Shown here: piece after piece, positions 1-64,000 of the stretch
Layout of the letters: each line of letters opens with the position of its first letter
Position numbering within the stretch: position 1 is the first letter of the stretch
Origin: an uncultured Lentimicrobiaceae bacterium
GTDB lineage: Bacteria > Bacteroidota > Bacteroidia > Bacteroidales > WCHB1-69
Assembly (NCBI GenBank): GCA_964598505.1
Contig: CAZRCF010000001.1
Span: 150,543 to 214,542 of the forward strand
DNA length: 64,000 nt
Reading direction: 5' to 3'
Program-made: the position numbers and the translations under genes
Notes under the pieces: model-generated
Told to the model about the DNA's origin: nothing
Seen by the model: the letters and a program-made list of their open reading frames with translations, nothing else
Database searches by the model: none

Positions 1-33
1 GGTTTTCCACGACACCAATTCAATTAATGCCAT
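1..33 (-). CDS. hypothetical protein, 5' end only (runs off window)
   Basis: ATG at 33..31 overlaps the upstream stop as TAATG. Reads MALIELVSWKT and then leaves the window. Confidence 0.3.
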   Translation of the reverse strand, partial: MALIELVSWKT

Positions 34-221
34 TAGTTTTCACCTTCTTTCTCTTTTAATATTTCAATTTTTAAATGACCATATTTAAAATCTTTTAAAT
101 GGGATATTACTGTATCAAATATTCTTGCTCTCTTACCAATTTTTACTTCCCAAATTTCTTGTATGAGATTTTCATTATCGGAAAGTACAATTCTTATAGC
201 TTGTTTCATGTGTCGCTCCAA
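33..221 (-). CDS. hypothetical protein (62 aa)
   Basis: ORF track; part of the packed co-directional array. C-terminal KEKEGEN codons carry an extended SD for the next gene. Confidence 0.55.
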   Translation of the reverse strand: MERHMKQAIRIVLSDNENLIQEIWEVKIGKRARIFDTVISHLKDFKYGHLKIEILKEKEGEN

Positions 222-544
222 TTAAATCCTGACTTCAATAAGTATCTACAAGATAAGGTATCATACCAGTTTGACATGAGTTCTATAACTCTATTCACAT
301 GATATGTTATTGGTTCATCACCATCGTTTAATTCTCCAACGCTTTTGATTAATACTATATCTCCAAGAGCTTGAAGAAATTCTTTATCCTTGTAGTCGAA
401 GTTTACTAAACATCTTTTGATTTCGTTAATTATTAGTTGTTGATCTTCAACACAAGAGAAACCTTCGAAATCTTGAAAGTTGCCGGTTCCATACTTCTCA
501 ATCAATGTAGAAACATCTATTTTATTTCCTATGTATGACTCCAT
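206..544 (-). CDS. hypothetical protein (112 aa)
   Basis: ORF track; packed array; no motif recognised. Confidence 0.55.
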   Translation of the reverse strand: MESYIGNKIDVSTLIEKYGTGNFQDFEGFSCVEDQQLIINEIKRCLVNFDYKDKEFLQALGDIVLIKSVGELNDGDEPITYHVNRVIELMSNWYDTLSCRYLLKSGFNWSDT

Positions 545-546
545 TT

Positions 547-735
547 TTATTTTTCTCCTTTATTGTCTGGTTTGAATCTTATAAAAGCTATACTATCAAT
601 ACATATCCAGATTCTACCATCACTGGAGATTTGAATTCCAATATCACAAACCCTGTTTTTAGTTAATTCTCTAATCATATCTAGATTCTCTAGACTTATA
701 TGTCCGGATTGGTGAGTTTCTTTATATTCTTTCAT
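547..735 (-). CDS. hypothetical protein (62 aa)
   Basis: ORF track. The C-terminus ..NKGEK overlaps an AAGGAG SD for the next gene. Confidence 0.55.
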   Translation of the reverse strand: MKEYKETHQSGHISLENLDMIRELTKNRVCDIGIQISSDGRIWICIDSIAFIRFKPDNKGEK

Positions 736-894
736 TTATTCACCTTCTTTCTTAATTGATTTTTTAATGTTGTTAATTTCTTTTTGAATATTTTCGATAA
801 AATTAGGAGGTTCTGGAATGATGTTAAATTTTGGAATTACGTTTTGTATTATAAAATCATCAAAGAATGATTCCTCTGTAATTTCCGTTGCCAT
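736..894 (-). CDS. small hypothetical protein (52 aa, below ORF-track cutoff)
   Basis: Hand translation gives MATEITEESFFDD...SIKKEGE. It fills the gap between neighbours and ends in the same KEGE-stop junction as they do. Confidence 0.4.
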   Translation of the reverse strand: MATEITEESFFDDFIIQNVIPKFNIIPEPPNFIENIQKEINNIKKSIKKEGE

Positions 895-897
895 TTT

Positions 898-1113
898 TTA
901 TTCACCTTCTTTCGTTTCAATAATTATAGGATTATAAAAATCTCTTTCATCAGAAAAATTGGCTGGAATATCTCCTATTGTATCGGTTCCTTTAATAGGT
1001 TCAAGCTCCCCGAAACACCAGGATTGCATTGCTCCTTCTTTAATAATTTCATCTCTTTTAAGTTTTCGATATGGGTTTCCAAATCTCCAATATGTAATCT
1101 CTTTTATTGTCAT
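898..1113 (-). CDS. hypothetical protein (71 aa)
   Basis: ORF track; ends in the ..TKEGE junction motif. Confidence 0.55.
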   Translation of the reverse strand: MTIKEITYWRFGNPYRKLKRDEIIKEGAMQSWCFGELEPIKGTDTIGDIPANFSDERDFYNPIIIETKEGE

Positions 1114-1115
1114 TT

Positions 1116-1802
1116 TTATTCACCTTCTTTCTTGCTGATTATTTCAACATCATCATATCCAATTAACACTGGATGTTTATCCTGAAGAGCTTCAACTCCG
1201 AGTTTATGAATAGCATTTACAACAAATGCTTCACATTCTCCTTTTGCTTCCACAATAGTTTTATCTACTTGTTTTGTAAAAGACTTTTGAAGAAATGGTA
1301 AGTTTTGTTCTACGTTCATTTGAATATGATAAACAAGATCTGCAAGTCGTTGTCGATCTTCTTTTTTAAGAACTCCACTTCCTTTTAGAATAATTCCTAC
1401 TTCCTTTGCTGCATTTTTTGTTAAGTCTGAAATATTTTTAACATCTTTTGCAAATTCAATATCAATTTGTTGTTTCCTATTAATTTCAGGACAACTTTCT
1501 ATTGATTGTGAACCAATGTGCTGTAAAGTAACAGGAACACCATTTCCCATATTCATGCTTGTGATTGCTTCTGCAAACTGAACATCGCTCATAATTACAG
1601 TAATAATACTCTCTTTCCCAAAATACCTATCACGGTGTAAACTTCTAATTCTTTCTGCACGTTTAATAGTTAAACTGATTAAATTCGAATGAGTAACACT
1701 GCTTCCGAAAAGATTAATATTCGGTGAACATGTTTGTCTTGAAATTTCCAATAAGCCAAAACTTTCATGTTCTTCTTTTATATCTTCATCCATTTTATTC
1801 AC
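1116..1802 (-). CDS. hypothetical protein (228 aa)
   Basis: ORF track. AAGGGTGAATAAAATG-type junction upstream; no motif recognised. Confidence 0.6.
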   Translation of the reverse strand: MNKMDEDIKEEHESFGLLEISRQTCSPNINLFGSSVTHSNLISLTIKRAERIRSLHRDRYFGKESIITVIMSDVQFAEAITSMNMGNGVPVTLQHIGSQSIESCPEINRKQQIDIEFAKDVKNISDLTKNAAKEVGIILKGSGVLKKEDRQRLADLVYHIQMNVEQNLPFLQKSFTKQVDKTIVEAKGECEAFVVNAIHKLGVEALQDKHPVLIGYDDVEIISKKEGE

Positions 1803-1815
1803 CCTTATTTCTTGT

Positions 1816-2010
1816 TTAAAATATTATACCATACTTTGGCTCATTATTTTCTGCATCTTCAGTTTTAACAGTTTCCATATCAAACCCAGTTAATTCTAAA
1901 GTAGCATATAAATTTCTTAATGTATGTTTTTCAGTTTCAACCTTTTTTCTTTGAAGTTTTATATTTTCAATTAAATCATATTGTTCTTGAGTTATTTTAA
2001 TTTTATTCAC
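1816..2010 (-). CDS. hypothetical protein (64 aa), GTG start
   Basis: ORF track. The start codon is the GTG inside the GAAGGTGAATAA junction; start uncertain. Confidence 0.45.
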   Translation of the reverse strand: MNKIKITQEQYDLIENIKLQRKKVETEKHTLRNLYATLELTGFDMETVKTEDAENNEPKYGIIF

Positions 2011-2440
2011 CTTCTTTCTCGTTTAATATCGTTATATCTAATTGCCACTGATAATTACTTCGTTTATGCCATATCTCAAATGCTTCAACGATCAAGTCGT
2101 GTGCATCGAATATATTAATGTTATTTATCTTCATAAAGTGATTTCTAGCGCGACCAAAATGACCATCAATTTGAGCTTTACCCATATGTTTTACTTCGTG
2201 ACATTTCGTACACAGGGCTATAATTTTTTCAAGTTTTTGAATGTGTTTTATATCATCAAATGACCAAACTTCGTGACAATCTAACGATCTATTTTCTGCT
2301 ATATCATTACAAATTTCGCAGCGATTATTTGCTTTTCTTAATACTTTATGTCTAATTTCTTCCCATTCATATTTACTTAATATACTTCTTACATTATTAT
2401 AGAAGCTTGTTCTTGGGATTAGTTCAATTGTGAGTTTCAT
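2003..2440 (-). CDS. HNH-like zinc-finger nuclease-family protein (candidate)
   Basis: Motifs CEIC..(x9)..DCHEVW and CTKCHEVKH resemble the CxxC/H..H beta-beta-alpha-Me (HNH) pattern. Confidence 0.45.
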   Translation of the reverse strand: MKLTIELIPRTSFYNNVRSILSKYEWEEIRHKVLRKANNRCEICNDIAENRSLDCHEVWSFDDIKHIQKLEKIIALCTKCHEVKHMGKAQIDGHFGRARNHFMKINNINIFDAHDLIVEAFEIWHKRSNYQWQLDITILNEKEGE

Positions 2441-2441
2441 T

Positions 2442-2705
2442 TTAATATATGTTTAACCTTTTTGCAAGAGCAATTCTTGCCAATCTCTGTAATTTTCCAA
2501 TAGCATCTTTCCAATCAGCAGCGTCTTCATATTCTTTTGCTACTTCAATTGCTAGAGCCTCTAATTCAGGAGCAGCCGCCATTAAAAAAGCATCTTCTCC
2601 CATTCCGGTTTTAATTTCAGCAATTAAGTTTTCTTTATCATCAATAATACCATAATCACCATGACCCATACCTCGATCCTTCCAAGCTACTTTCCAAGAT
2701 TTCAT
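2442..2705 (-). CDS. hypothetical protein (87 aa)
   Basis: ORF track; packed array. Confidence 0.5.
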   Translation of the reverse strand: MKSWKVAWKDRGMGHGDYGIIDDKENLIAEIKTGMGEDAFLMAAAPELEALAIEVAKEYEDAADWKDAIGKLQRLARIALAKRLNIY

Positions 2706-2715
2706 CGTTTTCTCC

Positions 2716-3105
2716 TTATACAGTTGAATAGTTTATTTTAGATTTACAAACAGTACATGTACCACAATTTCTATCATTACAATCTGAAAAGTGAATCAAT
2801 TTTAATTTTTTAATTGCTTCTTCACCTTCTTTAAGTCGATCTTTATACATTTGAATGTCAAGTTTAAGTTCTCTGTTTTCATTTTCAAGATTGGATATTT
2901 GTTCATCTTTTCTTGCGTATAATCCACTAATTCCTAATGCGGCTTCTGTTGTATTAACATCTTCTTTCCAACGTTTATTTTTTGTAATTGCTTCTTCACC
3001 TTCTTTTAATTTGGTGAGAATTATTTTATATATTTCAGCATCAGAATCCCGATAATATCCATCCCCATGTGACTGTAATTCATCCAATAATTCTTCGTTG
3101 CTCAT
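2716..3105 (-). CDS. coiled-coil protein with C-terminal Cys cluster
   Basis: Internal repeat LKEGEEAI occurs twice. The C-terminus is CNDRNCGTCTVCKSK. Confidence 0.55.
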   Translation of the reverse strand: MSNEELLDELQSHGDGYYRDSDAEIYKIILTKLKEGEEAITKNKRWKEDVNTTEAALGISGLYARKDEQISNLENENRELKLDIQMYKDRLKEGEEAIKKLKLIHFSDCNDRNCGTCTVCKSKINYSTV

Positions 3106-3121
3106 ATTATTTTATCCTCCT

Positions 3122-3337
3122 TTATTTTGTTGGAAATGTTTCGTTAATAAATTTCTGAGCTTGAATTCTTTCTGGAAATTCTTTCAATAGAACTTTCTCA
3201 TAACCAATTCTCTTTCGAGCTACTACTTGAAAATTCTGTTTAAGACCTCCAACTACCAATTGAATTTCTGTTAAATCTTTCACAGCATATTTGCTTGTTC
3301 CAGAAATTCCCCATATCCAATGTTTTTTAGCAGCCAT
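3122..3337 (-). CDS. hypothetical protein (71 aa)
   Basis: ORF track; AAGGAG SD upstream. Confidence 0.5.
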   Translation of the reverse strand: MAAKKHWIWGISGTSKYAVKDLTEIQLVVGGLKQNFQVVARKRIGYEKVLLKEFPERIQAQKFINETFPTK

Positions 3338-3506
3338 TGTCTTTCTCCTTAAATTTCTTTAAACAACTAGGACAAACATTTCCTGCTGATTTGTGACCAG
3401 TAATATCTGGTCGCCATTCTGAAGGATTACATTTACTACAAAAAATCTTTGCACAAACTTGACAGATATATTCATCTCTCCCACAACACGCGCTAAAGTG
3501 TGGCAT
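3327..3506 (-). CDS. small Cys-rich zinc-ribbon-like protein (59 aa)
   Basis: Hand translation gives MPHFSACCGRDEYICQVCAKIFCSKCNP...CPSC. GGAGG lies 8 nt upstream of the ATG at 3506. Confidence 0.45.
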   Translation of the reverse strand: MPHFSACCGRDEYICQVCAKIFCSKCNPSEWRPDITGHKSAGNVCPSCLKKFKEKDNGC

Positions 3507-3508
3507 TT

Positions 3509-3820
3509 CTAAACCTCCTCTTTTTCTGATTTTTCATGAGCTTCAACAGCTCGGTTCCATCTTGCGAGATACTCTTTAAACGATGCGAGATTCACATATA
3601 ATAACTCCCCGCTAAAAACACAGGCATCTAATGCATCCATTTCTTCATTTCCAGACATTTTCTTCTCCTCCTTATTTTTAGATCCTATACATGTTGCTAA
3701 TGTGCAACCCATACAAAAACATACCCGACAGTAATTTAATGCATTGCAGTCACTATTTCTTTTACATGAAATAGAAGGGGCAAACTTACAATATTCTACA
3801 CGATGTGTTTCAGTTAACAT
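3509..3820 (-). CDS. Cys-rich hypothetical protein (103 aa)
   Basis: ORF track. AAGGAGAAATAAAAATG start context; multiple Cys pairs. Confidence 0.55.
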   Translation of the reverse strand: MLTETHRVEYCKFAPSISCKRNSDCNALNYCRVCFCMGCTLATCIGSKNKEEKKMSGNEEMDALDACVFSGELLYVNLASFKEYLARWNRAVEAHEKSEKEEV

Positions 3821-3832
3821 TTTTATTTCTCC

Positions 3833-4000
3833 TTATTCTAATTCTGGTAAAATTCTTTCTATCATTGCTTCTTCAACAAAACTTACAAGAGTTCCAGTTT
3901 CGTCTTCGTCTAATTCATCCAGACCTTTGAATTTTATTGAAACCTCTTTTACTTCTTCTCCATCAATATCAATTCCCATAACCATAATTATTCTCTTCAT
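3833..4000 (-). CDS. small acidic hypothetical protein (55 aa)
   Basis: Hand translation gives MKRIIMVMGIDIDGEEV...LPELE. It is the first ORF downstream of the promoter-like motif at 4051-4085. Confidence 0.4.
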   Translation of the reverse strand: MKRIIMVMGIDIDGEEVKEVSIKFKGLDELDEDETGTLVSFVEEAMIERILPELE

Positions 4001-4050
4001 TTATTTTTCCTTTCGAAATTAAAATCTCGTAGCGTAATCGCTAAGAGTTT

Positions 4051-4085
4051 ATTATATAATTTCTATATATATAATTTGATTAATA
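4051..4085 (-). promoter_or_regulatory. promoter-like element with invariant ATATAGAAAT block (copy 1)
   Basis: Minus strand reads ATATAGAAAT-TA-TATAAT. The decamer core is at 4059-4068. It sits between a terminator hairpin and the next gene. Confidence 0.55.
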
Positions 4086-4091
4086 AAAATT

Positions 4092-4122
4092 GCGGCAAGA
4101 CCTCATAAAGAGATCTTGCCGC
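4092..4122 (-). terminator. intrinsic terminator; CGGCAAGA(T/C)CT palindromic element variant
   Basis: 13-bp stem GCGGCAAGACCTC/GAGATCTTGCCGC with one mismatch. Followed on the minus strand by AATTTTTATT. Confidence 0.65.
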
Positions 4123-4129
4123 TTTTAAA

Positions 4130-4357
4130 TTAATCTTTCTTTTCTTTTAAACGCTCAAACGATTTAATAATGATTGAAAATGGCATCCAAATAGGACATG
4201 TTAGAACAGCCCATTTTATCATAAAGAATGAAAAGTAGCACATTGCCGGTATTAATAACCAATAATATAACCACCCTTGTGAGAATACATTCATATCATA
4301 TTGAAACATTTTCCAAAGAAATGATAAATACTCATTAATAATATCTTGATATATCAT
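4130..4357 (-). CDS. small membrane protein (75 aa)
   Basis: Hydrophobic segments WLYYWLLIPAMCYFSFFMIKWAVL. Confidence 0.55.
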   Translation of the reverse strand: MIYQDIINEYLSFLWKMFQYDMNVFSQGWLYYWLLIPAMCYFSFFMIKWAVLTCPIWMPFSIIIKSFERLKEKKD

Positions 4358-5166
4358 GCAATTTCTCGCATATACATAGCTGTGTTACCAACTGTTTCAT
4401 CAACTTCAATTTGTATGTTTCCCTGAGTGATTCCAAAGTTATTTAAACACATGTAGTTAATTTTATTAGCAAATAGGAATGCCATATTTTCCGCAGTCGG
4501 ATCTAATTCAAAAGGCATAATCACAATCTTCTGATTATGTTTCGCCATATCTACTAACATTGGATCTTTACTATTTAAAACAATAGCATGATCCATTTCA
4601 TTTAGATCTTCTTGAAATGTTTTCAAGAGACTAAAATCAACAACCATATTTGGATTTTTCATCTTCTTAATATCTTCAATGAAAATACTAACTCTGACAA
4701 CATAGCTGTGACCATGGATTTTAGAACAAGGGTGTCCTTCTCCCATACACATTAGTCTATGTGAAGATTCAAACTTAAAGCTCTTCGTTATTCCATACAT
4801 TCCTCTTATATCTCCTTGTTGATTTATTAAATTATTTGATTGACATTTATTACATCTTGATATTAATAATTTTAAAGAGTTATTTTTATCAATTTTATGA
4901 TTGATGTAATTACTTGATAGATATGAAAAAACTTGCGTTTCATCAAAATCTAATGGTGAATTATGATTATATCCTCTTTTAATTAATTCATCAGCAAGAA
5001 TATCATGACGATTTTTTAAAGATAATGGTTCTAATAAATCATTATTTATATAACCATCAATATTAATTTGTTTCTTTAAACTTCCAAGAAACATGTGACA
5101 TTCATTATGTTCACCTAAGAGATGTTGTCGGCACATGATTTTTGGTGTACACATCCACAATCTCAT
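4354..5166 (-). CDS. queD: fusion: TIGR02328/pyrimidine-dimer-glycosylase-like N-domain + 6-carboxy-tetrahydropterin synthase QueD
   Basis: N-terminus MRLW..P..QHLLGEHNECH...RGYNH. C-terminal half has the QueD signature C-x3-HGH (CSKIHGHSYVV) and DHAIVLN. An internal AAGGAG lies before Met123 (ATG at 4800). Confidence 0.75.
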   Translation of the reverse strand: MRLWMCTPKIMCRQHLLGEHNECHMFLGSLKKQINIDGYINNDLLEPLSLKNRHDILADELIKRGYNHNSPLDFDETQVFSYLSSNYINHKIDKNNSLKLLISRCNKCQSNNLINQQGDIRGMYGITKSFKFESSHRLMCMGEGHPCSKIHGHSYVVRVSIFIEDIKKMKNPNMVVDFSLLKTFQEDLNEMDHAIVLNSKDPMLVDMAKHNQKIVIMPFELDPTAENMAFLFANKINYMCLNNFGITQGNIQIEVDETVGNTAMYMREIA

Positions 5167-5384
5167 AATTTTACTGAAATTTTAAGAGAATTCATAAGAG
5201 TTTCTTTTTTTCTTTTTTCTAATTCTTCTTTCGATGGAGATCCAGCAATTCCACCTAGAGGAGCATTACTAGCAAAAATATCAACAATCATTAATCCAGT
5301 TTCATCCATAAACTTTTGCATTGCTTCTTTAATGGTTGATTCTAATTGTTCTTTCTTTTCTAATAATTCATTCCTTACTGTCAT
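5163..5384 (-). CDS. hypothetical coiled-coil protein (73 aa; start moved to Met30 of track ORF)
   Basis: ATG at 5384 is preceded by GAGGGAGAA. The longer track ORF has no SD. Confidence 0.45.
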   Translation of the reverse strand: MTVRNELLEKKEQLESTIKEAMQKFMDETGLMIVDIFASNAPLGGIAGSPSKEELEKRKKETLMNSLKISVKL

Positions 5385-5541
5385 CAGTTTCTCCCTCAAG
5401 ATATTCTTCAATTGTATGAACAATAATACTTTCTCCATTAATTTCTTCTGTATCTGAGAACATCTCTTCAAATAAACAAATCAATTCTTTTATTGTCAAT
5501 GTATCTTCTGTTTCAACTTCAAGTACGATTTTGTGTATCAT
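5368..5541 (-). CDS. small acidic hypothetical protein (57 aa)
   Basis: ATGA overlap with the thyX stop suggests translational coupling. Hand translation gives MIHKIVLEVETED... Confidence 0.4.
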   Translation of the reverse strand: MIHKIVLEVETEDTLTIKELICLFEEMFSDTEEINGESIIVHTIEEYLEGETDDSKE

Positions 5542-6428
5542 TCAAACACCTCCGGATATAATTTTTTAAATTCATCATATAAAGGAATCATTAATTCTCT
5601 CATTTGTGGATGCGCCGCTGAAGAAGTTCTTAATTTAAAAATATGTTTCCATTCTTGTAAATCACAAGAAACAACTATTTCTGTTTTAAGAGAATTTGGT
5701 AATATACTTCTTGCTTGTTCTGGTTTCCAACCATCTCTTATTAAACTTGAATAAGCATGTTCTATTTCATAAAGTGATTTAAACCAAAGCCAACCATTTT
5801 TATGATCTGTTTCTCCCAATCCTTTTGGAGCGGTATTCCAACTATACTCACCTTCTTCAATCCAATCCAACCAAGGTGGAATTATATAAGTTATTTGATT
5901 TTGAAATTTATCTTTAGAATAATTACAATATCTTGTTGATTCCTGACTAAATGCTGGAGGTCGATGTCGGACTATTTCGTGACTGACACCTCTATCGCAT
6001 ATAAATTTGACTGTTGCCGAATACATATCCCATCTTTGCATATCATTAATTCTCTTAAACATTTCTAAAGTTGGAACTGAAAATTTATTTTTATTTTCAA
6101 AATTCCATTCTTCAAAAGCTCTTTGATTTCCAGCAACTATTGTTCCACTATAATAAAATGATGTATAGTTAAGAAATTTATATTTTGGAATATTATAAGT
6201 ATCATAATATCTTAATTCCCAACTATGTTCAGTTACAGAATAGTGTCCTCTATTTTTAATCATTTCAATAAATTTAATAGCCGAATCTTTTGTAATTTTA
6301 TCTTCTGATTTATAACAAGTTCTTCCCGAAGCCTCAATCAAATATTCTGGTCGATTATCATAACTATATGGTAAATCAAGCACATCTGAAGCGGCTAAGA
6401 TCTGATAACTTGGTTTTACTAAGAACAT
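5538..6428 (-). CDS. thyX: flavin-dependent thymidylate synthase ThyX
   Basis: ThyX motif RHRxxSxxxxSxR is present as VRHRPPAFSQESTRY. Confidence 0.9.
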   Translation of the reverse strand: MFLVKPSYQILAASDVLDLPYSYDNRPEYLIEASGRTCYKSEDKITKDSAIKFIEMIKNRGHYSVTEHSWELRYYDTYNIPKYKFLNYTSFYYSGTIVAGNQRAFEEWNFENKNKFSVPTLEMFKRINDMQRWDMYSATVKFICDRGVSHEIVRHRPPAFSQESTRYCNYSKDKFQNQITYIIPPWLDWIEEGEYSWNTAPKGLGETDHKNGWLWFKSLYEIEHAYSSLIRDGWKPEQARSILPNSLKTEIVVSCDLQEWKHIFKLRTSSAAHPQMRELMIPLYDEFKKLYPEVFE

Positions 6429-6438
6429 TCATTTCCCC

Positions 6439-6747
6439 CTATTGGATTATTTTTGGCGGTACATTAACATCTAATCCCGTTGTTAATTTAATATATGTTT
6501 TTTGAATTTCCGGTGGAGCATCAGTCATAGCAATTATAAACTTATCAACTGCAAGTTCTTTGATTGATTTAGCATCAAACGGAGCTAATATCGGAATAAT
6601 CATAGACTCAAGTTGTTGTGGATTAGTTCGAGATGGTTGAAAAATAATAGAATACCCTTCTGTTATAAATTGTCCAGTGTCTCGTTGTTCAAGTTTACCA
6701 ACTACTAGATCTCCTGAAATAATTTTACAAATTACGATTTGATACAT
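6439..6747 (-). CDS. hypothetical protein (102 aa)
   Basis: ORF track; packed array. Confidence 0.5.
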   Translation of the reverse strand: MYQIVICKIISGDLVVGKLEQRDTGQFITEGYSIIFQPSRTNPQQLESMIIPILAPFDAKSIKELAVDKFIIAMTDAPPEIQKTYIKLTTGLDVNVPPKIIQ

Positions 6748-6983
6748 GATTTATTTACCGTCCTTTTTAATTTTTTAATAGCTGAATTTTTAGCTATTTC
6801 AAGATCCAAATGATACATATCTTCCTGCATATTAAGAATACAAACTCTACATAAATTAGCGGATACTGAATAATAACTTGAACCATATTTAAATGTTAAA
6901 CAAGTTGTATTCTTCTCTATTTTTCTGCCGCATCCAAGACAACTTCTTGTGCCTTTAGTAATATCTATAATAAATTTTTTCAT
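6732..6983 (-). CDS. zinc-finger-like hypothetical protein (83 aa)
   Basis: CLGCGRK ... CRVC Cys pairs. Confidence 0.5.
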   Translation of the reverse strand: MKKFIIDITKGTRSCLGCGRKIEKNTTCLTFKYGSSYYSVSANLCRVCILNMQEDMYHLDLEIAKNSAIKKLKRTVNKSCIKS

Positions 6984-6988
6984 TTTTA

Positions 6989-7315
6989 TTACTCCCTTTC
7001 CATAGCTTCAATTAATCTTAATGTATCTATAATATTTTCAATATCATGAAGATTTCTAAATACATCATTCTTTATATGATCTAAAATATATTTTCTTCTT
7101 TTTCCTTTAATAATTTGTACTTCTTCTAAACCATCAATGGTTCCAATCAACAGCCCTCCATAAGCATCTTGAAAATCAAGATGAGTATAATTAACCTTAG
7201 TGTGACCAGTGGTTGCAGTAACCAAGCAAATGTCTTCATATTTACGATTATTCGCTCCTTTTCTGTTTATATTTATAACCATTCCAGGTTTTATCTTTGA
7301 CGCTTTTATTTTCAT
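6989..7315 (-). CDS. hypothetical protein (108 aa)
   Basis: ORF track; AGGAGAT SD upstream. Confidence 0.55.
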   Translation of the reverse strand: MKIKASKIKPGMVININRKGANNRKYEDICLVTATTGHTKVNYTHLDFQDAYGGLLIGTIDGLEEVQIIKGKRRKYILDHIKNDVFRNLHDIENIIDTLRLIEAMERE

Positions 7316-7330
7316 TTTTAATCTCCTACT

Positions 7331-7504
7331 TTAATCCCATTTACGATGACGTTTGTGACACGGGCTGCAATTAGTAATATCTTTATCACAATTCATTAAA
7401 TTTTCTATACGACATTCACAAGGTATACGTTGATTTGTATCGTTACATAATCCGTAATATTCGTTCTTTTTTAAATATTCAAGTATGATTTCTTTTACTG
7501 TCAT
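7331..7504 (-). CDS. small Cys-rich hypothetical protein (57 aa)
   Basis: Hand translation gives MTVKEIILEYLKKNEYYGLCND...CSPCHKRHRKWD. AGGAG lies upstream inside the end of queC. Confidence 0.4.
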   Translation of the reverse strand: MTVKEIILEYLKKNEYYGLCNDTNQRIPCECRIENLMNCDKDITNCSPCHKRHRKWD

Positions 7505-7507
7505 TAT

Positions 7508-8182
7508 TTACTCCTGATATTTAATCGGATCTTCTTTTCCAATATTTTTGAAAGCCTCTAGTCGTTCTGTACAAGAACCACATTTACCACAAGATAATTC
7601 ATTACTTGTATAACAAGTTCTTGTGAATTCATATGGAACAGGTTTATCAAAAGCATACCCCATTTTAAGAATACCTGTTTTATCTAAGGTTTGAACAGGT
7701 GTTTTAATGAAAATTTTTCCATCACTACTCCTATAAATTGCTTCACCCATAGCATCAATAAATCCTTGTCGGCAATCTGGGTATATTTCATGATCTCCCA
7801 TATGTGTTCCAACAGCAACAATATTTGCTCCAACTGATTCAGCATAACCTGCCATAATTGAAATGAAAATACTATTTCTTCCTGGAACAACTGTTAATGA
7901 CATATTTGAATCGTTATAATGTCCTTCTGGAATTTCTCCTTGACCATCTAAAAGATTGGATTTAAAGAGCTCGCCAATGAAATTAAGATGAACAATTTTT
8001 AATTCTTCAGTTTCATAATAGTCAGCTAATACTATAGCAGATAGCATTTCCTTATCATTGTGCTTACTACCATAATGAAAAAATAACGGATAAATCTTAT
8101 ATCCTTTATTAGCATAATATCCTAGAACTGTTGCTGAATCCATTCCTCCGCTTAAACCCATTACTACTGTGTTGTTTGACAT
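7508..8182 (-). CDS. queC: 7-cyano-7-deazaguanine synthase QueC
   Basis: PP-loop SGGMDS, plus a C-terminal CGKCGSC zinc motif. Start set at Met14, which has AGGAGG upstream. Confidence 0.88.
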   Translation of the reverse strand: MSNNTVVMGLSGGMDSATVLGYYANKGYKIYPLFFHYGSKHNDKEMLSAIVLADYYETEELKIVHLNFIGELFKSNLLDGQGEIPEGHYNDSNMSLTVVPGRNSIFISIMAGYAESVGANIVAVGTHMGDHEIYPDCRQGFIDAMGEAIYRSSDGKIFIKTPVQTLDKTGILKMGYAFDKPVPYEFTRTCYTSNELSCGKCGSCTERLEAFKNIGKEDPIKYQE

Positions 8183-8406
8183 ATTTCCTCCTTTTGTTTT
8201 GGTTGTTCTACTCTTGGACATAAATCATTTTTAAAATATTCAAATAATTCATTTATTAAATCTTGTTGATTATTATAAAGCAATACAGCCATTGTTGCTA
8301 AAATTGCAGCAATTCTATTATCTCCTAATTCTTTAGCAATATCTAATCCATGTGTTAAATTATTAAATAACTGTTCTGTGAGTAGCATTTCTTTTACGGT
8401 TTCCAT
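8164..8406 (-). CDS. hypothetical protein (80 aa)
   Basis: ORF track. First gene downstream of promoter-like copy 2. Confidence 0.5.
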   Translation of the reverse strand: METVKEMLLTEQLFNNLTHGLDIAKELGDNRIAAILATMAVLLYNNQQDLINELFEYFKNDLCPRVEQPKQKEEICQTTQ

Positions 8407-8442
8407 CTTTTACATCCTTTTTATTAAAATAAAATTTAGATA

Positions 8443-8477
8443 CATATATTATTTCTATATGAAATTTAACAATATTA
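8443..8477 (-). promoter_or_regulatory. promoter-like element with ATATAGAAAT block (copy 2)
   Basis: Minus strand reads ATATAGAAAT-AA-TATATG. The core is at 8451-8460, directly downstream of the terminator at 8480-8516. Confidence 0.55.
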
Positions 8478-8479
8478 AA

Positions 8480-8516
8480 AAATCGGCAAGAGCTTTAAGT
8501 TAGCTCTTGCCGATTT
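8480..8516 (-). terminator. intrinsic terminator; CGGCAAGAGCT palindromic element variant
   Basis: 15-bp stem AAATCGGCAAGAGCT/AGCTCTTGCCGATTT with T-run on the minus strand. Confidence 0.7.
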
Positions 8517-8536
8517 AAAATGTTAATAAATTCTTT

Positions 8537-9040
8537 TTACATTTTACCTTCGTAACACTCGATTGTTTTTTCTAATTTCAAAACGTAATCAATTACAATA
8601 AGATAATTTTCTGTTATTTGTTTAATTGTCCATCCACTAACGTCGGTCGAGTTGGAGACGGGCAATACTTCTCCGTCGGCTTTTGTACTACCGGCATCGA
8701 GCAGGCCACGAGAATTAAAGAAATAAGTAATATCACTAATAGTTTTTTCATCTTTTTCTCCTATGCATTTTGTTGCTTTTATTTTATTAACAGAAATCAT
8801 TATACTAGCTGCATCATTTGTTATTTTCTGTTGTTCCTTTTGTGCCTTTTTTGCCGCTAAAATTGTTGATTTATAATCCGAAATTTGTCCGGTTAAATCA
8901 ACATTAGTTACAGTTAGCGCATTAATTTGTCCTGCTTGTTTAACTACTGTGTTTCGTTGCCATAAATATAATCCCGAAACAATTATAACTACAACAGCTA
9001 AAATCATTAATATAATATTCTTTGGATTAAGATACCACAT
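8537..9040 (-). CDS. N-terminally anchored coiled-coil protein, possible Rz-like i-spanin
   Basis: Single N-terminal TM (IILMILAVVVIIVSGLYLW) followed by a coiled-coil-like region. Lies immediately downstream of the endolysin. Confidence 0.4.
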   Translation of the reverse strand: MWYLNPKNIILMILAVVVIIVSGLYLWQRNTVVKQAGQINALTVTNVDLTGQISDYKSTILAAKKAQKEQQKITNDAASIMISVNKIKATKCIGEKDEKTISDITYFFNSRGLLDAGSTKADGEVLPVSNSTDVSGWTIKQITENYLIVIDYVLKLEKTIECYEGKM

Positions 9041-9052
9041 TGAATCTCCTTT

Positions 9053-9469
9053 CTATGGGTGAAATAAATATATTCTATTTTTTCCTTGTGGTGGTTCAAA
9101 TCTATCAAAATGAAACCAATTGACTTTTGCTTCTATTCGATTAATAAACTTTAATAATGGATTATCTTGATTAGCAAGAACCTTTTGTCTTACTTCTTCT
9201 GGTGTCATATCTTGAACATCAACATCAAATCCTTTTCCTTTGCGATGTGGACTTTTTGGCGCACCAACGGTACACCATCCAGGTCTATATCCTCTAAAAG
9301 AAAATGTACCACCTTCATGCCAGTTATTACAAGTAACTGGGACACCTATAAATTCTCTAAAATCATCTAACATGGTAAGCGCAGTATCATCAAATAATTG
9401 CCAGCATTTTATACCAAATTGATCAAATGTTCTTTTATCTACAATTTCTTCAAGCTTAAAATATTGCAT
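9053..9469 (-). CDS. peptidase M15 family endolysin (L-Ala-D-Glu / D-Ala-D-Ala peptidase fold)
   Basis: SPHRKGKGFDVDV and WFHFD match the H-x6-D ... H zinc triad pattern. Start set at MQYFKLEE (AAGGAG upstream), which avoids overlap with the tRNA. Confidence 0.75.
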   Translation of the reverse strand: MQYFKLEEIVDKRTFDQFGIKCWQLFDDTALTMLDDFREFIGVPVTCNNWHEGGTFSFRGYRPGWCTVGAPKSPHRKGKGFDVDVQDMTPEEVRQKVLANQDNPLLKFINRIEAKVNWFHFDRFEPPQGKNRIYLFHP

Positions 9470-9509
9470 TCCAATCAATCTCCTTATTTTTATTAATATA
9501 TTCTTTAAT

Positions 9510-9597
9510 TGGCGGAGAGAACAGGATTTGAACCTGTGAATCTTTCGATTGCCAGTTTTCAAGACTGGTTCCATAAGCCAAACTCGGACACCTCTCC
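9510..9597 (-). tRNA. tRNA-Ser (anticodon UGA), type II with long variable arm, encoded CCA
   Basis: Hand-folded cloverleaf. Acceptor GGAGAGG/TCTCTCC, anticodon arm CCAGT-CTTGAAA-ACTGG, variable stem AATC-GAAA-GATT, T arm CAGG-TTCAAAT-CCTG. Confidence 0.9.
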
Positions 9598-9604
9598 AAT
9601 TTAT

Positions 9605-10150
9605 TTAAAATACAAATACTGCTGCAGCAACTACAGATGTGTATCCACCATAAACATATGCTGATTGAGTTATATTTCTAGTTTCAACTATTTTTCCACT
9701 TATTTTAAAGATTTCTTTCTTTTCATCCCAACTATCATCAACATTAAATTCAACACCAAGTGTTGTAGCTAACATTCCAGCTGCAAGATCTTCAGCATAA
9801 TCACCTGCTAGTTTTTTAGTTTGACCAAATGAATGATGTTCGCTTATATATCCATATGAATTTCTATCTGTAGGAATTGCACAACCGACAGAGGATACTA
9901 ATAAACGTTTATTTTCATTACTACAATTTCTACTCATAACACAATGAGTTATTGCGCCCGGTATCAATTGTTTTAGTCCTTCTTTTTTAGATATAACTTT
10001 ACAGTTTGGTGGGAAAATACTTGAAACTGTAACAAGATTACATTTTTCAATTCCAGCATTTCGCAATGCTCTTTCGAAAGAATGCAATTCATCTTTATGA
10101 TGTCCAACACCTCTTGTAAAAAATATCTTTTTAGGTACAAATGATTGCAT
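9605..10150 (-). CDS. pdaD: pyruvoyl-dependent arginine decarboxylase
   Basis: Full-length resemblance to the PvlArgDC family: FFTRGVG.H...L.SFE.ALR.AGIEK.NLV.VSSI.PP (self-cleavage VSS site), GY.SEHH, AEDLAA.MLAT. Confidence 0.8.
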
Positions 10151-10167
10151 TGTTGCCTCCTTGATAA

Positions 10168-10773
10168 TTATAATTCTTCTTCATAAATCTTTTCTACATT
10201 ACAAGTTTCAATTTGAACATAATTAGGATAATCTGAAAAAATTTCTAATTCTAGAATTTTATGAGTTTTTTCTTTATCCAATCCACCTGATTCTTGTTCG
10301 TATTCATTAGTCCAATAATTATGACTGCCACTTGGTGGAAAATAAATTCCAGTTTTTCTAATGAATACTTTTCTAACTTTTGATGTTATTCCAACTAGCT
10401 CTTGCCGATATTTAGAAAATATTTTACGTTCTTTACCACCAAATTGTTCAGATTTAAGATATTCATATGCAAGAGCTGAAATAATTTTATTATATGGTCT
10501 TGAATTGTGTCCATTTACAATAATATCTGGAAATAGTGGTGTTCGGTTATAAATTGTTTTATTAAGAAATTCAACAATTTTATTATGATAAAATTCTTTC
10601 ACTTTTTCCATAGCATCATAAATTGACATTGGATACCCAATTCTGATAATTATTTCCGGATTGGTTATTTTTATTATATCACCAACTCTTATGATCTTTG
10701 GATTGAGCTTCTTTTTTTCCTTGAATATTTCTTTAGCCATTATATCTGATGCATGAACGTTAAATTTTGTCAT
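10168..10773 (-). CDS. hypothetical protein (201 aa)
   Basis: ORF track. Lies immediately upstream of, and may be coupled to, the arginine decarboxylase gene. Confidence 0.55.
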
Positions 10774-10778
10774 TTTTG

Positions 10779-10946
10779 TTATTCCATAATAACATCTAAG
10801 TTAGCATTTTCAGACATATCTATTGTTTCTATAATAGAATTTTTTACTATTTTTTCTTTTCCACAGTTTGAGCATTTATATATTATTTGATTTTTTTCTT
10901 CTCGTGAAGATAATACTCCTCCACATTCGCTACATACTTTTACCAT
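10779..10946 (-). CDS. small zinc-ribbon protein (55 aa)
   Basis: Hand translation gives MVKVCSECGG...YKCSNCGKE (two CxxC pairs). GGAGGG lies 5 nt upstream. Confidence 0.5.
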   Translation of the reverse strand: MVKVCSECGGVLSSREEKNQIIYKCSNCGKEKIVKNSIIETIDMSENANLDVIME

Positions 10947-10968
10947 ATAACCCTCCTAAAAATAAAAC

Positions 10969-10998
10969 ATTGGGATAGAGCCGAAGCCCCATCCCAAT
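10969..10998 (-). terminator. intrinsic terminator with UUCG-type loop
   Basis: Minus strand reads ATTGGGATGGGGC-TTCG-GCTCTATCCCAAT followed by GTTTTATTTTT. Confidence 0.75.
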
Positions 10999-11005
10999 TT
11001 AAAAA

Positions 11006-11419
11006 TTAACTCAATACTGTACCAGTCGGTACAAATGGTTTTACTAAATTATCTTCTACAGGTCTAGCATTCAAAATAGAAGCTTCTTTTTTCTCTTTAC
11101 CAGCTTTTCTAATAGTTATAAAAGTTGATTCTTTTTGAGTAACAATCTCTGAGTATTTTGATGGACCAACAGTTTCCATTAACAACTTTAAATCTGTTGT
11201 AGATCGTGAGGTTGTTTGATATGCGGCTTTCCATTTTTCACCATTTGAAAGATCAACGATTTTTTCATTAGTTTGATCTTCATGAAGCATACCAGCAATG
11301 TGCTCTTTAACTTTATCCATCCTATCCTCAATTTCACCTTTTTGACGATTTAATAATCTATATTCATCATAATTTTCCCGATATTGTTTTTCTCTTTCGA
11401 AAGTTTCTTGTTCATTCAT
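11006..11419 (-). CDS. hypothetical protein (137 aa)
   Basis: ORF track; coiled-coil-like N-terminus. Confidence 0.55.
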   Translation of the reverse strand: MNEQETFEREKQYRENYDEYRLLNRQKGEIEDRMDKVKEHIAGMLHEDQTNEKIVDLSNGEKWKAAYQTTSRSTTDLKLLMETVGPSKYSEIVTQKESTFITIRKAGKEKKEASILNARPVEDNLVKPFVPTGTVLS

Positions 11420-11440
11420 ATTTTCTATTTTTCTCCATAT

Positions 11441-11659
11441 TCATTTTGATGGATGATGTGTATCCCACCATTCTTGTAATTCTTCTTTTGAACTGATAGG
11501 ACCATTTGACAAGTTTTCTTTTACGTTTTTCTTTATATCTTTTTCTTTTTGTGAACCTGGTTTTACTCTACCTCCACCAGAATAGGTTTCTGTGACCCCA
11601 TAAACAATGAGACCAAGAACAGCACCTATTATCAATTTTCCAAAAAATTCAAACACCAT
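11441..11659 (-). CDS. small membrane protein (72 aa)
   Basis: N-terminal TM segment LIIGAVLGLIVYGV. Confidence 0.5.
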   Translation of the reverse strand: MVFEFFGKLIIGAVLGLIVYGVTETYSGGGRVKPGSQKEKDIKKNVKENLSNGPISSKEELQEWWDTHHPSK

Positions 11660-11680
11660 TGATTACCTCTCTGTATAGAA

Positions 11681-12325
11681 CTATATAATTCTCCAGAGTA
11701 TTGAATCCATATTCTTAATTAATAAAGGTCTAATATAATTATTTACAAACAATTCTGTATCTCCAAAATCTACAAGCTCCATATAGTATGAGAATTTAAA
11801 CAGAAGTTTCTGGTACATTTCATCTTTTTGAACAGTCAGATCAATTCGCTGGAGTTTTATTAATTCGTCTACGATATTTTTTATTATTTTAACTAAATTG
11901 GCTTTGACTAATGTATAATCACCATGAAATTTATTCTGTATGAGAGAATCAAAACCATCTAGGGTATTGCATTTAGTATGATTTAAAAAATTTGGTATGA
12001 TTGTATTGTAACAATCTACACAAACAAAATTATAAATATGATTTCCGGTTTCTATCAATTTTTGGGGTAATATTGTTGAACTGTCGAGATCTACTATTGA
12101 TAAATAATTATCATTGATATAATTTAACATATTTGCATATATGTTAAATTTAAAAGAATTATCAATATTGTCTATATAATTTATTCCCATATTATTAAAA
12201 TTGATATATTGATCTTTAATAATGTCTTCATTTGTTTCTAATTCTTCGTCATTTATAAAATCGTTAGGAATAATAATTAAATTGTTAATATTATCAATTG
12301 AATTAGTATCAATTGGTTGAATCAT
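11681..12325 (-). CDS. hypothetical protein (214 aa)
   Basis: ORF track; GAGGAGGACC SD upstream. Confidence 0.6.
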   Translation of the reverse strand: MIQPIDTNSIDNINNLIIIPNDFINDEELETNEDIIKDQYINFNNMGINYIDNIDNSFKFNIYANMLNYINDNYLSIVDLDSSTILPQKLIETGNHIYNFVCVDCYNTIIPNFLNHTKCNTLDGFDSLIQNKFHGDYTLVKANLVKIIKNIVDELIKLQRIDLTVQKDEMYQKLLFKFSYYMELVDFGDTELFVNNYIRPLLIKNMDSILWRII

Positions 12326-12343
12326 TTATTGGTCCTCCTCATA

Positions 12344-13222
12344 TTATATTAATATATTACCGCCTGTCGCTACCTCAAGAGACTCAATTACATCTACTTT
12401 GATGAATCCTGTATTGCATGACATTGCGGACACATAAGAACCGTCTAGTTGTTTACCAATAGCAATTTCATAATCTTCTGCTGGTATTGAGAAATATGCA
12501 ATACTTCTCAATGCTAAATCTGCATTCGTTTCATCTAATTTTGTTGCTTTCGTATCACTAATATATTCACTAAACAAATAAATAGCAGTATCTGGAACAT
12601 GAATTGCTTTTAATACATTGTCTTGAATCAAATAATCAATATATGCTGCTTCACTTGCTAATCCCATAATAATATTTCTTGTAGTTTTATCTACTTTAAT
12701 ATTACACAATCCAGTTGTCTGAGATAAATCTGGTAGTTTTACAGCCTCGACCAAACTTTCTATCTGTTTTGGTAGAAATAACTTGATCTCGCCGTTAGTA
12801 ATGATAAATCTTGAATTTTCTATATCATTTAAAATAAAAATATCGTTATTGTTTCTAAATGTCTTAAATAGTTTTAAATACTTTTTGGGATTTATAATTT
12901 GTAGGTCGATTTTCTTTCCTTCAAATATTTCTTCTACATTAGAGCTTATAATAGCTCCGGATATATTTTGTGTTATATTGGATTCTTTAATTATTAAAGA
13001 ATCATTACTTGATTTATCAGATACTAATACTCCAAGAACTTTTAATAAACTATCAAATTTCGCAGGGGAAATTTGACAAACTATTTCATTTTCTTCCATT
13101 GGTTTAAAATTTGATATTGACAATGGTGTGGTATTACTCTGATCTACTGCTCCAAAATCTAATGTTGTAGTTTCTTCAACATTAGATTCTTCAAAAGGAT
13201 TATTCTCAACAAACTCTGCCAT
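12344..13222 (-). CDS. hypothetical protein (292 aa)
   Basis: ORF track; GGAGGC SD upstream; no motif recognised. Confidence 0.6.
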   Translation of the reverse strand: MAEFVENNPFEESNVEETTTLDFGAVDQSNTTPLSISNFKPMEENEIVCQISPAKFDSLLKVLGVLVSDKSSNDSLIIKESNITQNISGAIISSNVEEIFEGKKIDLQIINPKKYLKLFKTFRNNNDIFILNDIENSRFIITNGEIKLFLPKQIESLVEAVKLPDLSQTTGLCNIKVDKTTRNIIMGLASEAAYIDYLIQDNVLKAIHVPDTAIYLFSEYISDTKATKLDETNADLALRSIAYFSIPAEDYEIAIGKQLDGSYVSAMSCNTGFIKVDVIESLEVATGGNILI

Positions 13223-13233
13223 TTTGCCTCCAA

Positions 13234-13704
13234 TTAATATCTTAATGTTACTTGTGAACCATCTGAAGAACTTTCTGTTACGACTATTCTATTATATTTT
13301 TTAGGATCTTCTTTTTTAGATGTTAAATACTCATTTATTGATTTACTCATATTAACATTAAATTCTCCGGTAATGTTACTTTCAGGATCACCATAGAATT
13401 TTTTACAAAGTTCAATAGTTTCAAATCCGATAGTAATTACTCTATCAGGTAAGTTAATATTTTGATAGACTCTTGGAGTCTTGCAATTATTAATGTTTAA
13501 AGTTAAAATTTCAGGTATCCAATCATGTGGAATTGTTTTTAACAATCCTGTGCGCTCATATATTTTTTCAGGATCAATTCCATATTGTTCAAATAATTGC
13601 TCATGAAGCATTTTTACTTTCTTTCTGGGTTGGTCCGGCGACATATTACTTTTGTCGGACATATCCAAACCATCCATACTTGTAATTGTTATATTTTTTG
13701 CCAT
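13234..13704 (-). CDS. hypothetical protein (156 aa)
   Basis: ORF track; AAGGAGAAAAT SD upstream. Confidence 0.6.
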   Translation of the reverse strand: MAKNITITSMDGLDMSDKSNMSPDQPRKKVKMLHEQLFEQYGIDPEKIYERTGLLKTIPHDWIPEILTLNINNCKTPRVYQNINLPDRVITIGFETIELCKKFYGDPESNITGEFNVNMSKSINEYLTSKKEDPKKYNRIVVTESSSDGSQVTLRY

Positions 13705-13735
13705 TATTATATTTTCTCCTTAAGAAAAACAAACT

Positions 13736-13765
13736 AATAGAGGGAAGATTTCTCTCCCCTCTATT
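13736..13765 (-). terminator. intrinsic terminator
   Basis: Stem AATAGAGGG/CCCTCTATT followed on the minus strand by AGTTTGTTTTTC. Confidence 0.65.
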
Positions 13766-13770
13766 TAATT

Positions 13771-14496
13771 TTATTTCGTATCGGCAGCTACACGAGTAGC
13801 TACAAGATTTAAATCAACAGGACATCTATCCATTAATGTTGCACCTAATCTACTAGAAATATCATTTGCTAGAGATGCTTCAACAGGATCTAACATTTCA
13901 AGTCGGGATTTATAGTTAAACTTTTGAACTGGTTTAGTATTCCGGACCTTCCATTTTGAACTTTCAAAAGCTCGATATTCTGTTCGTTTAAAGAAACTTC
14001 CATTAACACAATTCACTACAAATTCTTGAACTGATTTGCCGTTAAAGAAATGGCATCCAGTCGGTTTGTAATTTTCTGTGCCAAATTTATTACAAATATT
14101 TTTTACAGCTTCAGCTGACGCCGAAGTCCTACAACTGTTTGAGATATGAATGTGATTAATATCTTGTGGAGAAACTAAAATTTTCATTTCATCCAGATGA
14201 TTACGAATCATCCAATCTTCAAGATCGAAATTTTCATGAATATTTTCCCGAACATCTTCTAAAAATTGAACTTCTAGAACTCGCTGTCCAGCGAATTTAT
14301 CAATAGTTTCAACACCTTGTTTTGGAATTTTTCCAAATTCTGTTTCTCTAATTTTATTTAATTGTTTTAATATTTCATTATTATCTGGATCTCTAAAATT
14401 AAAAGTTTTTGAAAAATGCTGAAAAACAGCATCCTGTAAGAAACCTGTGTTGTCTCTTGCCACCGTCTTAATCATTAATACATTCAAATCTCTCAT
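13771..14496 (-). CDS. hypothetical protein (241 aa)
   Basis: ORF track; AGGGAGGC SD upstream. Confidence 0.6.
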   Translation of the reverse strand: MRDLNVLMIKTVARDNTGFLQDAVFQHFSKTFNFRDPDNNEILKQLNKIRETEFGKIPKQGVETIDKFAGQRVLEVQFLEDVRENIHENFDLEDWMIRNHLDEMKILVSPQDINHIHISNSCRTSASAEAVKNICNKFGTENYKPTGCHFFNGKSVQEFVVNCVNGSFFKRTEYRAFESSKWKVRNTKPVQKFNYKSRLEMLDPVEASLANDISSRLGATLMDRCPVDLNLVATRVAADTK

Positions 14497-14553
14497 TCTA
14501 CAAATTGCCTCCCTTTCTTAAATTAAAAACTGGTTTAAAAAACCTCAAAATTA

Positions 14554-14576
14554 AAATGATCCACGATAGATCATTT
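14554..14576 (-). promoter_or_regulatory. leader hairpin plus U-tract between promoter copy 3 and gene 13771..14496
   Basis: AAATGATC-TATCGTG-GATCATTT followed by TAATTTTGAGGTTTTTT on the minus strand. Confidence 0.4.
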
Positions 14577-14580
14577 CTTC

Positions 14581-14615
14581 ATTCATATTATTTCTATATA
14601 AAAACCTTGAATATA
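14581..14615 (-). promoter_or_regulatory. promoter-like element with ATATAGAAAT block (copy 3)
   Basis: Minus strand reads TTCAAGGTTTTT-ATATAGAAAT-AA-TATGAA. The core is at 14590-14599. Near-identical to copy 4 over about 28 bp. Confidence 0.55.
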
Positions 14616-14629
14616 AAAAATGATAAATG

Positions 14630-14876
14630 TGAAAAAATTGGACCACGTCTGCCATATCACTGAGACTATATTGATTGCAGTCTACCAAACTCAATCATCC
14701 CACAGACCTTATGCCAATTCTTTCCACATATCAAAATAAGGATAACGACCAATAACACAGTAGGATTTAATACCTACAAGTCGGCGAACCGTCTAAAGAT
14801 GTTACTCACATATAGAGATGCAGCAGAGTTGTTCCATTTCACTGGCTCCACATCAACTCCATGTGTTATTGATCCT
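14630..14876 (-). ncRNA. candidate promoter-driven structured non-coding RNA (about 245 nt)
   Basis: ORF-free and visibly GC-richer than its flanks. It starts just downstream of promoter copy 4. A 10-bp closing helix CAATAACACA/TGTGTTATTG encloses several hairpins (GGAGTTG/CAACTCT, a UUCG loop, GTAGG..CCTAC). Confidence 0.4.
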
Positions 14877-14880
14877 CTCT

Positions 14881-14915
14881 AAAAATATTATTTCTATATA
14901 AAAATCTTGAAAATT
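14881..14915 (-). promoter_or_regulatory. promoter-like element with ATATAGAAAT block (copy 4)
   Basis: Minus strand reads TTCAAGATTTTT-ATATAGAAAT-AA-TATTTT. The core is at 14890-14899. It abuts the stop codon of the beta-like gene. Confidence 0.5.
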
Positions 14916-14919
14916 AAAA

Positions 14920-17900
14920 TTAAGTTATATTCAATCCCATACCTAAAATATATAAATTGAATATGTCTTTTGTTCCACCAGTTTTTGAGGATTCAGGAAT
15001 AGAAGGCATATCTCCTGTTTCCATAATAGAATTATACATTTCTCTTTTTACTCGATGTTCATCACTTCTTGGACCAAGTAATTCAGATATAATATTATTA
15101 GCATTATATGTAAGAAATGAATAAATATCAAGACCCGCAATACTTTGTCCACCACCAACATTTTTTCCTTGGGTTGGTTGACGAGTAAGTCCTGTAAATC
15201 TACCTGTTCCTCTTACATTAGAATACACATCTGAATAATGCTCCAAAAACATATAATATGATATACCTACAGGAACAGGAACGTCTGTCCAACGATCAAT
15301 TTCTGGAATATATACCTTTTCTTCTAAAGGAATCTTTAAGAATTCCGCCGCTGAACGAATGCTCTTAAAATCAATATCTTCAAAAGGTTCTACAATACAA
15401 TATAAATTAATTTTATCATCTTTTATAGCTTGTCTTAATTTATTTCCAGAATAACTATTGACATTTTCTGCAACTTGTTTTGCTATCTTTTTTGGTCCAA
15501 CAATATTGTATAAATCAATAATAAACTTAGCTAATTTATCATTAGGAATTTTTGGATCTTCTGCCATTATTTCGAGCTTTTTATTTGCATTGAAGAATAT
15601 TTTTCCAAGGTATAATTCCTTTATCATTGCTACATTCTTGCGTCCCAAAATTGAAATTGGGGAGATAAAGATATCTATCTTTTCTGTAAATTCTCCTTTC
15701 GGAGCTGGATCAAGAAGTTTACTAAGAACTCCTTTTGCTCCAAAACGATTACTTAGCTTATCACCTATATTAACACTTTTTAATCTCTTAATATAATAAA
15801 CAATTCTAGAACCTACAAAAATATTTCCTTTAAGTTTATGATCACCAATGTTTATAAAACTTAAATCCATATTATCTGTAATTGAAAGTTGTTTATCTTT
15901 ATCTTTTATAACGGATGCGAGCTTTGCAATAACTTGTTTTTGTTCTTTTACAAGATTTGAATGAAATGACATAAGTTGTTTATCAGCAGAATTCTTATTA
16001 TTAATGAATACTTTGATATCAACAATTTCACCCTCTGGAGCTAATAATTTGATACTTTTAGAACCCGTTGAGAAAATGTCTTTTGGGGATTCAGAATCAT
16101 CATCTTCTATATCTAAATTTGTCGAATCAAGATATTCATCCAAACTATCTTCATATGAAAATTCAACTAATATATCCCCACTTTTAACATGTTTACCTTT
16201 TTCTATTTCAAGATTTATAATTTTTGTATTTGGGGGAATAATAGCTTGAACTTCTTCAACACTATCTGTCAGTGTTTGATCTGCAAGTTCTTTTGAAATA
16301 ATATAACTATCTTCATGATTCAATCCCATATAATTAAATAAAGCTATATTAATATTTTTACCGGCACAATATGTTCCAGCTTGATTAAAATTCTTTGTAA
16401 AAGCAATAGGTTGATTTGCTTTAAATTTCTCATCAATTCCAAGAGTATTCATTTCAAGAGAAATGTAAGATCCTCTTTTAGTTCTACTCATTCTTGGAAC
16501 TATATCAAAAATATCAATTGTTCCATCTTTATATTTCACAGTAAGTGTTTTATTTTTATCGACATCTGTGATGATTCCATCTTGTTTTGCTCTATGTATA
16601 AATCTTGGTGATGCTAATTGAGGAACAATAAATTCTGCACCAGTACAAACTAATGGTTGTTCAGAATCACTAATTGGAGTGGTTTGATTTGAATGTGTTC
16701 TTGCAAGAGTAAGACGATCACTATCGACTTGATTTTGAAATGGTGTTAAAGATTCATCTAACGCCAGTGTTTGCCATCCAGATAATTGTGTAATATCTTT
16801 AGCTCCATATGAACCATATTTATTTATTATGACCGGGGTAAGCGTGTGATGTGTAGTAAGTCCGACATCCACATACTCTGGCGTACTGACTGCTCCCATG
16901 GTACCATATTGGCTAGGGTGAATATTACGATGTTCTTTTTTGAAACTTTTTCTTGAAGGTACACCGCCTTTACCACCTTTAGTTACTCTACTACTTAACA
17001 TTATTTCCGTTATAGGAGCAACTGGCTCTGTATTCTGAAGAACCCCAGCATCAGTTAATAAACTATTAATAATATAATCTGGGTCTAAAAATACAGCAGC
17101 TTGAGGATCACCTTCTGTAATACGTTTACGATAAGTATTGTGAGAAAGTTTAATTACTTTATAAACTATATTAAGAATAATTTCACTTAATCTTGTTCTA
17201 TAAATTTTAAGATCAGATAAAGAATTCATTTGTTTATTTAGTAATTGATCAACTGCAACTTTTGAAGAAAGCTCTGTTAAATTTGTTGGCATATTTTCAA
17301 ATTGTAAAAGCTCTTTGGTAATTGGATCAACAAAATTCTCACTATTTAATCTAAGAAGAATAATTGATCTTGTACCATATGTTTGAATAATATAATTATA
17401 GATTTCCTGAGGATCATTTAAATCTTTAATTGGTTCCTTTAGTTTAATAGTTGATAATGCATTAACTATTACTCTTTGTTTTAAATTTTCAGGAGTAATC
17501 TTTAAAAATTTGCCATCGGCTTGAGCTACATAAAAAACTCCAGGTTCTGGAGTATCAGTTTCAACAACTTCATAATTTATACCATAATCATTAAGAGTTG
17601 CTAGAAGACCTTTTTGACTCCAAAGATAAAGTATCAATGGCATTTTTATTGCTCCCATATAAATCCATATATATGGAAGAGCTTTTTTAGTTTTTGTTAA
17701 ATTGTCAACCGGATTAGCTGTATGAATTTTATCTAATATAGTATCAAATAAAAACTCATATTTATTTTGTTTTAATAATTCTTTAGTTTCTACATCTTGT
17801 AATCTACCGGATTCAGTATCTGTAGTTATATTTTTATCTTTAGAACTATAAACGCTCTCGCCGGTAAAATAAATAATACTACCATCATTAAATTCACATG

Positions 17901-19614
17901 AGTTTTCGTCTCGTTTTTTGATAAGTTTTGGATATCTAATTTCAGCATATTTTGTAATTTCTGTAAGATCTGTTGGATTAAATTTTGAATTAGCTAATCC
18001 AACTCTTACAATACCGTAATTAGAAATCATACGAACTTCATTCTTATCTGTTTTTGTTACCGGACGAAGAAACTGTTGATTACTCATTATATATGATTTT
18101 CCATGAAGTTTGAAGTATTTCTCATTGACTGGAGAAGGAACTTTTAATTCGACAACATATGGTTCTTTTTTACCACCATTCATATTTTGAAGAGTAACTT
18201 TATAATTAATAAATCTATTTGAATTATCATCTTCAACGGAAGATTCGATCTTTTTTATTTTAATTGGGTATTCAGTTCCAATGGATTCTAATGAATTAAA
18301 CAGTTTTGATACATTTTCATGAATAGCAGTTTCAAATTCAAATTTCTGACGATGTTGACCAGTTGTGTATTTTAAATCAATAATCTTACTAGGATTAATA
18401 ATATTATTTGATTCGGAAATATTTAAATCATTTTTATAATAATCAATTTGTTTTAATTTATTAAATAATAAATTTGGTTTATGAAGATACTCATCTGGAA
18501 CAATATCTGAACCTGAAATTGAATAATTAATAGCTCTCAATACTAAATCCTCAGCTTGTTCCTGATTTGGTTTAGTTTTATTATTTTCAATATATTTATT
18601 CAAAGCTATTTGAACATTAGCAACAATATCAGGATCTGTAATTTTATGAGATTTTAAAGCTTTTCTTAATTCTTCTTGATTAAGTTTAACTCGAATTCCG
18701 GAAGTATCTGGATCTTTGTCAGCTACTAGAGTTGAAGTTTGAAGTGATTTAACAATTCCAGAAATGAAAGAAGGTTCTTTATTTTCTTCAGTTGTATCTT
18801 CATTTTCTTGTTCATTTTCTGGTTTATTTATTGAACCATCTTCTGTTTCTCCTGCTATAGCATTTTCCTTAGATTTGTTAATATCTTCTATTTCCGTATT
18901 TACTTCAATATATTGTTTTAATTTTAAAAGATTAGCAACAACTAATTGAGTTTCAGATTTATCTATATCAAATATTGGAATAGTTACTTCCTGACAATCT
19001 GATATAAGACTAAATTCATCAAAGAATTTAATAGATTTTAAATCATCAGCTTTGATGAATGATCTAAGATTTAAAAAAATATTATATAATCTTCCACTCT
19101 GGTTCTTAATAAGAAATACCATTTCAACATTGTAATCTTGATTGTTTGATTTAATTTGTTTATATAATGTGGCAAGCTCTTCGAAGAGTTGTCGAACAAC
19201 AGTCTTTTCCGAATATCTTTGCATCATAAATTCTAATGCTTGGCTCCACACTGTTGCATCATAAAAATAATAATTACTTGTTTTATGAGATGTTAATATT
19301 TCTTTCTCAGATTTTTCAATTATTAAACTATTTAAAACTCGTATTTTCTTACCAATTTTTTGATCTGATATATTAGAAGATAGCTTCTTTTTGACATCGA
19401 AAAAGTGAGCTTTGCCGCTAAATTTTCTTTTACCTATTGTAAGAACTTTACTTGGACAAACAAGTCCCATACAATTTGATAATAAGAAATTAGAATTATA
19501 AATTTCTGTAGATATATCAAGATTTGTATCTGGTAACATAATAAATATTGTTTTCTTATCAACATATATTTTTGTTTTTATAACATATGCTGGATGAATT
19601 GAACTATAATTCAT
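14920..19614 (-). CDS. multisubunit RNA polymerase beta-subunit homolog, full-length fused form (1564 aa)
   Basis: Beta motifs in order: IHPSQYG..STPEYVDVGL (CPIETPEG region), TPFQNQVDSDRLTLARTHSNQ (IPFLEHDDANRALMG), NRFGAKGVLSKL (GRHGNKGV), GGGQSIAGLDIYSF (GGQRFGEMEVWAL). Confidence 0.85.
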   Translation of the reverse strand: MNYSSIHPAYVIKTKIYVDKKTIFIMLPDTNLDISTEIYNSNFLLSNCMGLVCPSKVLTIGKRKFSGKAHFFDVKKKLSSNISDQKIGKKIRVLNSLIIEKSEKEILTSHKTSNYYFYDATVWSQALEFMMQRYSEKTVVRQLFEELATLYKQIKSNNQDYNVEMVFLIKNQSGRLYNIFLNLRSFIKADDLKSIKFFDEFSLISDCQEVTIPIFDIDKSETQLVVANLLKLKQYIEVNTEIEDINKSKENAIAGETEDGSINKPENEQENEDTTEENKEPSFISGIVKSLQTSTLVADKDPDTSGIRVKLNQEELRKALKSHKITDPDIVANVQIALNKYIENNKTKPNQEQAEDLVLRAINYSISGSDIVPDEYLHKPNLLFNKLKQIDYYKNDLNISESNNIINPSKIIDLKYTTGQHRQKFEFETAIHENVSKLFNSLESIGTEYPIKIKKIESSVEDDNSNRFINYKVTLQNMNGGKKEPYVVELKVPSPVNEKYFKLHGKSYIMSNQQFLRPVTKTDKNEVRMISNYGIVRVGLANSKFNPTDLTEITKYAEIRYPKLIKKRDENSCEFNDGSIIYFTGESVYSSKDKNITTDTESGRLQDVETKELLKQNKYEFLFDTILDKIHTANPVDNLTKTKKALPYIWIYMGAIKMPLILYLWSQKGLLATLNDYGINYEVVETDTPEPGVFYVAQADGKFLKITPENLKQRVIVNALSTIKLKEPIKDLNDPQEIYNYIIQTYGTRSIILLRLNSENFVDPITKELLQFENMPTNLTELSSKVAVDQLLNKQMNSLSDLKIYRTRLSEIILNIVYKVIKLSHNTYRKRITEGDPQAAVFLDPDYIINSLLTDAGVLQNTEPVAPITEIMLSSRVTKGGKGGVPSRKSFKKEHRNIHPSQYGTMGAVSTPEYVDVGLTTHHTLTPVIINKYGSYGAKDITQLSGWQTLALDESLTPFQNQVDSDRLTLARTHSNQTTPISDSEQPLVCTGAEFIVPQLASPRFIHRAKQDGIITDVDKNKTLTVKYKDGTIDIFDIVPRMSRTKRGSYISLEMNTLGIDEKFKANQPIAFTKNFNQAGTYCAGKNINIALFNYMGLNHEDSYIISKELADQTLTDSVEEVQAIIPPNTKIINLEIEKGKHVKSGDILVEFSYEDSLDEYLDSTNLDIEDDDSESPKDIFSTGSKSIKLLAPEGEIVDIKVFINNKNSADKQLMSFHSNLVKEQKQVIAKLASVIKDKDKQLSITDNMDLSFINIGDHKLKGNIFVGSRIVYYIKRLKSVNIGDKLSNRFGAKGVLSKLLDPAPKGEFTEKIDIFISPISILGRKNVAMIKELYLGKIFFNANKKLEIMAEDPKIPNDKLAKFIIDLYNIVGPKKIAKQVAENVNSYSGNKLRQAIKDDKINLYCIVEPFEDIDFKSIRSAAEFLKIPLEEKVYIPEIDRWTDVPVPVGISYYMFLEHYSDVYSNVRGTGRFTGLTRQPTQGKNVGGGQSIAGLDIYSFLTYNANNIISELLGPRSDEHRVKREMYNSIMETGDMPSIPESSKTGGTKDIFNLYILGMGLNIT

Positions 19615-19633
19615 ATCGTAAATACCTCTCTTG

Positions 19634-19933
19634 TTAATTAAGTGTACGTCCCATTTCTTTTGGATTTAGATTTTTATATACCTCTTGACATACAATTTCG
19701 ATTTTTTCAAGTTCATCTGTGTTATTTTCTAGATATTTTAAAACTGTAAATATTGTTAAAAATATATTATGTAATGATTCATGTTCAATTTGTCCTGTTA
19801 ATTCTATATTTTTTATTAGATTTTCCATAATCTGATTACACTTGCAATTGATATCATTACATTCTGAACATTCACAGTTTTCATCTTCCTGAGATTTATC
19901 TTTAATTTTTTCATTTTCTGTAGTTGTTACCAT
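19634..19933 (-). CDS. Cys-rich hypothetical protein (99 aa)
   Basis: CECSECNDINCKCN cluster; ORF track. Confidence 0.5.
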   Translation of the reverse strand: MVTTTENEKIKDKSQEDENCECSECNDINCKCNQIMENLIKNIELTGQIEHESLHNIFLTIFTVLKYLENNTDELEKIEIVCQEVYKNLNPKEMGRTLN

Positions 19934-19942
19934 GGGTTAATC

Positions 19943-20440
19943 CTACCTATATTCTATGTCTTTGCCGAAAAGATCTAGAAAGTTGAGTTTTATTACATCT
20001 TTAAATATGTAAGTGTATATCCAATTAATATCACCATTTGTTTGATTTGGGATTACAGCTACCGGCACGATCTGTTTAAGTTCTAAATTATAATTAGTAA
20101 ATAGTAATGCTGGTTTATTCTTAAATTGACAAATTAAAAAAATAATCCACTGATTATGTTGTTTTCCTTCAACAGTAGATTTATTAAACCATTCAATGAC
20201 TTTTGTGTATTGCCAAAAACTTGGAGTATGTTGTTCATATCCTGTTTTGGTTTCAATAAGAAATGGAAAATTTGACCAATTAATCTGTGCCATTGGAAAG
20301 ATATCACCACAATAATTATGTTTAATTGCACCGCTAGTTGGTTCTCTTTTTAATGCATGTTCTTCATCGAACATCCATATAGAAAGCGTTTTAGCTGTAT
20401 CTCTTTCCATTTTATTTCCTTTAGCTTTTCCTTGTACCAT
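19943..20440 (-). CDS. PD-(D/E)xK nuclease-like protein (Hjc/RecU-type resolvase candidate)
   Basis: KGNKMERDTAKTLS near the N-terminus, then GDIFP ... FLIETKTG (a D...E-x-K pattern). Start set at MVQGKAKG with AAGGAA upstream. Confidence 0.4.
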   Translation of the reverse strand: MVQGKAKGNKMERDTAKTLSIWMFDEEHALKREPTSGAIKHNYCGDIFPMAQINWSNFPFLIETKTGYEQHTPSFWQYTKVIEWFNKSTVEGKQHNQWIIFLICQFKNKPALLFTNYNLELKQIVPVAVIPNQTNGDINWIYTYIFKDVIKLNFLDLFGKDIEYR

Positions 20441-20475
20441 TTTTTTATTCCTTATTAGATTTTTAAAACAAAAAG

Positions 20476-20503
20476 AAATAACTCCCATTTAAGGGAGTTA
20501 TTT
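20476..20503 (-). terminator. intrinsic terminator
   Basis: Stem AAATAACTCCC/GGGAGTTATTT followed on the minus strand by CTTTTTGTTTT. Confidence 0.7.
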
Positions 20504-20509
20504 TAGAAA

Positions 20510-22288
20510 TTAATGATCTTGAGAATAACGTTCAAGAACAATTTTTTCAATAGGATCTAAAGTTGCATCACGATTATCAATTAATCCAACTTTAACAGCT
20601 CTATTAATATTTTCAAAAATAAGAGAAGATAGCCATGAAAGTATATATGGTAATTTCTTTTGACCTACAATTGTTATATTTTTGTAATTAGTTAATCTAG
20701 CTGGTATGGTTAAATCTTCACTGTCTCTAAACATATTTGAAACAATTGCTTCAATGTGTATCATATCAATTCCAGCTAATTTGTCATGAATTGTCATTGT
20801 TAATACTTCTGGATTAGTGATATATTTTGCGCCGCCCTCGAAGAGCCTATCAACTGTTCTTTCATTAAAAGTATCATCATAATAATCTTGTTTTATAATT
20901 ATTTCACCAGGTTCGTAATTCATAGTTATTATATGACCATCTTCTATGACTTCCGCTGGTTTAAATACGTCAACCATGATTGCAAAAGGTAATGTTATAA
21001 AATTAATATCTGGTGATTCACCATATTGAACAGTTAGTACTCCGATTGTTTGATATTTATCTCCACAATCAATTAATGAAATATCATTATATTCCGTATC
21101 ATCTATAGATATACTACATTGTGTTTTTGCAATTATTTCATTCTTTTTAATTTCAAGAATATTATTAAATTGCTTAATATCAATTCCAGCTTTTTTAATC
21201 ATATCAATAAAATCTACTTCTTTTGTATTTATCGAAGATGATTTGTGTCTCATTTTCATCATCGAATTTATACCAATTTGATTTGCTGCTCCACTTGCCA
21301 GTATTCCAATATTAATTGTGTTTAATGTTTTATAAAGATTGCCATAGCAAGTTGGACAAATGCCGGATTTTGAAATACAATATAATGGAGATCTTAATTT
21401 AATCTTTTTATTAATAATTTGATCTGCGGAAATTATGTTTTTAATTGAACCAGATTGTGATACATAATTTCTTTGCAAAAGAAGATCGGCAAGATCTTCA
21501 GTGATAACTAAATCAAATGTTCTTTTTGTTCCACAATCTTCGTTTTTAACATCTATCTGTAATCCTGCGTTTGCTTGAACCATTTTTCTAGTAAGATATC
21601 CTGGATGTGCTGTTAGAGCAGATCTTATATAAAAGTTTTTACGTGCTTCTGAACCTGCATTATAATAATCTATTTTTCCATAACCAGTGTTTAAACTGGT
21701 TGTAATAGGTCCAAGAAGTTTACCTTCAATATCAATTGCATAACCTTTTGCTACTAATAATGCTCCCCAATCGGAAATAGGATTTCCTTTTGTTCCAGAA
21801 GACATTATATCATTTGCTCTAAATCCTGATTCTTCGAAATATGATAATAACTCTTTTGTAAGTTTTTCAGCTTCTTTTTTAAATTCAACAGGATCAAGTT
21901 TACTTGCTGTTTTTTCAAACTCATCTCGTTTCTTAACCCATTCTGCAGGTGGAACAAACATATCGATTGTAAATGTATTTGGGGAAATACTAGCTAATTT
22001 AAAAGCTTCAGTTTGAAGTTTTGAAACAATATCTACAGCTTCTTCTGTACCATATTTATTATACATTTCAATAATAATTTTATTCATCAGGTTTTGATTA
22101 ACTGGTTCATTTACTAATGGATAATCCGCAGGCAATAATTGATTAAACCATATCCGACCAAGAGTCAGATTAACACTTTTTCCATTAGTCTTTTTTGGAT
22201 GAGAATATGATACTTTTGAAGAAAGTTTTTTCCCATCTTTAATTAAATCATATATATTGTCTGATGTTGAAATTGGTTGTGCCGACAT
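20510..22288 (-). CDS. multisubunit RNA polymerase beta-prime homolog, C-terminal module (bridge helix + trigger loop)
   Basis: SGTKGNPISDWGALLVAKGY (SGARGS..QLAGMRGL), ARKNFYIRSALTAHPGYLTRKMV (bridge helix), EDCGT, GILASGAANQIG..MKMRHKSS (trigger loop region). Confidence 0.8.
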   Translation of the reverse strand: MSAQPISTSDNIYDLIKDGKKLSSKVSYSHPKKTNGKSVNLTLGRIWFNQLLPADYPLVNEPVNQNLMNKIIIEMYNKYGTEEAVDIVSKLQTEAFKLASISPNTFTIDMFVPPAEWVKKRDEFEKTASKLDPVEFKKEAEKLTKELLSYFEESGFRANDIMSSGTKGNPISDWGALLVAKGYAIDIEGKLLGPITTSLNTGYGKIDYYNAGSEARKNFYIRSALTAHPGYLTRKMVQANAGLQIDVKNEDCGTKRTFDLVITEDLADLLLQRNYVSQSGSIKNIISADQIINKKIKLRSPLYCISKSGICPTCYGNLYKTLNTINIGILASGAANQIGINSMMKMRHKSSSINTKEVDFIDMIKKAGIDIKQFNNILEIKKNEIIAKTQCSISIDDTEYNDISLIDCGDKYQTIGVLTVQYGESPDINFITLPFAIMVDVFKPAEVIEDGHIITMNYEPGEIIIKQDYYDDTFNERTVDRLFEGGAKYITNPEVLTMTIHDKLAGIDMIHIEAIVSNMFRDSEDLTIPARLTNYKNITIVGQKKLPYILSWLSSLIFENINRAVKVGLIDNRDATLDPIEKIVLERYSQDH

Positions 22289-22293
22289 AATAA

Positions 22294-22479
22294 TTACCTC
22301 TGTATCTGATTATTAATATTTGATAATTTACTATTCATCTTTTTAATTCTACTAAATGCTCCACGATTAGGGGTTAGTTGAACTCCTGGAAGATTTTTCT
22401 TTTTTGTTCTTACTTTAAACTTGTTTTGTGACGACCACGGAGACATAAAATTTTCGAATAATTCTTTAATCGAAATCAT
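22294..22479 (-). CDS. small basic hypothetical protein (61 aa)
   Basis: Start moved to an ATG overlapping the end of the upstream ORF; basic C-terminus. Confidence 0.4.
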   Translation of the reverse strand: MISIKELFENFMSPWSSQNKFKVRTKKKNLPGVQLTPNRGAFSRIKKMNSKLSNINNQIQR

Positions 22480-22666
22480 AACGATATCCTTTCTTTCCAG
22501 TCGATGGTTTTGAATACGATCCATCAAATTCTGGGGATTGTGAATAAGTATCAGTTTTATTAAGTTCAGATTGATACTTTAAAATTTTTATACAATATTT
22601 GTTTAGATTTATACATTTCTTTTTTGAACGAGTACGAAATTCACATGAGAAACAGGGCGAATCCAT
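22466..22666 (-). CDS. small Cys-containing hypothetical protein (66 aa)
   Basis: Start set at MDSPCFSCEF with AAAGGA upstream. The longer track ORF would start at GTG next to the tRNA. Confidence 0.4.
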   Translation of the reverse strand: MDSPCFSCEFRTRSKKKCINLNKYCIKILKYQSELNKTDTYSQSPEFDGSYSKPSTGKKGYRYDFD

Positions 22667-22690
22667 GATAAATCCTTTCACAAGATAAGA

Positions 22691-22766
22691 TGGAGCTGAT
22701 GGAGGGAGTCGAACCCCCGACAGGTTGATTACAAATCAACTACTCTTCCAACTGAGTTACATCAGC
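22691..22766 (-). tRNA. tRNA-Thr (anticodon UGU), encoded CCA
   Basis: Hand-folded 76-nt cloverleaf. Acceptor GCTGATG/CATCAGC, D arm ACTC-AGTTGGAA-GAGT, anticodon arm GTTGA-TTTGTAA-TCAAC, T arm GGGGG-TTCGACT-CCCTC. Confidence 0.88.
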
Positions 22767-22782
22767 TTTTGTACATTAAATA

Positions 22783-25542
22783 TTATCCACAAGATCCTTG
22801 ATTATAACTACAATTATTACAGAAATAACATGAACCTAATCGTCTCATAGTGTTTCCGCAATTTGGGCATATTGGTCCTAAAATTTCTTTAGAATCAATT
22901 GTTTTTATTTCTTCTTTTTCGAGTAAGATTCCATTTGAATCTGAAGCTTGAATTAATCCCAATTCAATTTGATCTTCTTTTTCAAGAAATTTTAAACCGA
23001 CATATCTTGCAATATAATCTACAATACTATGGGCTATTCTAATATCAGGATTTGAAGTAAAACCATTTGGTTCAAATTTAAGATGTGATAGTTTGCGAAT
23101 TAAATCCTTTAACGGAACACCATATTGTAGGGAAATACTTATTACTGTTGCAAGTGCGTCAGCAAACCCAGATATTACAGATCCTTCTTTTGACACATTT
23201 ACGAAGACCTCGCCGAGTTTATTAGAATTCGCGTATAATCCACACGTGATGTATCCTTCACTACTTCCAATTCTAAACTTATGAGTAATAGACATTCTCT
23301 CGTCTGGGAGTTTCTTTCTTGTTAATTTAGTTGGAATTGTTTCTTTTAATTCTTCTTTTTTAGAAGAATTGTCTGTTGTTGATAATGGTTGAAAATTTTT
23401 ACTTCCATCTCTATAAATTGTAATTCCTTTTAATTCCATTTTCCAAGCTTCAATATAGAGATTATATATTTCATCAACTGTAACATCTTTTGATAAATTA
23501 ATTGTTTTACTGATTGCTCCACTTAAGAATGGTTGAACCGCTGCACACATTTTTACATGTCCCATATAATCTATACAAAGATTGTTTGTATTGGGAGTTG
23601 GTGCAGCTGTTAGAAATACTTCTCTATGTTTCCATTCTTTAAATTTTGTTATTGAATGAGGTTCTTCCCCACTTCCACTAATTAATTCATTTACTAATTC
23701 TGGAATTTCATTTTCAGAATATCCTAAATTCAATAGAGATTCTTCAACTATTGGATTGACTGTTTTTAAAGTTGCCCCATCAGATCCAGCCAATCTTTTA
23801 TATCTTATTAAACTATATTCTGGTTCAATTCCAGTAGTGATTGAATTCATTAGAAAGCTAATTGTTCCAGTTGGAGCTAATAAACTGACTTGAGCATTTC
23901 TAAATTTCTTTCTTTTAATAACTTCTTCCCAGTTGCTGGTACAGAATTTCTTTATTGTTTTTGTATAGAATTCTTCGTTATTAACTTCTTCCCAGTTGCT
24001 GGTACAGAATTTCTTTATTGTTTTTGTATAGAATTCTTCGTTATTAACTTCGAAAAATATAACATCTTTAAATAACTCTTGAACTTTATCATAATGTTGT
24101 TTTAATACTCTTTTAAAGGGTGCGTCATTGGCATCAAATCTATTAAATTCTCCAACTTTATCTGCAAGATCTGCACTTGTATTATATGCTATTCCTGTCA
24201 TAAGAGCAGTTAATCCAGCTGCAACAAATCTTCCTTCATCACTATCATATGGAAGTCCGAGCCACATTAGTAGACCACCAAGATTAGTATATCCAAGGCC
24301 AAGGTTTCTATAAGAAGCTGTTCTTAATCCTATGTCTAGACTTGGGTAACTCGATTTATCGATTAAAATATCTTGTGCAGTAATAACTGTTCTAATTACA
24401 TCTTCAAATGTTGCTATATCAAAAATAATATTATTTTCTTTATTTCTTGAAAAGAATTTTAGTAGGTTAATTGACGCTAGATTACAACTTGTGTTTGCTA
24501 ATGCCGCATATTCACCACATGGGTTGGTTGACTCAATAATACCATCATTTGATACTGTATTCCATTTATTAAAAGCATCATGAAATTGAATACCTGGATC
24601 TGCAATTTTCCAACTCATTTCCGCAATTTTTCTTAATAGAGCTTTTGCTGTATATGTTTTATATGTTGCTTTTGTTTTAACGAATTTAGTATCCCAATGT
24701 TCATCATTTATAACTTTACGCATAAACACATCAGGAATTCTAACTGATATATTTGTGTTTTGAAAATAAACTTCATCGGCAAGATCATATCCCGGTCTAT
24801 TTTTTATACCAGCTTTTCTTAAAACTGCTAATTTTTCTTCTTCATAAAGTTTACAATTAATGAATTCTTCAATATCAGGATGGTTCATATTTAGACAAGC
24901 TAATTTTGCACTTCGTCTTAATGTGCCTCCAGATTTGACTACGCCCGCGAGGGTATCGTGAGCTTTAAGAAAACTGATTGGTCCACTTGCTGTGCCTCCA
25001 CCACTAACTGCTTCCTTAGAACTTCTTAAATTACTTAAATTAGATCCAGCTCCAGAACCTTTCTTAAAAATTTGAGCTTCAAGTTTTCCAAGTTCTGTAA
25101 TTGAATCCATATTATCTTGAACACCAAGAATAAAACAAGCACTTGTTTGAGGTAATTCCTGAACCCCACAGTTGAAATAAACTGGTGAATTAAAAGCAAA
25201 ATATCTGTTCATTTGATAATATTTTAACTTATAGTTAAAATCCCATTTTTCATGATCGGATTCATCCGGATATTTATCAGAAGAATGTTTTCCGAAATAT
25301 TCTTGTTCTACTCCCCAATTAGAAATTGTATCACTAACTCTGTCAATCATTTGTTTAAGAGATGTTTCTTTATATTTTGAATTATTACAGAGATATCTGC
25401 TAGCGACTACTGCAGCAGCGTTATCATCAAAATCTTTAGGAAATTCAATTTTATCACTAAAAACTATATCTCCATTAGGAGATTTAATTTCTACATTTTT
25501 AATTTCAAATTCTATGTCTTTATAAGGATCTTTTGGGTTCAC
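22783..25542 (-). CDS. nrdJ: class II (adenosylcobalamin-dependent) ribonucleotide reductase NrdJ with C-terminal zinc ribbon
   Basis: TNPCGE active-site motif, RNAQVSLLAPTGTISFL, and a C-terminal CPNCG...CYFCNNC. GTG start with GGAGG 8 nt upstream. Confidence 0.88.
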   Translation of the reverse strand: MNPKDPYKDIEFEIKNVEIKSPNGDIVFSDKIEFPKDFDDNAAAVVASRYLCNNSKYKETSLKQMIDRVSDTISNWGVEQEYFGKHSSDKYPDESDHEKWDFNYKLKYYQMNRYFAFNSPVYFNCGVQELPQTSACFILGVQDNMDSITELGKLEAQIFKKGSGAGSNLSNLRSSKEAVSGGGTASGPISFLKAHDTLAGVVKSGGTLRRSAKLACLNMNHPDIEEFINCKLYEEEKLAVLRKAGIKNRPGYDLADEVYFQNTNISVRIPDVFMRKVINDEHWDTKFVKTKATYKTYTAKALLRKIAEMSWKIADPGIQFHDAFNKWNTVSNDGIIESTNPCGEYAALANTSCNLASINLLKFFSRNKENNIIFDIATFEDVIRTVITAQDILIDKSSYPSLDIGLRTASYRNLGLGYTNLGGLLMWLGLPYDSDEGRFVAAGLTALMTGIAYNTSADLADKVGEFNRFDANDAPFKRVLKQHYDKVQELFKDVIFFEVNNEEFYTKTIKKFCTSNWEEVNNEEFYTKTIKKFCTSNWEEVIKRKKFRNAQVSLLAPTGTISFLMNSITTGIEPEYSLIRYKRLAGSDGATLKTVNPIVEESLLNLGYSENEIPELVNELISGSGEEPHSITKFKEWKHREVFLTAAPTPNTNNLCIDYMGHVKMCAAVQPFLSGAISKTINLSKDVTVDEIYNLYIEAWKMELKGITIYRDGSKNFQPLSTTDNSSKKEELKETIPTKLTRKKLPDERMSITHKFRIGSSEGYITCGLYANSNKLGEVFVNVSKEGSVISGFADALATVISISLQYGVPLKDLIRKLSHLKFEPNGFTSNPDIRIAHSIVDYIARYVGLKFLEKEDQIELGLIQASDSNGILLEKEEIKTIDSKEILGPICPNCGNTMRRLGSCYFCNNCSYNQGSCG
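23920..24045. repeat. perfect 63-bp tandem duplication (2 copies, plus 6 bp of a third) inside nrdJ
   Basis: Positions 23920-23982 and 23983-24045 are identical. In-frame, duplicating the 21 aa EVNNEEFYTKTIKKFCTSNWE. Confidence 0.95.
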
Positions 25543-25582
25543 TACTTTGCCTCCATATTATATTTTATTAAAAATAAAAAGC

Positions 25583-25616
25583 GATAAGAGTAATTAAGAA
25601 ATTAATTACTCTTATC
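25583..25616 (-). terminator. terminator-like hairpin located inside the nrdJ leader (possible attenuator)
   Basis: Perfect 15-bp stem GATAAGAGTAATTAA/TTAATTACTCTTATC with a 4-nt loop. Followed on the minus strand by GCTTTTTATTTTT. Lies between promoter copy 5 and the nrdJ SD. Confidence 0.6.
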
Positions 25617-25639
25617 AAAAAGATATGAGAGTATCTTCA

Positions 25640-25668
25640 AGAATAATATTTCTATATAACCCTTGCAA
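25640..25668 (-). promoter_or_regulatory. promoter-like element with ATATAGAAAT block (copy 5)
   Basis: Minus strand reads TTGCAA-GGGTT-ATATAGAAAT-AT-TATTCT (17-nt spacing between hexamers). The core is at 25648-25657. Confidence 0.55.
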
Positions 25669-25818
25669 ATATTAAATTTGTATTTGGTGACACCTATAAA
25701 CACCATTTTTATAAAAGGATGGTCACAAGGACCTCCAACCGACACACAGGTGTATTCCTGGATTCACACATCCAGGGTGGGATTGGGATCGCGCATGAAA
25801 ACAAAGACGCGGAGAGAG
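25669..25818 (-). ncRNA. GC-rich ORF-free structured region (candidate 3'-UTR-derived or independent RNA)
   Basis: Several hairpins: CGCG..CGCG, CTGGAT-GTGTGA-ATCCAG, GGTC-CTTGT-GACC, TGGTG..CACCA. GC is visibly far above the flanks. The only ORF is an implausible plus-strand one. Confidence 0.3.
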
Positions 25819-26322
25819 TTAAATAATTTTAAAGTGATCAGAATTTGTTATCTTAGATTTCTTATATAAGGTCATAAGAAAATTTTCAATATTCTGCCGA
25901 TATTCTAAATCTTTTGTATCTCTATGTTCACAATCAATTAACCAATTATTTGTTTTAATTTGTTTAAAATTTATTTCATCATATGTATTTAAATGATATA
26001 TTGCTAAATCAAACATCACATCTGCAAGATCTATAAACCCCATCCAAATTGTATATGCAATTGAATCGAATACTGTTCTGTCGCAAATTACAATATCATA
26101 AATATTTGTTAATTCAATTTCTGTTCTCATTTGATTTGTAAAAATCCAAAGCTGAGACTCCGCTGTGCCTTTTTTATTATAAAGACCTTTAGGAGCTCTT
26201 GCCGCATTATCATGAAAAACTGTAATGCTTTTGTCTGGATAAGCTAATTTAGCAGCTTTTGCCGAATCAAATACAGAAGTTGTCTTACCAGTTCCTTGTG
26301 TTCCTGTATATGCTATTTTCAA
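25819..26322 (-). CDS. P-loop NTPase (AAA_28 / NadR-kinase-like small kinase candidate), TTG start
   Basis: Walker A GTQGTGKTT and a Walker-B-like IVICDR. TTG start with AAGGAG 10 nt upstream. Confidence 0.55.
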   Translation of the reverse strand: MKIAYTGTQGTGKTTSVFDSAKAAKLAYPDKSITVFHDNAARAPKGLYNKKGTAESQLWIFTNQMRTEIELTNIYDIVICDRTVFDSIAYTIWMGFIDLADVMFDLAIYHLNTYDEINFKQIKTNNWLIDCEHRDTKDLEYRQNIENFLMTLYKKSKITNSDHFKII

Positions 26323-26339
26323 GATTTTATTTCTCCTTA

Positions 26340-28181
26340 TTATTTAAAAAATACATTTAACAATCCTTTTCCTAATCCAATTATATAACTAGTACTAGCT
26401 TCAATTTTTTGAATTTTAGATTTAGGTAATACAAACGGTTCTTCACTAAATCTTGACATATCTCCTGTAAATGCTTGTTCAATCTGACTTACAAATTTTG
26501 GATCAGTAATTATTTCAGCGTATTTATTCATAGTTCTCCCAGTTCTATTAACTAATTGTGTTAGCGATCCTAAATCTGCTTCTTTTTGACTAACTGGGTT
26601 TATAATTGTAGGTATGTACATTTTATCACATGTTATGTTTATTCCTTCTCTGATAGCATCTGTTGCAAGTACTACTTTTATTATTCGAGCAATAAATAAA
26701 TTTTGAATAATTAAAGAATCGTGGATTCTTGCGGATGATAATTCTTCAGGTCTATATAAGTATCCAATTCCATGTCCTGCAGCTCTTCTTAATCTATCAT
26801 CTGTAATATCATTGATACTTCCTGGACTTGTAATTTGTCTGATGTCAGATTTATGATCAAATATTCCACCTTTTTTAGAAGTTTTTAAGTTTCCCTTAGG
26901 ATCAATATATCCTCGATCTTTTGGAGCTATCATATCGATTAAATCATTTATTCTTTGTTTTCCAAAAATTACAAAAACAATTCCTTCTTTATTTCCGCTT
27001 GCTAAATGAGATGATATAATTTGAGCTTGTTTATGTATATCATTTAATCCACTTTGAGGAGTTATTCTAATGTTTGATGGATTTACAGCTGTTGCAGGAG
27101 TTTGATGAGGCATATTATCAAAAGATCTATTATATGCTATATTAAAATAGTGCATAACATTCGCAGCTGTTATAGGATTTACAGATCCACTCAACATCAC
27201 TATTCTTGCATTTTCTCCATTAGTATTATTCAAAACTTCATGAATATTATCCCCAATTTGTTTTGCTCTTTTATCAGCATCTTTATCTCCACCTTGAAGA
27301 CGTTGTCCTTCATCAAAAACAAGTAATTCTAAATTATTCATATCTGAAATTATTCCACTTGCGGATTCGTAAATTGAAATCACAAATGGTTTTGCAAATT
27401 CAGTTTGATTAATTTTAATAGTATTTACTCCTTCTTCTTTACGACCAACTAATGTATTTCTTACATAGTTAACAACTAATTGACCAAGAGAAGTTTTAAA
27501 TTCTGGTACTCTTTGAATTGGAACTCTTCCATCTCCATTTTGATCACGTTGAATTGAAGACAATATTACTCCTGAAATTTGTCCACCATACGTTGCAAAA
27601 TTTTTTATAATACGTTCAAATGTTAGAGACAATCCTTGTCGAGGATCTTTTGGAAATATTATGTCGCCAGTAGTTGTATCTATTGTGCAAGTTTTGTTTA
27701 ATATTTGTAGAATTATTGTCGTAAATCTTTGGGTTTGTTCTTGTTCAAAATTGGCGTTTAAACTTTTTATAGGAACAAGCCATAATACTTTTGGAATATC
27801 TTGTGGTTTTGATATAAGTTTTTCTAAATTTGTTATAGTTGTTGAACTTAATTGTTTTTCTTCAGTATTTATGCCAAGAATTTTATTAACCCAATACCAG
27901 ATTACTGGATATGTTTTACCACTACCTGGTTGAGATAATATATAAACATCTTTTTTCTTTCCAGTGCTTGCGGTTTGTTCAAGCTTATGAACAATTTGTA
28001 GTTGCCAATCCCTTAGTTTATAATCTGCTATTTGAATAGGATTGTTTAAAACATCTAATGTTCCTGGACTAGGAGATGCAAATCCAACTGGTATTGGAAA
28101 ATTTACAGGTGATCCATATCCAGTTCTATCATAACTTTGTTGAGCAAATATACCTTCAAATATTGGTGATATGTATTTCAT
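26340..28181 (-). CDS. superfamily 2 helicase (DExx box)
   Basis: Walker A QPGSGKT, motif II LVFDEGQR, C-terminal helicase motifs TDAIREGINI and NRTGR. Confidence 0.75.
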   Translation of the reverse strand: MKYISPIFEGIFAQQSYDRTGYGSPVNFPIPVGFASPSPGTLDVLNNPIQIADYKLRDWQLQIVHKLEQTASTGKKKDVYILSQPGSGKTYPVIWYWVNKILGINTEEKQLSSTTITNLEKLISKPQDIPKVLWLVPIKSLNANFEQEQTQRFTTIILQILNKTCTIDTTTGDIIFPKDPRQGLSLTFERIIKNFATYGGQISGVILSSIQRDQNGDGRVPIQRVPEFKTSLGQLVVNYVRNTLVGRKEEGVNTIKINQTEFAKPFVISIYESASGIISDMNNLELLVFDEGQRLQGGDKDADKRAKQIGDNIHEVLNNTNGENARIVMLSGSVNPITAANVMHYFNIAYNRSFDNMPHQTPATAVNPSNIRITPQSGLNDIHKQAQIISSHLASGNKEGIVFVIFGKQRINDLIDMIAPKDRGYIDPKGNLKTSKKGGIFDHKSDIRQITSPGSINDITDDRLRRAAGHGIGYLYRPEELSSARIHDSLIIQNLFIARIIKVVLATDAIREGINITCDKMYIPTIINPVSQKEADLGSLTQLVNRTGRTMNKYAEIITDPKFVSQIEQAFTGDMSRFSEEPFVLPKSKIQKIEASTSYIIGLGKGLLNVFFK

Positions 28182-28196
28182 AATGACTCCAAATAT

Positions 28197-29504
28197 TTAT
28201 TTTGTTGCTGCATAAATTGCCGTTAATGCATCATACTTAATTGTATATGGACATTTATTTGCAGACGTTACAGATGTCCACATTGATTTTGCATATTTCG
28301 GATGCATTTTTGTTTTAGCTTCTTCTTGAGCTTCTTTTGTGAATAAGGCCACTACAGCCATTGCGTCACCATCGAAGTCACCACCAACCCTATCAAGATC
28401 TAGTGGATTTAATGACATTGTAATACCTTCTCTTTTAACTCTTACGTTGGCTGCTAGCCATGAGTCTCTATTTTCGACGGGATCGCGTTTGTATATAATA
28501 ACTTTATCTTTAACAATATCTTCGGCTACATGCACAAAATAATCAACCATGTCTTCTGGAATGATTTCAGGTTTGTCTATTGCCGCAGCAAAAAGTTTCT
28601 TTAAATCAATAACATCAATATCAACATCTGATTTTAATAAATATTGAATTGACTTTAACATATTTCTGTCTCTTTTTAAAATATGATTTATTGCGAATGG
28701 TTCAAATAGTTTTAATACAACTGCCCAATGTAATCCAACTGTGCCCAAGGGCAACGTGTTATCCGTTGTAATAATTAATCTTCCAGAGTAGTCAACTACT
28801 TTTCTCATTAACCCACCACGAATCAAACCAGATTTACCTTTAAGACGATTCTTAATCCAATTATTAATTTCTAAAACAGTTTTCTGAATTTGTTCTATAA
28901 TTGGTCTTTTAATTTCATCAGGAAGAGTTTTAAAATCTGATCCAAGTGTATTTGTATGTCTAATTAAATTTGTATATAATTCGGACAGATCTGAAAAATT
29001 AACAAGTGTTTTATTCGTAGTTTTTGAGATAGATAGATCTCTGATTCCTGCCGGTAAAATCAAATATTTATCAATAAATATTTTATCTTTATTGTTTTTT
29101 ATAAAAGCAACATTTTTTGGTCTATTCTTTTTGAAATTATCAAGATCTATTTTCTTAAATATCGATATAAAATAATCTGTTCCTGAAGAACCTTTTTCTG
29201 AATCTTCAATAAGTACACCTTCTTTATTTACAATGTATTGCGCTTTTGATGTTATAAGTTTAGATATTGAAGGATCTAATCCAGTTATAAGTGAATATGC
29301 TTCAGGATGTATAATTGGAACTTTGAGATTTACATATGCAAATCTTTTCCTACGTTCATTTGATCCAAATTTGCCAAAAATTTCCTCTGAGAATAACCCA
29401 TTTGGATCAGTCTTCTCAAGTTTTTCATATAGCCGAATTGTTGATACCGGCTTGAGCTTATTGTCCTCTATATATTTATCAATATTAAGCAATTCAAGTT
29501 TCAT
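28197..29504 (-). CDS. multisubunit RNA polymerase beta-prime homolog, N-terminal catalytic module
   Basis: LKGKSGLIRGGLMRKVVDYSGRLII ([23 protein letters not shown]) and the catalytic GGDFDGDAMAV (NADFDGDQMAV). Confidence 0.85.
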   Translation of the reverse strand: MKLELLNIDKYIEDNKLKPVSTIRLYEKLEKTDPNGLFSEEIFGKFGSNERRKRFAYVNLKVPIIHPEAYSLITGLDPSISKLITSKAQYIVNKEGVLIEDSEKGSSGTDYFISIFKKIDLDNFKKNRPKNVAFIKNNKDKIFIDKYLILPAGIRDLSISKTTNKTLVNFSDLSELYTNLIRHTNTLGSDFKTLPDEIKRPIIEQIQKTVLEINNWIKNRLKGKSGLIRGGLMRKVVDYSGRLIITTDNTLPLGTVGLHWAVVLKLFEPFAINHILKRDRNMLKSIQYLLKSDVDIDVIDLKKLFAAAIDKPEIIPEDMVDYFVHVAEDIVKDKVIIYKRDPVENRDSWLAANVRVKREGITMSLNPLDLDRVGGDFDGDAMAVVALFTKEAQEEAKTKMHPKYAKSMWTSVTSANKCPYTIKYDALTAIYAATK

Positions 29505-29531
29505 AATTATATAACTCCTTAAAATTATTTA

Positions 29532-29831
29532 CTAACTATTTGCAAATGTATCATCACTTCCACTTACTATTGTGCCTACTAAACATCCGGTAACAGTGTC
29601 ATCAATTCTAGCGACACCTATTTCATTAATTTTTACAATATCACTAGCCGAAGAAATAACACCAGTATGTCCACAAGCACCAACAACAATGTCCCCCAAT
29701 CTAGCAACTCCTAGTTCATTTGAATTTACATCTCCACTAGATGTTGTGATCGTTCCAGTCATTGGAATTGGAGTTAAATGACATACACAAACTCCTGCAA
29801 AAAGATCAGTTAATCTAGCAACCTTTCGCAT
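29532..29831 (-). CDS. PAAR-domain protein (spike-tip sharpening protein)
   Basis: Repeated ARLTD / ARLGD / ARIDD motifs with conserved C/H positions, in a 99-aa protein. Confidence 0.7.
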   Translation of the reverse strand: MRKVARLTDLFAGVCVCHLTPIPMTGTITTSSGDVNSNELGVARLGDIVVGACGHTGVISSASDIVKINEIGVARIDDTVTGCLVGTIVSGSDDTFANS

Positions 29832-29851
29832 AATTAATTACCTCTTTAAAT

Positions 29852-30517
29852 TTATTTATAAAGAACGTTTTTGTATACTTGTTTTAATTCATCATAAACA
29901 TTTTGTTCGAAATTATCATTTGTTATATCTAAATCTTCTAAAATTTTCATTAAATAAACATTGTCTTCCTGACCCATCCAAATTTTTTCATATGTTTTTT
30001 GTTTGTAACCATTATCCTGACGAAAACGATTAAGAACATTTTTTCCCATATATAATTTATAAATCTTATTAGTATCCATATTAAGTGTAGAACATAAATC
30101 AATAAAAGATTCAAGATGAAATTTATGATCTCTTAATGTCCAAAATGCTAACATTTCTGTTTCTCTTTGAACATATTTTAGATCAATACCAGCTAATATT
30201 TCAAATTTATCTTTAAAAGCTAAAAATGTATTTTCAACACATTTGTCTATACTAATATAACAAGCTGTCATCATATCCGACATTGCAAAATGCCAAATAT
30301 CAATTAGTTCCATTTCAATATCTTGTAAACTTACATCTTGTTTCTTCCACCATTTCCAATTAGTATAATCTATTAATTCTGCTAATTCTGTCCAAATTGC
30401 TCTATACCATCTAAGGTCTCTATTGGTTTTCCAATCTGGTCCGTTTGTGTGAATATTTAATTCATTTTGTTTCTCAAACATTTTCTTGATTAAAGATTTA
30501 GTTATTTCGTCTGACAT
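29852..30517 (-). CDS. dut: dimeric (all-alpha) dUTPase family NTP pyrophosphatase
   Basis: Pattern Q.ELN...NG.DW....L.W.RAIW.E.AELID...WKWWKK.....D..ME.IDIWHF matches dimeric dUTPases of the Campylobacter type. Confidence 0.7.
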   Translation of the reverse strand: MSDEITKSLIKKMFEKQNELNIHTNGPDWKTNRDLRWYRAIWTELAELIDYTNWKWWKKQDVSLQDIEMELIDIWHFAMSDMMTACYISIDKCVENTFLAFKDKFEILAGIDLKYVQRETEMLAFWTLRDHKFHLESFIDLCSTLNMDTNKIYKLYMGKNVLNRFRQDNGYKQKTYEKIWMGQEDNVYLMKILEDLDITNDNFEQNVYDELKQVYKNVLYK

Positions 30518-30537
30518 TTATGCCTCCAAAAAGATTT

Positions 30538-30572
30538 ATATCGGCAAGATCAAGTTAAGATCTTGCCGATAT
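30538..30572 (-). terminator. terminator; CGGCAAGATC palindromic element
   Basis: 14-bp stem ATATCGGCAAGATC/GATCTTGCCGATAT with loop AAGTTAA. Located downstream of queE. Confidence 0.7.
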
Positions 30573-30579
30573 ATTTAAT

Positions 30580-31458
30580 TTATATAATTGGAATAGAAAC
30601 ACATTTTGATTTTCTTACATCAACATACTCGTCTCTATGCTTGAAGTTATTAAATACCCAAACATGTGCTCGAGGACTAAATACATATCCTTTTCTCATA
30701 CAATAATCAATTGTATCATAACTAGATTTTCTAAAGTCTTCTAGAAATTTCATTTCAGTCTTATATTCCAAATAATCTGGAGTTAAAGGCATTATACAAA
30801 TATTACAAACATAAGGAATGTCTGTAATAAATTTATTAATTAATTCTTCTTCAGCTTTAGAATATACAAATTTCCAAGTAATTGTAGTTGGTGTTTCTTC
30901 TAATATTTTCCGATACGATTCTCTATAATTCTCATCAAATAATGAAATTATATCATCAACTGTTTTAATCTTATCAGACCTATAATAACTAGGATCTAGC
31001 TTAGGGGATATATTAATTTGTATAGTTTTATCCCAATGATAGAAAAGCATTTTGTCAGTATTGCTGTTTAACAATACTCCATTTGTTTCAATTTCAATTT
31101 TAGTAATATTCTTTAAATTGGTGTTTTTGTTATATATTAAACTTCCAATAAATTCTTTATTCATTAGAGGTTCACCACCAGTTAGAAGAATGGTGTTGAT
31201 TTGAAATTTATTCAAGAATTGTTCATTCAGATAATTTATAAAATCATCTATGCTTGTTTCATCAACAGTGAACGGCAAGATCTTATTTCTAGAACTAAAT
31301 TTCTTAACATCTTTAATCTTTAAATTATTTGACCATGAGGTATCACACCATTCACAATCTAAATTACAATTGCCCATTCTAATGAGTAATACTGGTGTTC
31401 CCACGCTAGGACCTTCACCTTGTACCGTAGGAATTAACTGACTAATAATTGTTTTCAT
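30580..31458 (-). CDS. queE: 7-carboxy-7-deazaguanine synthase QueE (radical SAM)
   Basis: TVQGEGPSVGTPVLLIRMGNCNLDCEWCDT matches the QueE N-terminal signature with the CxxxCxxC-type cluster. GGAGG SD upstream. Confidence 0.85.
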   Translation of the reverse strand: MKTIISQLIPTVQGEGPSVGTPVLLIRMGNCNLDCEWCDTSWSNNLKIKDVKKFSSRNKILPFTVDETSIDDFINYLNEQFLNKFQINTILLTGGEPLMNKEFIGSLIYNKNTNLKNITKIEIETNGVLLNSNTDKMLFYHWDKTIQINISPKLDPSYYRSDKIKTVDDIISLFDENYRESYRKILEETPTTITWKFVYSKAEEELINKFITDIPYVCNICIMPLTPDYLEYKTEMKFLEDFRKSSYDTIDYCMRKGYVFSPRAHVWVFNNFKHRDEYVDVRKSKCVSIPII

Positions 31459-31848
31459 TTATATTTTCGCCTCCTCAACTTTAACTTTTATATCTTTTAA
31501 GGATTTTAATTTTCTAATAAATTCAACTGAACTTATTTTCCTAGTCCAATGAAGAATTAAAATGTCAATATTTAAATAAATCCATTTTTGGAGATTTCTT
31601 TTATTTTTTCCCATAATAGATTTATTAACTTTATTTGGTTTTACATCAATAATATCTCCAGATCTATTAAATACTACATCACACATATCATCTAAATTTG
31701 TTTTTGTATTATTTGGTGCTGCTTTTAGTCGAATATCATGTGGGATATGTTTATCATCAGGAACAAATTGAACCCAGATGGTTGTTCCTATTCCAGTTTC
31801 ATCTGGAGGAATATTTGCAAATTCAAATAATTCTGCAACTGGTAACAT
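31459..31848 (-). CDS. hypothetical protein (129 aa)
   Basis: ORF track; GGAGGCGAAATAATG start context. Confidence 0.55.
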   Translation of the reverse strand: MLPVAELFEFANIPPDETGIGTTIWVQFVPDDKHIPHDIRLKAAPNNTKTNLDDMCDVVFNRSGDIIDVKPNKVNKSIMGKNKRNLQKWIYLNIDILILHWTRKISSVEFIRKLKSLKDIKVKVEEAKI

Positions 31849-32033
31849 TATTTCGCCTCCGATCTTTCTTTAGCTTCTCTAATTAGTGTCGAATGAGTTG
31901 TAACTCCTAATTTCTTAAGAATAATATCTAAAATATTGTGATCTAATTTATATTCTGTTAATTTTAAATATCTTATAAGGGTCTGTCGAAGAATTAATAG
32001 CTCTTCACTATTTAATTCTATTACTTTATTCAC
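31848..32033 (-). CDS. hypothetical protein (61 aa)
   Basis: ORF track; GGAGGCGAAGTG context upstream. Confidence 0.5.
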   Translation of the reverse strand: MNKVIELNSEELLILRQTLIRYLKLTEYKLDHNILDIILKKLGVTTHSTLIREAKERSEAK

Positions 32034-32383
32034 TTCGCCTCCTTAAATAACTCTTCTATTTTAAAATCTATTTCTTGTATTATATTATCATTAAATTTGT
32101 CTTGATTAATTCCATGAATCTCAATTTCAAAATCATCTCTCCAATCTAAATAAAGTTCTACATTTTTACATTTATCAAAAGATTCAATAATAATTTTATT
32201 AATCTGTTCTTTAAGTTTTTGACATTTTTTAAACATATCAAAATTATGTTTAATATCTGGATATTCATTTATAAATTTTAATAATTCTTCATCGGTTTTA
32301 AATCCGAAACTACCTATTCCAATAGGTTTATCAAAATTTATTCTTAAAGTTTGTTCGTATCTAAAATCGTGAGCTGGTTCCAT
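32030..32383 (-). CDS. hypothetical protein (117 aa)
   Basis: ORF track; AGAGGAAATGAATG start context. Confidence 0.55.
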   Translation of the reverse strand: MEPAHDFRYEQTLRINFDKPIGIGSFGFKTDEELLKFINEYPDIKHNFDMFKKCQKLKEQINKIIIESFDKCKNVELYLDWRDDFEIEIHGINQDKFNDNIIQEIDFKIEELFKEAK

Positions 32384-32396
32384 TCATTTCCTCTTT

Positions 32397-32570
32397 CTAT
32401 TCACATCTTTTAATTGATTTGACTTTGTGTATTTGCATTTTGATATTCTTGTTGGATTTTATAAATTTTGTCGCTTCTGGTTCATTTTTAAAAATCAAAT
32501 CACAATATTGATTATTTTCATACCAAGCAACAATAAATACATTGACTTCAGTTTCAATTAAATTAGGCAT
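32397..32570 (-). CDS. small hypothetical protein (57 aa)
   Basis: Hand translation gives MPNLIETEVNVFIVAWYENNQ... The ATG overlaps the end of the receiver-domain gene (AATGCCTAA). Confidence 0.35.
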   Translation of the reverse strand: MPNLIETEVNVFIVAWYENNQYCDLIFKNEPEATKFIKSNKNIKMQIHKVKSIKRCE

Positions 32571-32955
32571 TCAATATCTCTCTTATTTTTCGTGATAAAT
32601 CTTCTAATAAAAATGGTTTTTGAATAAATCCATTGTAACCATTTTTCATAATATTATTCACATCAGTTAAACAACATCCGCTCGAAATAATAACTTTAAT
32701 ATTTGGATTAATTTCTCTAAGCATATCAAAGGTATCACTACCAGATAATCCTGGCATAAGCATATCCATAATAACAAGACTTATTTTTTCTTGATTTTCT
32801 ATATAAATATCAAGACCTTCTTGTCCACCATTAGCGGTAAAGACTATATAACCAAGATATTCTAATAAATCTTTATAAAGTTTCGAAGTATTTTTTTCAT
32901 CGTCAATTGTAAGAATTATTATGTCTTTTTTATTAGGTTCTAATGTTGTTCTCAT
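32563..32955 (-). CDS. stand-alone response-regulator receiver (CheY-like REC) domain protein
   Basis: All REC signature positions are present: acidic pair TIDDE, phospho-acceptor Asp in VIMDMLMPG, S in IISSG, K-P in IQKPF. 130 aa with no output domain. Confidence 0.8.
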   Translation of the reverse strand: MRTTLEPNKKDIIILTIDDEKNTSKLYKDLLEYLGYIVFTANGGQEGLDIYIENQEKISLVIMDMLMPGLSGSDTFDMLREINPNIKVIISSGCCLTDVNNIMKNGYNGFIQKPFLLEDLSRKIREILNA

Positions 32956-32974
32956 AATATTGTTCCTCTAATAA

Positions 32975-34525
32975 TTAATTTTGTCGAATTTCTGCAAAAC
33001 TTTTTGCTTTTTCCCAATTATTTTTATTTGTTGTTGAATCGCTAATTGGTTTGGTTTTAAGTCTCTTGCCGATACAAATGTCACATTTACCACATTCTTT
33101 AGTTCTTGTATAGTCGTTAAAATAATCAAGAATTTGTAGCATGCGGCAAGATCTAGTATTACTAACAAATTCGGACATATCAGTAAGAACATCAAATTTA
33201 GCTCTTCTCTTTTCTTCTAGAGTATTAAAATTAAAATATTCATCAAGAGATCTATTATGATCTATTTTATATTTACCTCTTCCAATGGTTTCGATAAAAC
33301 CATTTTCTCTTAATTTGGAAACACATCCACTGGTGTAACAACCTTTCATAAAAGAACTGCATTGTTCTTCCATTTCTTTTTGAGTCATTAATAGCATAGC
33401 ATTATCATCTACATTATCACAACACCATTGCCAAAAAGATCTAATATCTTCATTAGGTGGATATGACATTTCAATAAAGAATTTTTGTAATCCAATGTCT
33501 CTAAAGACATCAAAATATACAATACATTCTGCGCCTTTTCCATCTCTTGAAGCCCGTCCAATTTCCTGATAATAGTTTTCTACACTAGCTGGCATACCAG
33601 CATGAATCACGAAGCGAACGTCTGATTTATCTATTCCCATACCAAATGCAACTGTTGCAACTACAATTCCACCATTTTTAAACCAATTGGTTTGAGTTGA
33701 TTCTCTAGTTTTATCATCTAATCCAGCATGATATAATACAGCTGGAATATTTTCATTTATTAATTTTTCATTTATTTCATCTGCTAATTTTCTAGTAGGT
33801 GCATAAATGATTCCAGTTTTTATTCCAGAGTGAATGTAACCAGATGTTTTCTTTACAATGTGATCAATTTTCGAGGAAGCATTGCAGGTTTTGACTGAAA
33901 GTTCCAGATCTGGCCGGTAAAATCCTTGAATAAATTTCTTAGCTTTTAAAATATTTAATTGTTTACATATGTCTTTTTGAACTCTAGCAGTTGCAGTTGC
34001 TGTTAAAGCTATTACTTGTCTAGGTTCTAAAAATTCAATAGTATCTTTGAGTAATCTATAACTTGGTCTAAAATCGTGACCCCAACTGGAAATACAATGA
34101 GCTTCGTCTACTGCAAATAATTCAATTTTATTTGTCATTTTTAAGGCTTGAGTAAATCTTTGATCACTAAATCTTTCAGGAGCTATATAAAGAAGTTTTA
34201 CTTCTTGTCTTACTAATTTCTGGTGAATTATTTTCTTTTCAAATTCTAGTAGACTTGAATTATAAAATTCAGCAGTAATTCCTTTTGATTTTAAATAATC
34301 AACTTGATCTTTCATTAAACTTATTAGCGGCGAAATCACTATTGATAATCCATCCATGAGTAAAGAAGGAATCTGATATAATAAACTCTTTCCTGCTCCT
34401 GTTGGAAATACTGCTAATACTCCTTTATTTTCAATATCAAATATTGAATCAATAACTTCTGCTTGTGCATCTCTAAATGATTCAAATCCAAATACTTCTT
34501 TTAGAACTGTTTCTTTATCTAACAT
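32975..34525 (-). CDS. recQ: RecQ-family ATP-dependent DNA helicase
   Basis: FGFESFRDAQ, PTGAGKS, DEAHCISSWGHDFRPSY, and a RecQ zinc-binding Cys cluster CRM..L.....CGKCDIC. Confidence 0.9.
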   Translation of the reverse strand: MLDKETVLKEVFGFESFRDAQAEVIDSIFDIENKGVLAVFPTGAGKSLLYQIPSLLMDGLSIVISPLISLMKDQVDYLKSKGITAEFYNSSLLEFEKKIIHQKLVRQEVKLLYIAPERFSDQRFTQALKMTNKIELFAVDEAHCISSWGHDFRPSYRLLKDTIEFLEPRQVIALTATATARVQKDICKQLNILKAKKFIQGFYRPDLELSVKTCNASSKIDHIVKKTSGYIHSGIKTGIIYAPTRKLADEINEKLINENIPAVLYHAGLDDKTRESTQTNWFKNGGIVVATVAFGMGIDKSDVRFVIHAGMPASVENYYQEIGRASRDGKGAECIVYFDVFRDIGLQKFFIEMSYPPNEDIRSFWQWCCDNVDDNAMLLMTQKEMEEQCSSFMKGCYTSGCVSKLRENGFIETIGRGKYKIDHNRSLDEYFNFNTLEEKRRAKFDVLTDMSEFVSNTRSCRMLQILDYFNDYTRTKECGKCDICIGKRLKTKPISDSTTNKNNWEKAKSFAEIRQN

Positions 34526-34542
34526 TTCTTCCCCTTTATATT

Positions 34543-34824
34543 TTAAAGGTTTTTTAAATTTAAGCGAGTATAAAATATAACAGAATCTTCTTCTGAATCA
34601 CCTTCACCATTACAATCGTACCAAGTATTATATCCTGAAAGATGGTAATGTTGTGGATTACTACATTTTGGAAATTCAACTAAAATCGGTCTTAAAACAT
34701 CTTCAAACGCTTCAATTGAAACTACTTTTCCAACTCCAAATTTTTCACTAATTGCAAGATCACCAATATTAATTAGTTTTTTATTTTTATTTAAGACCTG
34801 TGCTTGTTTTGTATAATTTGCCAT
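34543..34824 (-). CDS. hypothetical protein (93 aa)
   Basis: ORF track; packed array. Confidence 0.5.
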   Translation of the reverse strand: MANYTKQAQVLNKNKKLINIGDLAISEKFGVGKVVSIEAFEDVLRPILVEFPKCSNPQHYHLSGYNTWYDCNGEGDSEEDSVIFYTRLNLKNL

Positions 34825-34998
34825 TTAACAAGTTACCTCCTCTAAAGTTTGACAATTGCAACATTTAAAATTATCCCATGATTTACGACAGAAATGAGTA
34901 CCACTAATTGCTCGATAATCATCTCCATCTTCTCGAATATCCCCATATTCATGTTTACACTTTTCAATATGAGAACAATTTAAACAATAATCCTCCAT
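34825..34998 (-). CDS. small Cys-rich protein (57 aa)
   Basis: Start set at MEDYCLNCSHIEKC with AGGAGAA upstream. Contains CxxC, C, and CCNC. Confidence 0.45.
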   Translation of the reverse strand: MEDYCLNCSHIEKCKHEYGDIREDGDDYRAISGTHFCRKSWDNFKCCNCQTLEEVTC

Positions 34999-35008
34999 AT
35001 TAGTTCTC

Positions 35009-35311
35009 CTATTCTGATATTTCGAAACAAATATTATCTTCATTTTGATCACAATATAGTGGTATCCAATTTATCCAAGTTTCAAATATATGATCCCACT
35101 TTTGTATGTAACCAAATGGATCATTTTGAATTGTATATTGCACTTTATCTAACTCGTGAAAATTAATTTGTTGTTTGAAATTTAATCTAATTTCTGTAGA
35201 GGGCATTAGATCTTTTGCTTGTTCATTTGTTTTAACATTTAACCATGTTCTTATAATTTTAGAGCAATATGTTGAGAATATAATATCACCGATTTGAAGT
35301 TTGTCCACCAT
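35009..35311 (-). CDS. hypothetical protein (100 aa)
   Basis: Start set at MVDKLQIGD with AGGAGG just upstream, avoiding a 38-nt overlap with the dpdA-like gene. Confidence 0.5.
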   Translation of the reverse strand: MVDKLQIGDIIFSTYCSKIIRTWLNVKTNEQAKDLMPSTEIRLNFKQQINFHELDKVQYTIQNDPFGYIQKWDHIFETWINWIPLYCDQNEDNICFEISE

Positions 35312-35318
35312 TTGCCTC

Positions 35319-36629
35319 CTATTCATTAAGATCGAATGGAAAACCAATCCGTTCAATGAATTTCTCCATTAGTTTTTCAAATTTATCACTATTATAATTC
35401 ATGTAAGCTTCGTGAAAAACGAAACAGTATTGAAAATTTATTAAATTCTTTTTTGTTCTATTGCCGAATATTAAAGGATATTTATATTCTAATTCTCTTA
35501 ATATCGGCGAGATCTTATTCTTGAATGTATTAAAGTTACTTGTTTCAAGAAACAAATTAACTATATTATTCTTATCAATTTCTTCATCAATAATTTTATC
35601 AATTGTTGTTTGGGCAATAACATTTAATAAACTTGCCATGCGAGTTTCTTCTACGTTTTTACCGTCTCGAACACATTGTAAATCTCTACAAACTGTTTCT
35701 AAGACTTCTTTATTATCAATTACTAAATGCATCTTGTCCATAAGATCGTGTGCATATCCACAGGTGTAAGTTCCATTGGGTTCTGGAATAAACATAATCT
35801 GTTCTTTGAGCTTATACAAACCACTTAATGAATAATTTACAGTATCATATGTAACCTGAACTTTGCATTTTCTATCTTTCAAATAATGTTGATTAAATAG
35901 TTTATGTAAGAAACTCATAATCATTCTATCATGTAAATGATATACTCCTAAAATATGAATAATACTTGTGTAATCAAGATTCTTATCATTGATTAATTTT
36001 AAGATCTTATATGTTATTCCTATAAAGGGACTGAATTTGATTCCAGTTATTCCTCTTAAAGAAACTAATCCTCCGACGGCAAAATTCTTCAAATTATTAT
36101 TATCGGCAAAATTCTCTTGATATACTTGTTTCCAAATATTATATTGCTTCAACAATTTAAACTGCCAAACAAAAGTATATTTATCATATAATTTTGGATT
36201 CTTTTCTAGAATTTTTACTGCTGTCGAAATAGATCTAGAATTAGCTTCTAGAATTGTTTTTATATTATTATTTTCTGGATATTTTAAAAAGATCGGAATA
36301 TCTAATGAAAATATATAATCGCAATTATCTGGTGCGTCTCTTTCCAGAAACATGTTGTAACATTCCGTAAATTTTCCAACATCTCTTGGGGAAACATCGC
36401 CTGCTATGATACTATATCCACCGGAGTCGACGAAGAATTTTCTACCATTATCCAGCACTTGCCGGTATTGTTTAATTTCTTCCGTAACACGATGAAGAGT
36501 ATCAAATCCGAAATTCCCCTGCCTCATTCCCTTAATTAAACTGAATAAGTAATTATTAACGTATTTATCAATTAATTTGAGTTGGTTCGATTCTATCACG
36601 TCGCCAGTCGTGTGTACGTATTGAAACAT
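35319..36629 (-). CDS. dpdA: DpdA-like tRNA-guanine-transglycosylase-superfamily protein (candidate 7-deazaguanine DNA transglycosylase)
   Basis: FFVDSGGYSI resembles the TGT/DpdA DSGGF(Q/S) substrate-pocket motif. About 430 aa in size. Co-occurs with folE2, queC, queD and queE. Confidence 0.6.
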   Translation of the reverse strand: MFQYVHTTGDVIESNQLKLIDKYVNNYLFSLIKGMRQGNFGFDTLHRVTEEIKQYRQVLDNGRKFFVDSGGYSIIAGDVSPRDVGKFTECYNMFLERDAPDNCDYIFSLDIPIFLKYPENNNIKTILEANSRSISTAVKILEKNPKLYDKYTFVWQFKLLKQYNIWKQVYQENFADNNNLKNFAVGGLVSLRGITGIKFSPFIGITYKILKLINDKNLDYTSIIHILGVYHLHDRMIMSFLHKLFNQHYLKDRKCKVQVTYDTVNYSLSGLYKLKEQIMFIPEPNGTYTCGYAHDLMDKMHLVIDNKEVLETVCRDLQCVRDGKNVEETRMASLLNVIAQTTIDKIIDEEIDKNNIVNLFLETSNFNTFKNKISPILRELEYKYPLIFGNRTKKNLINFQYCFVFHEAYMNYNSDKFEKLMEKFIERIGFPFDLNE

Positions 36630-36992
36630 TTATTTTTCCTTTTCTTTTATTAAATGTATTTGCTTCAGTTGACCATCAACAAAATAAGATGAGAACTCAA
36701 TCCAATTTTCATTATGACCTACATAAAATCTAATCTCACCTATGAAATCATTAACAAATTCCCATCGAGAATTTACTTTAGTTATACTGCCTATAAATTT
36801 CATAACACCTTCTCCATTTGGATCACTATGATCTTCTATATCATATTCTTCATGCCACAATGTTCCATCTTCTCGAATCTCATACATATCACAAAATTGA
36901 GATGGTGTATCTTTTGTTTGAAAAACTACATCTTTTAAATCAATATCTGTTGGCAATGTATATTTACATTTTAAGTTATCAAACATTCCCAT
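36630..36992 (-). CDS. hypothetical protein (120 aa)
   Basis: ORF track; AAGGAGTAAAATATG start context. Confidence 0.55.
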   Translation of the reverse strand: MGMFDNLKCKYTLPTDIDLKDVVFQTKDTPSQFCDMYEIREDGTLWHEEYDIEDHSDPNGEGVMKFIGSITKVNSRWEFVNDFIGEIRFYVGHNENWIEFSSYFVDGQLKQIHLIKEKEK

Positions 36993-36995
36993 ATT

Positions 36996-37250
36996 TTACT
37001 CCTTATCAGATCTTATTTTTAGGACTTTAAAATCTATATTATGATCATATAATATTGGCGCTATTTCTCCATTATTTGATCTTTTAATTGCTAATTTAAA
37101 AGTTTGTCTAAGTTGTTCTGATAAATTTATATACATTTCTTGATTTATTTTAGTATTTACTTGACATAATAATATATCACCATTTTCCAATACTAAATCA
37201 TCATCTTGAATTATATTTCCATCCTTATCATTTATCTGGAGTTTGATCAT
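36996..37250 (-). CDS. hypothetical protein (84 aa)
   Basis: ORF track. Confidence 0.5.
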   Translation of the reverse strand: MIKLQINDKDGNIIQDDDLVLENGDILLCQVNTKINQEMYINLSEQLRQTFKLAIKRSNNGEIAPILYDHNIDFKVLKIRSDKE

Positions 37251-37263
37251 TTTTATGTTTCCT

Positions 37264-37674
37264 TTAATATAGGATTTCTACTAAATTAGCTAAATCAATA
37301 TCTAATTTTTCTTCTGTTCCATCGTGTATTTGAATGTGCATTTTAGTTTCACAATGATTTGATTTATACATTTTTTCGGCGCGAGCTGCAACGTCTCGGT
37401 ATCCAGGTTTAGATCCAGCATATTGTTTTGCTCTAATTCTTGCTGCGTATATTAATGCACAATCAGGCTTACCTGTATCTGGGTTTACTACTGGGAATTT
37501 TAATTGGTCAGGAAGTAAGAAAGCGTGTTTGCCATATTTCTCAAGCATTAGTTGTCGATTTTTTCTACTTGATAATTTAGCTTTTGTAGAATTTGGAATA
37601 AGTTTTTTAATAGCTTCTGTTAATACATCATCCGTAGTTTCGTCTGTATAGAATTGTTGTTCATTAATTAACAT
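37264..37674 (-). CDS. hypothetical protein (136 aa)
   Basis: Start moved to the second ATG (MLINEQ) because GGAGG lies 8 nt upstream of it. Confidence 0.55.
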   Translation of the reverse strand: MLINEQQFYTDETTDDVLTEAIKKLIPNSTKAKLSSRKNRQLMLEKYGKHAFLLPDQLKFPVVNPDTGKPDCALIYAARIRAKQYAGSKPGYRDVAARAEKMYKSNHCETKMHIQIHDGTEEKLDIDLANLVEILY

Positions 37675-37697
37675 TTTAAGAACCTCCATAAAAATAT

Positions 37698-37737
37698 AAG
37701 CTAACCAAAACTCTAATTAAAGAATTTTGGTTAGCTT
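37698..37737 (-). terminator. intrinsic terminator
   Basis: 13-bp stem AAGCTAACCAAAA/TTTTGGTTAGCTT followed on the minus strand by ATATTTTTAT. Confidence 0.7.
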
Positions 37738-37747
37738 TTGTTACTAA

Positions 37748-38467
37748 TTAAAATGGTACATCGTCGCTAAAGTTATTGAATGCATTTGAGAAATTTCCAG
37801 CAACACCTGCTGCTCCAGGATTTGGAGCATTACCACCAAATGGAGTAGGATTAACTCCTGAAGACGGAACTGGATCTGCAAATCCTGTTGGATTTGGGTT
37901 TTCATAAACTCCAGTTTGAGCTCCAGCTGGACCTCTTAAAATTTCAAGTTTATCACAATGTTCTGACATTGCTTGTAATTTATCAGCTATTGCTAATGCT
38001 CTATATGGAGTCATAGAATATCCTAATGCTTGATTACTTCCTACTTTGAAGAAGAATGTAACTTGAGGAGCATTATTCTGTTTTTGATTCTGTGTTTTCT
38101 GAATCATTAAAGATTTGCCTGTTCCACCTTGTGCTCCTCCACCATATGCGGATTTACCAGAATCAACATAAATTGAATGAGGACCAAGTTGAGCTTCTTG
38201 TCCACGTGCAAATGCTCTTAATGCATGAGCAAGTTCATCAATTTGATAACTATCAACTTTCATTGTAACTCTATTATTGAAATCAAATGTTCTCCCACCT
38301 TGTTGACTCTGAACTCCTGGAGCTAGTGTAATAAAGAAGAAGAATTGTTTTTTGTAACTTTGTTCCGATTCCTGCTTCACAATCGAAAATTGAAGAAGAT
38401 GATTTGCTGGAAACGAAGTTGAAAATATGTTTTCTAATTTTGATTGTCCTTGTGGTGCATTTGCCAT
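37748..38467 (-). CDS. candidate non-canonical ssDNA-binding protein with SSB-type acidic C-terminal tip
   Basis: Structured N-domain, then a G/P/N/Q-rich disordered tail ending FSDDVPF (compare bacterial SSB DDDIPF). GGAGG SD upstream. Confidence 0.45.
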   Translation of the reverse strand: MANAPQGQSKLENIFSTSFPANHLLQFSIVKQESEQSYKKQFFFFITLAPGVQSQQGGRTFDFNNRVTMKVDSYQIDELAHALRAFARGQEAQLGPHSIYVDSGKSAYGGGAQGGTGKSLMIQKTQNQKQNNAPQVTFFFKVGSNQALGYSMTPYRALAIADKLQAMSEHCDKLEILRGPAGAQTGVYENPNPTGFADPVPSSGVNPTPFGGNAPNPGAAGVAGNFSNAFNNFSDDVPF

Positions 38468-38483
38468 TTAGTTGTTGCCTCCA

Positions 38484-38654
38484 TTATTGTTTTATTGGTT
38501 TTTCTATTGGATAAATATCTGGAAATGTATCAATATCTAATCCTTCTGGTTTATTAGGAAAATTTTTTATAATTGGTAATTCCACAATTATTTTTTCATC
38601 ATCCTTTACAGGGTGACTATATGCCTCAAGTCTATCTCTAATAGGATCTATCAT
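38484..38654 (-). CDS. small hypothetical protein (56 aa)
   Basis: Hand translation gives MIDPIRDRLEAYSHP... GAGGTG upstream. Fills an otherwise empty 190-bp gap. Confidence 0.4.
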   Translation of the reverse strand: MIDPIRDRLEAYSHPVKDDEKIIVELPIIKNFPNKPEGLDIDTFPDIYPIEKPIKQ

Positions 38655-38656
38655 AG

Positions 38657-39376
38657 TTATGACACCTCAATTAAAAGATCTGGTGGAATCGTATCAAGAA
38701 CAGCTTGCGCATTATCTATAAGTGTCTGCCCTTCTGTTTGCAACTTATCGTAATTCAAATTTAAAGCTCCAAATGGAGTTGCTAAGTTTTCAAATTTTGA
38801 TCGCATTGCCGCTATCCAAAGTTTTGTATGACCAAGACACATAGGTTTAAAAGCTCTATGATATAAATCTGGTCTAATAGTATCTAATGTGATATGTGGA
38901 CGATTATATATAACAACACATGAATAAATCTCTTTATCAAATATCATTATATTTGGTGGTACAAATTCCCAGGTTTGTCTAGTTTGCATAGATCTAACTG
39001 CGTCAATATATGCGTTTGAAATTACAAGATCCATAGCGGCTTGAGCATTAATAATAGCTCCACCATACATATCCACAACTGAAACTTCCTTAGTTGGCAT
39101 AGCTTCAAGAATATCCACAATATACGTTCCTTCTGGAACTGGTATTGTATACATAAATCTTGGAGAACCTGATGCACCATTTATTTGATTTGCACCAGTA
39201 ATAAAAGCATAATCTTTAGCTGGGGCATATTGTGAAAATGCTGAAAGAGTATGTTCTCTCAAATTTAATATAAGTTCGTCATCTGGTATTTCTAATAAAT
39301 TTATTGGAACTCCAAGATTAATTTTAATATAGCTTAAAATATTATTCCAATGTTGTGCTGGTTGAGTATCTGTCAT
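38657..39376 (-). CDS. hypothetical protein (239 aa)
   Basis: Start moved to MTDTQPAQ (AAGGAG upstream) so the CDS does not read through the palindromic hairpin. Confidence 0.6.
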   Translation of the reverse strand: MTDTQPAQHWNNILSYIKINLGVPINLLEIPDDELILNLREHTLSAFSQYAPAKDYAFITGANQINGASGSPRFMYTIPVPEGTYIVDILEAMPTKEVSVVDMYGGAIINAQAAMDLVISNAYIDAVRSMQTRQTWEFVPPNIMIFDKEIYSCVVIYNRPHITLDTIRPDLYHRAFKPMCLGHTKLWIAAMRSKFENLATPFGALNLNYDKLQTEGQTLIDNAQAVLDTIPPDLLIEVS

Positions 39377-39391
39377 AATTAACTCCTTGAC

Positions 39392-39425
39392 TATCGGCAA
39401 GATCTTTAACTAGATCTTGCCGATA
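39392..39425 (-). terminator. terminator; 28-bp CGGCAAGATCT palindromic element, inverted copy
   Basis: CGGCAAGATCTTTAACTAGATCTTGCCG is the exact reverse complement of the cores at 45338 and 53651. Confidence 0.7.
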
Positions 39426-39436
39426 AAATATAAAAA

Positions 39437-39832
39437 TTATTTTATAATTTCATTAAATAATTCATTTGAAACATCTGCAATAAGACCGGTTTTTGCAATA
39501 GATGAGGCTTTAACAGCTCCTTCATCACTAAGACGCTCAACAAGTACTTTCTTACATGATGCTAAAAATTCATGATTTGTTTTTTCAATGAATTTTGCAA
39601 GTTCTACAGGAGCTTCTTGAGGAACAATAACAACATTAAAATTATAACCCATATTCTGGATTAATCTTTGAAGCGGTTTAAGACCAAAATCTGCTCCTTT
39701 AAGGAAACCTTCGAATTGTGGTTCGTTTTGTGCTCCTAAAGTTAATCCACAAACATGTCTCTTTTTAGCTCCACCATCAATTATTTCTTGAAATACTTCT
39801 CTTAAAGCTCCATTAATATTTTCGACTTTCAT
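39437..39832 (-). CDS. hypothetical protein (131 aa)
   Basis: ORF track; GGAGGTAAAATG start context. Confidence 0.55.
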   Translation of the reverse strand: MKVENINGALREVFQEIIDGGAKKRHVCGLTLGAQNEPQFEGFLKGADFGLKPLQRLIQNMGYNFNVVIVPQEAPVELAKFIEKTNHEFLASCKKVLVERLSDEGAVKASSIAKTGLIADVSNELFNEIIK

Positions 39833-40044
39833 TTTACCTCCATATTGATTTTATTACATGTTACTGTAGTTATTGATATTATATTTCCATATGAGTTATT
39901 ACTTTTAATTGCAGCATAACATATTCCATATCTGTCTTTGAAATAACTAAGATCATTTGAAAGAGTTTCTACTTTTTCTGGTTTGTCAGTAACTGTGCAT
40001 CCTAATATGATAAATAATATAAATATAAATATTATTTTCTTCAT
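39829..40044 (-). CDS. small lipoprotein (71 aa)
   Basis: Signal peptide with lipobox: MKKIIFIFILFIILGC. Confidence 0.6.
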   Translation of the reverse strand: MKKIIFIFILFIILGCTVTDKPEKVETLSNDLSYFKDRYGICYAAIKSNNSYGNIISITTVTCNKINMEVK

Positions 40045-41078
40045 TTTACCTCCATGTTGGTTTCTTGTTTTATAAATACTTGTTTTGGTATTCGTTTAAG
40101 TTGTTCTTCAAATGATATTAATTTATAGTTCTTATTAATCATTTCAAAATTATCTTTAATAATATCTGGCATCGTATTAAGTTTCCATTTAAGTTCTTCT
40201 GCCGATATAGGAATTGAATGATTTATAATTAAATCAATTGCTTTTGTTGGACCAATTCCTCTTATTCCAGGAACACCATCTGCTTTATCTCCACCGATTG
40301 CCAAAATCATAGGGATATATTCCGCAGTTAATATTCCTCTTTTAAATTTCTTATTAATGTAACTTATTGCATTTTCATTATCATAAGCATCAAACTGAAT
40401 TACATATCCTCCCTTATTTCTATTTGGGTTTTGAATAAAAGAGGTTACACATTGTATTGTATTTGTAAATTTACAACATTGTAATAAGTCTTTATCAACG
40501 GACAAGATTACATTTAACACATCAGATTGATCTGAATCGAATAAACCATTTACAATACAATAGTGAGGAATTAAATCAGCTTCATACTCTTTAAGATAAT
40601 AAACTTTTGAAATATCTTTTTTAGTAAACATTTGTTCAATTTTTTGATAGTAATATTTTTTTATTTCTCGGAATAATTGAACTTGTTCATCATTATCAAT
40701 TATTAAATTTAAAGTTGATCTTCCAGATTTATATGAACTATCAATTATTTTTTGTTGAGCACAATATCCATCATCATATGAAATTACAAAAAATGGATCA
40801 TATGCCTTAAATTGGGTATATAATCCATTTAGAAATTCTCTTAGTTCTTGCACTAAAATATCGCTGACTTTTCCTTCAGTAGCGTATCTTCCAAGTTCGA
40901 CTAAAATGACATCCTTATTATAGAAGCCTTTTGCGATCGATTGAAGATCGATAAAAAAGTTAATTCGTTTCTTACTTAATTTTTGAAGAATCTCTACAAT
41001 TAGAGAATATTTAATCTGATATTTTATATAGTATTTAATAGCTTTTCCACTCCTTTCAAAAAATAAAAATAGAAACAT
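40041..41078 (-). CDS. flap endonuclease / 5'-3' exonuclease (T4 RNase H-like, PIN + H3TH)
   Basis: INFFIDLQSIA (T4 RNase H ICLIDFSQIA), YEADLIPHY, GGDKADGVPGIRGIGPTKA (H3TH). The start is uncertain: the ATG lies only 23 nt from the promoter core, and an AAGGAG lies further inside. Confidence 0.75.
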   Translation of the reverse strand: MFLFLFFERSGKAIKYYIKYQIKYSLIVEILQKLSKKRINFFIDLQSIAKGFYNKDVILVELGRYATEGKVSDILVQELREFLNGLYTQFKAYDPFFVISYDDGYCAQQKIIDSSYKSGRSTLNLIIDNDEQVQLFREIKKYYYQKIEQMFTKKDISKVYYLKEYEADLIPHYCIVNGLFDSDQSDVLNVILSVDKDLLQCCKFTNTIQCVTSFIQNPNRNKGGYVIQFDAYDNENAISYINKKFKRGILTAEYIPMILAIGGDKADGVPGIRGIGPTKAIDLIINHSIPISAEELKWKLNTMPDIIKDNFEMINKNYKLISFEEQLKRIPKQVFIKQETNMEVK

Positions 41079-41092
41079 TTATCTGATTTCTA

Positions 41093-41127
41093 AATATATA
41101 ATTTCTATATGAAAATTGAAAATATAA
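41093..41127 (-). promoter_or_regulatory. promoter-like element with ATATAGAAAT block (copy 6)
   Basis: Minus strand reads TTTCAA-TTTTC-ATATAGAAAT-TA-TATATT. The core is at 41101-41110. Confidence 0.5.
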
Positions 41128-41144
41128 AAATGTGAGTGTTTGTT

Positions 41145-42890
41145 TTATTTTGGTGAAAGTGGTTCTGGTTCAAATCCTTTAGGTGGTAAAGGTTCTGATT
41201 GTGATACTGTCTCTTTTTTTGGTTTAATCAATCTTAACATTGCATATTTATTAATGCACTCAAGAGTAGCATCTTTTAGCTGTCGCCGCTTAAAAATATT
41301 AGCAATATAAACTGGAGTATGAATATAATCATTTGTATTAATTCCGGTTTTTGGATCTTTTTCCAGATTATATAATTTTCCAAATTGCAACCAAATTGGA
41401 GTAGTATTTGTTGTTTCATATAATTCAATTTTGTCTATATGTTCTCTGAATATTCCAATATTGTCCATAATTCTTTGTTCAGCAGGTTTTATATCATCAG
41501 GGACATAAATTCTTAAAGATGTCATTCTTGAATCTTGAGTTTCAGATGTATTATCTGCCATTAATGTTTTCGGAAGTGTTCCTAATTTTTTTAATGTTTG
41601 TGTCATATTTGTTTTTATAAAATTAATTACGGCATTTGGTCGATCAAGAATTGATTCTGTATCGGCAAATGGTTGTGAATCTATACGATGAGTAAATGTA
41701 GTAATATTTGCATCTTTTGAAATATCAACTTTTTCAAAAGTTTTATAACAATTGAAGAAATTAATTAGTATAGCCCATATTGGAATTTTTCCATTAATAG
41801 GTTTTGAATCTTTATCATAATCTCCAAAATTAAAACTATCAAAAAACCAAAAACTTGGTGTACTAAATGGCTTATATGTATTATTAATATATTCTGGAAC
41901 ATTAATTTCTGGAATTGTTGGAGGAATTGTTATCTGTTCATAATGATGTAAATTTACTGTACTCTTATCTGCTAACACAATTTGTTTAATATTTTTTGAA
42001 TTTCCAGCGTATTTCTTTATCATGTAATCTGTGAATGAGCTCATTTGTGATGTTTTTATTTGAGGATTAAAACTATTATTTATTATTGTTTCCAAAGCAA
42101 TCAACTCTGGATTCTGAGAAGAATTGGTATCCGTTTTAGTATAAGGTGTAAATACGACATTAAATCCTGTATTTACTGACATTTGCCATGCTATTGGATT
42201 CTCAAGAACAATTCTACATGGAATTGCTCCTTCTGCAGTTGTTCTATCAGTTGTTGTTTTGTCTTTTTGACGCTCACACACTCTAATCACAACAAATGAT
42301 GAATATAATTTTAATTTAATATTGTCATCGGCTTCATTCGATTTATCGATATCTTTTATTTGATGACATGTTAATTCATATTCTGGAAATTTTTTTTGAC
42401 TTAATTCAACTTCGATAGCATCCAAAGTGGCATTTGGTATCATTGCTTCCATATCTATAAGTACACCTTGTTTTTTAATAGGATCTCTTATAAATGCGAT
42501 ATATTGAAAATCTGTTATGTGTGGAAGGGATTTATCTAATATATTTGTGCGTGATAGAATAAATTCATATACAGCTGTTGTTGTATCATCTTTAGTGGCA
42601 TTTTGTTTATTTGATGTTGTAACTTCGGATACAGAAGCTTTTACATTAGAGACAATCTTATCTGCACTTGTTATAGTTGTTGATAATGCTTTTTTAGCAT
42701 CAGATGATATAGAATCTAGTTTTGCTTGGGCACCAGGAATTGATGTTGATATATCTTTCTTTGCACTAGAAATTATATCTGCAACTGTTCCTAATGCGTC
42801 AGAATTTGTTCCAGCCGATGCTGCTTCAATTTTTGCAACTGTACCTTTCATATCTTCTTTTACTTTTGCAAGAACACTCATCGCGTCCAT
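41145..42890 (-). CDS. large hypothetical protein (581 aa), possibly structural
   Basis: Start moved to MDAMSVLAKV (GGAGAT 8 nt upstream), downstream of the hairpin. No motif recognised. Confidence 0.6.
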   Translation of the reverse strand: MDAMSVLAKVKEDMKGTVAKIEAASAGTNSDALGTVADIISSAKKDISTSIPGAQAKLDSISSDAKKALSTTITSADKIVSNVKASVSEVTTSNKQNATKDDTTTAVYEFILSRTNILDKSLPHITDFQYIAFIRDPIKKQGVLIDMEAMIPNATLDAIEVELSQKKFPEYELTCHQIKDIDKSNEADDNIKLKLYSSFVVIRVCERQKDKTTTDRTTAEGAIPCRIVLENPIAWQMSVNTGFNVVFTPYTKTDTNSSQNPELIALETIINNSFNPQIKTSQMSSFTDYMIKKYAGNSKNIKQIVLADKSTVNLHHYEQITIPPTIPEINVPEYINNTYKPFSTPSFWFFDSFNFGDYDKDSKPINGKIPIWAILINFFNCYKTFEKVDISKDANITTFTHRIDSQPFADTESILDRPNAVINFIKTNMTQTLKKLGTLPKTLMADNTSETQDSRMTSLRIYVPDDIKPAEQRIMDNIGIFREHIDKIELYETTNTTPIWLQFGKLYNLEKDPKTGINTNDYIHTPVYIANIFKRRQLKDATLECINKYAMLRLIKPKKETVSQSEPLPPKGFEPEPLSPK

Positions 42891-42916
42891 ATTATTATCT
42901 CCAAAATTGATTATTA

Positions 42917-42939
42917 GCAAGATCACTAATAGATCTTGC
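42917..42939 (-). terminator. degenerate copy of the CGGCAAGATCT palindromic element
   Basis: The right arm AGATCTTGCCGATA is intact. The left arm has decayed to TTAGCAAGATCA, leaving the 8-bp stem GCAAGATC/GATCTTGC. Confidence 0.45.
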
Positions 42940-42957
42940 CGATACATTTATTAAGTT

Positions 42958-43284
42958 TTATATTTTACGTTCCTGATAATCTCCAAAGATTTTATTTATC
43001 TTATTTTTTGCTTCTATTCTCATTTTATTTATATCTCTTATTTGTAAAGCTCTTTTGCCTACTTCTTCTAACGGCATATCTTTTCCATTTCTAATATCCG
43101 CTTCTAAAATCCATATCTTTGAGTTAGCTTCTATAAGATCAGCCATACTATCAAAAATTCCGGTATCATAACGTTCTATCTCTTTTTTAATTTCAATATA
43201 TTCATCTCCAATATTATCTAATACTCTTGCTTTCATTCTTAAAATAGACCATTTGTCAAATATGTCACCTACTGTCATTTTCAT
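42958..43284 (-). CDS. DUF4254-like protein (family often linked to glycosyltransferase loci)
   Basis: Pattern DKWSILRMK ... NSKIWILEADIR ... IRDINKMRIEAKNKIN resembles DUF4254. Weak, by eye only. Confidence 0.35.
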   Translation of the reverse strand: MKMTVGDIFDKWSILRMKARVLDNIGDEYIEIKKEIERYDTGIFDSMADLIEANSKIWILEADIRNGKDMPLEEVGKRALQIRDINKMRIEAKNKINKIFGDYQERKI

Positions 43285-43291
43285 AAAGTTA

Positions 43292-43858
43292 TTATTTCCT
43301 CCATGCCGTAAAGGTAGTTCTTGAATCATCTTGAAAAGTTAATGTTACGTTTTCAAGACGATTCATAAACTTTTCCATTGTAATTCTATCTGTTTTATCT
43401 GCATGCCATTCTATTGCCCATTTTCGAATTTTTAGTAATTCGTCGTCTGATAATTCAGGTAAGAAATCTTTTTCAGTTCCTTCACAATCTATTTTTAGGA
43501 AATCTATCTTTTCTAAATTATTAAGAATGCTTTTAAAACTAATAAAATCAACTTCCTCTGGAACTCCTCTTGTTAAATAAATTCCACTACTAGGTGTATC
43601 GTTTATGTCAAAATATATATTTCCTTTTCCATTATTTAAACAAACTGCAGCTTTTGTTAATTCTACTTCTTTAATTAATTTGCATATTTTGAATAATTTA
43701 TTGCATGGTTCAAACGCTATAATTCTTCCTGCTTTTTTAGATTTAGCATAATATATAAACTCTCCAACATGTGCACCAATGTCAACTACTATATCTCCTT
43801 CTTCAACATCACAATTTGGGGTTATATACGTATTAATATCTGTTACTGGATTAATCAT
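43292..43858 (-). CDS. FkbM-family SAM-dependent methyltransferase
   Basis: VVDIGAHVGEFIYYA ... IIAFEPC matches the FkbM (TIGR01444) N-terminal signature. ATGA overlap with the upstream gene. Confidence 0.7.
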   Translation of the reverse strand: MINPVTDINTYITPNCDVEEGDIVVDIGAHVGEFIYYAKSKKAGRIIAFEPCNKLFKICKLIKEVELTKAAVCLNNGKGNIYFDINDTPSSGIYLTRGVPEEVDFISFKSILNNLEKIDFLKIDCEGTEKDFLPELSDDELLKIRKWAIEWHADKTDRITMEKFMNRLENVTLTFQDDSRTTFTAWRK

Positions 43859-45300
43859 ATTCGACTCATTTCTGGTGTGCGAGCAAAACACATCTTACAT
43901 ATATTTGGAAAATCGTGATTAAGAAGTTGTTTTCTCCACAAATTCCACCTACTTAAAAATTTATCATATCCATCACGAATATCACCAATGTACATTTCAG
44001 ATTGCCAATCTCCACAACATACATGTCCTTTACCACAATAATCTACAATCAATTCCCAATTAGGTCTACCACATCTTTCGATATTATTACCTTCTATCTG
44101 TTGTATTCTTCCGTCCAGAGCACCTTGTTGAAACCTTATATTTTTACAAGTGTCTGAAAGAATATTGAGTGCAGTAGTATTTGTTTCTGGATAAATTGTA
44201 ACCATAACATCTGTAAATCTTTTTATAAGAAATTTGTCTTCGATTGATAAATTTATTCCGTTTGTCCACAGTGAGTATTTTGCTTCTGGAACAGCCTCTA
44301 TTATCTCAATTAGTTTATCTTTTGACAATAGGGGTTCATTATAATAATGAACATTAACAAGACCATCAAATCCTCGATTTATACAATGGTGAAGAAATCC
44401 GATAATATCTTTTGTTTCAAGTGGATTTCCTATTAGTTTTCGAGTGTTTCTTGGACATTCTTTATGTAAATTAGTAAGTTGACATTCATCGTTTATCTCA
44501 AATGCAAGATGTTTAAGAAAGTGAAGATCAATATGTGTATCCAGAATTGGTAATACCATATCGTTTTTGTGGGAATTACATGCAAGTACAATATCATTTT
44601 TTGTTACTGTGAAATGTTGATATCCATATCCTTTTTCCTTATTTTCTTTACTAAATCGTTTCTTGCGAAGAAGTCTTCTTGAAATTGCTAATGATGGATC
44701 TGCCATTTGCCAATGAACACCACTATATCTTTCTGCACAAAGATTGAACTCCTTTTCTAATTCGTGATTTCCAGGTTTAAATTGAATACCTATTCCTGGT
44801 CTAATAACAATAGGTTTTACATAATATATATTTGCAGCAGTATGTTCTGACTGCCAAGTTGATAGTCGATCGGGATCGCCATGTAATCTTTGTGGAACAG
44901 GTAAATCATTATAATCAAGATCTTTGTCGTCTTTATGCCGATATACTTGATATAACCATGCTAATATTATATCTCCTTCTTGGCGTTTTAAGAACTCTTT
45001 AGAATTTTCCCATGAAGCTGGAAATATAAATTCGTCCGGGTCAACAACATAGACCCAATCACATTTTATTAAGTTAAGTTGTTCATTTATTATTCGTACT
45101 TTTTGTGAATCATCAAGTCCTTCTTCTATATGACATGGAATTATTTTAATATTATTATATGATAAAAGAATACTCTCTGTTTTATCATCTGTATCAGTTT
45201 CTAGAAGGACCCTAATTTCGTCAACATCTTTATAATGATTACAAAAAAAATGAGCCATTTGCTCTTCATTATACATCATCGTAATGATTCCAATTCGCAT
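43855..45300 (-). CDS. two-domain protein: GT2-like glycosyltransferase N-domain + Cys-rich radical-SAM/SPASM-like C-domain
   Basis: N-terminus MRIGIITMMYNEE... is GT-A-like. C-terminus has VHYYNEPLL, WTNG, CGRPNWELIVDYCGKGHVCCGDW...IGDI...CKMCF (SPASM/twitch-like). No canonical CxxxCxxC motif was seen. Confidence 0.4.
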   Translation of the reverse strand: MRIGIITMMYNEEQMAHFFCNHYKDVDEIRVLLETDTDDKTESILLSYNNIKIIPCHIEEGLDDSQKVRIINEQLNLIKCDWVYVVDPDEFIFPASWENSKEFLKRQEGDIILAWLYQVYRHKDDKDLDYNDLPVPQRLHGDPDRLSTWQSEHTAANIYYVKPIVIRPGIGIQFKPGNHELEKEFNLCAERYSGVHWQMADPSLAISRRLLRKKRFSKENKEKGYGYQHFTVTKNDIVLACNSHKNDMVLPILDTHIDLHFLKHLAFEINDECQLTNLHKECPRNTRKLIGNPLETKDIIGFLHHCINRGFDGLVNVHYYNEPLLSKDKLIEIIEAVPEAKYSLWTNGINLSIEDKFLIKRFTDVMVTIYPETNTTALNILSDTCKNIRFQQGALDGRIQQIEGNNIERCGRPNWELIVDYCGKGHVCCGDWQSEMYIGDIRDGYDKFLSRWNLWRKQLLNHDFPNICKMCFARTPEMSRI

Positions 45301-45334
45301 AGATTTCCTTTCTTTTTAATTCTAAAAAAATTGT

Positions 45335-45370
45335 TTATCGGCAAGATCTAGTTAAAGATCTTGCCGATAA
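45335..45370 (-). terminator. terminator; 28-bp CGGCAAGATCT palindromic element
   Basis: 15-bp stem TTATCGGCAAGATCT/AGATCTTGCCGATAA with loop AGTTAA. Confidence 0.7.
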
Positions 45371-45372
45371 AT

Positions 45373-45549
45373 TTATTTATTCTCAAGTTTAATTAATTGT
45401 AAATCATATCCAGCCTTATTGATATATTCGAGAATTTCAATACATAAACATTTATTTGTTGTTGTGCCGTTCTTTGGTTTTTCATTCCAAAATCCATCAC
45501 CAAATTTAGTAATACATTTGTATACGATTTTCATATCAGAAGCTTTCAT
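45373..45549 (-). CDS. small hypothetical protein (58 aa), paralog of the C-terminal part of 45546..45842
   Basis: ATGA overlap with the upstream stop. Shares the ..KAGY(D/N)L(Q/K)LIK.. segment with the neighbouring ORF. Confidence 0.4.
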   Translation of the reverse strand: MKASDMKIVYKCITKFGDGFWNEKPKNGTTTNKCLCIEILEYINKAGYDLQLIKLENK

Positions 45550-45842
45550 TTTATATTCTCCAATTCTTGTGAGATAACTTTTAATAAGCTTTTAATAATA
45601 TGTGGATGATTCTTTATTTTAAATTCTAAAGTAGCATCTCGAATAACTGAATTTTCCTTACCGATATCTACATTTAATACAATTTGGTTATCTATATATT
45701 TTTCTGGATTCTCTCCAATTTTAATTAATTTTAAATTATATCCAGCTTTATGTAAACAATTTACAACATCATTACTTACTTTTCCTGGCTGGTTTAAATC
45801 AACATCTATTATATTTTTAAATAGAGTTTCATCAAGATTCAT
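45546..45842 (-). CDS. hypothetical protein (98 aa)
   Basis: ORF track; overlaps the end of ligA by 4 nt. Confidence 0.5.
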   Translation of the reverse strand: MNLDETLFKNIIDVDLNQPGKVSNDVVNCLHKAGYNLKLIKIGENPEKYIDNQIVLNVDIGKENSVIRDATLEFKIKNHPHIIKSLLKVISQELENIK

Positions 45843-47740
45843 TTTTTATTTTCCTTTATCAAAGATATTAATTCTGTTTCCGTTATAACTTTAACACCTC
45901 TTTCAACTGCTTTTTTGAATTTACTTGAATCACTCGGAGTATTACAAATTAAATAATCACATGATGATATACTTGAATTTGTCCCTCCAAACTTTTCAAT
46001 TATTTGTTCATAAGCTTTTCTTGGCTTACTTAAACTTCCAGTTATACAAAAGCTTTTGCCGGTTAAAGGACCTTTTACAGATACAAAATTTATACCAGTA
46101 TCCATTAATTTCTTTAATAATTCTTTATTCTCTTTTAATCCTTTAATAACTGAAGTTACTTTTATTTCTCCAAGTCCTTTGACTTGAATTAATTTAGTAA
46201 TCATAGTTTTTAACAAATCTTGGTTATCAAGAGCATTAATAATGTCTTGCGGTGAAAAGTTTTCCAAAATTAATTTAGATGTTGTATTTCCTAAATTATC
46301 AATTCCAAAAGCGGCAAGAATCTTTTCAGGTCTTGCTTTTTTAGTTTGTTCAATTCGATTTAAAAAATCATCAGTTGATGTTTCTGCCCAACCATCTAAT
46401 TTTAAAATATCTTCTCTCTTTAAATTATAAATATCAATAACGGTTTTACAACCTAAACTTGTAATCATCTTCTCACTAAAGTTTTCAAGTCCAAGCTTCT
46501 CAAAGAAATATGCTATTCCTTTTTGAGTTTGTGCAGGACAATTTTGGTTAGTGCAATATAAATGTGTTTTGGTATCATCGGTTTCTAACGGATGATGTTT
46601 ACAAGTTGGACACGCTATTAATCCACCAACATTTTCAGATGCTTTAATTACATTTTCAATATATGGAATAACATCTCCAGATCGAACAATCTTAATGATT
46701 GCTCCTGGTCCGATGTTATTATCATAAATGAATTTTGCATGAAATCCTGTTGCTCTCTTAATTGTTACTCCACCCAAGTTAACTGGTTTAATTTTCACCA
46801 CTGGAATAATTTTTCCAGTTCGAGAAGTATTCCATTCAACTTCTTCAACTTTCGCTTCTATTGCCATTTTATTAAACTTAAATGCTATTTTCTTTTCGGG
46901 AAGTTTAATATTTTCAACTGCTGAACTATTAACTGTTACAACAATCCCATCTTTATCATATTGAGTTGTTTGTTCAAATAATTTTTTAGCAACTTCAATC
47001 ACTATTGTTTTAGTATCTGCGTGAGCAAAATTAACTACTGAATTGTTTAAAATTCCAAATGTTTCTTGCATATACTTCATGCGTCCAAGTTCATTAGTTT
47101 CAAGATCAGTTGGTATAAATTGATTTGGAACATATGTATGAAATATAACATAAAGATGTTGTAATTTACTATGATCATCTCTATTAATTATTCCCGCTGC
47201 AGCATTACGTTTAGTCTTATATGGAGTTCCATCATCTCTCTTAATCGATTCTGGTTCACAATTTAAGAGAATTTCACCTTTAAAATATTGTTTACCAAGT
47301 GGTTGAGACCGAATACAACTATGAGTAGGAGTAAATTTAAGAGCCTTAGCTGTAATATTTTCACCCACATAATGATCACCTCTTAACCAAGCTCCTGTTA
47401 AAGTACCATCCGTGTATTCACATTCAATTGCAACTCCATCAAGTTTATGAGATAGAACAAATCCACTTCCATTGTCATTTTTATCTAACCAAGCTTGAAT
47501 ATCATCTTCAAATTTATTCGTTAAGCTACCTAAAATAAATGGTAATGTTTCTTTATTCTTTTTAGGTTTATTTCCTATCTTTAATAAGAATTTACTATTT
47601 GGTCTTAATTGTTGTAAAATTCTTTTATAATGATCATATTCATTATCTGGAATTTTTATTTCTCCAATTTCATAAGCTTCTAAACAAGATTCTAATTCTT
47701 GTTCAAGTCTGTCTAAGTCTTCAGTTGTATACTCTTCCAT
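45839..47740 (-). CDS. ligA: NAD-dependent DNA ligase LigA
   Basis: Adenylation motif KLDGVA, Zn finger CPTC...C.NQNCPAQ, HhH region, C-terminal BRCT-like GKSFCITGSL. Confidence 0.9.
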   Translation of the reverse strand: MEEYTTEDLDRLEQELESCLEAYEIGEIKIPDNEYDHYKRILQQLRPNSKFLLKIGNKPKKNKETLPFILGSLTNKFEDDIQAWLDKNDNGSGFVLSHKLDGVAIECEYTDGTLTGAWLRGDHYVGENITAKALKFTPTHSCIRSQPLGKQYFKGEILLNCEPESIKRDDGTPYKTKRNAAAGIINRDDHSKLQHLYVIFHTYVPNQFIPTDLETNELGRMKYMQETFGILNNSVVNFAHADTKTIVIEVAKKLFEQTTQYDKDGIVVTVNSSAVENIKLPEKKIAFKFNKMAIEAKVEEVEWNTSRTGKIIPVVKIKPVNLGGVTIKRATGFHAKFIYDNNIGPGAIIKIVRSGDVIPYIENVIKASENVGGLIACPTCKHHPLETDDTKTHLYCTNQNCPAQTQKGIAYFFEKLGLENFSEKMITSLGCKTVIDIYNLKREDILKLDGWAETSTDDFLNRIEQTKKARPEKILAAFGIDNLGNTTSKLILENFSPQDIINALDNQDLLKTMITKLIQVKGLGEIKVTSVIKGLKENKELLKKLMDTGINFVSVKGPLTGKSFCITGSLSKPRKAYEQIIEKFGGTNSSISSCDYLICNTPSDSSKFKKAVERGVKVITETELISLIKENKK

Positions 47741-47753
47741 TTTTTATTTTCCT

Positions 47754-48662
47754 TTATTTAAATTCTAATATAAGATCTAAATAATCTTCTCTCCAGTATG
47801 GGTATATTTCTCCATTTAATGCTCTCAAAAGATTTTCTGCCGATAAACATTTTACTAATTCATTTTCACCATTTACATGCAAGTGAACATTTTGAGGATA
47901 TAGGTACGACATTCCTCCGAAATCATTAATATTACCATTTGGTTTTGGAAGATAAAATCTATCTAAAGATGGTTTATCTGTAATAATAATTCCTTTAACG
48001 TCTAGAGCTGCAGCGATATGCATTGGTCCAGAATCTATTCCTATAAAATATTCAAATGTTGCAAATCTTTTTATCATTTCTTCAGTAGGTAAACTAAAGT
48101 ACTCCACATTCTTTAAGTGTGGAGTACTTTGTTTAGCAAACGTTTCAACAAAATGAAATTTATTATTGTTATTATCTACAAATTTTTGAATAAGAGGAGT
48201 TATGATATCTGTTAGATAATGAAATGAATGCCCTTCTATATTAATAAGAATTGTATTCGGAATTTTATTACATCTGAAATTAATATATGGTTTTGGTTTA
48301 ATATCTATTTCAAAATCCATTGCTCTGCTTTGAACTTGTAACCAATGGCCATTTCCAGCATCTATATCATACAATTGACATATTGCATTATATTTTGATA
48401 GATCTAATTCATCTTCCGAAATATAATAATCATTAAAAACCATTAAAGGTTCAAAAAATGTGCTTTGACTAAATATATGAACTTCCCGATTTGCTTTAAA
48501 AGCTTTTTTTGGTATGATTGATAAAAAAGCTGTATCTCCGAAATTCCAAGAAGTATTAGTCCAATTCATAGCATAATCAATAAATTTTATTTTTCGATCT
48601 GTTGGAAATTGTTTATTAACTTTCTTGATCATTGAAAGAATATCATCTTTTGTATATATCAT
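47754..48662 (-). CDS. glycosyltransferase family 9 (heptosyltransferase-like)
   Basis: IGIDSGPMHIAAALDVKGIII matches the GT9 D(S/T)GxxHLAAA motif. Confidence 0.65.
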   Translation of the reverse strand: MIYTKDDILSMIKKVNKQFPTDRKIKFIDYAMNWTNTSWNFGDTAFLSIIPKKAFKANREVHIFSQSTFFEPLMVFNDYYISEDELDLSKYNAICQLYDIDAGNGHWLQVQSRAMDFEIDIKPKPYINFRCNKIPNTILINIEGHSFHYLTDIITPLIQKFVDNNNNKFHFVETFAKQSTPHLKNVEYFSLPTEEMIKRFATFEYFIGIDSGPMHIAAALDVKGIIITDKPSLDRFYLPKPNGNINDFGGMSYLYPQNVHLHVNGENELVKCLSAENLLRALNGEIYPYWREDYLDLILEFK

Positions 48663-49075
48663 ATTTCTTCTAAAATTTGATTAATTTGTGTATTTGTTAA
48701 TCCACAAGATGCAGATTTATTCAAAATTCTTAATACCACTTCTACGGTTTCAGGATCAGATGATGAAATCTTTTCTAAGAAAGATTTCTCTTCATCTGAT
48801 ACATCTCCAGTTTTTGAATTTAAATAATCTAACATTTCAAAAATTCCATTAACATGTTGATTCTCTGCGGCTGCAGTATCATCAAAATATACACAGTAAT
48901 TGATTTTTGTTAGTCTAAATGAATATTTTGGATCTATTATATATGTTAAAACTTTTCTCAAAGTTTGACCAAATATTGGATCTTTTAGATGTTTTCTTAA
49001 TACTTCTTCTTTATTCATTTGTGAATGATTTATATTCTCTAGTATTTCATATATAACTTTTAAGCTTATTAACAT
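48659..49075 (-). CDS. hypothetical protein (138 aa)
   Basis: ORF track. TAATG overlap with the beta N-module gene. Confidence 0.5.
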   Translation of the reverse strand: MLISLKVIYEILENINHSQMNKEEVLRKHLKDPIFGQTLRKVLTYIIDPKYSFRLTKINYCVYFDDTAAAENQHVNGIFEMLDYLNSKTGDVSDEEKSFLEKISSSDPETVEVVLRILNKSASCGLTNTQINQILEEI

Positions 49076-50241
49076 TAGTATACCTCATCAACGAATTGTC
49101 CAAACATATCTAATTTTGTTTCTGCAATTATATAAATTGTTTCTCCTGGATTTTGTGAACTAACACTTGTTGGACATATCTTTTGAAAATGTGTTGGATG
49201 TAAATTAGCTATCATACTTGGCGCTTGTTCTGCATTTGGGCTTAACATGTAAGCTTTATGTTGTAGCATTGTATCATATGCATTTACATTATCATAAATA
49301 AATTTATTGTGTAAACTTGTATAGAAATTCTTAACAATCTCCATTTGATCCATTTGAATTTCATTAATATAAAATCCTCTTGAAGCTCTTGAAGCTGTTT
49401 GGGCAATACGTTTAAATATTGGCCAAAGTAGTATTTCAAGAAATACAAGTCTTTTTTGTGTAAGATCAATAAACGAATCATCGGTCATTGTCTTATTTAA
49501 ATCAACAACAATTTTTAATAGTGTTTGAATGTTTAAATCTTTCTCATCTATATTATAACATTGTTTATATAGTAATTTTGAATAATCATCAAAAAATATG
49601 TCGTGGAAATGTTTTTGTATTGTAGCTCTGTCCGGATCACATTTGAATAGATTACTAAAATAACTTAATAAATCTTGCTCAGATATTTGAGTTGTTGTTA
49701 TTTTAAATTCCTTTATAAATTCTTGTTTTGTTGCGGCTTGATCTGGAATATTATCTGATAAGAATATATTCAAAAAGTATATTGCCGGCATATTATTACC
49801 CATAAATGTTATCAATTTATCATATATCGTAATCGAATTAAATGTGCCCGATAGTTTAACTGATTTCTTTTTAATAACAATGGGTTTATCTAATACATAC
49901 AATGTTGGTACAAAGTTATTCCCATTAAGAATAAAGAAACAATCATCAATTAATGTCGGAATAAGAAATTTCATAAATATCTTATTTGTAGCAACATTTT
50001 GATTCATAAAATTTATTTCAACAGTTACTTGTGTGAGAGAACTATTATATATCCCATTATATGTTTGTAATTCTCTAATAGTTATATTATGAACTGTTAG
50101 ATAATTTTTATTCTGTTTGGATATATATTCAACACACAAGTTCATAAAATAGTTGATAAGACTATATTGGGCAGATCTGAAGCTACCGATTGTAAAATAA
50201 TTACTTTCGGCAACTTCAGATACTTTGGTTAGAAGATTCAA
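49075..50241 (-). CDS. multisubunit RNA polymerase beta homolog, N-terminal module (split gene), TTG start
   Basis: The C-terminal end HFQKICPTSVSSQNPGETIYIIAETKLDMFGQF aligns with beta HYGRICPIETPEGPNIGLI..YA..N.YGF. AGGAGG lies 6 nt before the TTG. Confidence 0.7.
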   Translation of the reverse strand: MNLLTKVSEVAESNYFTIGSFRSAQYSLINYFMNLCVEYISKQNKNYLTVHNITIRELQTYNGIYNSSLTQVTVEINFMNQNVATNKIFMKFLIPTLIDDCFFILNGNNFVPTLYVLDKPIVIKKKSVKLSGTFNSITIYDKLITFMGNNMPAIYFLNIFLSDNIPDQAATKQEFIKEFKITTTQISEQDLLSYFSNLFKCDPDRATIQKHFHDIFFDDYSKLLYKQCYNIDEKDLNIQTLLKIVVDLNKTMTDDSFIDLTQKRLVFLEILLWPIFKRIAQTASRASRGFYINEIQMDQMEIVKNFYTSLHNKFIYDNVNAYDTMLQHKAYMLSPNAEQAPSMIANLHPTHFQKICPTSVSSQNPGETIYIIAETKLDMFGQFVDEVY

Positions 50242-50256
50242 TATCTTCCTCCTTTA

Positions 50257-50664
50257 TTAGCTTTCTGTTGTTTCTGTTACTGGTTGTTCTGTTGCTGGTT
50301 GAGGATCATTAGATGTAAGTGGTGTTCTATTTACTTTATCTAACATTCTAAGATCATATGCTATAATTTCGTATGCTTTACGTTTTGTCCCAGGATTTGC
50401 TGTATCTTCATATTCCCGAGATTGAATCTTTCCTTCCACATATACATGTGAACCTTTTTTAAGATAATTACTAGCAATTTCAGCAAGACGCCTCCAGAAA
50501 ACTACTCTGTGCCATTCTGTGCGTTTTTGTTCATTACCTTTCTGATCTTTCCAAGTTTCAGATGTTGCAATACTAAGATTACAAACAGATGTACCATCTA
50601 CAGTGTGTCTGAGTTCTGGATCTTGTCCAAGCCAACCGATTAGAATAACTTTATTAATACTCAT
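50257..50664 (-). CDS. ssb: single-stranded DNA-binding protein (OB-fold SSB), lacks acidic C-terminal tip
   Basis: MSINKVILIGWLGQDPELRHT..G..V....IA....W.D..G....RTEWHRVV.W..LAE canonical SSB signature. Ends ..TETTES. Confidence 0.88.
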   Translation of the reverse strand: MSINKVILIGWLGQDPELRHTVDGTSVCNLSIATSETWKDQKGNEQKRTEWHRVVFWRRLAEIASNYLKKGSHVYVEGKIQSREYEDTANPGTKRKAYEIIAYDLRMLDKVNRTPLTSNDPQPATEQPVTETTES

Positions 50665-50699
50665 GTTCTTTTCTCCTTAATTCGTAGTTTGTTTTTTAG

Positions 50700-52658
50700 T
50701 TAAGATTTCAAAAATTGAAGACTCACATCCACCACCTGTTTGGTTCGACTTTTAATCGGTCGATTTTCTGGAAGATCATATTTACCATCCACTACAAGTT
50801 GTCTAACTAAATCTTTCTTTCCAGCTGTCCAATCACTTTTTACAGATAAAATTTCTTTGACTGCTAGATCACACCCGTGTGCTAACATACTTTCTAACTC
50901 CATTTGACCAACTCTACTTCCACCACCTCTTGCTCTACCTTTGGTTGGTTGTTTAGTTATACTTTTGACACTACCAAAATCTCGAGCATTTATAATTTTA
51001 GAAACTAATTTTGATAATTTCTGAATATAAATCGGGGCACATAGGATATTTTTTAAATAAACATCTTCATCTGGAAATTGTGTTTCTAATTTTAATTTTT
51101 GTTTGATAAATTTAATCGTTTCTTTTTTAATTAAAACTGTCTCTTTATAATTGATTGTATTTTTTACTAATGTTTTTATGTCAACTTCTGCAAAAGAAGG
51201 AGATTCCACAAATAAATTTGATTGATTGATATTTTCAACAAATTGATTTCTAAATTCATCATTATCTAAATTATCAATAATTTCATTTTTGACTCTTAAA
51301 TAATATTTATCATCAATATGTTTTAAAACAGATTCGTTTAACCAAGTTATTATTTCTTTTGAATTTTCGGGATTTGTTCTAATATGTTCGTCACAATACA
51401 TAACTGATTTTCCAACTAATGCTTCCAATAGTTGCCCAAGATTCTGCCGACTAAATACACTAAAAGGATTATAAATTAAATCAATTTGTTTATTTGAAGT
51501 TGTTGCAATTGGTCGCAATTCATCTGGAAGAATCAAACTGACTATTCCTTTTGCAGCATATCTGTTTGCAATTTTGTCACCGATTACTGTTGGACAATCT
51601 TTTGATATTTCTAATTCAATAAGGTAACATAAATTATTAAGTCCTATTTCTCCTCTTGATCCTTTTGTTTTTTCAATATACATATAATATTTTTGAAGAA
51701 TATATCCAACATATTGTGAATTAAAACATTTTAGAAGATCACTTCTTGTTTGTACAACAAAAGTTCCATATTTTAAATATAATTGATCCATCATATTTTC
51801 TAATTTTTGATCGATCATTACTTGTGTTCCTAGTTTTTTGAATTTATGAATTTTGATACCTGAAATAGTACCATTTTCAACTTTTGTTTTAATTTTATCA
51901 ATTGCAAATTTACCATCTCCACAGAATCCCATATTCAATAAATCTGATAATGACATATTCTTCAATGACATTTGAACTTTATTTTTTAGATCTGAATAAT
52001 TTGCTGTCGAACTATCTCTTGGAGCAATCAAACAACATACTATATCATCCTTAATTTTTTGTCCAATTGCAGGAAAATATACATATGAATCTTGATAATC
52101 TTTATAAAATTCTTGCATTAATGTATATTCATATATCGGAATATACACTTTATCAACTTGTGAATATCTAGCTTTGTCCGCTAAACTTTCAGAAATCGTA
52201 ATAGCGTCCTCGTGATTGTATCCGAAAAATGGCATGTATGCTGTAAAAACATTATATCCATAGCTCGGAACATGACCTATGAAACAATCATAATTTGCTA
52301 AAATATCCCCTCTTTTAAATTTAGATTTATTTGGAATCACATATCTCAGTTTTGTTCCAAAAGAACCTGTTGTCTTTTTTATCGGCGGAAGACTTATATC
52401 GACAACTTTATTAAGATTTGAATATTGAACAATTAATAAATCTTGATTTTTATATAATACCTCTCCATCATCCTTAGCTAATACCACTCCCATCTTAGAG
52501 GAATTTGTTACAGTATAATAATCAGATCCAATAACATATGGAATTTCAGTATTCAAGCTTGTTAATGCTTGTTGAATTTGTTTCGCACTCATCGAAGCTC
52601 TTGTACTGTCAGTTGAGCTAAGAAATGGAATAGTATTTAAATTTACACTTACAATCAT
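50700..52658 (-). CDS. multisubunit RNA polymerase beta homolog, C-terminal module (split gene)
   Basis: Begins IVSVNLNTIPFLSSTDSTRASMSAKQIQQA ([30 protein letters not shown]). Also NRYAAKGIVS and GGGSRVGQMELESMLAHGC. Confidence 0.85.
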   Translation of the reverse strand: MIVSVNLNTIPFLSSTDSTRASMSAKQIQQALTSLNTEIPYVIGSDYYTVTNSSKMGVVLAKDDGEVLYKNQDLLIVQYSNLNKVVDISLPPIKKTTGSFGTKLRYVIPNKSKFKRGDILANYDCFIGHVPSYGYNVFTAYMPFFGYNHEDAITISESLADKARYSQVDKVYIPIYEYTLMQEFYKDYQDSYVYFPAIGQKIKDDIVCCLIAPRDSSTANYSDLKNKVQMSLKNMSLSDLLNMGFCGDGKFAIDKIKTKVENGTISGIKIHKFKKLGTQVMIDQKLENMMDQLYLKYGTFVVQTRSDLLKCFNSQYVGYILQKYYMYIEKTKGSRGEIGLNNLCYLIELEISKDCPTVIGDKIANRYAAKGIVSLILPDELRPIATTSNKQIDLIYNPFSVFSRQNLGQLLEALVGKSVMYCDEHIRTNPENSKEIITWLNESVLKHIDDKYYLRVKNEIIDNLDNDEFRNQFVENINQSNLFVESPSFAEVDIKTLVKNTINYKETVLIKKETIKFIKQKLKLETQFPDEDVYLKNILCAPIYIQKLSKLVSKIINARDFGSVKSITKQPTKGRARGGGSRVGQMELESMLAHGCDLAVKEILSVKSDWTAGKKDLVRQLVVDGKYDLPENRPIKSRTKQVVDVSLQFLKS

Positions 52659-52894
52659 TCTTCCTCCTTATAAAACACTTCAAGTATTGGAAGTGACAAA
52701 TTAATAGAAATAATTTGAGGAGTTTTTTCTTTTGCCCAGTCATTTAATTTATCTATTAATAATTGTTCCGCAACAGTTACAAGTGGCATATCATAGGAAG
52801 ATATATGATTACCATCACTATCATATGCTCTACTATAACATTTTTCTTGTTGTTCTTCATAAGATAATTGAAAAACAAGTCTTCCGATTTTCAT
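52655..52894 (-). CDS. hypothetical protein (79 aa)
   Basis: ORF track. 4-nt overlap with the beta C-module gene. Confidence 0.5.
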   Translation of the reverse strand: MKIGRLVFQLSYEEQQEKCYSRAYDSDGNHISSYDMPLVTVAEQLLIDKLNDWAKEKTPQIISINLSLPILEVFYKEEE

Positions 52895-52910
52895 TCTTGC
52901 CTCCAGTTAG

Positions 52911-53315
52911 TTATACATTTCTATTAGGTATTTCGTCAGCTTTTTCATATGGAAATACTATCCAGTCATTTGTTTCTTCAGCATAATATGTTGGTTTTAT
53001 AATTGATCTTGGTTTATAATATACTGTTGCCATATCACTATTAAGATGTTTATAATTTTCTAATGTAAGTCCAGTATCTGCAATATCATCTGCTAATAGA
53101 ATGTTCTTATTTGTTCCAAATAGTTCTAAATCAATATCAGTTATGAGAGGAATTTCTAATTTATGACTTATCCAAACAGATACAATTAACCCACCTCTTG
53201 GAACTCCATAAACATATTTATATTTATCTTTATGGGGTCTAATTAATTCAATTAATTTTTCAATAGATTTAGCAAATTGATCATTCGATATAAGTATTTT
53301 ATTCCATTCTTCCAT
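52911..53315 (-). CDS. type I phosphoribosyltransferase, xanthine-guanine PRT (Gpt)-like
   Basis: VYGVPRGGL, PRPP loop ILLADDIADTGLTL, and C-terminal ..DWIVFPYE like Gpt ..TWIEQPWD. 134 aa. Confidence 0.7.
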   Translation of the reverse strand: MEEWNKILISNDQFAKSIEKLIELIRPHKDKYKYVYGVPRGGLIVSVWISHKLEIPLITDIDLELFGTNKNILLADDIADTGLTLENYKHLNSDMATVYYKPRSIIKPTYYAEETNDWIVFPYEKADEIPNRNV

Positions 53316-53362
53316 TTTTCGTTCTCCTTTTTATTTATGAGCTTAATAAAAAATAATTAGTA

Positions 53363-53391
53363 ATTATACTATTTCTATATATAAATTGTAA
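53363..53391 (-). promoter_or_regulatory. promoter-like element with ATATAGAAAT block (copy 7), best sigma-70-like fit
   Basis: Minus strand reads TTACAA-(17 nt including ATATAGAAAT)-TATAAT. The core is at 53371-53380. Confidence 0.6.
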
Positions 53392-53417
53392 TTATTAGAA
53401 ATTACTTTATTGAAATT

Positions 53418-53633
53418 TTACCAATTATCCGTATCTGTTATATCAATTTGTTTTCCACAAGCGCATTCAACGACTATAATTACTCCTAATCCAGTTGGTG
53501 TAAATCTATATGATATTCTACCACCAATAGCACCGGGTGTATTAATATTGGCTTTTTTATATTTACATGTTTTATCATGTTTCATTAACCATTTTTTTGC
53601 CTCTAATTTTTCTTTTTCATTTAGAGTAAACAT
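53418..53633 (-). CDS. small hypothetical protein (71 aa)
   Basis: Start moved to MFTLNEKEK (AAGGGAGAA upstream), downstream of the palindromic hairpin. Confidence 0.5.
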   Translation of the reverse strand: MFTLNEKEKLEAKKWLMKHDKTCKYKKANINTPGAIGGRISYRFTPTGLGVIIVVECACGKQIDITDTDNW

Positions 53634-53647
53634 TAGTTCTCCCTTAA

Positions 53648-53683
53648 AATCCGGCAAGATCTAGTTAAAGATCTTGCCGGATT
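53648..53683 (-). terminator. terminator; 28-bp CGGCAAGATCT palindromic element
   Basis: 15-bp stem AATCCGGCAAGATCT/AGATCTTGCCGGATT with loop AGTTAA. The core is identical to the one at 45338. Confidence 0.7.
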
Positions 53684-53687
53684 ACAT

Positions 53688-54002
53688 TTAAATTAATCCT
53701 TGTTTATGTAATTCACAACCATCAAGTAACGGAGCGCCTTTTTCTGGATAACCTTTACAAACTTCAGGTCTATAGTCATAAATTAGACATCCTTCTACAG
53801 AGTCTAAATTTGGACAAGGAAGATTAAATTCAATAAAGGTTAATGTTTCCCCATGTAGTGTTCTTTCACTTACTTTCGCTCCACGAGCCTCATAAAATTC
53901 TTTTATATCTGGTGTATATGGATAAGCTGAATATACTCCAACAGTTTTGCAACAAATTTGACAGTTAATACAAATCTTAGATAGTTCTTTATTATTTTCC
54001 AT
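53688..54002 (-). CDS. YkgJ/UPF0153-family CxxCxxCC zinc/iron-binding protein
   Basis: CINCQICCK ... C.IYDYRPEVCKGYP matches the family signature. Confidence 0.6.
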   Translation of the reverse strand: MENNKELSKICINCQICCKTVGVYSAYPYTPDIKEFYEARGAKVSERTLHGETLTFIEFNLPCPNLDSVEGCLIYDYRPEVCKGYPEKGAPLLDGCELHKQGLI

Positions 54003-54011
54003 TTATTTCTC

Positions 54012-54254
54012 CTAGTACAAATCTTCACTATATAATTTATTTTTTAATTTTCCAGATACACTTACTTGACCACTATCAATGAAATGCTTTAAAGCGTCTA
54101 TTCTATTGAGAAATTCACCAGTGTCTGTTACAAATCCTTGAATCTCAGTTTCATTCCAGATAAATCCTTTAAGTCTCATATCCGATATAATATTATGGTG
54201 TCTACGACCGGTATGAACTATTCCATCTTGTTTAATCGCCGCTGAAACTATCAT
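54012..54254 (-). CDS. hypothetical protein (80 aa)
   Basis: ORF track. Confidence 0.5.
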   Translation of the reverse strand: MIVSAAIKQDGIVHTGRRHHNIISDMRLKGFIWNETEIQGFVTDTGEFLNRIDALKHFIDSGQVSVSGKLKNKLYSEDLY

Positions 54255-54955
54255 TGTAGTCTCACTTTTAGATCATATATTTTGCCTTTATATATCATAG
54301 CACTAAGTAACTCAGTATTCTGATCCATTCTATATTCATATATTCTAGTAGTTATATAACTGCCTAAAACTATACCTATCAATACATATATCATAGCTAC
54401 AAACATTTGAGCTTTAACTTTAATCCACCATACACTATTCCACCAATGGCTTCCGCTTATTGCGTATTGTTCTAAATTTGACAATGCATCATGAGACATT
54501 TTTGCAGCTAATAAAGCTACTTTTTCAAATGGAACAATAATTTTATCTTTAATAAATACTTTATCTTCAGATGCTATTTCATTAACTATATCTTTGACTA
54601 TTTCAATTGCAGCTTCATCAGTTTTACTAGCAACATGAGTATTGATTACATCTATTACTTCCTGAACTTTATTTTGAACTTCAACCATAGGATGATCTAT
54701 TTCCGTTTTAGGTTTTGGTTCTGGTTCTGGGATTTCTGGTTCTTGAGGTTTTTCTTCACTTACTACTGGTTCTTGCGCAATAGATTCAGTTATAATTTGT
54801 TCGGATAATTTTGGTTCAGACATAATACTTGAAATTACTTCTTCAAATTTAATATCTTTATTTTCTTCTGGTTTAATTATTACAGATTCTGTAATAATAG
54901 ATAATTCTATATTTTCTGGTATTATTTCATTTTGAGGATTATTTACTGTTGTCAT
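54251..54955 (-). CDS. acidic Pro/Glu-rich protein with C-terminal TM segment
   Basis: EPEIPEPEPKPK low-complexity region and a C-terminal TM segment FVAMIYVLIGIVLGSYI. Confidence 0.55.
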   Translation of the reverse strand: MTTVNNPQNEIIPENIELSIITESVIIKPEENKDIKFEEVISSIMSEPKLSEQIITESIAQEPVVSEEKPQEPEIPEPEPKPKTEIDHPMVEVQNKVQEVIDVINTHVASKTDEAAIEIVKDIVNEIASEDKVFIKDKIIVPFEKVALLAAKMSHDALSNLEQYAISGSHWWNSVWWIKVKAQMFVAMIYVLIGIVLGSYITTRIYEYRMDQNTELLSAMIYKGKIYDLKVRLQ

Positions 54956-55517
54956 TTTTTCTCCTTACAGTGTCTAGTTTAATTTTTAAATTTTCTAATC
55001 GTTGTATTACATCGTTAGCTTGTCCTGTTGCTATTATAATACCTTCTGGTGTGACTCCTCCTTTATAATAAATAAGAGCTTGTTTTAAATCACCACGAGA
55101 CATTCTTAATTTTTGTTGTAAAATTCTAGCTCCATGTAATACATCAACATCTGCAAATTCATATGTAGCTGTAGGTGTTTGCATTAATCCTTTGTAATTA
55201 GCGGAAGATACGGCTTTATAATCGAAGTTAGATTCAGTTTTAAGTAATGTAGCTATTAATAATGGAGAAATATCAGTAAGCTGTGCTGCATTATTAATAG
55301 CTTTAGATATTGCGTCCAACTTATCAGTTGGGCATTGTAATATCTGTAATGCTAAATATACATCCGATTTTTTCTTAGGATCGAGCTGAATTGGCATAGG
55401 TAAAACATTGTGAAAATTAAATACGATTATTAATATCAGACATATCAAACTAATATACATTATACCTACCATGTGTGACTTGAATGATTTAAACAATGTG
55501 CTTCTAAAGAAAAACAT
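54939..55517 (-). CDS. membrane-anchored lytic transglycosylase (SLT domain)
   Basis: N-terminal TM, then LLKTESNFDYKAVSSANYKGLMQ (catalytic ES, then GLMQ). Confidence 0.75.
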   Translation of the reverse strand: MFFFRSTLFKSFKSHMVGIMYISLICLILIIVFNFHNVLPMPIQLDPKKKSDVYLALQILQCPTDKLDAISKAINNAAQLTDISPLLIATLLKTESNFDYKAVSSANYKGLMQTPTATYEFADVDVLHGARILQQKLRMSRGDLKQALIYYKGGVTPEGIIIATGQANDVIQRLENLKIKLDTVRRKNDNSK

Positions 55518-55529
55518 TTTTTAATCCTT

Positions 55530-55721
55530 TCATTTTTTAGTAGAGTATTTAAGTAATAAATAAACTCCTATTGAAAATACAATTAATACCATTATTGATA
55601 TATAGATGTGATGAATAAGTGATAAAACGATAAAACTTACAATTGAGATTAATATTAAAACTATTCCAACTAATTGTTTGTCTTTCCAAAATTCTTTTAA
55701 CATATCAAGTATTTTGTTCAT
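55530..55721 (-). CDS. small two-TM membrane protein (holin-like candidate)
   Basis: 63 aa with two hydrophobic helices and a basic C-terminus (KYSTKK). Lies directly upstream of the SLT gene. Confidence 0.4.
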   Translation of the reverse strand: MNKILDMLKEFWKDKQLVGIVLILISIVSFIVLSLIHHIYISIMVLIVFSIGVYLLLKYSTKK

Positions 55722-55752
55722 TTAAACGCCTCCTTTATTTATTTTAAATTGG

Positions 55753-55857
55753 GGCAGAGGCAGGGGTTGATACCTACAAGTATTAAACTTTATTATAATT
55801 TAATACATCTAGCCCACTAATTATCTACCTTAAGTTAGATTAGTCTGCCACTCTGCC
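55753..55857 (-). ncRNA. candidate structured RNA (about 105 nt)
   Basis: ORF-free. Terminal helix GGCAGAG(T)GCAG / CTGC-CTCTGCC encloses two hairpins (ACTAAT..ATTAGT and TATTAAA..TTTAATA). Shares the 12-mer ACTTGTAGGTAT with the 14.7-kb candidate RNA. Confidence 0.35.
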
Positions 55858-55864
55858 ATGAATT

Positions 55865-56539
55865 TTATTTATCTAACATTCTTTGATTGAGATCTCTTAA
55901 ATCCTGTCCAAGTGATTCACCACTTTCACCTGCTACTCCATTTTTCCCGGAATCTCCAATAAATCCTTCTATAATATTATATCCACCAATAGCGTTTGCT
56001 CCACCTATTTCTGGTTTTAGTTTTTCTTTAACTTTTATACAATAATCTCTACCTTCTTGTAACGCTTCAATAAAGTTATTGATGTGTTCTGGGTCAGTTA
56101 AAAGAAAGTCACCATGTAACTTGATCTTGCCGGTAAAGGCTAATATAATTGCTTTCTTCCATCTATAAAGAAATCTTCTAAACCAATTAAATTTAAAGAA
56201 TCCATATTCTGGATATCTCCAATGATCAAATCTAACCTCTTTATAAAAATGAAGTTGTATTAACCCAAATTCATTATCACATTCGATTTCAACTATCGAA
56301 CCACATTCGTTATCTCCACATTCACATTGTACTGAATACCAAAGAGATTTATCAAATTTATGTATTAATGAAACTCCTTTTTTAAATTTACTTTGAAATT
56401 CCATTTTATCGGCTTGAGTCATTTGTTGTTTCTCCTTAAATTGTTTAGCGTCATCAGATAAATGCCACTTAGATGAAGTGGATTCAAAACAGTTTGGGCA
56501 GATATATGTGCAGATAATTTTACAAGTTGGACATATCAT
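55865..56539 (-). CDS. hypothetical protein with N-terminal zinc ribbon (224 aa)
   Basis: MICPTCKIICTYICPNC. Confidence 0.55.
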   Translation of the reverse strand: MICPTCKIICTYICPNCFESTSSKWHLSDDAKQFKEKQQMTQADKMEFQSKFKKGVSLIHKFDKSLWYSVQCECGDNECGSIVEIECDNEFGLIQLHFYKEVRFDHWRYPEYGFFKFNWFRRFLYRWKKAIILAFTGKIKLHGDFLLTDPEHINNFIEALQEGRDYCIKVKEKLKPEIGGANAIGGYNIIEGFIGDSGKNGVAGESGESLGQDLRDLNQRMLDK

Positions 56540-56548
56540 TTAATCCTC

Positions 56549-56755
56549 CTATATGTATATAACATTGACTGCCATTGATTCGTCTATTCCATCTTCTTCA
56601 ACAATACCATCCCAATACATACCATCTTTTTTATAAAAAACTAATGGAGTTATACAATCAATATCTCTACTTCCCATATGATTATAATCGTCAGTAATAA
56701 CAAATGCTTCTTGATCATGTTTAGATAATATTTCTATTAGTTCTTTTACTTTCAT
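56549..56755 (-). CDS. hypothetical protein (68 aa)
   Basis: ORF track. Confidence 0.5.
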   Translation of the reverse strand: MKVKELIEILSKHDQEAFVITDDYNHMGSRDIDCITPLVFYKKDGMYWDGIVEEDGIDESMAVNVIYI

Positions 56756-56758
56756 TTA

Positions 56759-57076
56759 TTAATCCTCTATTTGATATTTGTTTTTATGCTCTTGAATTAT
56801 AATAGTTTCATTAATTATATCTGTTTTTATTGGTTCATCAGAATCATGTAATGCAACCATAAGATTTAATAATGGAAACATACTAAAATCTAAACTGTAT
56901 CCACATACATTTTTATCTGTTATTGTTTTATCTTTTATAGATTTATCAAAACTACTAATAATAGTTATTTTTTGTTTTCGATATCTTTTATTAAACATTA
57001 CAGTAAAATCATGTAAATATTGACATGTCTTTAGTAATTCAGCTTTTTCTTTTTCATCATTTACTATTATTTTCAT
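56759..57076 (-). CDS. hypothetical protein (105 aa)
   Basis: ORF track. Confidence 0.5.
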   Translation of the reverse strand: MKIIVNDEKEKAELLKTCQYLHDFTVMFNKRYRKQKITIISSFDKSIKDKTITDKNVCGYSLDFSMFPLLNLMVALHDSDEPIKTDIINETIIIQEHKNKYQIED

Positions 57077-57087
57077 TTAAGCCTCTT

Positions 57088-57876
57088 TTAATAATTTGTC
57101 ATTATTGCTACTGCATTGTGAGCGTGAATTGATTCATCGGATTCTACACTTACTTTAAATTTCTCAACATCTTCCATTTTATCTAATTTATCATATACGG
57201 CGCGAGCTATATCTTCGACAAACATTGGACTATTGTATGCTCTTTCTGTAACTACTTTTTCATCAATTCTCTTAAGTACTGAAAATATTTCACAAGATGA
57301 AGATGATTCTGCCGCTTCAATAAGGGATTCAATCCAAATAAATGAATTCTCTTTTCCTTGAACTACCATATCAATTAATACTTTCTGATTGTGTGCTCCA
57401 TATTCAGATATTTCTTTTGAGCAAGGACATAGAGATGTTGCTAATACTTTGACACCCAATCTAAATATGAAATTGTCTTTTGTTTTAATTCCAGTAAAAG
57501 AAATATGATATGGAAGTATACCAGGTTCCTGAGAAGCTGGAGCTAACTTCTGAACAAAATATGGAAACGAATAACTTATTTCACAAGTATCCGCTTCCGC
57601 TGAAATTCTTATATTTTCTGCAATTGAACTAATTAGTTTACCATTAAGTTGTTGTCCAACAAATTTCTGTAAACCAATTATTAATCTACTCATATTTGTT
57701 CCTTTAAGATTAGCAGCGAGATCTACATAACAATCAACTTTAGCAACTGAATGTTGTACTCCTCCGTTCTTCATTGAAACAAAAATAGGAAGTTCAACAG
57801 AATTGATACCAACTCTATTGATCCTAATTTCATGTACTGGTAATGTGTATTGCATATCCGGTAAGTTTTCTGACAT
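57088..57876 (-). CDS. folE2: GTP cyclohydrolase IB (FolE2 / GCYH-IB)
   Basis: N-terminal LPDMQ, RVGIN..ELPI, and SLCPCSKEIS..GAHNQ metal-site motif. AGGAGA SD upstream. Confidence 0.85.
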   Translation of the reverse strand: MSENLPDMQYTLPVHEIRINRVGINSVELPIFVSMKNGGVQHSVAKVDCYVDLAANLKGTNMSRLIIGLQKFVGQQLNGKLISSIAENIRISAEADTCEISYSFPYFVQKLAPASQEPGILPYHISFTGIKTKDNFIFRLGVKVLATSLCPCSKEISEYGAHNQKVLIDMVVQGKENSFIWIESLIEAAESSSSCEIFSVLKRIDEKVVTERAYNSPMFVEDIARAVYDKLDKMEDVEKFKVSVESDESIHAHNAVAIMTNY

Positions 57877-57899
57877 TTAACTTTATCTCCTCTTTCTTA

Positions 57900-58178
57900 T
57901 TAATTTCCGTATGGATTCTTAAATATTGGAATAGGATTGTCAATTTCTTTATCAATTTCTTCCATAGCTTTTTCTGTCCAACTGTGTGTTTCTTCCATAG
58001 ATGAATCTATCGGATCTGGAAAATCTATTTTCTTTATTTCCTGTCCAGAAATTGATATATCATATATATTTTCTGGAAAAAATAATTCTGTGATATGTTC
58101 CATTAATCCATCTATAAAATTACCAGCGTCTACATTGTCTGGTAGTGCCAAAGTAAGTTTATGATTAATTATTTGCAT
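57900..58178 (-). CDS. acidic hypothetical protein (92 aa)
   Basis: ORF track. Confidence 0.5.
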   Translation of the reverse strand: MQIINHKLTLALPDNVDAGNFIDGLMEHITELFFPENIYDISISGQEIKKIDFPDPIDSSMEETHSWTEKAMEEIDKEIDNPIPIFKNPYGN

Positions 58179-58626
58179 TTATATCTCCTCTTAAAACTTC
58201 AACTAAAAAATTCTTTACTTTCTCGAAAATACCTGGATTGGTACTTTCCCGATTTCCACTAACATTTAAAATTACAATATTGTTCCAGTTAATCCATCTA
58301 AGAAATGATTCTTTTGTAGGATTAATAATATATGGTTTTCCAAATTGTTTGCAACTATTAATTGTTAATTTTCCACCTGGACTAGATTCGTTCCCGAACC
58401 AGATAGTAGCAGAAGAATTTTTAACATTTTCAATTGTTCTTGTTCTATAATTAGGACTTCCACTTTCTGTTATCCCATACAATTCTTTAAGAGCAGGATT
58501 AAAACCAGTTTCTGTTTTAAAACCTTTAGGTGCTATTCCTCCCGTCTCGAGCTTTAAAATTTTACCAGCCTCTAACCCCGCTTGATCAGCTCCAGTTTGA
58601 GCTCCTGATATTATTTTAGTGATCAT
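58165..58626 (-). CDS. YpsA-like SLOG-superfamily nucleotide-binding protein
   Basis: IISGAQTGADQAGLEAGKILKLETGGIAPKG matches the YpsA / putative molybdenum carrier GGQTGADRAAL...GG.CPKG signature. The ATG at 58626 is preferred over the upstream TTG. Confidence 0.6.
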   Translation of the reverse strand: MITKIISGAQTGADQAGLEAGKILKLETGGIAPKGFKTETGFNPALKELYGITESGSPNYRTRTIENVKNSSATIWFGNESSPGGKLTINSCKQFGKPYIINPTKESFLRWINWNNIVILNVSGNRESTNPGIFEKVKNFLVEVLRGDINANN

Positions 58627-58798
58627 TTTTAATATCCCATAATATAAGTCGTACAAACTCTTCTAATTTATTATGTACGTCACACATATCCTCTCCTTTT
58701 TGAATAACTATTTCTCTTGTCCAATCTTTGTCATTTTGTATTCTTAAATGATAATTTTTCTCATTTTCAAAAGCACATAAATCTTTAAGTTTATTCAT
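58616..58798 (-). CDS. hypothetical protein (60 aa)
   Basis: ORF track. Confidence 0.45.
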   Translation of the reverse strand: MNKLKDLCAFENEKNYHLRIQNDKDWTREIVIQKGEDMCDVHNKLEEFVRLILWDIKNDH

Positions 58799-59048
58799 TT
58801 ATTCTCTCCTCTATTTTTATATATTCACCTAATAATTTTTTAACACAATATTGACAGAGATCTAATTTCATTTGTGATTCATCTCCAAAAATAGACCCAT
58901 AACCATTTGTTTTATCAATGCTTATAAATTCTTCAATTTCCATAACATCTTTTGATCTATTATCATTTTCATAAACAGTTTTACAACAATCACAAACAAT
59001 TTGATCTAATACTTTCCGAGTATATGCTTCTTCTATGTAATTCTTCAT
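58791..59048 (-). CDS. Cys-containing hypothetical protein (85 aa)
   Basis: CDCC ... CQYC pairs. First gene downstream of promoter copy 8; AAGGAGAAGAAAATG start context. Confidence 0.55.
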   Translation of the reverse strand: MKNYIEEAYTRKVLDQIVCDCCKTVYENDNRSKDVMEIEEFISIDKTNGYGSIFGDESQMKLDLCQYCVKKLLGEYIKIEERINE

Positions 59049-59096
59049 TTTCTTCTCCTTTTAGAAATAAAAAACAAACGATTTGAGGTCGTTATA

Positions 59097-59130
59097 AGAA
59101 TATAATTTCTATATGAAATATGAAAATAAA
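59097..59130 (-). promoter_or_regulatory. promoter-like element with ATATAGAAAT block (copy 8)
   Basis: Minus strand reads ATATAGAAAT-TA-TATTCT. The core is at 59105-59114. Downstream of the terminator at 59141-59171. A small leader hairpin AACGA..TCGTT plus T-run follows. Confidence 0.55.
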
Positions 59131-59140
59131 AAAATTGCAA

Positions 59141-59171
59141 AGCTAGAGAGAAGTGTTAATTCTCTCTAGCT
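59141..59171 (-). terminator. intrinsic terminator (divergent relative of the palindromic element)
   Basis: 12-bp stem AGCTAGAGAGAA/TTCTCTCTAGCT, flanked by TTGCAA / CTTGCCAA remnants. Confidence 0.6.
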
Positions 59172-59182
59172 CTTGCCAATAT

Positions 59183-59722
59183 TCAATCCCATAAATTTCC
59201 AAAGTTTTTTCTTAACAAAGTAAACATTTTGTCTACTTTTATATCATACTCTTCTCTTGTTAATTTATCAAATCCTTCTTCGAATTCCATAATTTTGTTA
59301 TATTCTTCGAATTCCTTAGCTATTTCTTTTAAAGTTTTATCCCATTCTTCTGGAGATGAATCACATGGATAACCATGTGTAGTTTTAGAAAGATGTAAAC
59401 ACCCCTTAGAAATTATTTCTGCTAAATAACTATCAAAACTCCAAACATCAAAGTCTGAATAACCTCTCCAACCTCTTTGACAAAACCATTTGATTCTTTT
59501 TGGAATCATAAAGACTTCATTATTAAAAAATCTATAAAGTATATAATAAAACTCACGTAAAATATATAGAATTGGATGTTTTGCTTTCCATTCTTTCTCA
59601 ATTCTTTTCCACTCTTCCATTGATTTAAATTCAAATAAAGCTTTATTAAATTTTCTAAACGTACGTATTTTGTCTAATATGGATTTAAGAGTTTTCATTG
59701 GGTTAGGATCTCTAAACATCAT
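59183..59722 (-). CDS. hypothetical protein (179 aa)
   Basis: ORF track. Confidence 0.55.
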   Translation of the reverse strand: MMFRDPNPMKTLKSILDKIRTFRKFNKALFEFKSMEEWKRIEKEWKAKHPILYILREFYYILYRFFNNEVFMIPKRIKWFCQRGWRGYSDFDVWSFDSYLAEIISKGCLHLSKTTHGYPCDSSPEEWDKTLKEIAKEFEEYNKIMEFEEGFDKLTREEYDIKVDKMFTLLRKNFGNLWD

Positions 59723-59925
59723 TTTGAAAAATCCTCCGGTTTATTCTTAATCACTAATCTTAAACCTATAATAAGAGTTATTATTGAAAATATTGTAACA
59801 GATGTCATTAAAAATAATCCAAATATAATTAAGAACCATATAGACGCTACAATAAGAGAACAACCTACTCCAAATTTATCAGCCCACATTCTTTTATAAC
59901 ATTCTATAAAATCTTTAAAACTCAT
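59719..59925 (-). CDS. small membrane protein (68 aa)
   Basis: Two hydrophobic helices (SLIVASIWFLIIFGLFL and IFSIITLIIGL). Confidence 0.5.
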   Translation of the reverse strand: MSFKDFIECYKRMWADKFGVGCSLIVASIWFLIIFGLFLMTSVTIFSIITLIIGLRLVIKNKPEDFSK

Positions 59926-60143
59926 TTTTCAATCTCCTTCGTTAATATTAATTTATCATTAATATTATATTTTCCACATTTATCCATTATAATAGTGTCA
60001 AATGGTTTCGCAGGAACAGTATATAAACACCTTCCTTCTTTTAATTGTGATCCTATTATCTCTGTAACTACAAGGTTGTCTGTATCTACAATATCCGAGC
60101 ACCCAACAAATAATAAACATATTAATATTATTAATTTTTTCAT
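59922..60143 (-). CDS. small lipoprotein (73 aa)
   Basis: MKKLIILICLLFVGC lipobox. Confidence 0.6.
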   Translation of the reverse strand: MKKLIILICLLFVGCSDIVDTDNLVVTEIIGSQLKEGRCLYTVPAKPFDTIIMDKCGKYNINDKLILTKEIEK

Positions 60144-60166
60144 TTAGTAATCACCTCACTTTTCTA

Positions 60167-60502
60167 TTATCGTTCTAATATAATTAAACTGCCAAAAAGC
60201 ATCACATCTGTAAGTTTTGGATTATCATATTTTGTAATTATAGCTTGTTCTAATCTTTCTAAATCATTTTCTGTTTTAACCGGAAAGTTAACTTTGATAC
60301 TAGCTGGTCTTATTCCACCTTTTTCTTGTAAATAGAAAGTTGCATAAGTTATATATCTAGTATGCTCTTTAATAGTGTGAAAACTTATTGAAACTATTAT
60401 ACCCATTATGAATCCAAATACAATCAAATGGCTTTTCATATATTTTAAATAAAATTCAATCCAGCGAAATACTAAATTATCTTCTCTCCTATAAAATTTC
60501 AT
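60167..60502 (-). CDS. membrane protein (111 aa)
   Basis: TM segment HLIVFGFIMGIIVSISF. Confidence 0.5.
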   Translation of the reverse strand: MKFYRREDNLVFRWIEFYLKYMKSHLIVFGFIMGIIVSISFHTIKEHTRYITYATFYLQEKGGIRPASIKVNFPVKTENDLERLEQAIITKYDNPKLTDVMLFGSLIILER

Positions 60503-60708
60503 TCTAATTTTCCTTTCTGATTAAGCAAATCATTTTTAACTTCTGGAGCTTTAAACGAGAAACCAAAGTAAAGTATTGCAAGAATTAAATTCGGAATAGC
60601 ACTCCAATAAGCTATTTTCCCGAAATCATTTGCTACGATAAAACATAAACATACCAATAAATTAAGTATTGTCCACAAATAATAATGAGTTTTATTCATT
60701 TCTTGCAT
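60499..60708 (-). CDS. small membrane protein (69 aa)
   Basis: Two TM helices. Confidence 0.5.
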   Translation of the reverse strand: MQEMNKTHYYLWTILNLLVCLCFIVANDFGKIAYWSAIPNLILAILYFGFSFKAPEVKNDLLNQKGKLE

Positions 60709-60935
60709 CCTCCTTTATTAATTCTTGAGTGGGAAGCCCATTTAGCTTTTTTAATTTGTTGTGTTAATATCACAGATTCTCTTGATATTGGAGTTTCATT
60801 ACAATAATGATATCGACTATTTAATATCCAAGGTTTTTTCTGAATCGTTTCAATCAATTCATCTGCCTTGCCTTTTCCGACTGTTTTTATCTTACCACCT
60901 CTTGCTAAAAATTCTTCTACGGTTTCGTTTCCCAT
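60696..60935 (-). CDS. hypothetical protein (79 aa)
   Basis: ORF track. Confidence 0.5.
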   Translation of the reverse strand: MGNETVEEFLARGGKIKTVGKGKADELIETIQKKPWILNSRYHYCNETPISRESVILTQQIKKAKWASHSRINKGGCKK

Positions 60936-60939
60936 TGTA

Positions 60940-61143
60940 TCACCTCTTTATATCAATTAGTTTTTCGTGATACGAACAACTGCAATATTTTGTAGGTCCG
61001 TACCACGTTTTTTGAAGTTGACAAATTATTTTTTGATGATAACATATTATAATTGGTATATTATTATGTTCTTTAGTATTTATTTTAATTTCTTTAGTTC
61101 GGTCAATATTACAATTGTTTTGACCTTTGCAACACTCGTGCAT
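60940..61143 (-). CDS. Cys/His-rich small protein (67 aa)
   Basis: MHECCKGQNNC ... CYHQKIIC ... CSCSYH. Confidence 0.45.
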   Translation of the reverse strand: MHECCKGQNNCNIDRTKEIKINTKEHNNIPIIICYHQKIICQLQKTWYGPTKYCSCSYHEKLIDIKR

Positions 61144-61151
61144 ATAATCTC

Positions 61152-61700
61152 CTACTTTTTAAATTCAGGATAAATCATTGTAATATTCTTAGTTGGTTCT
61201 GTAATGTCGAATACAACAATTTGTTCAGAAGAATCTCCTTCAACTTTTGAATCTTTAATACATCTCATTATTTTATCTGCTATATAATTTACAACTTCAA
61301 TATTGATTGGTATATTAAAATCAAAATTAGTATATTGTTCTTCGATCATATCAATAAAGTCAAAATAAATTATTCCATCATATGGGTTTTTAACAATCTC
61401 TCGAATTAATGCATCTTTAAAATTTATTCCAACTAAACTATTGTCCCAAGTTTGTATTCCTTTATTGTGTACCCCGATCCAGAGAAAAATTCTTTTATTT
61501 TTATCGGCAAGCTCTGGTAAAGTGAAATCGAATCTTATTCCTGTTTTATATGTGTTTGATTCTTTAATGATATCAGCAATAACTGCTTCCCATTGATTTG
61601 GTGCTTCATCAGTAGTAAGATTTTCATACATACTTTTGAATACTATCATTTTATTTGTTAATTCACGTCTTACTTCCATTAAATCTTCATTTGTATTCAT
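61152..61700 (-). CDS. hypothetical protein (182 aa)
   Basis: ORF track. Confidence 0.55.
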   Translation of the reverse strand: MNTNEDLMEVRRELTNKMIVFKSMYENLTTDEAPNQWEAVIADIIKESNTYKTGIRFDFTLPELADKNKRIFLWIGVHNKGIQTWDNSLVGINFKDALIREIVKNPYDGIIYFDFIDMIEEQYTNFDFNIPINIEVVNYIADKIMRCIKDSKVEGDSSEQIVVFDITEPTKNITMIYPEFKK

Positions 61701-61939
61701 CCGTGTTTCTCCTTTTTTTGTTTATCAGATTCAATTGATTTTATATATCTATGATGTTTCTCATTTAATTCTTTTATTACTTCTTCTGGTTTTTTATTTG
61801 CAGTTTTTGAAAATCTCAATTCACACTCTTTATCCCAACATTTTTGACAAACTTGTTTTTCTTTTCCTTGATCAAGAAATAATCTAACACAGGATTCATC
61901 TATTTTACTTAGACATTTATAACACAACACTTCAGTCAT
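61697..61939 (-). CDS. zinc-ribbon-like small protein (80 aa)
   Basis: CYKC ... CQKC pairs. Confidence 0.5.
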   Translation of the reverse strand: MTEVLCYKCLSKIDESCVRLFLDQGKEKQVCQKCWDKECELRFSKTANKKPEEVIKELNEKHHRYIKSIESDKQKKEKHG

Positions 61940-61961
61940 TTAAATTCTCCTTAAAAGTTAT

Positions 61962-62309
61962 TTAATCAGCATCTTCATAAGATGAATTTTTCCTACTAGC
62001 TGTACAACTTGGACACAATCTTATAAATTTACTTTCAGACCAAAATTTATATGGTGTTGAATGATTTGATCCCAAACATTCCACTTTTACTAGTTTGTTT
62101 GATTTTTTGCGAACTCTATAATCATTTCGATCTTGTTTGTTTAAAGTAAGAGTTCCTTTACAACCATCTTTAACCCATTGTCTAATTATTGTTGCATGTC
62201 TTCTGCTTATTGATACTTGTTTTAGGCTTTCAGTAATAGTTGTTTTTATATCTTTTTTAAAAAGATTAATCAGTTTACGTATCTTTACATTATCTTCTTT
62301 GTCTGGCAT
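61962..62309 (-). CDS. basic hypothetical protein with C-terminal Cys pair (115 aa)
   Basis: ORF track; CLG ... CPSC. Confidence 0.5.
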   Translation of the reverse strand: MPDKEDNVKIRKLINLFKKDIKTTITESLKQVSISRRHATIIRQWVKDGCKGTLTLNKQDRNDYRVRKKSNKLVKVECLGSNHSTPYKFWSESKFIRLCPSCTASRKNSSYEDAD

Positions 62310-62343
62310 TATTTGTATCTCCTACATTTTGTTGAATAAAAGT

Positions 62344-62376
62344 GACTGGAACACTATATAATTATAGTGCCCAGTC
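62344..62376 (-). terminator. intrinsic terminator downstream of beta-prime fragment
   Basis: Stem GACTGG-AA-CACTATA / TATAGTG-C-CCAGTC followed on the minus strand by ACTTTTATTC. Confidence 0.65.
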
Positions 62377-62384
62377 TAGTAATT

Positions 62385-63383
62385 TTATACTTGTCCTAAG
62401 AAAATTTTCTCATAAATTGTCAAATTCTCAAGATCGATATTATCAAGTTCCTCTAAATCCACTTTTTCAATAGTTTCTTTGTTTGGTTGATATAATAATC
62501 CAATTCGGCTAGATATAAAACTTGCCATCATTTTGTCACCAAGTTTATATGTCGGTGGCAGATCTTGCCGATATCTCCAGAATTCTTTTTTATCATAATC
62601 TGTTATAAACATGTTTGCAAATAATATTTCAACAAAGGAACTGTATAAATTTCCAACTGTTAATAAAGCAGTCATCAATTCTATATAGTAAGGTACAACT
62701 GAAGTTGTAACTGGTCCTTGTCTTAATATGGATTTAATATTGTTAACAACCGAGATTACATCCTGATTGTAGACTATATGATGATCTTCACCATATATAA
62801 GAGTTTTACCTTTGACTTCTTTTAATCCATATACTTGTTGTGTAGATGAAGAAACTATTAATTGAATTGGAAATTGATCTGTATCGAATTCTAATGTAGT
62901 TTCCTCTTGATTATTAATAATATCTGTTTTCACATTTATTAAATGTTCTTCAAAAAATTTAACAATTTCAGAATCAACTGGTAGAGTTGCCCGCCCAGAC
63001 TCGTGAAAAGTTCTCAATGTTAGCTGCGTTAGCCGCTCTGTTATTAATTGCCCAGCTACAATACCAGCATATTTCGTTGTTAATCTTTTTGCACCAAAAC
63101 ACTTGTTGCAAATTTTGAAATTATGATTCACACAAGTCATCGGGGAACGAACACAAATCTTTTTATTTATATAGCTCTTTGCCGTTATAGAATCTAATAT
63201 TTTCCAATCAGGAAATGTCTCTAATTCTTTAGGGTCACAATAATATTTTCCAATTAATGTTGAAGCATGATCCTTAGACATTACAATAAATTCTAAATGA
63301 TTGTTCGTTTCACAATCTTCGAGATCAAATTCAATCATTGACAGGGCCATTACAAGAGTACGTTCTAAATCAGAAATATTCAA
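62385..63383 (-). CDS. multisubunit RNA polymerase beta-prime homolog fragment (second half of bridge helix through trigger loop); probable downstream exon
   Basis: [25 protein letters not shown] aligns with [43 protein letters not shown] aligns with [45 protein letters not shown] is the trigger loop. The ORF opens with TTG right after an in-frame TAG and has no SD. Confidence 0.75.
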   Translation of the reverse strand: [332 protein letters not shown]

Positions 63384-64000
63384 CTAGAATCGCTATTTCT
63401 AGTTCTGTCTCAAAAGAGACAGCTGCATATTACTATGCAGCTTAGACTATATCTTCACTCTAAATTTTTAAATTGTTACATGTTTCCAGGTTTTTCCATT
63501 ATCAATACACCATATTGCAGTTACAGACGTATTAAACTGTTTCGCAATTGCATGTTGTGATATTCCATTCTTCAATAACTGTTTAATTTGTTTTACTTGT
63601 TGAATTGTAAATTTATCATGTATAATTTTTCTTTTAATATCTGATAACGATATATTTTGATTTAGTTGAGATGTTATGTGAGTCCACGCATTTCCGTTTA
63701 ATATATTTATAATAGGAATTCGAGAAATTTTATATATTTCAGTAATATGTTTTACAGATAATAATTCACCAGACCAAATTCTATTTAACATTTCTTTAAC
63801 TTGTTCATCTGTTAAGATTGAACCACCATGTCTTGATCCAATTGTATTTCTTCCTTTTTGTTTTGCGTCCTTATTATTGTCATCATATGTTCCTAAGAAC
63901 AAATGATCAGGATTACAACAAGATGGATTATCACATTTATGACACACTAATAATCCAGTTGGAATATATCCATTAAAGAACTCCCAAGAGAGTCTATGAA
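63384..64000 (-). mobile_element. candidate group I-type intron (3' part) carrying an HNH homing-endonuclease ORF, inserted in a beta-prime gene; continues beyond window
   Basis: An HNH ORF is followed by an 84-nt non-coding tail. The tail has three consecutive perfect hairpins (63384-63402, 63405-63422, 63422-63441) and ends ...CTAG directly at the start of the beta-prime reading frame. Confidence 0.45.
63468..64000 (-). CDS. HNH homing endonuclease (HNH_3-type with C-terminal helix-turn-helix-like repeats), 5' end outside window
   Basis: The reading frame is open to the window edge: ..HRLSWEFFNGYIPTGLLVCHKCDNPSCCNPDHLFLGT, the classic HNH_3 motif. The GTG in the ORF track is internal. Confidence 0.8.
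   Translation of the reverse strand, partial: HRLSWEFFNGYIPTGLLVCHKCDNPSCCNPDHLFLGTYDDNNKDAKQKGRNTIGSRHGGSILTDEQVKEMLNRIWSGELLSVKHITEIYKISRIPIINILNGNAWTHITSQLNQNISLSDIKRKIIHDKFTIQQVKQIKQLLKNGISQHAIAKQFNTSVTAIWCIDNGKTWKHVTI

Follow-up and report, generated by a model that had tools for sequence, protein, structure and literature searches.

An invariant AT-rich decamer as the probable early-promoter core of an uncultivated jumbo phage with its own virion RNA polymerase

The 64,000-nucleotide stretch of DNA analyzed here (the window) derives from a 205-kb metagenomic jumbo phage with two split multisubunit RNA polymerases (RNAPs). It carries repeated exact copies of the decamer ATTTCTATAT (plus strand; ATATAGAAAT on the minus strand), which is probably (at roughly 0.72) the core of early promoters read by the virion-packaged multisubunit RNAP of this uncultivated phage. 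The assignment to this polymerase rests on homology and analogy, and the decamer most likely adds a new sequence to a class of promoters described before in AR9, phiKZ and similar phages. An earlier sequence-only reading had drawn, as its central inference, a phage-specific class of promoters that one of the phage's own RNAPs reads and that defines a temporal class; this fits all the comparative evidence: virion and non-virion RNAPs are encoded, both non-virion operons are headed by the motif, and the motif is conserved across a large clade.

The sequence read covers 82 of ~205 kb of the phage genome, with the structural-gene module outside the sample. An exact search of the window found decamers starting at 4059, 8451, 14590, 14890, 25648, 41101, 53371 and 59105, the same positions as in the sequence-only reading, all as ATTTCTATAT on the plus strand. 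These 8 copies compare with 1.49 expected (sd 1.43), and none of 100 dinucleotide shuffles of the window reached 8, in agreement with the earlier judgment that they are not due to chance. One-mismatch variants were not enriched in the window (48 matches vs 36 expected), so the enrichment is a property of the exact word. The flanks on the same contig added 11 copies in 18 kb, giving 19 in 82 kb; counts in two flanking loci were 6 vs 0.45 and 9 vs 0.44 expected. When the 9-mers of intergenic DNA were counted de novo, the decamer word ranked first.

As had been claimed, all copies are intergenic and in gene orientation. All genes of the window lie on the minus strand, as does the matching orientation of the motif, and 8/8 window copies fall between called genes, spread over seven intergenic gaps of which six are among the largest. 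Intergenic DNA makes up ~6-8% of the sequence by a crude ORF mask. In the 82 kb that include the flanks, 0/19 copies fall within called genes. The motif strand switches where gene direction switches, at a divergent pair in locus L006 (2197- and 2253+); this pair is retained in two relatives, one with 62% identity in the neighbouring protein and one at 51%. Decamer-to-start-codon distances vary from ~20 to 125 nt. The genes headed by the motif include both non-virion RNAP operons, nucleotide metabolism, replication and homing endonucleases, and one copy heads an ORF-less structured RNA.

The eight predicted promoters all lie on the minus strand, numbered here by position. Copy 1 (4049..4090; decamer 4059-4068, with the T-rich block upstream and the TAT, predicted start near 4049) is predicted to drive a run of small genes (3833-4000 onward), and copy 2 (8441..8482; decamer 8451-8460, predicted start 8441) an 80-aa gene with QueC, ThyX and QueD-like genes. 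Copy 3 (14580..14621; decamer 14590-14599, predicted start 14580) would drive a 241-aa gene at 13771-14496, and copy 4 (14880..14921; decamer 14890-14899, predicted start 14880) the ORF-less structured RNA. For copy 5 (25638..25679; decamer 25648-25657, predicted start 25638), which is kept at L009 14188 in the 80% relative, the predicted target is a ribonucleotide reductase gene at 22783-25542. Copy 6 (41091..41132; decamer 41101-41110, predicted start 41091) is predicted to drive a 5'-3' exonuclease-like gene at 40041-41078, and has orthologous sites at L013 17859 and L023 1757 and a variant, ATACAGAAAT, in L022. Copy 7 (53361..53402; decamer 53371-53380, predicted start 53361) stands at the front of the operon that encodes SSB, NAD-ligase and, as proteins of 652 and 388 aa, non-virion RNAP beta. 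The operon predicted for copy 8 (59095..59136; decamer 59105-59114, predicted start 59095), with an ortholog at L013 1342, includes the GTP cyclohydrolase gene FolE2.

The sites share the wider consensus T-rich(-39..-28)-ATATAGAAAT-NN-TAT-NNN-T-R, in which the T-rich block (aTTTTnATAtT) lies ~11-20 nt upstream of the decamer and, as noted earlier, the TAT hexamer begins exactly 2 nt after it in 8/8 copies. The TTNCAA-like hexamer that the sequence-only reading had often seen upstream holds loosely, with C and A at -8/-7 in 20 and 26 of 37 clade sites. Among these 37 sites, T is found at -11 in 34, at +3 in 33 and at +9 in 31, and a purine follows at +10 in 35. The phage's own 19 sites have T at +9 in 16 (binomial P 1e-5) and a purine at +10 in 18 (binomial P 1e-4), while the T that would close a -10 hexamer (+8) is present in just 15/37 clade sites and 10/19 own sites. 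A start site 10 nt after the decamer, at the purine following the T, fits this pattern, which would place the decamer as a core element at ~-19..-10.

In the 80% relative, orthologous promoters keep an island from ~-22 to +15 around the decamer at an overall identity of ~50%. The 65% relative has 5 exact decamers in 18 kb vs 0.43 expected, and exact decamers recur in relatives at 51%, 47% and 43% protein identity. Down to 43%, orthologous promoters retain the exact decamer and their flanks diverge. AR9 (31%) and the metagenomic L010 (30%) have ATATATTAT-N6-G in its place.

The non-virion RNAP set comprises 388- and 652-aa proteins plus beta' pieces at or beyond the right edge of the window. 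The 652-aa protein (50700..52658, minus strand), the C-terminal part of beta, is homologous to gp089 of AR9, which belongs to that phage's purified non-virion RNAP as one of its subunits. The 388-aa protein (49075..50241, minus) is probably the N-terminal part of beta, with a weak AR9 gp105 match in two segments (E 3e-4). The third beta' fragment, with an Rpb1_5 domain, lies at 62385..63383 (minus), and the other beta' fragments lie with an HNH endonuclease just past the window edge (L006 5101-9925). Both operons start with the motif, at 53371 and at L006 3524. The virion set would consist of 435-, 592- and 1564-aa proteins. The 435-aa protein (28197..29504, minus), the N-terminal part of beta', has AR9 g145, 'virion RNAP subunit', as its only tblastn match (E 3e-32). 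The 592-aa protein (20510..22288, minus) matches AR9 g154 and g264 about equally, and was assigned as the C-terminal part of beta' by elimination and neighbourhood. The 1564-aa protein (14920..19614, minus), a fused beta with an N-terminal extension, has an ambiguous AR9 match and was placed in the virion set by elimination; its match in Staphylococcus phage Madawaska was labelled 'viral RNA polymerase beta subunit' by the depositors.

Between copies 41101 and 25648, behind three hairpins, lies a late-looking 15.4-kb decamer-free stretch with a gp13-like virion protein, a PAAR-like protein, the virion beta' N-terminal part and a helicase; the absence of the motif from late regions is read from this one 15-kb stretch. 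No decamer occurs for 11.6 kb upstream of the 435-aa gene. The 592-aa gene lies 3.4 kb downstream of copy 25648 and there is no clear terminator after the reductase gene, so this virion subunit may be co-transcribed from an 'early' promoter.

The sequence-only reading had placed a terminator hairpin between the upstream gene and the motif at four copies. Hairpins were found in this order at 4.1 kb (4092-4122, directly upstream of copy 1), 8.5 kb (8480-8516, upstream of copy 2) and 59.1 kb (59139-59173, upstream of copy 8). At 25.6 kb the order is reversed: a strong 16-bp hairpin with a U-run (25582..25617, minus) lies downstream of the motif, attenuator-like, in the leader before the ribonucleotide reductase start, and the only hairpin upstream is a weak one, within a GC-rich segment that is conserved. 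The 78-nt segment with the leader hairpin is wholly absent from relative L009. The predicted ORF-less transcript (14600..14880, minus) lies between copies 4 and 3 and ends in a hairpin and U6 just before copy 3. It folds at -81 kcal/mol (z = -3.3), no Rfam family was found for it, and over its first ~45 nt it is similar to the RNA that follows a decamer in relative L020.

In the proposed mechanism, the virion RNAP (435, 592, 1564 aa) would enter the cell with the phage DNA and read a ~40-bp element consisting of the T-rich block, a loose CA, ATATAGAAAT, 2 nt, TAT, 3 nt and T-purine. The decamer would sit at ~-19..-10, with the other conserved blocks near -30 and -7, and would not be a spacer. 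Early sites would express genes for the non-virion RNAP, nucleotide metabolism, DNA modification, replication and homing endonucleases and at least one small structured RNA, in transcription units insulated from each other by sequence-conserved hairpins. We infer the early timing from the non-virion operons: both are headed by the motif and the enzyme cannot be needed for its own synthesis, so the polymerase that reads the motif should already be there when infection begins. According to published work, jumbo phages that encode RNAPs all possess an early-promoter motif that is AT-rich, invariant and ~10 nt long (PMC7598289, PMC5312081); it is centred near -10 ahead of early operons, and in every phage where this was tested it proved to be the early promoter (PMC7598289).

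Host sigma-A (sigma-70 family) promoters, possibly with a phage activator binding the decamer, are an unlikely alternative. Here TTNCAA would be the -35, the decamer spacer filler and TATNNN the -10, resembling T4 middle promoters. The spacing of 17-18 nt between a loose TTNCAA and TATNNN, the TTACAA-17-TATAAT of copy 53371, which is as the sequence-only reading had claimed, and the UP-element-like A/T-rich block upstream are consistent with this, and strong AGGAGG ribosome sites point to a host of Gram-positive type that has canonical sigma-A. However, the best sigma-70 matches average 7.8 of 12 over the 19 sites, with TTG in only 1/19, and T is conserved at the out-of-register +9 instead of +8. 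The earlier sigma-70 frame, with the decamer as spacer or extended -10 and TATNNN as the -10, is thus probably wrong. The invariant positions are exactly those unread by sigma-70, and the window shows no excess of sigma-70-like sites (134, 123 and 127 found vs 121, 123 and 136 expected). No sigma, MotA or AsiA-type domain occurs among the available Pfam matches of the region, the decamer is common to phages down to 43% identity, probably of different hosts, and the virion RNAP would have no promoters left.

Reading of the motif by the non-virion RNAP, the alternative offered by the sequence-only reading itself, is quite improbable. The motif does precede genes of replication and nucleotide metabolism, a set that counts as 'middle' in some phages, and many such genes are expressed continuously in AR9 (PMC5312081), but it also heads the operons encoding that very enzyme, and putative virion genes sit in the decamer-free stretch. 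The non-virion promoters known so far, AR9 AACA-N6-TA/G and phiKZ TATG, are short, show weak conservation and are not findable bioinformatically (PMC7598289), whereas the present motif has the length and invariance of virion-RNAP promoters. It is very improbable that the decamer is instead an operator for a phage DNA-binding regulator, or an RNA-leader signal for processing, stability or antitermination, as its consistently intergenic position near gene starts and the attenuator-like hairpin after copy 25648 might suggest. The word is non-palindromic and always points the same way as the gene after it, in contrast to typical dimeric operators, and neither its variable distance to the start codon nor its occurrence before ORF-less RNAs favours a leader signal. 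Several copies have a strong hairpin terminator whose end lies 10-20 nt upstream of the decamer, leaving no space for another promoter, so the conserved block itself must supply initiation.

Compared with known systems, the element resembles sigma-70/sigma-A promoters in overall length and in being readable as a hexamer, 17-18 nt and TATNNN, but most of the conservation falls in the 'spacer', TTG is nearly missing at -35 and the last -10 position is unconserved. It shares with T4 middle promoters (MotA box plus sigma-70 -10) a phage-specific box upstream of a TA-rich -10-like element; the box here lies 2 nt from TAT whereas the T4 box is centred at -30, no MotA/AsiA-like proteins were seen, and the phage has its own RNAPs. 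The early promoter of AR9, AAATATATATTAT-N6-G(+1), has 41 sites, and single changes in it are not tolerated (PMC5312081). AR9/PBS1 likewise has virion and non-virion split multisubunit RNAPs and an invariant AT-rich core word beginning near -19, tolerating no single changes, at sites that are intergenic, gene-co-oriented, sometimes tandem, spaced ~1 per 4-6 kb, and located before non-virion RNAP operons and homing-endonuclease genes. AR9 P087, which precedes g087, g088, g089 and further on ligase, parallels copy 7, with a promoter, two small genes, the beta C-terminal part and NAD-ligase. The present core differs, being ATATAGAAAT-NN-TAT with an invariant G inside, compared with ATATATTAT in AR9; the putative start is T-purine 10 nt after the decamer rather than G 7 nt after the core; an extra conserved T-rich block lies near -30 to -39; and the RNAP subunits are just 24-31% identical. 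This phage encodes ThyX and dUTPase, so uracil DNA is probably absent. The phiKZ/201phi2-1 promoters differ in sequence and belong to a very distant phage lineage, with the RNAP pieces of the window matching those of phiKZ-like phages at only ~22% identity. Early promoters of the phiKZ type are conserved at -10, -20 and -30 (PMC11512511), and these phages share with the present one AT-rich early promoters with an injected virion RNAP as the probable reader here, and sequence-conserved terminator hairpins in their genomes (PMC11512511, PMC13282480).

An exact search of the window returned eight copies of ATTTCTATAT, all on the plus strand, at 4059, 8451, 14590, 14890, 25648, 41101, 53371 and 59105, the positions listed in the sequence-only reading. 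The excess over chance that had been claimed for them holds, with 1.49 copies expected and none of 100 dinucleotide shuffles of the window reaching eight. With one mismatch allowed, 48 hits were found against 36 expected, which is not an enrichment, and the excess is thus confined to the exact word. The credible genes of the window (GC ~29%) all lie on the minus strand and have strong AGGAGG ribosome sites. Each of the eight copies occupies a gap between called genes, for the most part one of the largest, and reads ATATAGAAAT in gene direction, in agreement with the intergenic, co-oriented placement first described. Joining 10 kb of contig to each window end gave 18 kb of new sequence, and the two flanking loci contain 6 decamers (0.45 expected) and 9 decamers (0.44 expected). 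The resulting 82 kb make up ~40% of the genome and include no structural module; they hold 19 exact decamers against about 2 expected, with 0 of 19 inside called genes. All 19 sites are intergenic, upstream of operons and co-oriented, including a divergent pair at 2197 (-) and 2253 (+) of L006, a flanking locus of the same contig, which marks the sole flip of gene direction in the 82 kb. An unbiased count of intergenic 9-mers ranked the decamer motif first and the stem of a conserved hairpin family second.

The large proteins encoded in the window include pieces of a multisubunit RNA polymerase (RNAP), and Pfam RNA_pol_Rpb1/Rpb2 domains were found on products of 435, 1564, 652, 409, 351 and 321 aa. 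In tblastn searches against AR9, a Bacillus jumbo phage with virion and non-virion split RNAPs, the only match of the 435-aa protein was g145 ('virion RNAP subunit', E 3e-32), the 388-aa protein weakly matched gp105, and the 652-aa protein proved homologous to gp089, which belongs to the non-virion RNAP as purified (PMC5449584). A second beta', of 409 + 351 + 321 aa, is split by an HNH endonuclease gene and straddles the right window edge. Because their AR9 matches were ambiguous, the 592-aa and 1564-aa proteins were assigned to the virion set by elimination. From these subunit matches, the phage carries a virion set of the 435, 592 and 1564-aa proteins and a non-virion set of the 388 + 652-aa and 409 + 351 + 321-aa proteins. 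By tblastn, the RNAP subunits of the window are 22–26% identical to those of jumbo phages of Fusobacterium, Listeria, Staphylococcus, Yersinia and Bacillus. One window protein has an exact match in a 205,069-bp metagenomic contig (ENA ERZ27262927) and in shorter JGI and Logan contigs, and megablast of a 12-kb window piece against phage genomes gave no match; the phage is known only from metagenomes.

Copy 53371 heads the operon that encodes the non-virion 388 and 652-aa subunits. This operon comprises a phosphoribosyltransferase-like and a small gene together with non-virion beta-C, SSB, non-virion beta-N-like, glycosyltransferase-like and NAD-ligase genes, a layout matching that of AR9, where early promoter P087 precedes g087, g088, g089 and, further on, ligase g095. 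The non-virion beta' operon (409 + 351 + 321 aa) is likewise headed by a decamer, at L006 3524. Other decamers head small unknown genes, QueC/ThyX/QueD-like genes, FolE2, a class II ribonucleotide reductase and a 5'-3' exonuclease, and the decamer at L006 8088 heads an HNH endonuclease gene; early promoters of AR9 also precede homing endonuclease genes (PMC5312081). No decamer occurs over the 15.4 kb from copy 41101 to copy 25648, a stretch broken by three hairpins that encodes virion beta'N, a helicase, and gp13-like virion and PAAR-like proteins; this is consistent with absence of the motif before virion or late genes, the capsid and tail modules lying outside the sample. A late-promoter motif was sought in the decamer-free gaps and nothing convincing emerged, the hairpins there running almost directly into ribosome sites. 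The 592-aa virion beta'C gene lies downstream of copy 25648 and may be co-transcribed from it.

Several details of these genes were recorded alongside. Homing-endonuclease genes interrupt core genes at window 63384-64000, L006 7923-8960, and L009 15244-16154 and L013 11055-11993, two loci of a relative 80% identical; the genes interrupted are non-virion beta' in this phage, and the reductase and non-virion beta-C in the relative. Several are flanked by intron-like sequence, and those at L006 8088 and L009 15437 have their own decamer promoter. For the exonuclease-like gene (40041-41078), the annotated ATG is an uncertain start: it stands only 22 nt past the decamer with no ribosome site, and a good AGGAG followed by ATT occurs further downstream. 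The reductase gene (22783-25542, 919 aa in total) carries a 21-aa tandem duplication, with NNEEFYTKTIKKFCTSNWEEV present twice, at window 23000-24000, and a near-identical ENA contig encodes an 898-aa version.

The TAT two bases 3' of the decamer, reported for the window copies, is present in 8/8 of them, and it forms part of a larger conserved unit. Across the phage's own 19 sites, a T-rich block lies 11-20 nt upstream of the decamer and a pyrimidine precedes it at -1; downstream, T occupies +3 in 19/19 sites, A +4 in 16/19, T +5 in 15/19, T +9 in 16/19 and a purine +10 in 18/19. An alignment of 37 sites that includes relatives retains T at +3 (33/37), T at +9 (31/37) and the purine at +10 (35/37), together with T at -11 (34/37) and -19 (32/37). 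The result is a 15-position signature, ATATAGAAAT-NN-TAT-NNN-T-R, plus the upstream T-rich block.

Four orthologous promoters of the 80% relative (IMG/VR 3300029288_003026) retain the decamer, each within a conserved island from about -22 to +15 whose surroundings are ~50% identical, and a contig with a 62% identical 574-aa protein keeps both decamers of the divergent pair. Three further decamers of the 80% relative are probably not promoters, being devoid of the flanking signature: one lies inside the reductase coding sequence (L009 16372), one is antisense (L009 19131) and one sits in a hairpin loop within intron-like sequence (L013 11929). Such chance-looking occurrences indicate that the decamer alone is insufficient and that the flanks matter. 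A homology search found 297 counterparts of virion beta'N in uncultivated phages. Among the contigs sampled, at 65% identity, L020 has five exact decamers in 18 kb against 0.43 expected, all intergenic and co-oriented; at 51%, L021 has a divergent pair; at 47%, L022 has one exact decamer and two variants, ATATAAAGAAAT and, before the orthologous exonuclease gene, ATACAGAAAT; and at 43%, L023 has two exact decamers and ATACAGAAAT. The motif is shared by a sizeable uncultivated phage clade. The virion beta'N of AR9 is 31% identical, and the annotated early promoters of that phage share ATATATTAT-N6-G; several intergenic sites of a metagenomic 236-kb phage (L010, 30% identity) show ATATATTAT followed by G at a distance of exactly 6 nt. 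With one word kept down to 43% identity and ATATATTAT found at ~30%, the core word is stable within a clade and differs between polymerase clades. The top 10-mers of L010 were rejected as promoter words, being coding repeats. Scans of viral contigs with 574-aa, 241-aa and 526-aa queries found no relatives, and a metagenome scan recovered one 2.2-kb contig. In the 51% relative, an IS605 OrfB / Cas12f-like TnpB gene (L021 8142-9416) adjoins the virion RNAP beta'N gene.

Since the decamer precedes even the genes of the non-virion polymerase, its reader must be an enzyme present at time zero, from either the virion or the host. The sequence-only reading dissected the sites in the manner of sigma-70, and the TTACAA-17-TATAAT that it cited at copy 53371 is present; across the sites, however, recognition by host sigma-70/sigma-A RNAP fits poorly. 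Best sigma-70 matches average 7.8/12, TTG occurs in 1/19 sites, and the last -10 position is T in only 15/37 sites whereas the next base is T in 31/37. Ten 'spacer' bases are invariant, although the spacer sequence is free for sigma-70; the window shows no excess of sigma-70-like sites, and no sigma or MotA-like domains were seen among the available Pfam hits. Given this poor fit and a T at +9 rather than +8, we would place the transcription start at the conserved purine 10 nt past the decamer, which would put the decamer at -19 to -10, TAT at -7 to -5 and the T-rich block at about -39 to -28. The 13-mer of the AR9 early promoter begins at -19, in the same register. The AR9 non-virion (late) promoter, AACA-N6-TA/G, was rejected as a counterpart: the equivalents of its -11 to -8 positions read A-T-N-N here, and a T-purine step is the only feature shared.

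Every RNAP-encoding jumbo phage has an invariant AT-rich motif of ~10 nt, centred near -10, before its early operons; every test has shown it to be an early promoter, and its reader must be the virion RNAP that is injected (PMC7598289). By analogy, the decamer motif is likely (probability about 0.7) a new sequence member of this known virion-RNAP early promoter class. The original proposal of a promoter class read by a phage polymerase was right in substance, with two RNAP sets encoded and the motif heading the non-virion RNAP operons, but its dissection into sigma-70 elements was probably wrong.

The conserved hairpin family has the form ATCGGCAAGA(T/G)CT-loop-AG(A/C)TCTTGCCGAT, and its word GGCAAGANCT occurs 19 times against 0.15 expected. 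Copies lie at 4094-4120, 8485-8511, 30537-30573, 39396-39421, 45333-45372 and 53653-53678, and imperfect copies at 42931 and 59139-59173. Most are terminator-like palindromes between operons, some lacking a U-run. Six isolated half-sites (62560, 33145, 31274, 26194, 21488 and 10397) lie inside genes on either strand, for which a plain terminator role offers no explanation. The stem is also enriched in the 80% relative. The order of hairpin, motif and next gene described for four sites holds at 4.1, 8.5 and 59.1 kb; at 25.6 kb the strong hairpin is downstream of the motif. This 16-bp hairpin with U-run (25582-25617, minus strand) stands in the leader between copy 25648 and the reductase start and is attenuator-like; the 78-nt segment holding it is missing in the 80% relative. 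Upstream of copy 25648, a GC-rich segment (25660-25810, minus strand) is conserved in that relative with compensatory changes (CTGGAT..ATCCAG versus CAAGAT..ATCTTG), which suggest that the RNA of the preceding operon is structured at its 3' end. A 143-nt gap at 55722-55864 (minus strand) is also GC-rich and apparently structured, and has no decamer.

Between the tandem promoter copies, behind copy 14890, lies a 280-nt ORF-less structured RNA (14600-14880, minus strand) with a fold z of -3.3 that ends in a hairpin and U6. Its first ~45 nt resemble the RNA behind the decamer that precedes the reductase gene of the 65% relative (L020 11132), and a different ORF-less, GC-rich segment of ~370 nt (L021 2775-3139) follows a decamer in the 51% relative. 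At the gathering threshold, Rfam found only two tRNAs in the window and no family for the 14600-14880 RNA; permissive scans of ORF-less regions gave chance-level hits only. Outside the window, an 880-nt AT-rich gene-free region (L006 2909-3787, contig 4270-5150) contains three decamers, one leftward with no gene ahead and two rightward, and direct repeats including CTTAATAATAGTTA and AGTTATAA. This region may serve as an origin or encode several small early RNAs in a cluster.

The phage also encodes a 7-deazaguanine precursor pathway of QueC, PTPS/QueD-like, radical-SAM QueE-like and FolE2 proteins, plus ThyX and dUTPase (genes at 7508-8221, 4354-5166, 30580-31458, 57088-57876, 5538-6428 and 29852-30517), mostly under decamer promoters. 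The ~40-bp promoter has a single invariant G and is otherwise A/T-only, and the non-virion RNAP of AR9 requires deoxyuridine in its promoters. That the invariant G might be a modified base, read by the virion RNAP as a self mark, is very improbable and is speculation, since no DpdA-type DNA transglycosylase was identified in the phage. A 436-aa protein with a DSGG motif (35319-36629) was rejected as such an enzyme, Pfam, NCBIfam, PHROGs and PDB lending it no support.

With the signature, these genomes can be annotated, without cultivation, for early transcription units, early small RNAs and self-promoted homing endonucleases. With one core word kept from 100% down to 43% subunit identity and another, AR9-type, at ~30%, the ATATAGAAAT-type and ATATATTAT-type phages offer a natural comparison for locating the part of the sigma-less virion polymerase that reads the promoter. 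As the phenomenon has already been described, a known rule is extended and nothing is overturned. AR9 has 41 early promoter sites that are intolerant of single changes (PMC5312081), and in phiKZ-type early promoters conservation falls at -10, -20 and -30, the genomes also having sequence-conserved terminators (PMC11512511). The decamer motif agrees with the AR9/phiKZ type in its two split RNAP sets, its over-represented and nearly invariant AT-rich word, its intergenic, co-oriented placement and the early-type genes that follow it.

Follow-up and report, generated by a model that had tools for sequence, protein, structure and literature searches.

What does a 28-bp palindrome that recurs between the genes of a phage do there, and why should single arms of it also lie within the genes? 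The question is raised by a 64-kb window, the whole stretch of DNA analyzed here, which is a piece of a 205-kb uncultured jumbo phage (the source contig). The genes of the window lie on the minus strand throughout, and the phage carries its own multisubunit RNA polymerases of the phiKZ/AR9 type, encoded by split genes. PBS1/AR9 are its nearest cultured relatives, at an identity of just 22-24%. Our analysis covered about one third of the 205-kb source genome, and a precomputed Pfam annotation was available for 82 kb of the contig. For comparison we used related metagenomic phages, with genes taken as simple ORF calls, which had been recruited via the palindrome itself and not via its intragenic arms.

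Results

The repeated unit is the 11-nt word CGGCAAGATCT, which has a second allele, CGGCAAGAGCT, and shows dialect-like variation (T/G at position 9). No 10-mer in the window is more enriched than CGGCAAGATC and its complement, with 8 + 8 exact occurrences against about 0.01-0.02 expected per strand. With up to one mismatch, CGGCAAGATC matches 29 times in the window (0.83 expected). The coordinates reported earlier proved correct to within one base. Exact copies of the 28-mer, none of which is expected by chance, lie at 45339-45366, at 53652-53679 and, as the reverse complement, at 39395-39422, while close variants are located at 4093, 8484 and 30542 and decayed copies at 42917 and 59141. Site density is about one per 3-4 kb, and the sites are spaced only weakly more evenly than by chance (CV 0.68 vs 0.93, P = 0.065). 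The arms are absent from some promoter-dense stretches of the related contigs L147 and L148. A link of the GATC and AGATCT contained in the core to modification or restriction is not supported by their frequencies, since both words occur in the window about as often as expected (232 vs 216 and 49 vs 45.5, respectively).

Inverted copies of CGGCAAGATCT, or of the second allele, form eight hairpins of 13-17 bp in the window, with AT-rich loops of 5-9 nt and a few covarying outer pairs that extend the stem (dG -13 to -25 kcal/mol, z -5 to -9.5). All eight start 4-30 nt past a stop codon on the transcribed (minus) strand, just where the palindromes had been placed before. A T-run follows five of them, the same number that a terminator scan called terminator-like, and in three of these five an AT-rich promoter box comes next; the three hairpins without a T-run stand immediately 5' of the next ribosome-binding site. 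Among copies of the element the paired 10-mers are 5 to 11 nt apart. Across 59 copies overall, the T-run of an intrinsic terminator is found after 26 (16 of them with a promoter box) and no U-tract in 33, and a ribosome-binding site follows 5-15 nt away, without a T-run, in 19. The promoter box is oriented with the genes and is similar to the early promoters of AR9, which are extended and AT-rich (PMC5312081). The earlier proposal that the palindrome is reused as a terminator finds partial support in the T-run copies; the remaining copies are placed directly before a ribosome-binding site.

All eight hairpins are encoded on the minus strand. The one at 4092-4122 (dG -25.3, z -8.2) has the arms GCGGCAAGATCTC / GAGGTCTTGCCGC with one U.G wobble, is called terminator-like, and leads into a T-run and the promoter-like box core ATATAGAAAT (4059-4068, minus strand). 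The same T-run and box arrangement follows the hairpin at 8480-8516 (box at 8451-8460), which has the AGAGCT/AGCTCT allele with compensating changes in its two arms, and the decayed but extended hairpin GGCAAGAGCTAGAGAGAA... at 59137-59176 (box at 59105-59114). Between the QueE-like and dUTPase_2 genes lies the hairpin at 30537-30573, a position that is also occupied in the relative L038. Two of the hairpins without a T-run are not called by the terminator scan: the one at 39391-39426 has AAGGAG and ATG 6 nt downstream, and the 15-bp one at 53648-53683 (AATCCGGCAAGATCT...) adjoins AGGGAG and ATG. The remaining two, direct copies of the element, enclose a block of three minus-strand genes (42958-45300; 481 aa, a 188-aa Methyltransf_21 protein, and 108-123 aa): a 16-17-bp hairpin at its left-hand boundary (45334-45371), and a decayed one at its right-hand boundary (42912-42944; right arm GATCTTGCTA, dG -13.4). 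This block is missing from the relative L008, which carries a single chimeric copy, its sequence running from the left flank of the copy at 45339 through one copy into the right flank of the copy at 42917. There are no target-site duplications at this junction, and the difference is a gene-block replacement. One indel junction thus directly supports the recombination role suggested by the first-pass annotation.

About 70 copies from related metagenomic phages, with flanking proteins 40-90% identical, share an invariant 11-nt core, which is kept even where SSB identity is down to 38-44%. Orthologously placed copies are retained at 57-75% protein identity, and presence or absence varies among relatives: L123 and L064 carry a copy upstream of the QueD-fusion gene that the window lacks. 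In the outer stem, unrelated sequences covary, and every core variant is matched by a compensating change in the opposite arm, as in the orthologous hairpins at 8484 in the window and L026:5622, the latter with the AGATCT allele. In the alignment 95.5% of cells are paired and both sides have changed in 7 of 14 pairs, values reached by 0/500 shuffles (slid controls, 30-43%). Such compensatory changes indicate that pairing is under selection. Stem mismatches are balanced (G.U 14 vs A.C 13), so that the selection on pairing could act either in RNA or in DNA that is single-stranded or cruciform, and a few sense-strand U.G wobbles occur (e.g. 4093 and L137:12410). With loops in both orientations relative to transcription, the element bears no mark of polarity on RNA. 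The same genome contains about 12 further strong hairpin terminators with unrelated stems, which makes the core dispensable for termination; together with the invariance of the core, this upholds the view of one sequence-specific element as opposed to independent terminators.

Single arms inside genes were assessed against a synonymous-codon null that preserves all protein sequences together with codon usage. The window contains 6 exact intragenic arms where 0.13 are expected, a number reached in 0/2000 synonymous shuffles, and 16 with up to one mismatch where 3.3 are expected. An independent set of 276 kb of relatives gives 15 exact arms (0.38 expected) and 68 with up to one mismatch (9.5 expected). 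For the 11-mer the intragenic count is 17 against 0.34, with scrambled 11-mers reaching at most 4, and the excess of single arms over expectation is about 50 times. They use rare codons in all frames and both orientations, and their orientation ratio equals that of the null (8:18 vs 0.14:0.32). These results substantiate the earlier suggestion of nucleotide-level selection on the half-sites.

The exact arms had been listed correctly (starts at 21487, 24777, 31273, 33144, 56123 and 62561), in three different frames. Those on the plus strand lie in an RNA polymerase subunit gene (21487-21497 in 20510-22288; GAT CTT GCC GAT, frame 0), a ribonucleotide reductase gene (24777-24786), the QueE-like gene (31273-31283; AAG ATC TTG CCG, AAA AAA TTA CCA in the L038 ortholog) and a helicase gene (33144-33154; AGA TCT TGC CGC, with no base changed in the L038 ortholog). 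Those on the minus strand lie at 56123-56132 in the gene 55865-56539 (ACC GGC AAG ATC; one base off in the L110 ortholog) and at 62560-62570 in the gene for an RNA polymerase beta' fragment (62385-63383). The encoded peptides are DLAD (twice), KILP, RSCR, TGKI and YRQDL; since the arms occupy three different frames, no single conserved peptide motif accounts for them. The second allele CGGCAAGAGCT occurs as a minus-strand single arm at 10397-10407 (gene 10168-10773) and 26194-26204 (gene 25819-26322). The one-mismatch forms noted before are present (10398, 26195, 35505 and 61505), and further ones lie at 9781, 12785, 20063, 24162, 26022 and 33907. Mismatch tolerance is position-specific, variants being unenriched at CGGC and enriched at other positions. 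The flanks of single arms resemble the hairpin arm, and their variants often match hairpin variants (e.g. AGAGCT and CGGCGAG). Some rare-codon arms are identical base for base between orthologs. Single arms have no local pairing partner, and a hairpin cannot form from them. In phage phiKZ, taken as a control, conserved terminator arms are not enriched inside genes and are, if anything, avoided.

Discussion

Our preferred account, in which we place about as much belief as doubt, is that the element is a clade-specific hairpin for termination or attenuation that also acts as a recombination joint, and that the word from which it is built is itself selected at the nucleotide level in a strand-symmetric way, as uptake sequences are. 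REP/BIME elements of enterobacteria and pseudomonads are short imperfect palindromes past stop codons, thought to stabilize mRNA 3' ends and attenuate transcription, and are bound by protein at the DNA level. The present element shares their form and position, but the 82 kb annotated contain no RAYT-type transposase, its copies are not clustered as in BIMEs, its core shows far stronger conservation, and single arms occur inside genes.

The jumbo phages phiKZ and 201phi2-1 likewise encode their own multisubunit RNA polymerases, and the stems of their terminators have a conserved motif in common (PMC10914365, PMC11512511). They too have dozens of intergenic stem-loops with a common stem sequence, beyond structure alone, kept in position relative to homologous genes. 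The phiKZ motif, however, is degenerate and polar, with a pyrimidine-rich 5' arm (GCCCTCCC, GCCTCCC, GCCTTCCC...) and a purine-rich 3' arm followed by TTAT, whereas the core described here is invariant, of mixed composition and without polarity; more than half of its copies lack a T-run, and its arms are about 50-fold enriched in genes. The PeSLs of T4-like phages (PMC2839356, PMC4122927) are intergenically repeated composites that join an early promoter to a terminator stem-loop, as in 16 of our 59 copies, and in them an ORF block between two copies can correspond to a single chimeric copy in a relative (PMC2839356), as at the L008 junction. Their authors speculated that the conserved stem is a possible protein target (PMC2839356, PMC4122927). 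PeSL promoters are sigma70-like and conserved over about 100 bp, while the box in the window, an AT-rich word specific to the phage, can be separated from the hairpin; a promoter is missing from many of our copies, and intragenic single arms are not described for PeSLs. Those arms find their parallel in the DUS of Neisseriaceae and USS of Pasteurellaceae, strongly over-represented words of 10-12 nt that form hairpins or terminators as inverted pairs between genes, occur singly inside genes, and show dialect-like variants and no general orientation bias (PMC2346458). DUS and USS, however, are words of naturally competent bacteria, whose uptake machinery reads them, whereas the window comes from a virulent-type jumbo phage with no known uptake step, and the density of sites is lower.

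The position of the hairpins on the sense strand after stop codons, their strong covariation and a few sense-strand U.G wobbles would also suit a pure RNA element, recognized on the transcript by a phage or host protein such as a termination or antitermination factor or a processing endoribonuclease. Single arms would then be functionless by-products that may have arisen through repeated short-patch copying of the roughly 100 genomic hairpin arms into near-matching coding sequence, as the variants shared with hairpins would suggest. We consider this unlikely. Loops flip freely, G.U and A.C mismatches balance, and the single arms, equally enriched in both orientations, are unable to pair; short-patch conversion of 10-11 nt with an internal mismatch would require homologies of 4-5 nt. 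By-products would explain neither the lack of enrichment of variants at CGGC nor the conservation of some arms between diverged orthologs, and the phiKZ terminator arms yield none. The strand symmetry, flipping loops, invariant core and tolerance profile of single arms would be expected of an operator or sequence-specific transcription roadblock, at which a dimeric protein binds the duplex palindrome, with single arms as weak half-sites and the hairpin incidental. Yet a rigid dimer would not tolerate the variable spacing of the 10-mers, compensated core variants and a covarying outer stem point to selected pairing and not to two independent protein contacts, and half-sites of a regulator are not expected in coding regions at 50 times chance, so we give this explanation only a slim chance.

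A comparably slim chance attaches to a word of the host, an uptake sequence or Chi-like recombination signal acquired or mimicked by the phage. The arrangement and density of sites are those of uptake sequences (PMC2346458), and retention of the core at low SSB identity would be expected if its reader were a conserved host machine. In a scan of 185,579 species genomes, however, all low-GC hits among the matches listed come from small, phage-like contigs in a handful of MAG bins, and no many-copy bacterial chromosome is among them. Known Chi sites, at 5-8 nt and polar, differ in size and polarity, and uptake sequences differ in taxa, being known only from Neisseriaceae and Pasteurellaceae. That the element is a selfish REP/BIME- or MITE-like repeat, spread by a transposase or by hairpin-directed insertion, is very improbable. 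The many near-identical intergenic copies in both orientations and differences such as those in L123 and L064 would agree with the mobility that the first-pass annotation had considered, but orthologous copies persist, no transposase, HUH or RAYT domain is found in the 82 kb annotated, and the examined junction shows block replacement. Nor can the in-frame single arms derive from insertion, because they lie within intact, conserved enzymes. It is harder still to believe that the arms are promoters of the phage non-virion RNA polymerase, firing before ribosome-binding sites and internally within genes. The 19 copies upstream of a ribosome-binding site, and the internal and antisense late promoters of AR9 (PMC5312081), would fit; a palindrome, however, would fire both ways, single arms are not biased toward the orientation that would drive sense transcription, T-runs and separate promoter boxes follow many copies, and compensatory changes reveal selected pairing.

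Under our preferred account of hairpin, joint and word, the element would act in three layers. In the first, two inverted words and their outer pairs would form a transcript hairpin just past stop codons. Judged by form and position, this would act as a terminator or attenuator where a U-tract is present, often as a terminator-promoter cassette with the AT-rich box behind it; where the U-tract is lacking, it would be an intercistronic stem-loop a few bases 5' of the ribosome-binding site, probably serving attenuation, protection of mRNA ends, or both. In the second, copies serve as joints for the gain and loss of gene blocks because the element is repeated, as one junction shows. In the third, the word would be read in its own right: single copies on either strand, in any frame and at the cost of rare codons, at about 50 times expectation, suggest that something reads the word itself, although repeated short-patch copying from the many hairpin arms may instead be their source. 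Our analysis identified no candidate protein for this putative reader, which would most likely act on double-stranded DNA. Inverted pairs in terminators would then be the cheapest site for two copies of the word, as is known for DNA uptake sequences.

Results

A conserved hairpin element at gene ends

The most over-represented 10-mers in the window are CGGCAAGATC and its complement, which occur 8 + 8 times against about 0.01-0.02 expected per strand. The first-pass annotation had described a dispersed 28-bp element with half-sites inside genes, and this description holds, with coordinates at most one base off. For the 28-mer CGGCAAGATCT-AGTTAA-AGATCTTGCCG no chance occurrence is expected; perfect matches lie at 45339, at 53652 and, as the reverse complement, at 39395. 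Variant copies of the element stand at 4093, 8484 and 30542, and those at 42917 and 59141 have decayed. Its arm is an 11-nt word, CGGCAAGATCT, that also exists as a second allele with AGAGCT for AGATCT (the T/G allele). The GATC and AGATCT in this core, earlier remarked upon, are both at their expected frequency in the window, and a Dam/BglII or other effect of these words was rejected on this ground. A REP/MITE-like nature had also been suggested; it is not supported, no transposase (RAYT or other) or HUH Pfam domain having been found in 82 kb of the source contig. A sequencing-adapter artefact was rejected because the identical sequence is present in independent ENA, JGI and Logan assemblies, and the word is not known to be an Illumina adapter.

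On the transcribed strand a stop codon lies 4-30 nt before every hairpin copy, and RNA folding of the copies gives dG values of -13 to -25 kcal/mol (z -5 to -9.5). The proposed reuse as a terminator would apply to only about half of the copies. Five of the eight window copies (4093, 8484, 30542, 45339 and 59141) pass an intrinsic-terminator consensus scan, whereas those at 39395, 42917 and 53652 fail because they have no T-run, and run directly into AAGGAG/GGGAG and ATG. A U-tract directly follows the stem in these five window copies and in 26 of 59 distinct copies overall, and is absent from 33 of the 59; by class, 16 have a T-run and a promoter box, 10 a T-run only, 19 no T-run but a ribosome-binding site (RBS), and 13 no T-run. 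About 20 strong non-coding hairpins are found in the window, eight of which bear the element. Ordinary hairpin and T-run terminators with unrelated stems lie at 62376, 37737, 25616, 20503, 13771 and 10998, and several unrelated-stem terminators likewise directly precede an RBS. The core would not be needed for termination; since unrelated stems also form terminator-like hairpins in the same genome, its invariance needs another explanation.

In an Rfam search of the window only two tRNAs reached gathering score; tRNA-Ser (anticodon TGA) lies at 9510-9597 and tRNA-Thr (anticodon TGT) at 22691-22766, both on the minus strand. No other hairpin family like that of the word was found in the 358 kb examined, the next largest having 2-3 copies. 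Two different MAG bins (L119:2726 and L129:3904) have in common another conserved hairpin, GGCCAGAGGA...TCCTCTGGCC with a T-run, which represents a second and far smaller family; in L119 a promoter box follows it.

Distribution in relatives and selection on base pairing

Scanning for the exact pattern turned up the palindrome in four IMG/VR viral contigs of low GC (51-285 kb) and, among the matches listed, in small contigs, also of low GC, from a few MAG bins. Single chance palindromes account for at least 89 GC-rich loci, 83 of them in genomes and 6 viral, the latter in GC-richer IMG/VR contigs. Synteny with the window was seen in seven loci, whose proteins are 40-90% identical to those of the window, and hairpins stand at orthologous positions: 30542 corresponds to L038:2810, 42917 to L008:2925, 4093 to L123:2859, and 8484 to L026:5622, the last with a compensated change (AGAGCT/AGCTCT vs AGATCT/AGATCT).

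Among the roughly 70 distinct copies, the core C-GGCAAGATCT hardly varies and is 97-100% Watson-Crick paired, and the pairs just outside it covary (TA 42, CG 18 and GC 2 at one position; AT, TA and GC further out). In a 40-copy alignment with a named structure, 95.5% of the cells are paired and 7 of 14 pairs show both-sided changes (52 cells). None of 500 shuffles attained any of five pairing measures, and sliding the partner by 1-3 columns lowered pairing to 30-43%; base pairing of the element is therefore under selection. G.U and A.C mismatches are balanced (14 vs 13) and thus do not tell RNA from DNA pairing, and the 11 G.U against 5 unpaired core cells of the 40-copy subset are too weak to use. 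The loops occur in either orientation about equally often, for example TTTAACTA 10 times and TAGTTAAA 8 times.

Single arms are enriched within coding genes

Six exact arms, all noticed in the first-pass annotation together with one-mismatch forms and confirmed here, stand alone inside window genes: those for ribonucleotide reductase (RNR), two RNA polymerase (RNAP) subunits, QueE and a helicase, and one uncharacterised ORF. They lie at relative gene positions of 0.2-0.9 in both orientations, and an origin from a single peptide motif is rejected, the arms being read in three frames and encoding six different peptides. They also draw on rare codons, namely GCC (5% of Ala), CGG (4% of Arg), GGC (6% of Gly) and ATC (8% of Ile).

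Enrichment was measured against a null in which every gene retained its protein sequence and codon usage while its synonymous codons were shuffled. The exact 10-mer occurs 6 times in the window against 0.13 expected, a count reached in none of 2000 shuffles, and with up to one mismatch there are 16 occurrences against 3.3. The relatives (276 kb), which had been retrieved via the intergenic palindrome and not via coding arms, gave 15 against 0.38 and 68 against 9.5, respectively. The exact 11-mer CGGCAAGATCT is present 17 times in all coding sequences, with 0.34 expected, and scrambled 11-mers of the same composition occur at most 4 times each. The earlier proposal of a sequence-specific element selected at the DNA level is thereby supported, and the k-mer excess extends to the intragenic arms, beyond the hairpins. 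Counted with the T/G allele, the two orientations stand at 8 vs 18, an apparent 2.3:1 bias that we rejected because the codon-constrained null predicts the same ratio (0.14 : 0.32); enrichment is therefore about 55-fold on either strand.

Single arms resemble hairpin arms in their flanks: A(T/C) precedes the word, and position 11 is T in 17 of 20. Among one-mismatch sites, variants of the CGGC positions are not enriched and the other seven positions are enriched 4-43-fold, nearly half being the AGAGCT allele. Between orthologs that are 68-76% identical, arms in the helicase gene (AGATCTTGCCG and CGGCCAGATCT) and in orf12344 (AACGGCGAGATC) agree at every base, rare codons included, against a background of 60% same-codon use, with 14.6% of 4-codon windows identical. 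Other arms are lineage-specific, such as that in QueE (AAG ATC TTG CCG vs AAA AAA TTA CCA). No local partner arms were found near intragenic sites; 21487 alone has a small unrelated local hairpin. The spacing of sites shows a trend towards evenness only (P = 0.065), and single arms are no further from hairpins than random positions (P = 0.27). Statistically, and with replication in the relatives, the word is thus shown to be under strand-symmetric, nucleotide-level constraint in coding DNA. As far as we found in the literature, selected single arms have not been described for phages.

An AT-rich box follows part of the hairpins

Downstream of the copies at 4093, 8484 and 59141 lies a conserved AT-rich box, TTT(C/T)ATATAGAAAT(A/T)ATAT, and this coupling recurs in 16 of 59 copies overall (3 of 8 in the window). 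The box is also paired with unrelated hairpins, which often precede it in a 285-kb relative. Nine boxes lie in the window, all intergenic and all on the sense strand of the downstream genes (4059-4068, 8451-8460, 14590-14599, 14890-14899, 25648-25657, 39883-39892, 41101-41110, 53371-53380 and 59105-59114, minus strand), and the box is also present in the loci L137 and L138. Where genes diverge close to the source contig's start, it switches strand along with them. Matches to sigma70-type promoters are at chance level in the window, and ATATAGAAAT is not sigma70-like. In kind, the box resembles the extended, AT-rich early promoters of phage AR9, AAATATATATTAT-N6-G (PMC5312081), and by this analogy it is probably the early (virion-RNAP) promoter of the clade. 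A promoter-box scan for 'dialects' of the word in more distant relatives returned the same clade and chance hits, with no alternative word. Two promoter-dense stretches of related viral contigs, L147 (11.9 kb) and L148 (7.9 kb), carry 5 and 9 boxes and zero arms, so word density is not uniform along these genomes.

A gene-block difference bounded by two copies

In the related locus L008, the end of a small ORF after the ligase gene is followed by one hairpin and then by the RBS and start of an orf600 homologue. Its left flank is homologous to that of window copy 45339 and its right flank to that of copy 42917, and the three extra genes of the window (42958-45300, including a Methyltransf_21 protein) lie exactly between these two direct copies. 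No target-site duplication was seen at the junction examined (45339/42917 vs L008:2925). Gene content also differs beside copies in L110 and L123; support for recombination comes from one clean junction and is not a statistic.

The phage and its lineage

All window-tiling ORFs of at least 80 aa lie on the minus strand, and G+C is 28-31%. PHROG and Pfam matches identify a number of split subunits, beta and beta', of multisubunit RNAPs of the phiKZ/AR9 type (14920-19614, 20510-22288, 28197-29504, 50700-52658 and 62385-63383, minus strand). Homology to RNAP beta (Rpb2_6) in the 1564-aa protein at 14920-19614 is confined to the C-terminal two thirds, and the protein is predicted to be a fused or extended RNAP subunit; an 11-kb stretch around this gene is without any copy of the word. 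A free-standing HNH_3 and HTH_7 (homing-endonuclease-like) gene, at 63468-64000 and beyond (L138:8156-8842), is placed between two RNAP beta' gene fragments (Rpb1_2 and Rpb1_5 domains). Other genes encode RNR, NAD-dependent ligase, RecQ-type helicase, SSB, ThyX (5538-6428), a dUTPase_2 protein (29852-30517) and a complete preQ0 pathway: GTP cyclohydrolase I (57088-57876), QueD/PTPS fused to a Pyr_excise (endonuclease V-like) domain (4354-5166), QueE (30580-31458) and QueC (7508-8182). A 7-deazaguanine modification of the phage DNA is probable. The 82 kb examined showed no DpdA gene, and the idea that the word is a DpdA target gained no support for an 11-mer, known targets being 2-3 nt (GA and GGC; PMC10484667, PMC7544227).

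A 205,069-bp metagenomic contig (ENA ERZ27262927) contains the window sequence, identical save for one 63-bp duplication. This size difference is not tied to the element: it is accounted for by an in-frame 63-bp tandem duplication in the RNR gene (23915-24051; 2.2 copies, 98% identical), of which the ENA record has one copy fewer (898 vs 919 aa). The nearest cultured phages, Bacillus PBS1/AR9 and Staphylococcus jumbo phages, have only 22-24% identity in an RNAP beta subunit, and megablast and blastn against 50,697 deposited phages found no relative and no copy of the element. Because of this low identity and the blank megablast result, we place the phage, by sequence comparison, in a deep, uncultured jumbo-phage lineage. 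GGCC and GGATCC are depleted across the window (7 vs 20 and 0 vs 6.2 expected), as if HaeIII- and BamHI-type restriction were avoided; the remaining 4-base palindromes are near expectation. The sequence AAAGAAGGTGA(A), an extended Shine-Dalgarno variant (GGTGA), occurs 7-8 times in the window, solely on the sense strand, suggesting a host with long anti-SD pairing, e.g. Firmicutes-like.

Discussion

As a hairpin family, the element is a variation on known kinds, namely the conserved terminators of phiKZ-type phages and the promoter-early stem-loop (PeSL) cassettes of T4-like phages. As in phiKZ, a jumbo phage that encodes its own multisubunit RNAP here has one stem sequence in many of its terminator-like hairpins. 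In 150 kb of phiKZ, however, the stems are degenerate and polar (CCYCCCC...GGGRRGG), with a pyrimidine-rich 5' arm and a purine-rich 3' arm followed by TTAT, whereas the present element has a different sequence, is non-polar and has flipping loops. The phiKZ arms are not enriched in genes (CCYCCC 3 vs 4.4 expected, GGGRGG 0 vs 9.7), so an intragenic excess is no general side effect of sequence-conserved terminators. With PeSLs the element shares the topology of the window/L008 junction: an ORF between two PeSLs in one phage is matched by a single chimeric PeSL in a relative (PMC2839356), and here too an indel is bounded by copies and one chimeric copy is left. The PeSL promoter is sigma70-like and served by host RNAP in T4-like phages, unlike the box of this phiKZ/AR9-like phage. 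From their form and position, the hairpin copies would be the standard transcript-boundary module of the clade: those with a U-tract, often coupled to the early-type promoter box, would terminate or attenuate transcription, and those without would be intercistronic stem-loops. Since they are repeated, the copies may also act as joints for gene-block exchange, as shown once.

The simplest explanation of strand-symmetric constraint in coding DNA is that the word is read on the DNA duplex. We tentatively propose that the word may be a 'self-word' of the phage, a strand-symmetric, genome-wide tag read in the duplex by a clade-specific factor. Four other explanations were weighed, and at least one observation conflicts with each. 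A reader of RNA only, with the single arms as by-products of copying, has selected base pairing in its favour and the equal enrichment on both strands of genes against it, and we consider it unlikely. The word might instead be half of a dimeric operator, with the invariant core and the flipping loops in favour, but the compensated changes point to selected pairing, and the odds against this are longer still. Much the same holds for a word derived from the host: among the matches listed, small contigs of MAG bins carry the palindrome, and no bacterial genome among these matches has many copies. That the element is itself a promoter is very improbable: 19 of 59 copies lie before an RBS with no T-run, but 26 of 59 are followed by a T-run, and single arms show no orientation preference beyond the null.

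Given a duplex reader, the architecture of the word parallels that of bacterial uptake sequences (DUS/USS), which form inverted-repeat hairpins between genes and stand as singles within them (PMC2346458). Here, too, a 10-12-nt word is greatly over-represented on both strands, in and between genes, and its intergenic inverted pairs are able to form terminator hairpins. Uptake sequences, however, belong to naturally competent bacteria and are bound by an uptake receptor, whereas ours is a phage genome. A Chi-like hotspot is a short polar word oriented with replication and recognised by RecBCD/AddAB; the present word has no orientation bias relative to transcription. If the self-word proposal is right, the word would be to this phage what uptake or Chi sequences are to bacteria: a site every 3-4 kb or so, with inverted pairs placed in terminators and with singles in genes at a cost in rare codons. 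It could serve Chi-like recombination or repair, discrimination of phage from host DNA, or genome handling in replication or packaging.

Sequence-conserved terminators and promoter-terminator cassettes are already known in large phages. What is new is that the hairpin arm is also kept as a lone word in coding genes, whatever the strand or frame and with use of rare codons; some of these sites are conserved between diverged relatives, and phiKZ, the one well-studied comparison, shows the opposite. The element may further mark sites of gene-block exchange in these genomes, and the hairpin, a compact module of high stability that exists both with a U-tract and without one, is a candidate transcription or RNA-stability part. 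The selected single arms are the part most worth following up: they point to a putative reader of this specific sequence in a deeply branching, uncultured group of jumbo phages, and the word and its variants provide a concrete, searchable handle for finding it.

Follow-up and report, generated by a model that had tools for sequence, protein, structure and literature searches.

The locus and its phage context

All genes of the window, i.e., the whole 64-kb stretch of DNA analyzed here, lie on the minus strand, and the unit of interest occupies a slot between two of them. Adjoining the slot on its upstream side is a gene for a 1564-aa RNA polymerase beta-like protein, whose product matches the Pfam domain RNA_pol_Rpb2_6 (1.3e-20), Rpb2_3 and PHROG 3148, "RNA polymerase beta subunit" (7e-58); these matches bear out the placement of the unit downstream of an RNA polymerase beta gene in a preliminary description of the DNA. 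Metagenome orthologs of this protein share 47-93% of its amino acids, and the RNA polymerase beta of cultured jumbo phages is only ~24% identical to it. Two sets of split beta/beta' genes are encoded in the genome. The window is that of an uncultured jumbo phage, a relative of the phiKZ/AR9 type and not of the T4 type, which carries its own multisubunit RNA polymerases. Downstream of the slot is a 241-aa gene with no Pfam or PHROG match to its product. Orthologs that are 81-90% identical to it occur in three related loci (L043-L045), each behind different RNA cassettes, and remoter homologs (~37%) come after the slot in most relatives. The related loci were gathered by a metagenome scan for RNA polymerase beta loci; no match was obtained when the 241-aa gene was used as a query for relatives in IMG/VR, or by BLASTN of positions 13700-15700 against 50,697 phage records (cultured phages). 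The features of the locus are listed below in the direction of the genes.

14920..19614, minus strand: RNA polymerase beta-like gene (1564 aa)
14885..14911, minus strand: putative promoter copy 1 (TTCAAGATTTTTATATAGAAATAATAT), which would drive the RNA unit
14615..14879, minus strand: predicted non-coding RNA of ~265 nt, with predicted start and 3' end
14747..14875, minus strand: D1, a five-way junction with a closing helix around four hairpins
about 14812-14861, minus strand: D1 hairpin H1
14799-14811, minus strand: D1 hairpin H2, loop GAGUA
14779-14794, minus strand: D1 hairpin H3, UUCG loop
14760-14777, minus strand: D1 hairpin H4, GUAGG-UAUUAAAU-CCUAC
14622..14732, minus strand: D2, an imperfect hairpin of 111 nt, then AUUUUUU (U run 14615-14620)
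14585..14611, minus strand: putative promoter copy 2 (TTCAAGGTTTTTATATAGAAATAATAT), which would serve the 241-aa gene
14546..14574, minus strand: conserved leader hairpin, AUGAUC-UAUCGUG-GAUCAU at 14556-14574, then UUUAAUUUU
13771..14496, minus strand: 241-aa gene, Shine-Dalgarno sequence GGGAGG at 14508-14513

Probable promoter repeats on either side of the unit

The 64-kb window contains the sequence TTCAAG[A/G]TTTTTATATAGAAATAATAT at exactly two places, 14885-14911 and 14585-14611, both on the minus strand. The two 27-nt copies, which had been noticed earlier as ~28-bp direct repeats bracketing the segment, are identical at 26/27 positions and spaced by exactly 300 nt, and over a longer stretch of 35 nt they are still 91% identical; 0.00 matches are expected in shuffled sequence, even with up to 3 mismatches (<=3) allowed. 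The core of the motif, ATATAGAAAT, is present in 8 copies in the window, all of them intergenic and on the gene strand (0 on the plus strand), and the same strand bias is seen in related loci. Copy 1 is identical over 27/27 positions to the lone copy at the empty site of locus L004. A conserved TTAGAG start region comes after the motif. Reading the repeat as a sigma-70 promoter was rejected, as the invariant bases fall in the would-be spacer and a sigma-70 scan makes no call.

By analogy, the motif is probably a phage-specific promoter, probably of the early virion-RNAP class. It seems to resemble the extended AT-rich early promoters that are used by the virion RNAP of AR9/phiKZ-type phages, for which the sequence AAATATATATTAT-N6-G+1 has been described (PMC5312081). 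Both have an extended, highly conserved AT-rich element and, a few bases further on, a conserved purine at the start, and the likeness extends to the two sets of split beta/beta' genes. The sequence of the motif in the window phage is TTTTTATATAGAAATAATAT, however, and its polymerases share only ~24% identity with their counterparts in cultured jumbo phages, with a promoter class that is a predicted one. The conserved signals define a likely promoter for an uncharacterized group of phage multisubunit polymerases.

Downstream of copy 2, the leader of the 241-aa gene contains the hairpin and U tract that had been described earlier; the hairpin, at 14556-14574, is kept in 13 related loci, with a conserved 7-nt loop (U[G/A]UCG[U/A][G/A]) and a covarying stem that has, among the 13 loci, 3-4 pair types at each of its positions 2-6.

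A predicted structured RNA between the promoter copies

If the "consensus-N6-G+1" rule holds for copy 1, the RNA would start at G14879, and its 3' end would lie within the U run at 14615-14620. The GC content of the unit (14615-14879) is 38.5%, and that of D1 41.9%, as compared to a window mean of 29.2% (sd 3.5%); a value as high as that of the unit is found in only 0.9% of 265-nt windows. The segment does exceed its surroundings, as had been claimed, but 38.5% against 29.2% makes it "GC-rich" only relative to an AT-rich genome. On the minus strand the unit has an MFE of -81 kcal/mol (z -3.6), and 0/200 shuffles fold as well. The many G-U pairs point to the gene strand as the functional one, as does the plus-strand fold, which has only -57.6 kcal/mol as against -81 kcal/mol. 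In D1, the closing helix of 12-14 bp pairs 14862-14875 with 14747-14760. D2 is presumed to serve as a terminator and 3' stabilizer. Three elements that had been picked out in the preliminary description, namely the closing helix, the hairpin with a UUCG loop and GTAGG-N8-CCTAC, all recur within the MFE fold, but the labeling of the last of these as "T-arm-like" needs qualifying, as its loop of 8 nt departs from the T-loop consensus and the hairpin gets no score from any tRNA model.

The one homolog found for the unit is cassette B of a metagenome contig, L045 (772-1042), to which it is 88% identical. When the two are folded separately, D1 adopts an identical architecture (z -3.0 in the window, -4.2 in L045), and D2 has z values of -4.3 and -5.9, respectively. 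The fold that is predicted from the window alone retains 84/85 of its pairs in the homolog, with 6 fully compensatory pairs. Between the two sequences there are 27 substitutions, of which 19 fall at paired positions and amount to 6 compensatory pairs, 5 half changes compatible with wobble pairing and 1 break; substitutions placed at random give on average 13 breaks and 0.36 compensatory pairs, and an outcome as extreme was obtained in 0/20,000 trials (P<5e-5). RNAalifold, applied to the window and L045 together, finds 7 compensatory and 0 broken among 92 pairs. Covariation, which had been suggested as a check, is thus evident as 6-7 fully compensatory and at most 1 broken among 85-92 pairs, in what is a single pairwise comparison because only two sequence variants of the RNA are known. 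Within D1 the compensatory changes affect the closing helix (CA/UG to UG/CA), H1, H3 (G-C to C-G) and H4 (two pairs), and in the basal stem of D2 there is one such change along with four G-U/G-C half changes. Over the apical 78 nt of D2 the window and L045 agree at 98.7%, as compared to 80% at the DNA level for the neighboring protein gene, a near-identity that could be due to a recent exchange and not to selection. The pairing is kept by compensatory substitutions, as in a structured functional RNA, and these changes show, in a comparison of two sequences only, that the fold is under purifying selection. A covariance model of D1 built from the two sequences recovered only its two inputs from 330 kb of related loci, and exact-pattern scans of IMG/VR and GTDB genomes with five patterns (four from D1/D2 of the unit and one from the hairpin of cassette C) gave 0 matches.

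A Rfam/Infernal check of the kind proposed beforehand leaves the unit outside every known family. Rfam 15 (4227 models) detected only two tRNAs in the whole window, both outside the unit, and at E<=10 the interval 14400-15000 gave only sub-threshold chance matches, the best at 25 bits against a 60-bit cutoff. The cassettes of 16 related loci had no Rfam match at gathering or permissive thresholds, and ARAGORN, run on the window and 17 loci, called neither a tRNA nor a tmRNA in any of the cassettes. A tRNA, tmRNA or tRNA-like identity, which was judged by a cloverleaf or tRNA-like domain in ARAGORN or RF00005 plus the T-loop consensus (UUCRANY, 7 nt), was rejected for the unit: ARAGORN has no match, there is no tRNA match at E<=10, and the loop of H4 is the 8-nt UAUUAAAU. 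A group I intron was likewise rejected, with nothing from RF00028 in the unit at E<=10 and an intergenic position past the stop codon; the same model matches the RNA polymerase beta genes of two related loci (L034 and L030) at 79-103 bits.

The segment had also been called "ORF-free", which is not strictly so: both strands carry ORFs of 25-39 aa, and a 47-aa ORF in the window list overlaps the edge of the unit, but no Shine-Dalgarno sequence was found ahead of any of these ORFs. In the two ORFs that were compared in detail with the L045 homolog every difference is non-synonymous, and the window and L045 versions of the unit differ by a 1-nt indel; the check for a conserved small ORF thus found no coding signature in the unit. 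Complementarity to possible antisense targets in the window, as measured by k-mers, is no higher than for shuffled sequence, which suggests that the RNA is probably not an antisense regulator.

Variation of the slot among relatives

At the orthologous position in related loci the slot has a single promoter copy and no insert, or else twin or multiple copies around some eight unrelated structured inserts. Relatives with a single promoter and no insert, which had been proposed as a point to check, do exist: L004, L005 and L010 have one copy and a 102-nt gap, and L014, L018, L029, L030 and L032 are further empty sites. Twin promoters around unrelated structured inserts are found in L002, L006, L007/L034/L015, L011, L012, L013, L020, L023, L043/L044 and L104/L105, and in L045 there are four promoters with three cassettes in tandem. 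L045 is a 2.5-kb metagenome contig with a chimeric first ORF, and the order of its three cassettes could in principle be an assembly artefact that would leave cassette B itself unaffected. The cassettes of the relatives end in a hairpin and T run directly ahead of the next promoter copy, and in L011 and L023 the insert consists of one perfect hairpin and T run. Those of L006 and L013 have a tRNA-like T-arm plus acceptor features; the L006 insert places GGTTCAAATCC beside an acceptor-like helix and scores only 15 bits. An alignment (MAFFT/RNAalifold) of "family A" (L043, L044, L020 and L045-A) was too poor for use. The closest relative by RNA polymerase beta (P0005, 93%) is on a contig that stops within the gene, the contig of P0072 begins inside the 241-aa gene and has no upstream DNA, and a 435-nt gap suggests that the slot of P0001 is occupied.

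The junctions between shared and unshared sequence fall within the promoter repeats. Promoter 1 of the window corresponds to the left half of L045 P1 (27/30) joined to the right half of L045 P2 (28/32), and promoter 2 to the left half of L045 P3 (27/30) joined to the right half of L045 P4 (29/32), with breakpoints inside the repeats; the empty site of L004 combines the left flank of copy 1 with the right flank of copy 2. Mobility of the cassettes is in part demonstrated. In the preliminary description the unit was "inserted" as a promoter-bounded cassette; the promoter-bounded cassette stands, but an insertion cannot be told apart from what remains after deletion from a longer array.

Comparison with known systems

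In T4-type phages, short conserved composite promoter/terminator repeats, the PeSLs (promoter-early stem-loops), flank variable cassettes in hyperplastic regions, and the indel endpoints between close relatives lie within these repeats, implying recombination between them (Arbiol et al. 2010, PMC2839356; Comeau et al. 2014, PMC4122927). The analogy to such modules had been drawn for the window, and it is strengthened by the location of the window-versus-L045 breakpoints inside the promoter repeats, as in the PeSLs. Likewise, ahead of each promoter copy here stands the T run of the unit before it, and a hairpin comes after the copy; direct repeats of a promoter/terminator motif surround a variable cassette. 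Unlike the PeSLs, with their sigma-70 early promoters in T4-type phages and their ORF cargo, the window phage has a phage-specific extended AT-rich motif and structured non-coding RNA as cargo, and its cassettes accumulate at one fixed place, the slot that follows the RNA polymerase beta gene. By analogy, the unit would resemble a T4 PeSL cassette with an RNA cargo.

The tRNA cluster of T4 includes stable small RNAs, species 1 and 2, to which no function is known to have been assigned. Candidate structured RNAs have also been catalogued from phage metagenomes (PMC10690425), and the window RNA is like both of these in being highly structured, 100-300 nt in length, independently expressed (as predicted for the window RNA) and of no assigned function. 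It is unlike the large-phage stable RNAs in that it has no tRNA-like score and would be made from its own predicted promoter and terminator rather than by processing from a tRNA precursor.

Interpretation and alternatives

We favor, with a probability of about three in four, the interpretation that the unit is an independently transcribed structured RNA gene within a cassette that is shuffled by way of promoter repeats, and that its RNA most likely acts in trans. Under this interpretation, transcription from copy 1, the phage-specific promoter, would start near G14879; the transcript would fold into D1 and D2 and end at the U6 run just ahead of copy 2, which would drive the 241-aa gene via that gene's own conserved leader hairpin. 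The promoter motif and the hairpin with U6 are present and conserved, and would be expected to give a discrete transcript, probably expressed early. The unit would be one among many alternative RNA cassettes in the slot that follows the RNA polymerase beta gene in this clade of phages, with homologous recombination between the flanking promoter repeats bringing about the gain, loss and stacking of cassettes. The weakest step is that of function: most likely the RNA would be a trans-acting accessory RNA that binds protein, serving as a decoy, sponge or scaffold in host takeover or counter-defense, and not an antisense RNA. As a whole, the observation made in the preliminary description is confirmed and its interpretation is supported by the in-silico checks, with transcription a predicted step.

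Of the other explanations, the first would make the unit a cis-regulatory leader (a riboswitch or attenuator), with D1 as an aptamer for a ligand or protein and D2 with U6 as its terminator, the two together controlling read-through from promoter 1 into the 241-aa gene. Like transcriptional riboswitches, the unit has a multi-helix junction domain closed by a long P1-like helix, then a hairpin and U run, upstream of a same-strand gene, which is the classic arrangement. Such riboswitches, however, act with no intervening promoter on a defined gene class, and here a complete second promoter copy stands between D2 and the 241-aa gene, and past copy 2 that gene is provided with a conserved leader hairpin of its own. 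Moreover, the cassette varies independently of the gene: in L043 and L044 the gene (81-90% identical) follows another RNA, and in L045 it follows three, each with its own promoter. No riboswitch family is matched; we consider a leader role improbable. It is slightly less probable again that the unit is a selfish or decaying mobile element of no benefit to the phage, whether a group I intron or homing remnant or a MITE-like repeat that targets the promoter. The slot is indeed hypervariable, with presence/absence polymorphism, and in relatives the RNA polymerase beta gene next to it is a site of activity of group I introns and HNH endonuclease genes, but the Rfam group I model that detects those introns (79-103 bits) has no match in the unit, even at E<=10. 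No ribozyme family is matched either, terminal inverted repeats are lacking and there is one copy of the unit per window; the compensatory changes show a selected fold, though a selfish RNA might need its fold too.

Two further readings have little in their favor. The structure might act only as a terminator or insulator for the RNA polymerase beta operon, stopping or processing upstream transcripts, as the single perfect hairpin and T run inserted in L011 and L023 and the terminator-like D2 with U6 would allow. We regard this as very unlikely, given that the unit lies downstream, not upstream, of a promoter copy, that a 129-nt five-way junction kept by compensatory change is superfluous for termination, and that relatives with empty sites manage without it. 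Least credible is a small protein gene or pseudogene remnant, be it the 30-aa sense ORF at 14666-14758, with its hydrophobic N-terminus, or the 39-aa antisense ORF at 14620-14739. Both ORFs stay open in the L045 homolog, but neither has a Shine-Dalgarno sequence to compare with the strong GGAGG sites of the phage genes, every difference between the two versions is non-synonymous, with compensation in the RNA for several of them, the start of the sense ORF lies within the closing helix, and the antisense ORF runs against every gene and promoter of the window.

Under the favored interpretation of a trans-acting RNA gene, what is found in this clade of uncultured jumbo phages is a fixed slot for interchangeable structured RNAs, each behind its own copy of a probable phage-polymerase promoter, and none of which belongs to a described RNA family. 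To our knowledge, the phage accessory loci that are shuffled have protein genes as their cargo. Should the RNAs be made early in infection and target proteins of the host or phage, they would represent a new class of RNA-based accessory functions. A more speculative proposal, which we consider rather unlikely, is that the slot is a swappable arsenal of early RNA genes in which each cassette is a different structured decoy or sponge, some of them tRNA-like, that neutralizes a host defense or factor or tunes the phage polymerase, the cassettes being exchanged and stacked via promoter-repeat recombination, much as other phages swap anti-defense proteins.

The conserved promoter, start region and terminator provide a simple signature (TATAGAAAT ... 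hairpin ... T run ... TATAGAAAT) by which such cassettes might be found in metagenomes. The pattern of promoter plus start region, ATATAGAAAYNNTWTNNTTAGAG, has 8 viral and 49 genome matches, nearly all of them chance occurrences inside genes of unrelated organisms, and by BLASTN none is similar to any cassette. One match, on a Spirochaetota MAG contig (L084), looks like a genuine promoter of the window type before an ordinary gene.

Phage and gene setting

The window is part of a metagenome contig of 205 kb (ENA ERZ27262927, k141_123413). All of the long ORFs of the window lie on the minus strand, and among their products are a class II ribonucleotide reductase, helicases and an NAD-dependent ligase. 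The RNA polymerase genes comprise two beta-like genes and at least two beta'-like fragments, a complement that fits the virion and non-virion multisubunit polymerase sets of phiKZ/AR9-type phages. The 1564-aa beta-like protein is only ~24% identical to those of the cultured jumbo phages of Fusobacterium, Listeria, Staphylococcus and Yersinia (phiR1-37). From the gene content and this distance, therefore, the source is an uncultured phiKZ/AR9-type phage with multisubunit polymerases of its own. Polymerase-like genes occur at 14920-19614, 20510-22288, 28197-29504 and 50700-52658 (minus strand), the second beta-like gene being a 652-aa C-terminal-type fragment. The tRNA-Ser gene overlaps the 5' end of a listed 173-aa ORF (9053-9574), whose real start is therefore probably further downstream. 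The 241-aa protein encoded directly after the slot, i.e., the DNA between the beta stop codon and the following gene, has no match in Pfam or PHROG; two separate regions of it match ~158-aa orthologs in loci L002 and L013, which suggests that a domain of ~100 aa may have been duplicated internally.

Features of the window (all on the minus strand)
9513-9597, phage tRNA gene, Ser-UGA
13771-14496, 241-aa gene
14585-14611, copy 2 of the promoter repeat
14615-14879, the unit, a predicted non-coding RNA gene
14622-14732, domain 2 (D2) of the predicted fold, an imperfect hairpin of 111 nt, then AUUUUUU
14666-14758, best ORF candidate (30 aa, sense), starting inside the closing helix
14747-14875, domain 1 (D1) of the predicted fold, a five-way junction
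14885-14911, copy 1 of the promoter repeat
14920-19614, beta-like RNA polymerase gene, 1564 aa, fused form
22694-22766, phage tRNA gene, Thr-UGU
4054-4080, 8446-8472, 25647-25672, 41096-41122, 53366-53392 and 59105-59130, the other six promoter-core copies, each preceding a gene

The promoter repeats

Two direct promoter-like repeats had been described as flanking the unit, and this is borne out: the 27-nt motif TTCAAG[A/G]TTTTTATATAGAAATAATAT occurs twice in the window, as copy 1 and copy 2, when zero matches are expected in shuffled sequence even at three mismatches. The copies are 91% identical over an extended 35 nt and exactly 300 nt apart. The motif core, ATATAGAAAT, is found eight times, always on the gene strand and in intergenic DNA and never on the opposite strand, and the related loci, without exception, show the motif on the gene strand alone. 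The repeat behaves as a promoter would. Its geometry does not fit a sigma-70 promoter, because the invariant bases would sit in the spacer. Rather, an extended AT-rich element is followed a few bases on by a conserved (T/A)TTAGAG, an arrangement that resembles the early promoters of the AR9 and phiKZ-type virion polymerases (AAATATATATTAT-N6-G+1; PMC5312081) in its AT-rich element and in the conserved start region shortly downstream. If the promoter is of this class, as the resemblance leads us to infer, transcription of the unit would begin near G14879. Two of the leaders behind the six other copies were read (at about 4068 and about 25657), and in each a hairpin accompanies a U-rich tract; some promoters of this genome, at least, therefore form composite units like the promoter-early stem-loop (PeSL) cassettes of T4-type phages.

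A selected fold on the gene strand

The preliminary description called the unit GC-rich, which holds relative to this genome (38.5%, against 29.2% for the window and 8-25% for the remaining intergenic DNA; top 0.9% of 265-nt windows) and not in absolute terms. The unit has a folding energy of -81 kcal/mol on the gene strand (z -3.6; 0 of 200 shuffles as good) and of -57.6 kcal/mol on the opposite strand. The D1 closing helix of 12-14 bp (…CAAUAACACA/UGUGUUAUUG…) surrounds four hairpins, H1-H4, among them the UUCG hairpin and the GUAGG-UAUUAAAU-CCUAC hairpin; these two and the closing helix had been picked out earlier. Nearly all of the predicted RNA is base-paired, and the hairpin apex is invariant.

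Covariation was assessed pairwise against the one homolog found, cassette B of locus L045, by fitting its sequence to a structure prediction that used no sequence but that of the window. Of 85 predicted pairs 84 are retained. Among the 27 substitutions, 19 fall in paired columns, where they make up six fully compensatory pairs, five wobble-compatible half changes and one break; random placement of 27 substitutions gives on average 13 broken and 0.36 compensatory pairs, with 0 of 20,000 trials as extreme. RNAalifold on the two sequences counts seven compensatory and no broken among 92 pairs, and when folded separately both sequences adopt the same architecture. Compensatory changes occur in the closing helix, in H1, in the UUCG hairpin (G-C to C-G), at two pairs of the GUAGG hairpin and at the base of D2. 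The fold is conserved and selected. Its many G-U pairs, and the half changes that exchange G-U with G-C, show the RNA to have the sequence of the gene strand. Over the apical 78 nt of D2 identity reaches 98.7%, against 80% for the DNA of the adjacent protein gene, which suggests either constraint on both sequence and structure or recent exchange.

The claim that the segment is ORF-free is literally incorrect, since ORFs of 25-39 aa occur on both strands; none has a coding signature. No Shine-Dalgarno sequence was found upstream of them, in contrast to the GGAGG of real phage genes. Relative to L045, the 30-aa sense ORF shows one indel-associated replacement, three more amino-acid changes and no synonymous change, and a 39-aa antisense ORF six replacements and no synonymous change; these changes, with an indel of 1 nt in H1, are the opposite of what coding would leave, and a protein-coding reading is very unlikely.

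The slot in related phages

The DNA from the beta stop codon to the next gene was read in ~40 loci whose beta gene orthologs are 47-93% identical (aa). The promoter copy nearest the beta gene always lies within ~20 nt of the stop codon. Relatives with a single promoter and no insert, whose existence the preliminary description had left to be checked, were found: in L004, L005 and L010 the copy is 27/27 identical to window copy 1, with a gap of 102 nt, and L014, L018, L029, L030 and L032 also have single-copy sites. In such phages the promoter is followed immediately by the leader hairpin and gene. Other loci carry two promoter copies around inserts that are mutually unrelated; most of the longer ones fold well, and all finish in a T run immediately ahead of the next promoter copy. 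The inserts gave no Rfam family match and no ARAGORN call.

Inserts between promoter copies in related loci
L006, 307 nt, hairpin and large junction ending in GTAGGTTCAAATCCTAC beside an acceptor-like helix
L002, 180 nt, plus a 130-nt structured stretch further upstream
L104 and L105, ~150 nt
L020, ~110 nt
L007, L034 and L015, ~110 nt
L013, 67 nt, containing GGTTCGAACC
L011 and L023, plain perfect hairpins

The 130-nt stretch of L002 (7708-7838, closed by AATTGTGCGAAT…ATTCGCACAATT), identical in L003 (5673-5803), lies between the beta stop codon and promoter copy 1 without a promoter of its own, and may represent a 3'-UTR element or a cassette that has shed its promoter. In L021 (7645-7700) two promoter copies spaced 28 nt apart enclose no cargo; they reflect either simple duplication of the promoter or the deletion of a cassette.

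Cassette movement

The closest relatives were located through the 241-aa gene. L043 (90% aa identity) and L044 (86%) have one cassette each, of a family different from the unit (family A, containing GCGTGAGGGAAA and also present in L020). In L045 (81%) three cassettes, A, B and C, stand in tandem among four promoter copies. Cassette B (772-1042) is 88% identical to the unit and its sole homolog found, exact-pattern scans of IMG/VR and the genome collection having returned no match; the second hairpin of C is shared with the L002 insert (83% identity). In a comparison that took in 30 nt on the upstream and 32 nt on the downstream side of the core, window copy 1 matched the first L045 copy upstream (27/30) and the second downstream (28/32), and copy 2 the third upstream (27/30) and the fourth downstream (29/32). 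By these chimeric matches the window holds B alone relative to an A-B-C array, with both junctions inside the promoter repeat. The empty site of L004 consists of the left flank of copy 1 fused to the last copy's right flank. Recombination between direct promoter repeats yields this pattern, whether by insertion or deletion. It agrees with what is described for the PeSL motifs of T4-type phages, composites of promoter and terminator (PMC2839356; PMC4122927), and the likeness to such modules proposed earlier holds in that the junctions relative to L045 fall within promoter repeats. L045 is a 2.5-kb contig, part of which may be misassembled: its first ORF (1-591) fuses an unrelated, GC-richer, LamG-like sequence (motif 'FTLEAWIYPK') to the last ~45 residues of the beta subunit, through insertion or fusion in that phage or chimeric assembly. 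The sequence of cassette B and its covariation are independent of the order of the array.

Possible function

The unit is flanked by promoter repeats and occupies a slot where relatives hold other structured RNAs or nothing, and which turns over rapidly in the manner of an accessory locus. We infer that the unit is transcribed from copy 1, ends at D2 and its U6 tract, and acts in trans. A riboswitch-like leader controlling the downstream gene is disfavoured, as a full promoter separates the unit from that gene and the same gene is found behind different RNAs, and a mere terminator would have no need for a selected five-way junction downstream of a promoter. A selfish remnant is a less likely reading; the unit carries no ribozyme or intron signature, and the Rfam group I model, which detects four introns in the beta genes of relatives, detects none in it, nor does the unit match any Rfam family. 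Complementarity to the rest of the window does not exceed chance, and this, with the near-full pairing, the invariant apex and the accessory-like slot, leads us to favour, with low confidence, an accessory RNA that would bind protein, as decoy, sponge or scaffold in takeover or counter-defence, over one that regulates by antisense pairing. Phage small RNA genes and cassette shuffling by promoter repeats are already known as kinds; we found no description of their combination as seen here, where one clade of jumbo phages has a fixed slot behind the beta gene, non-sigma-70 phage promoters serve as the repeats and interchangeable structured non-coding RNAs, up to three stacked, are the cargo.

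Leader hairpin and interrupted beta genes

The hairpin and U tract noticed earlier in the leader of the gene after the slot are present (hairpin at 14556-14574, within 14546-14574(-)). The hairpin is kept in L002, L004, L007, L010, L013, L020, L023, L030, L034 and L043-L045, even though L004 and L020 have downstream proteins of another family. Its 8-bp stem has 3-4 pair types at positions 2-6 and an invariant C-G adjoining a conserved 7-nt loop, U[G/A]UCG[U/A][G/A], and is followed by UUUAAUUU; the hairpin has the look of a site for binding or processing more than of a simple terminator.

The beta gene is uninterrupted in the window and interrupted in several relatives.

Interruptions of the beta gene in relatives
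L034 5695-5937, group I intron (Rfam)
L030 7109-7352, 7410-7626 and 7750-8145, three group I introns (Rfam)
L044 150-827; L104 6561-8503 and 9856-10515; L105 9242-9934, split beta gene

In L044, L104 and L105 the gene is broken into two or three ORFs, and most of the pieces are separated by HNH or His-Me endonuclease genes; one L104 gap holds an unannotated 219-aa ORF.
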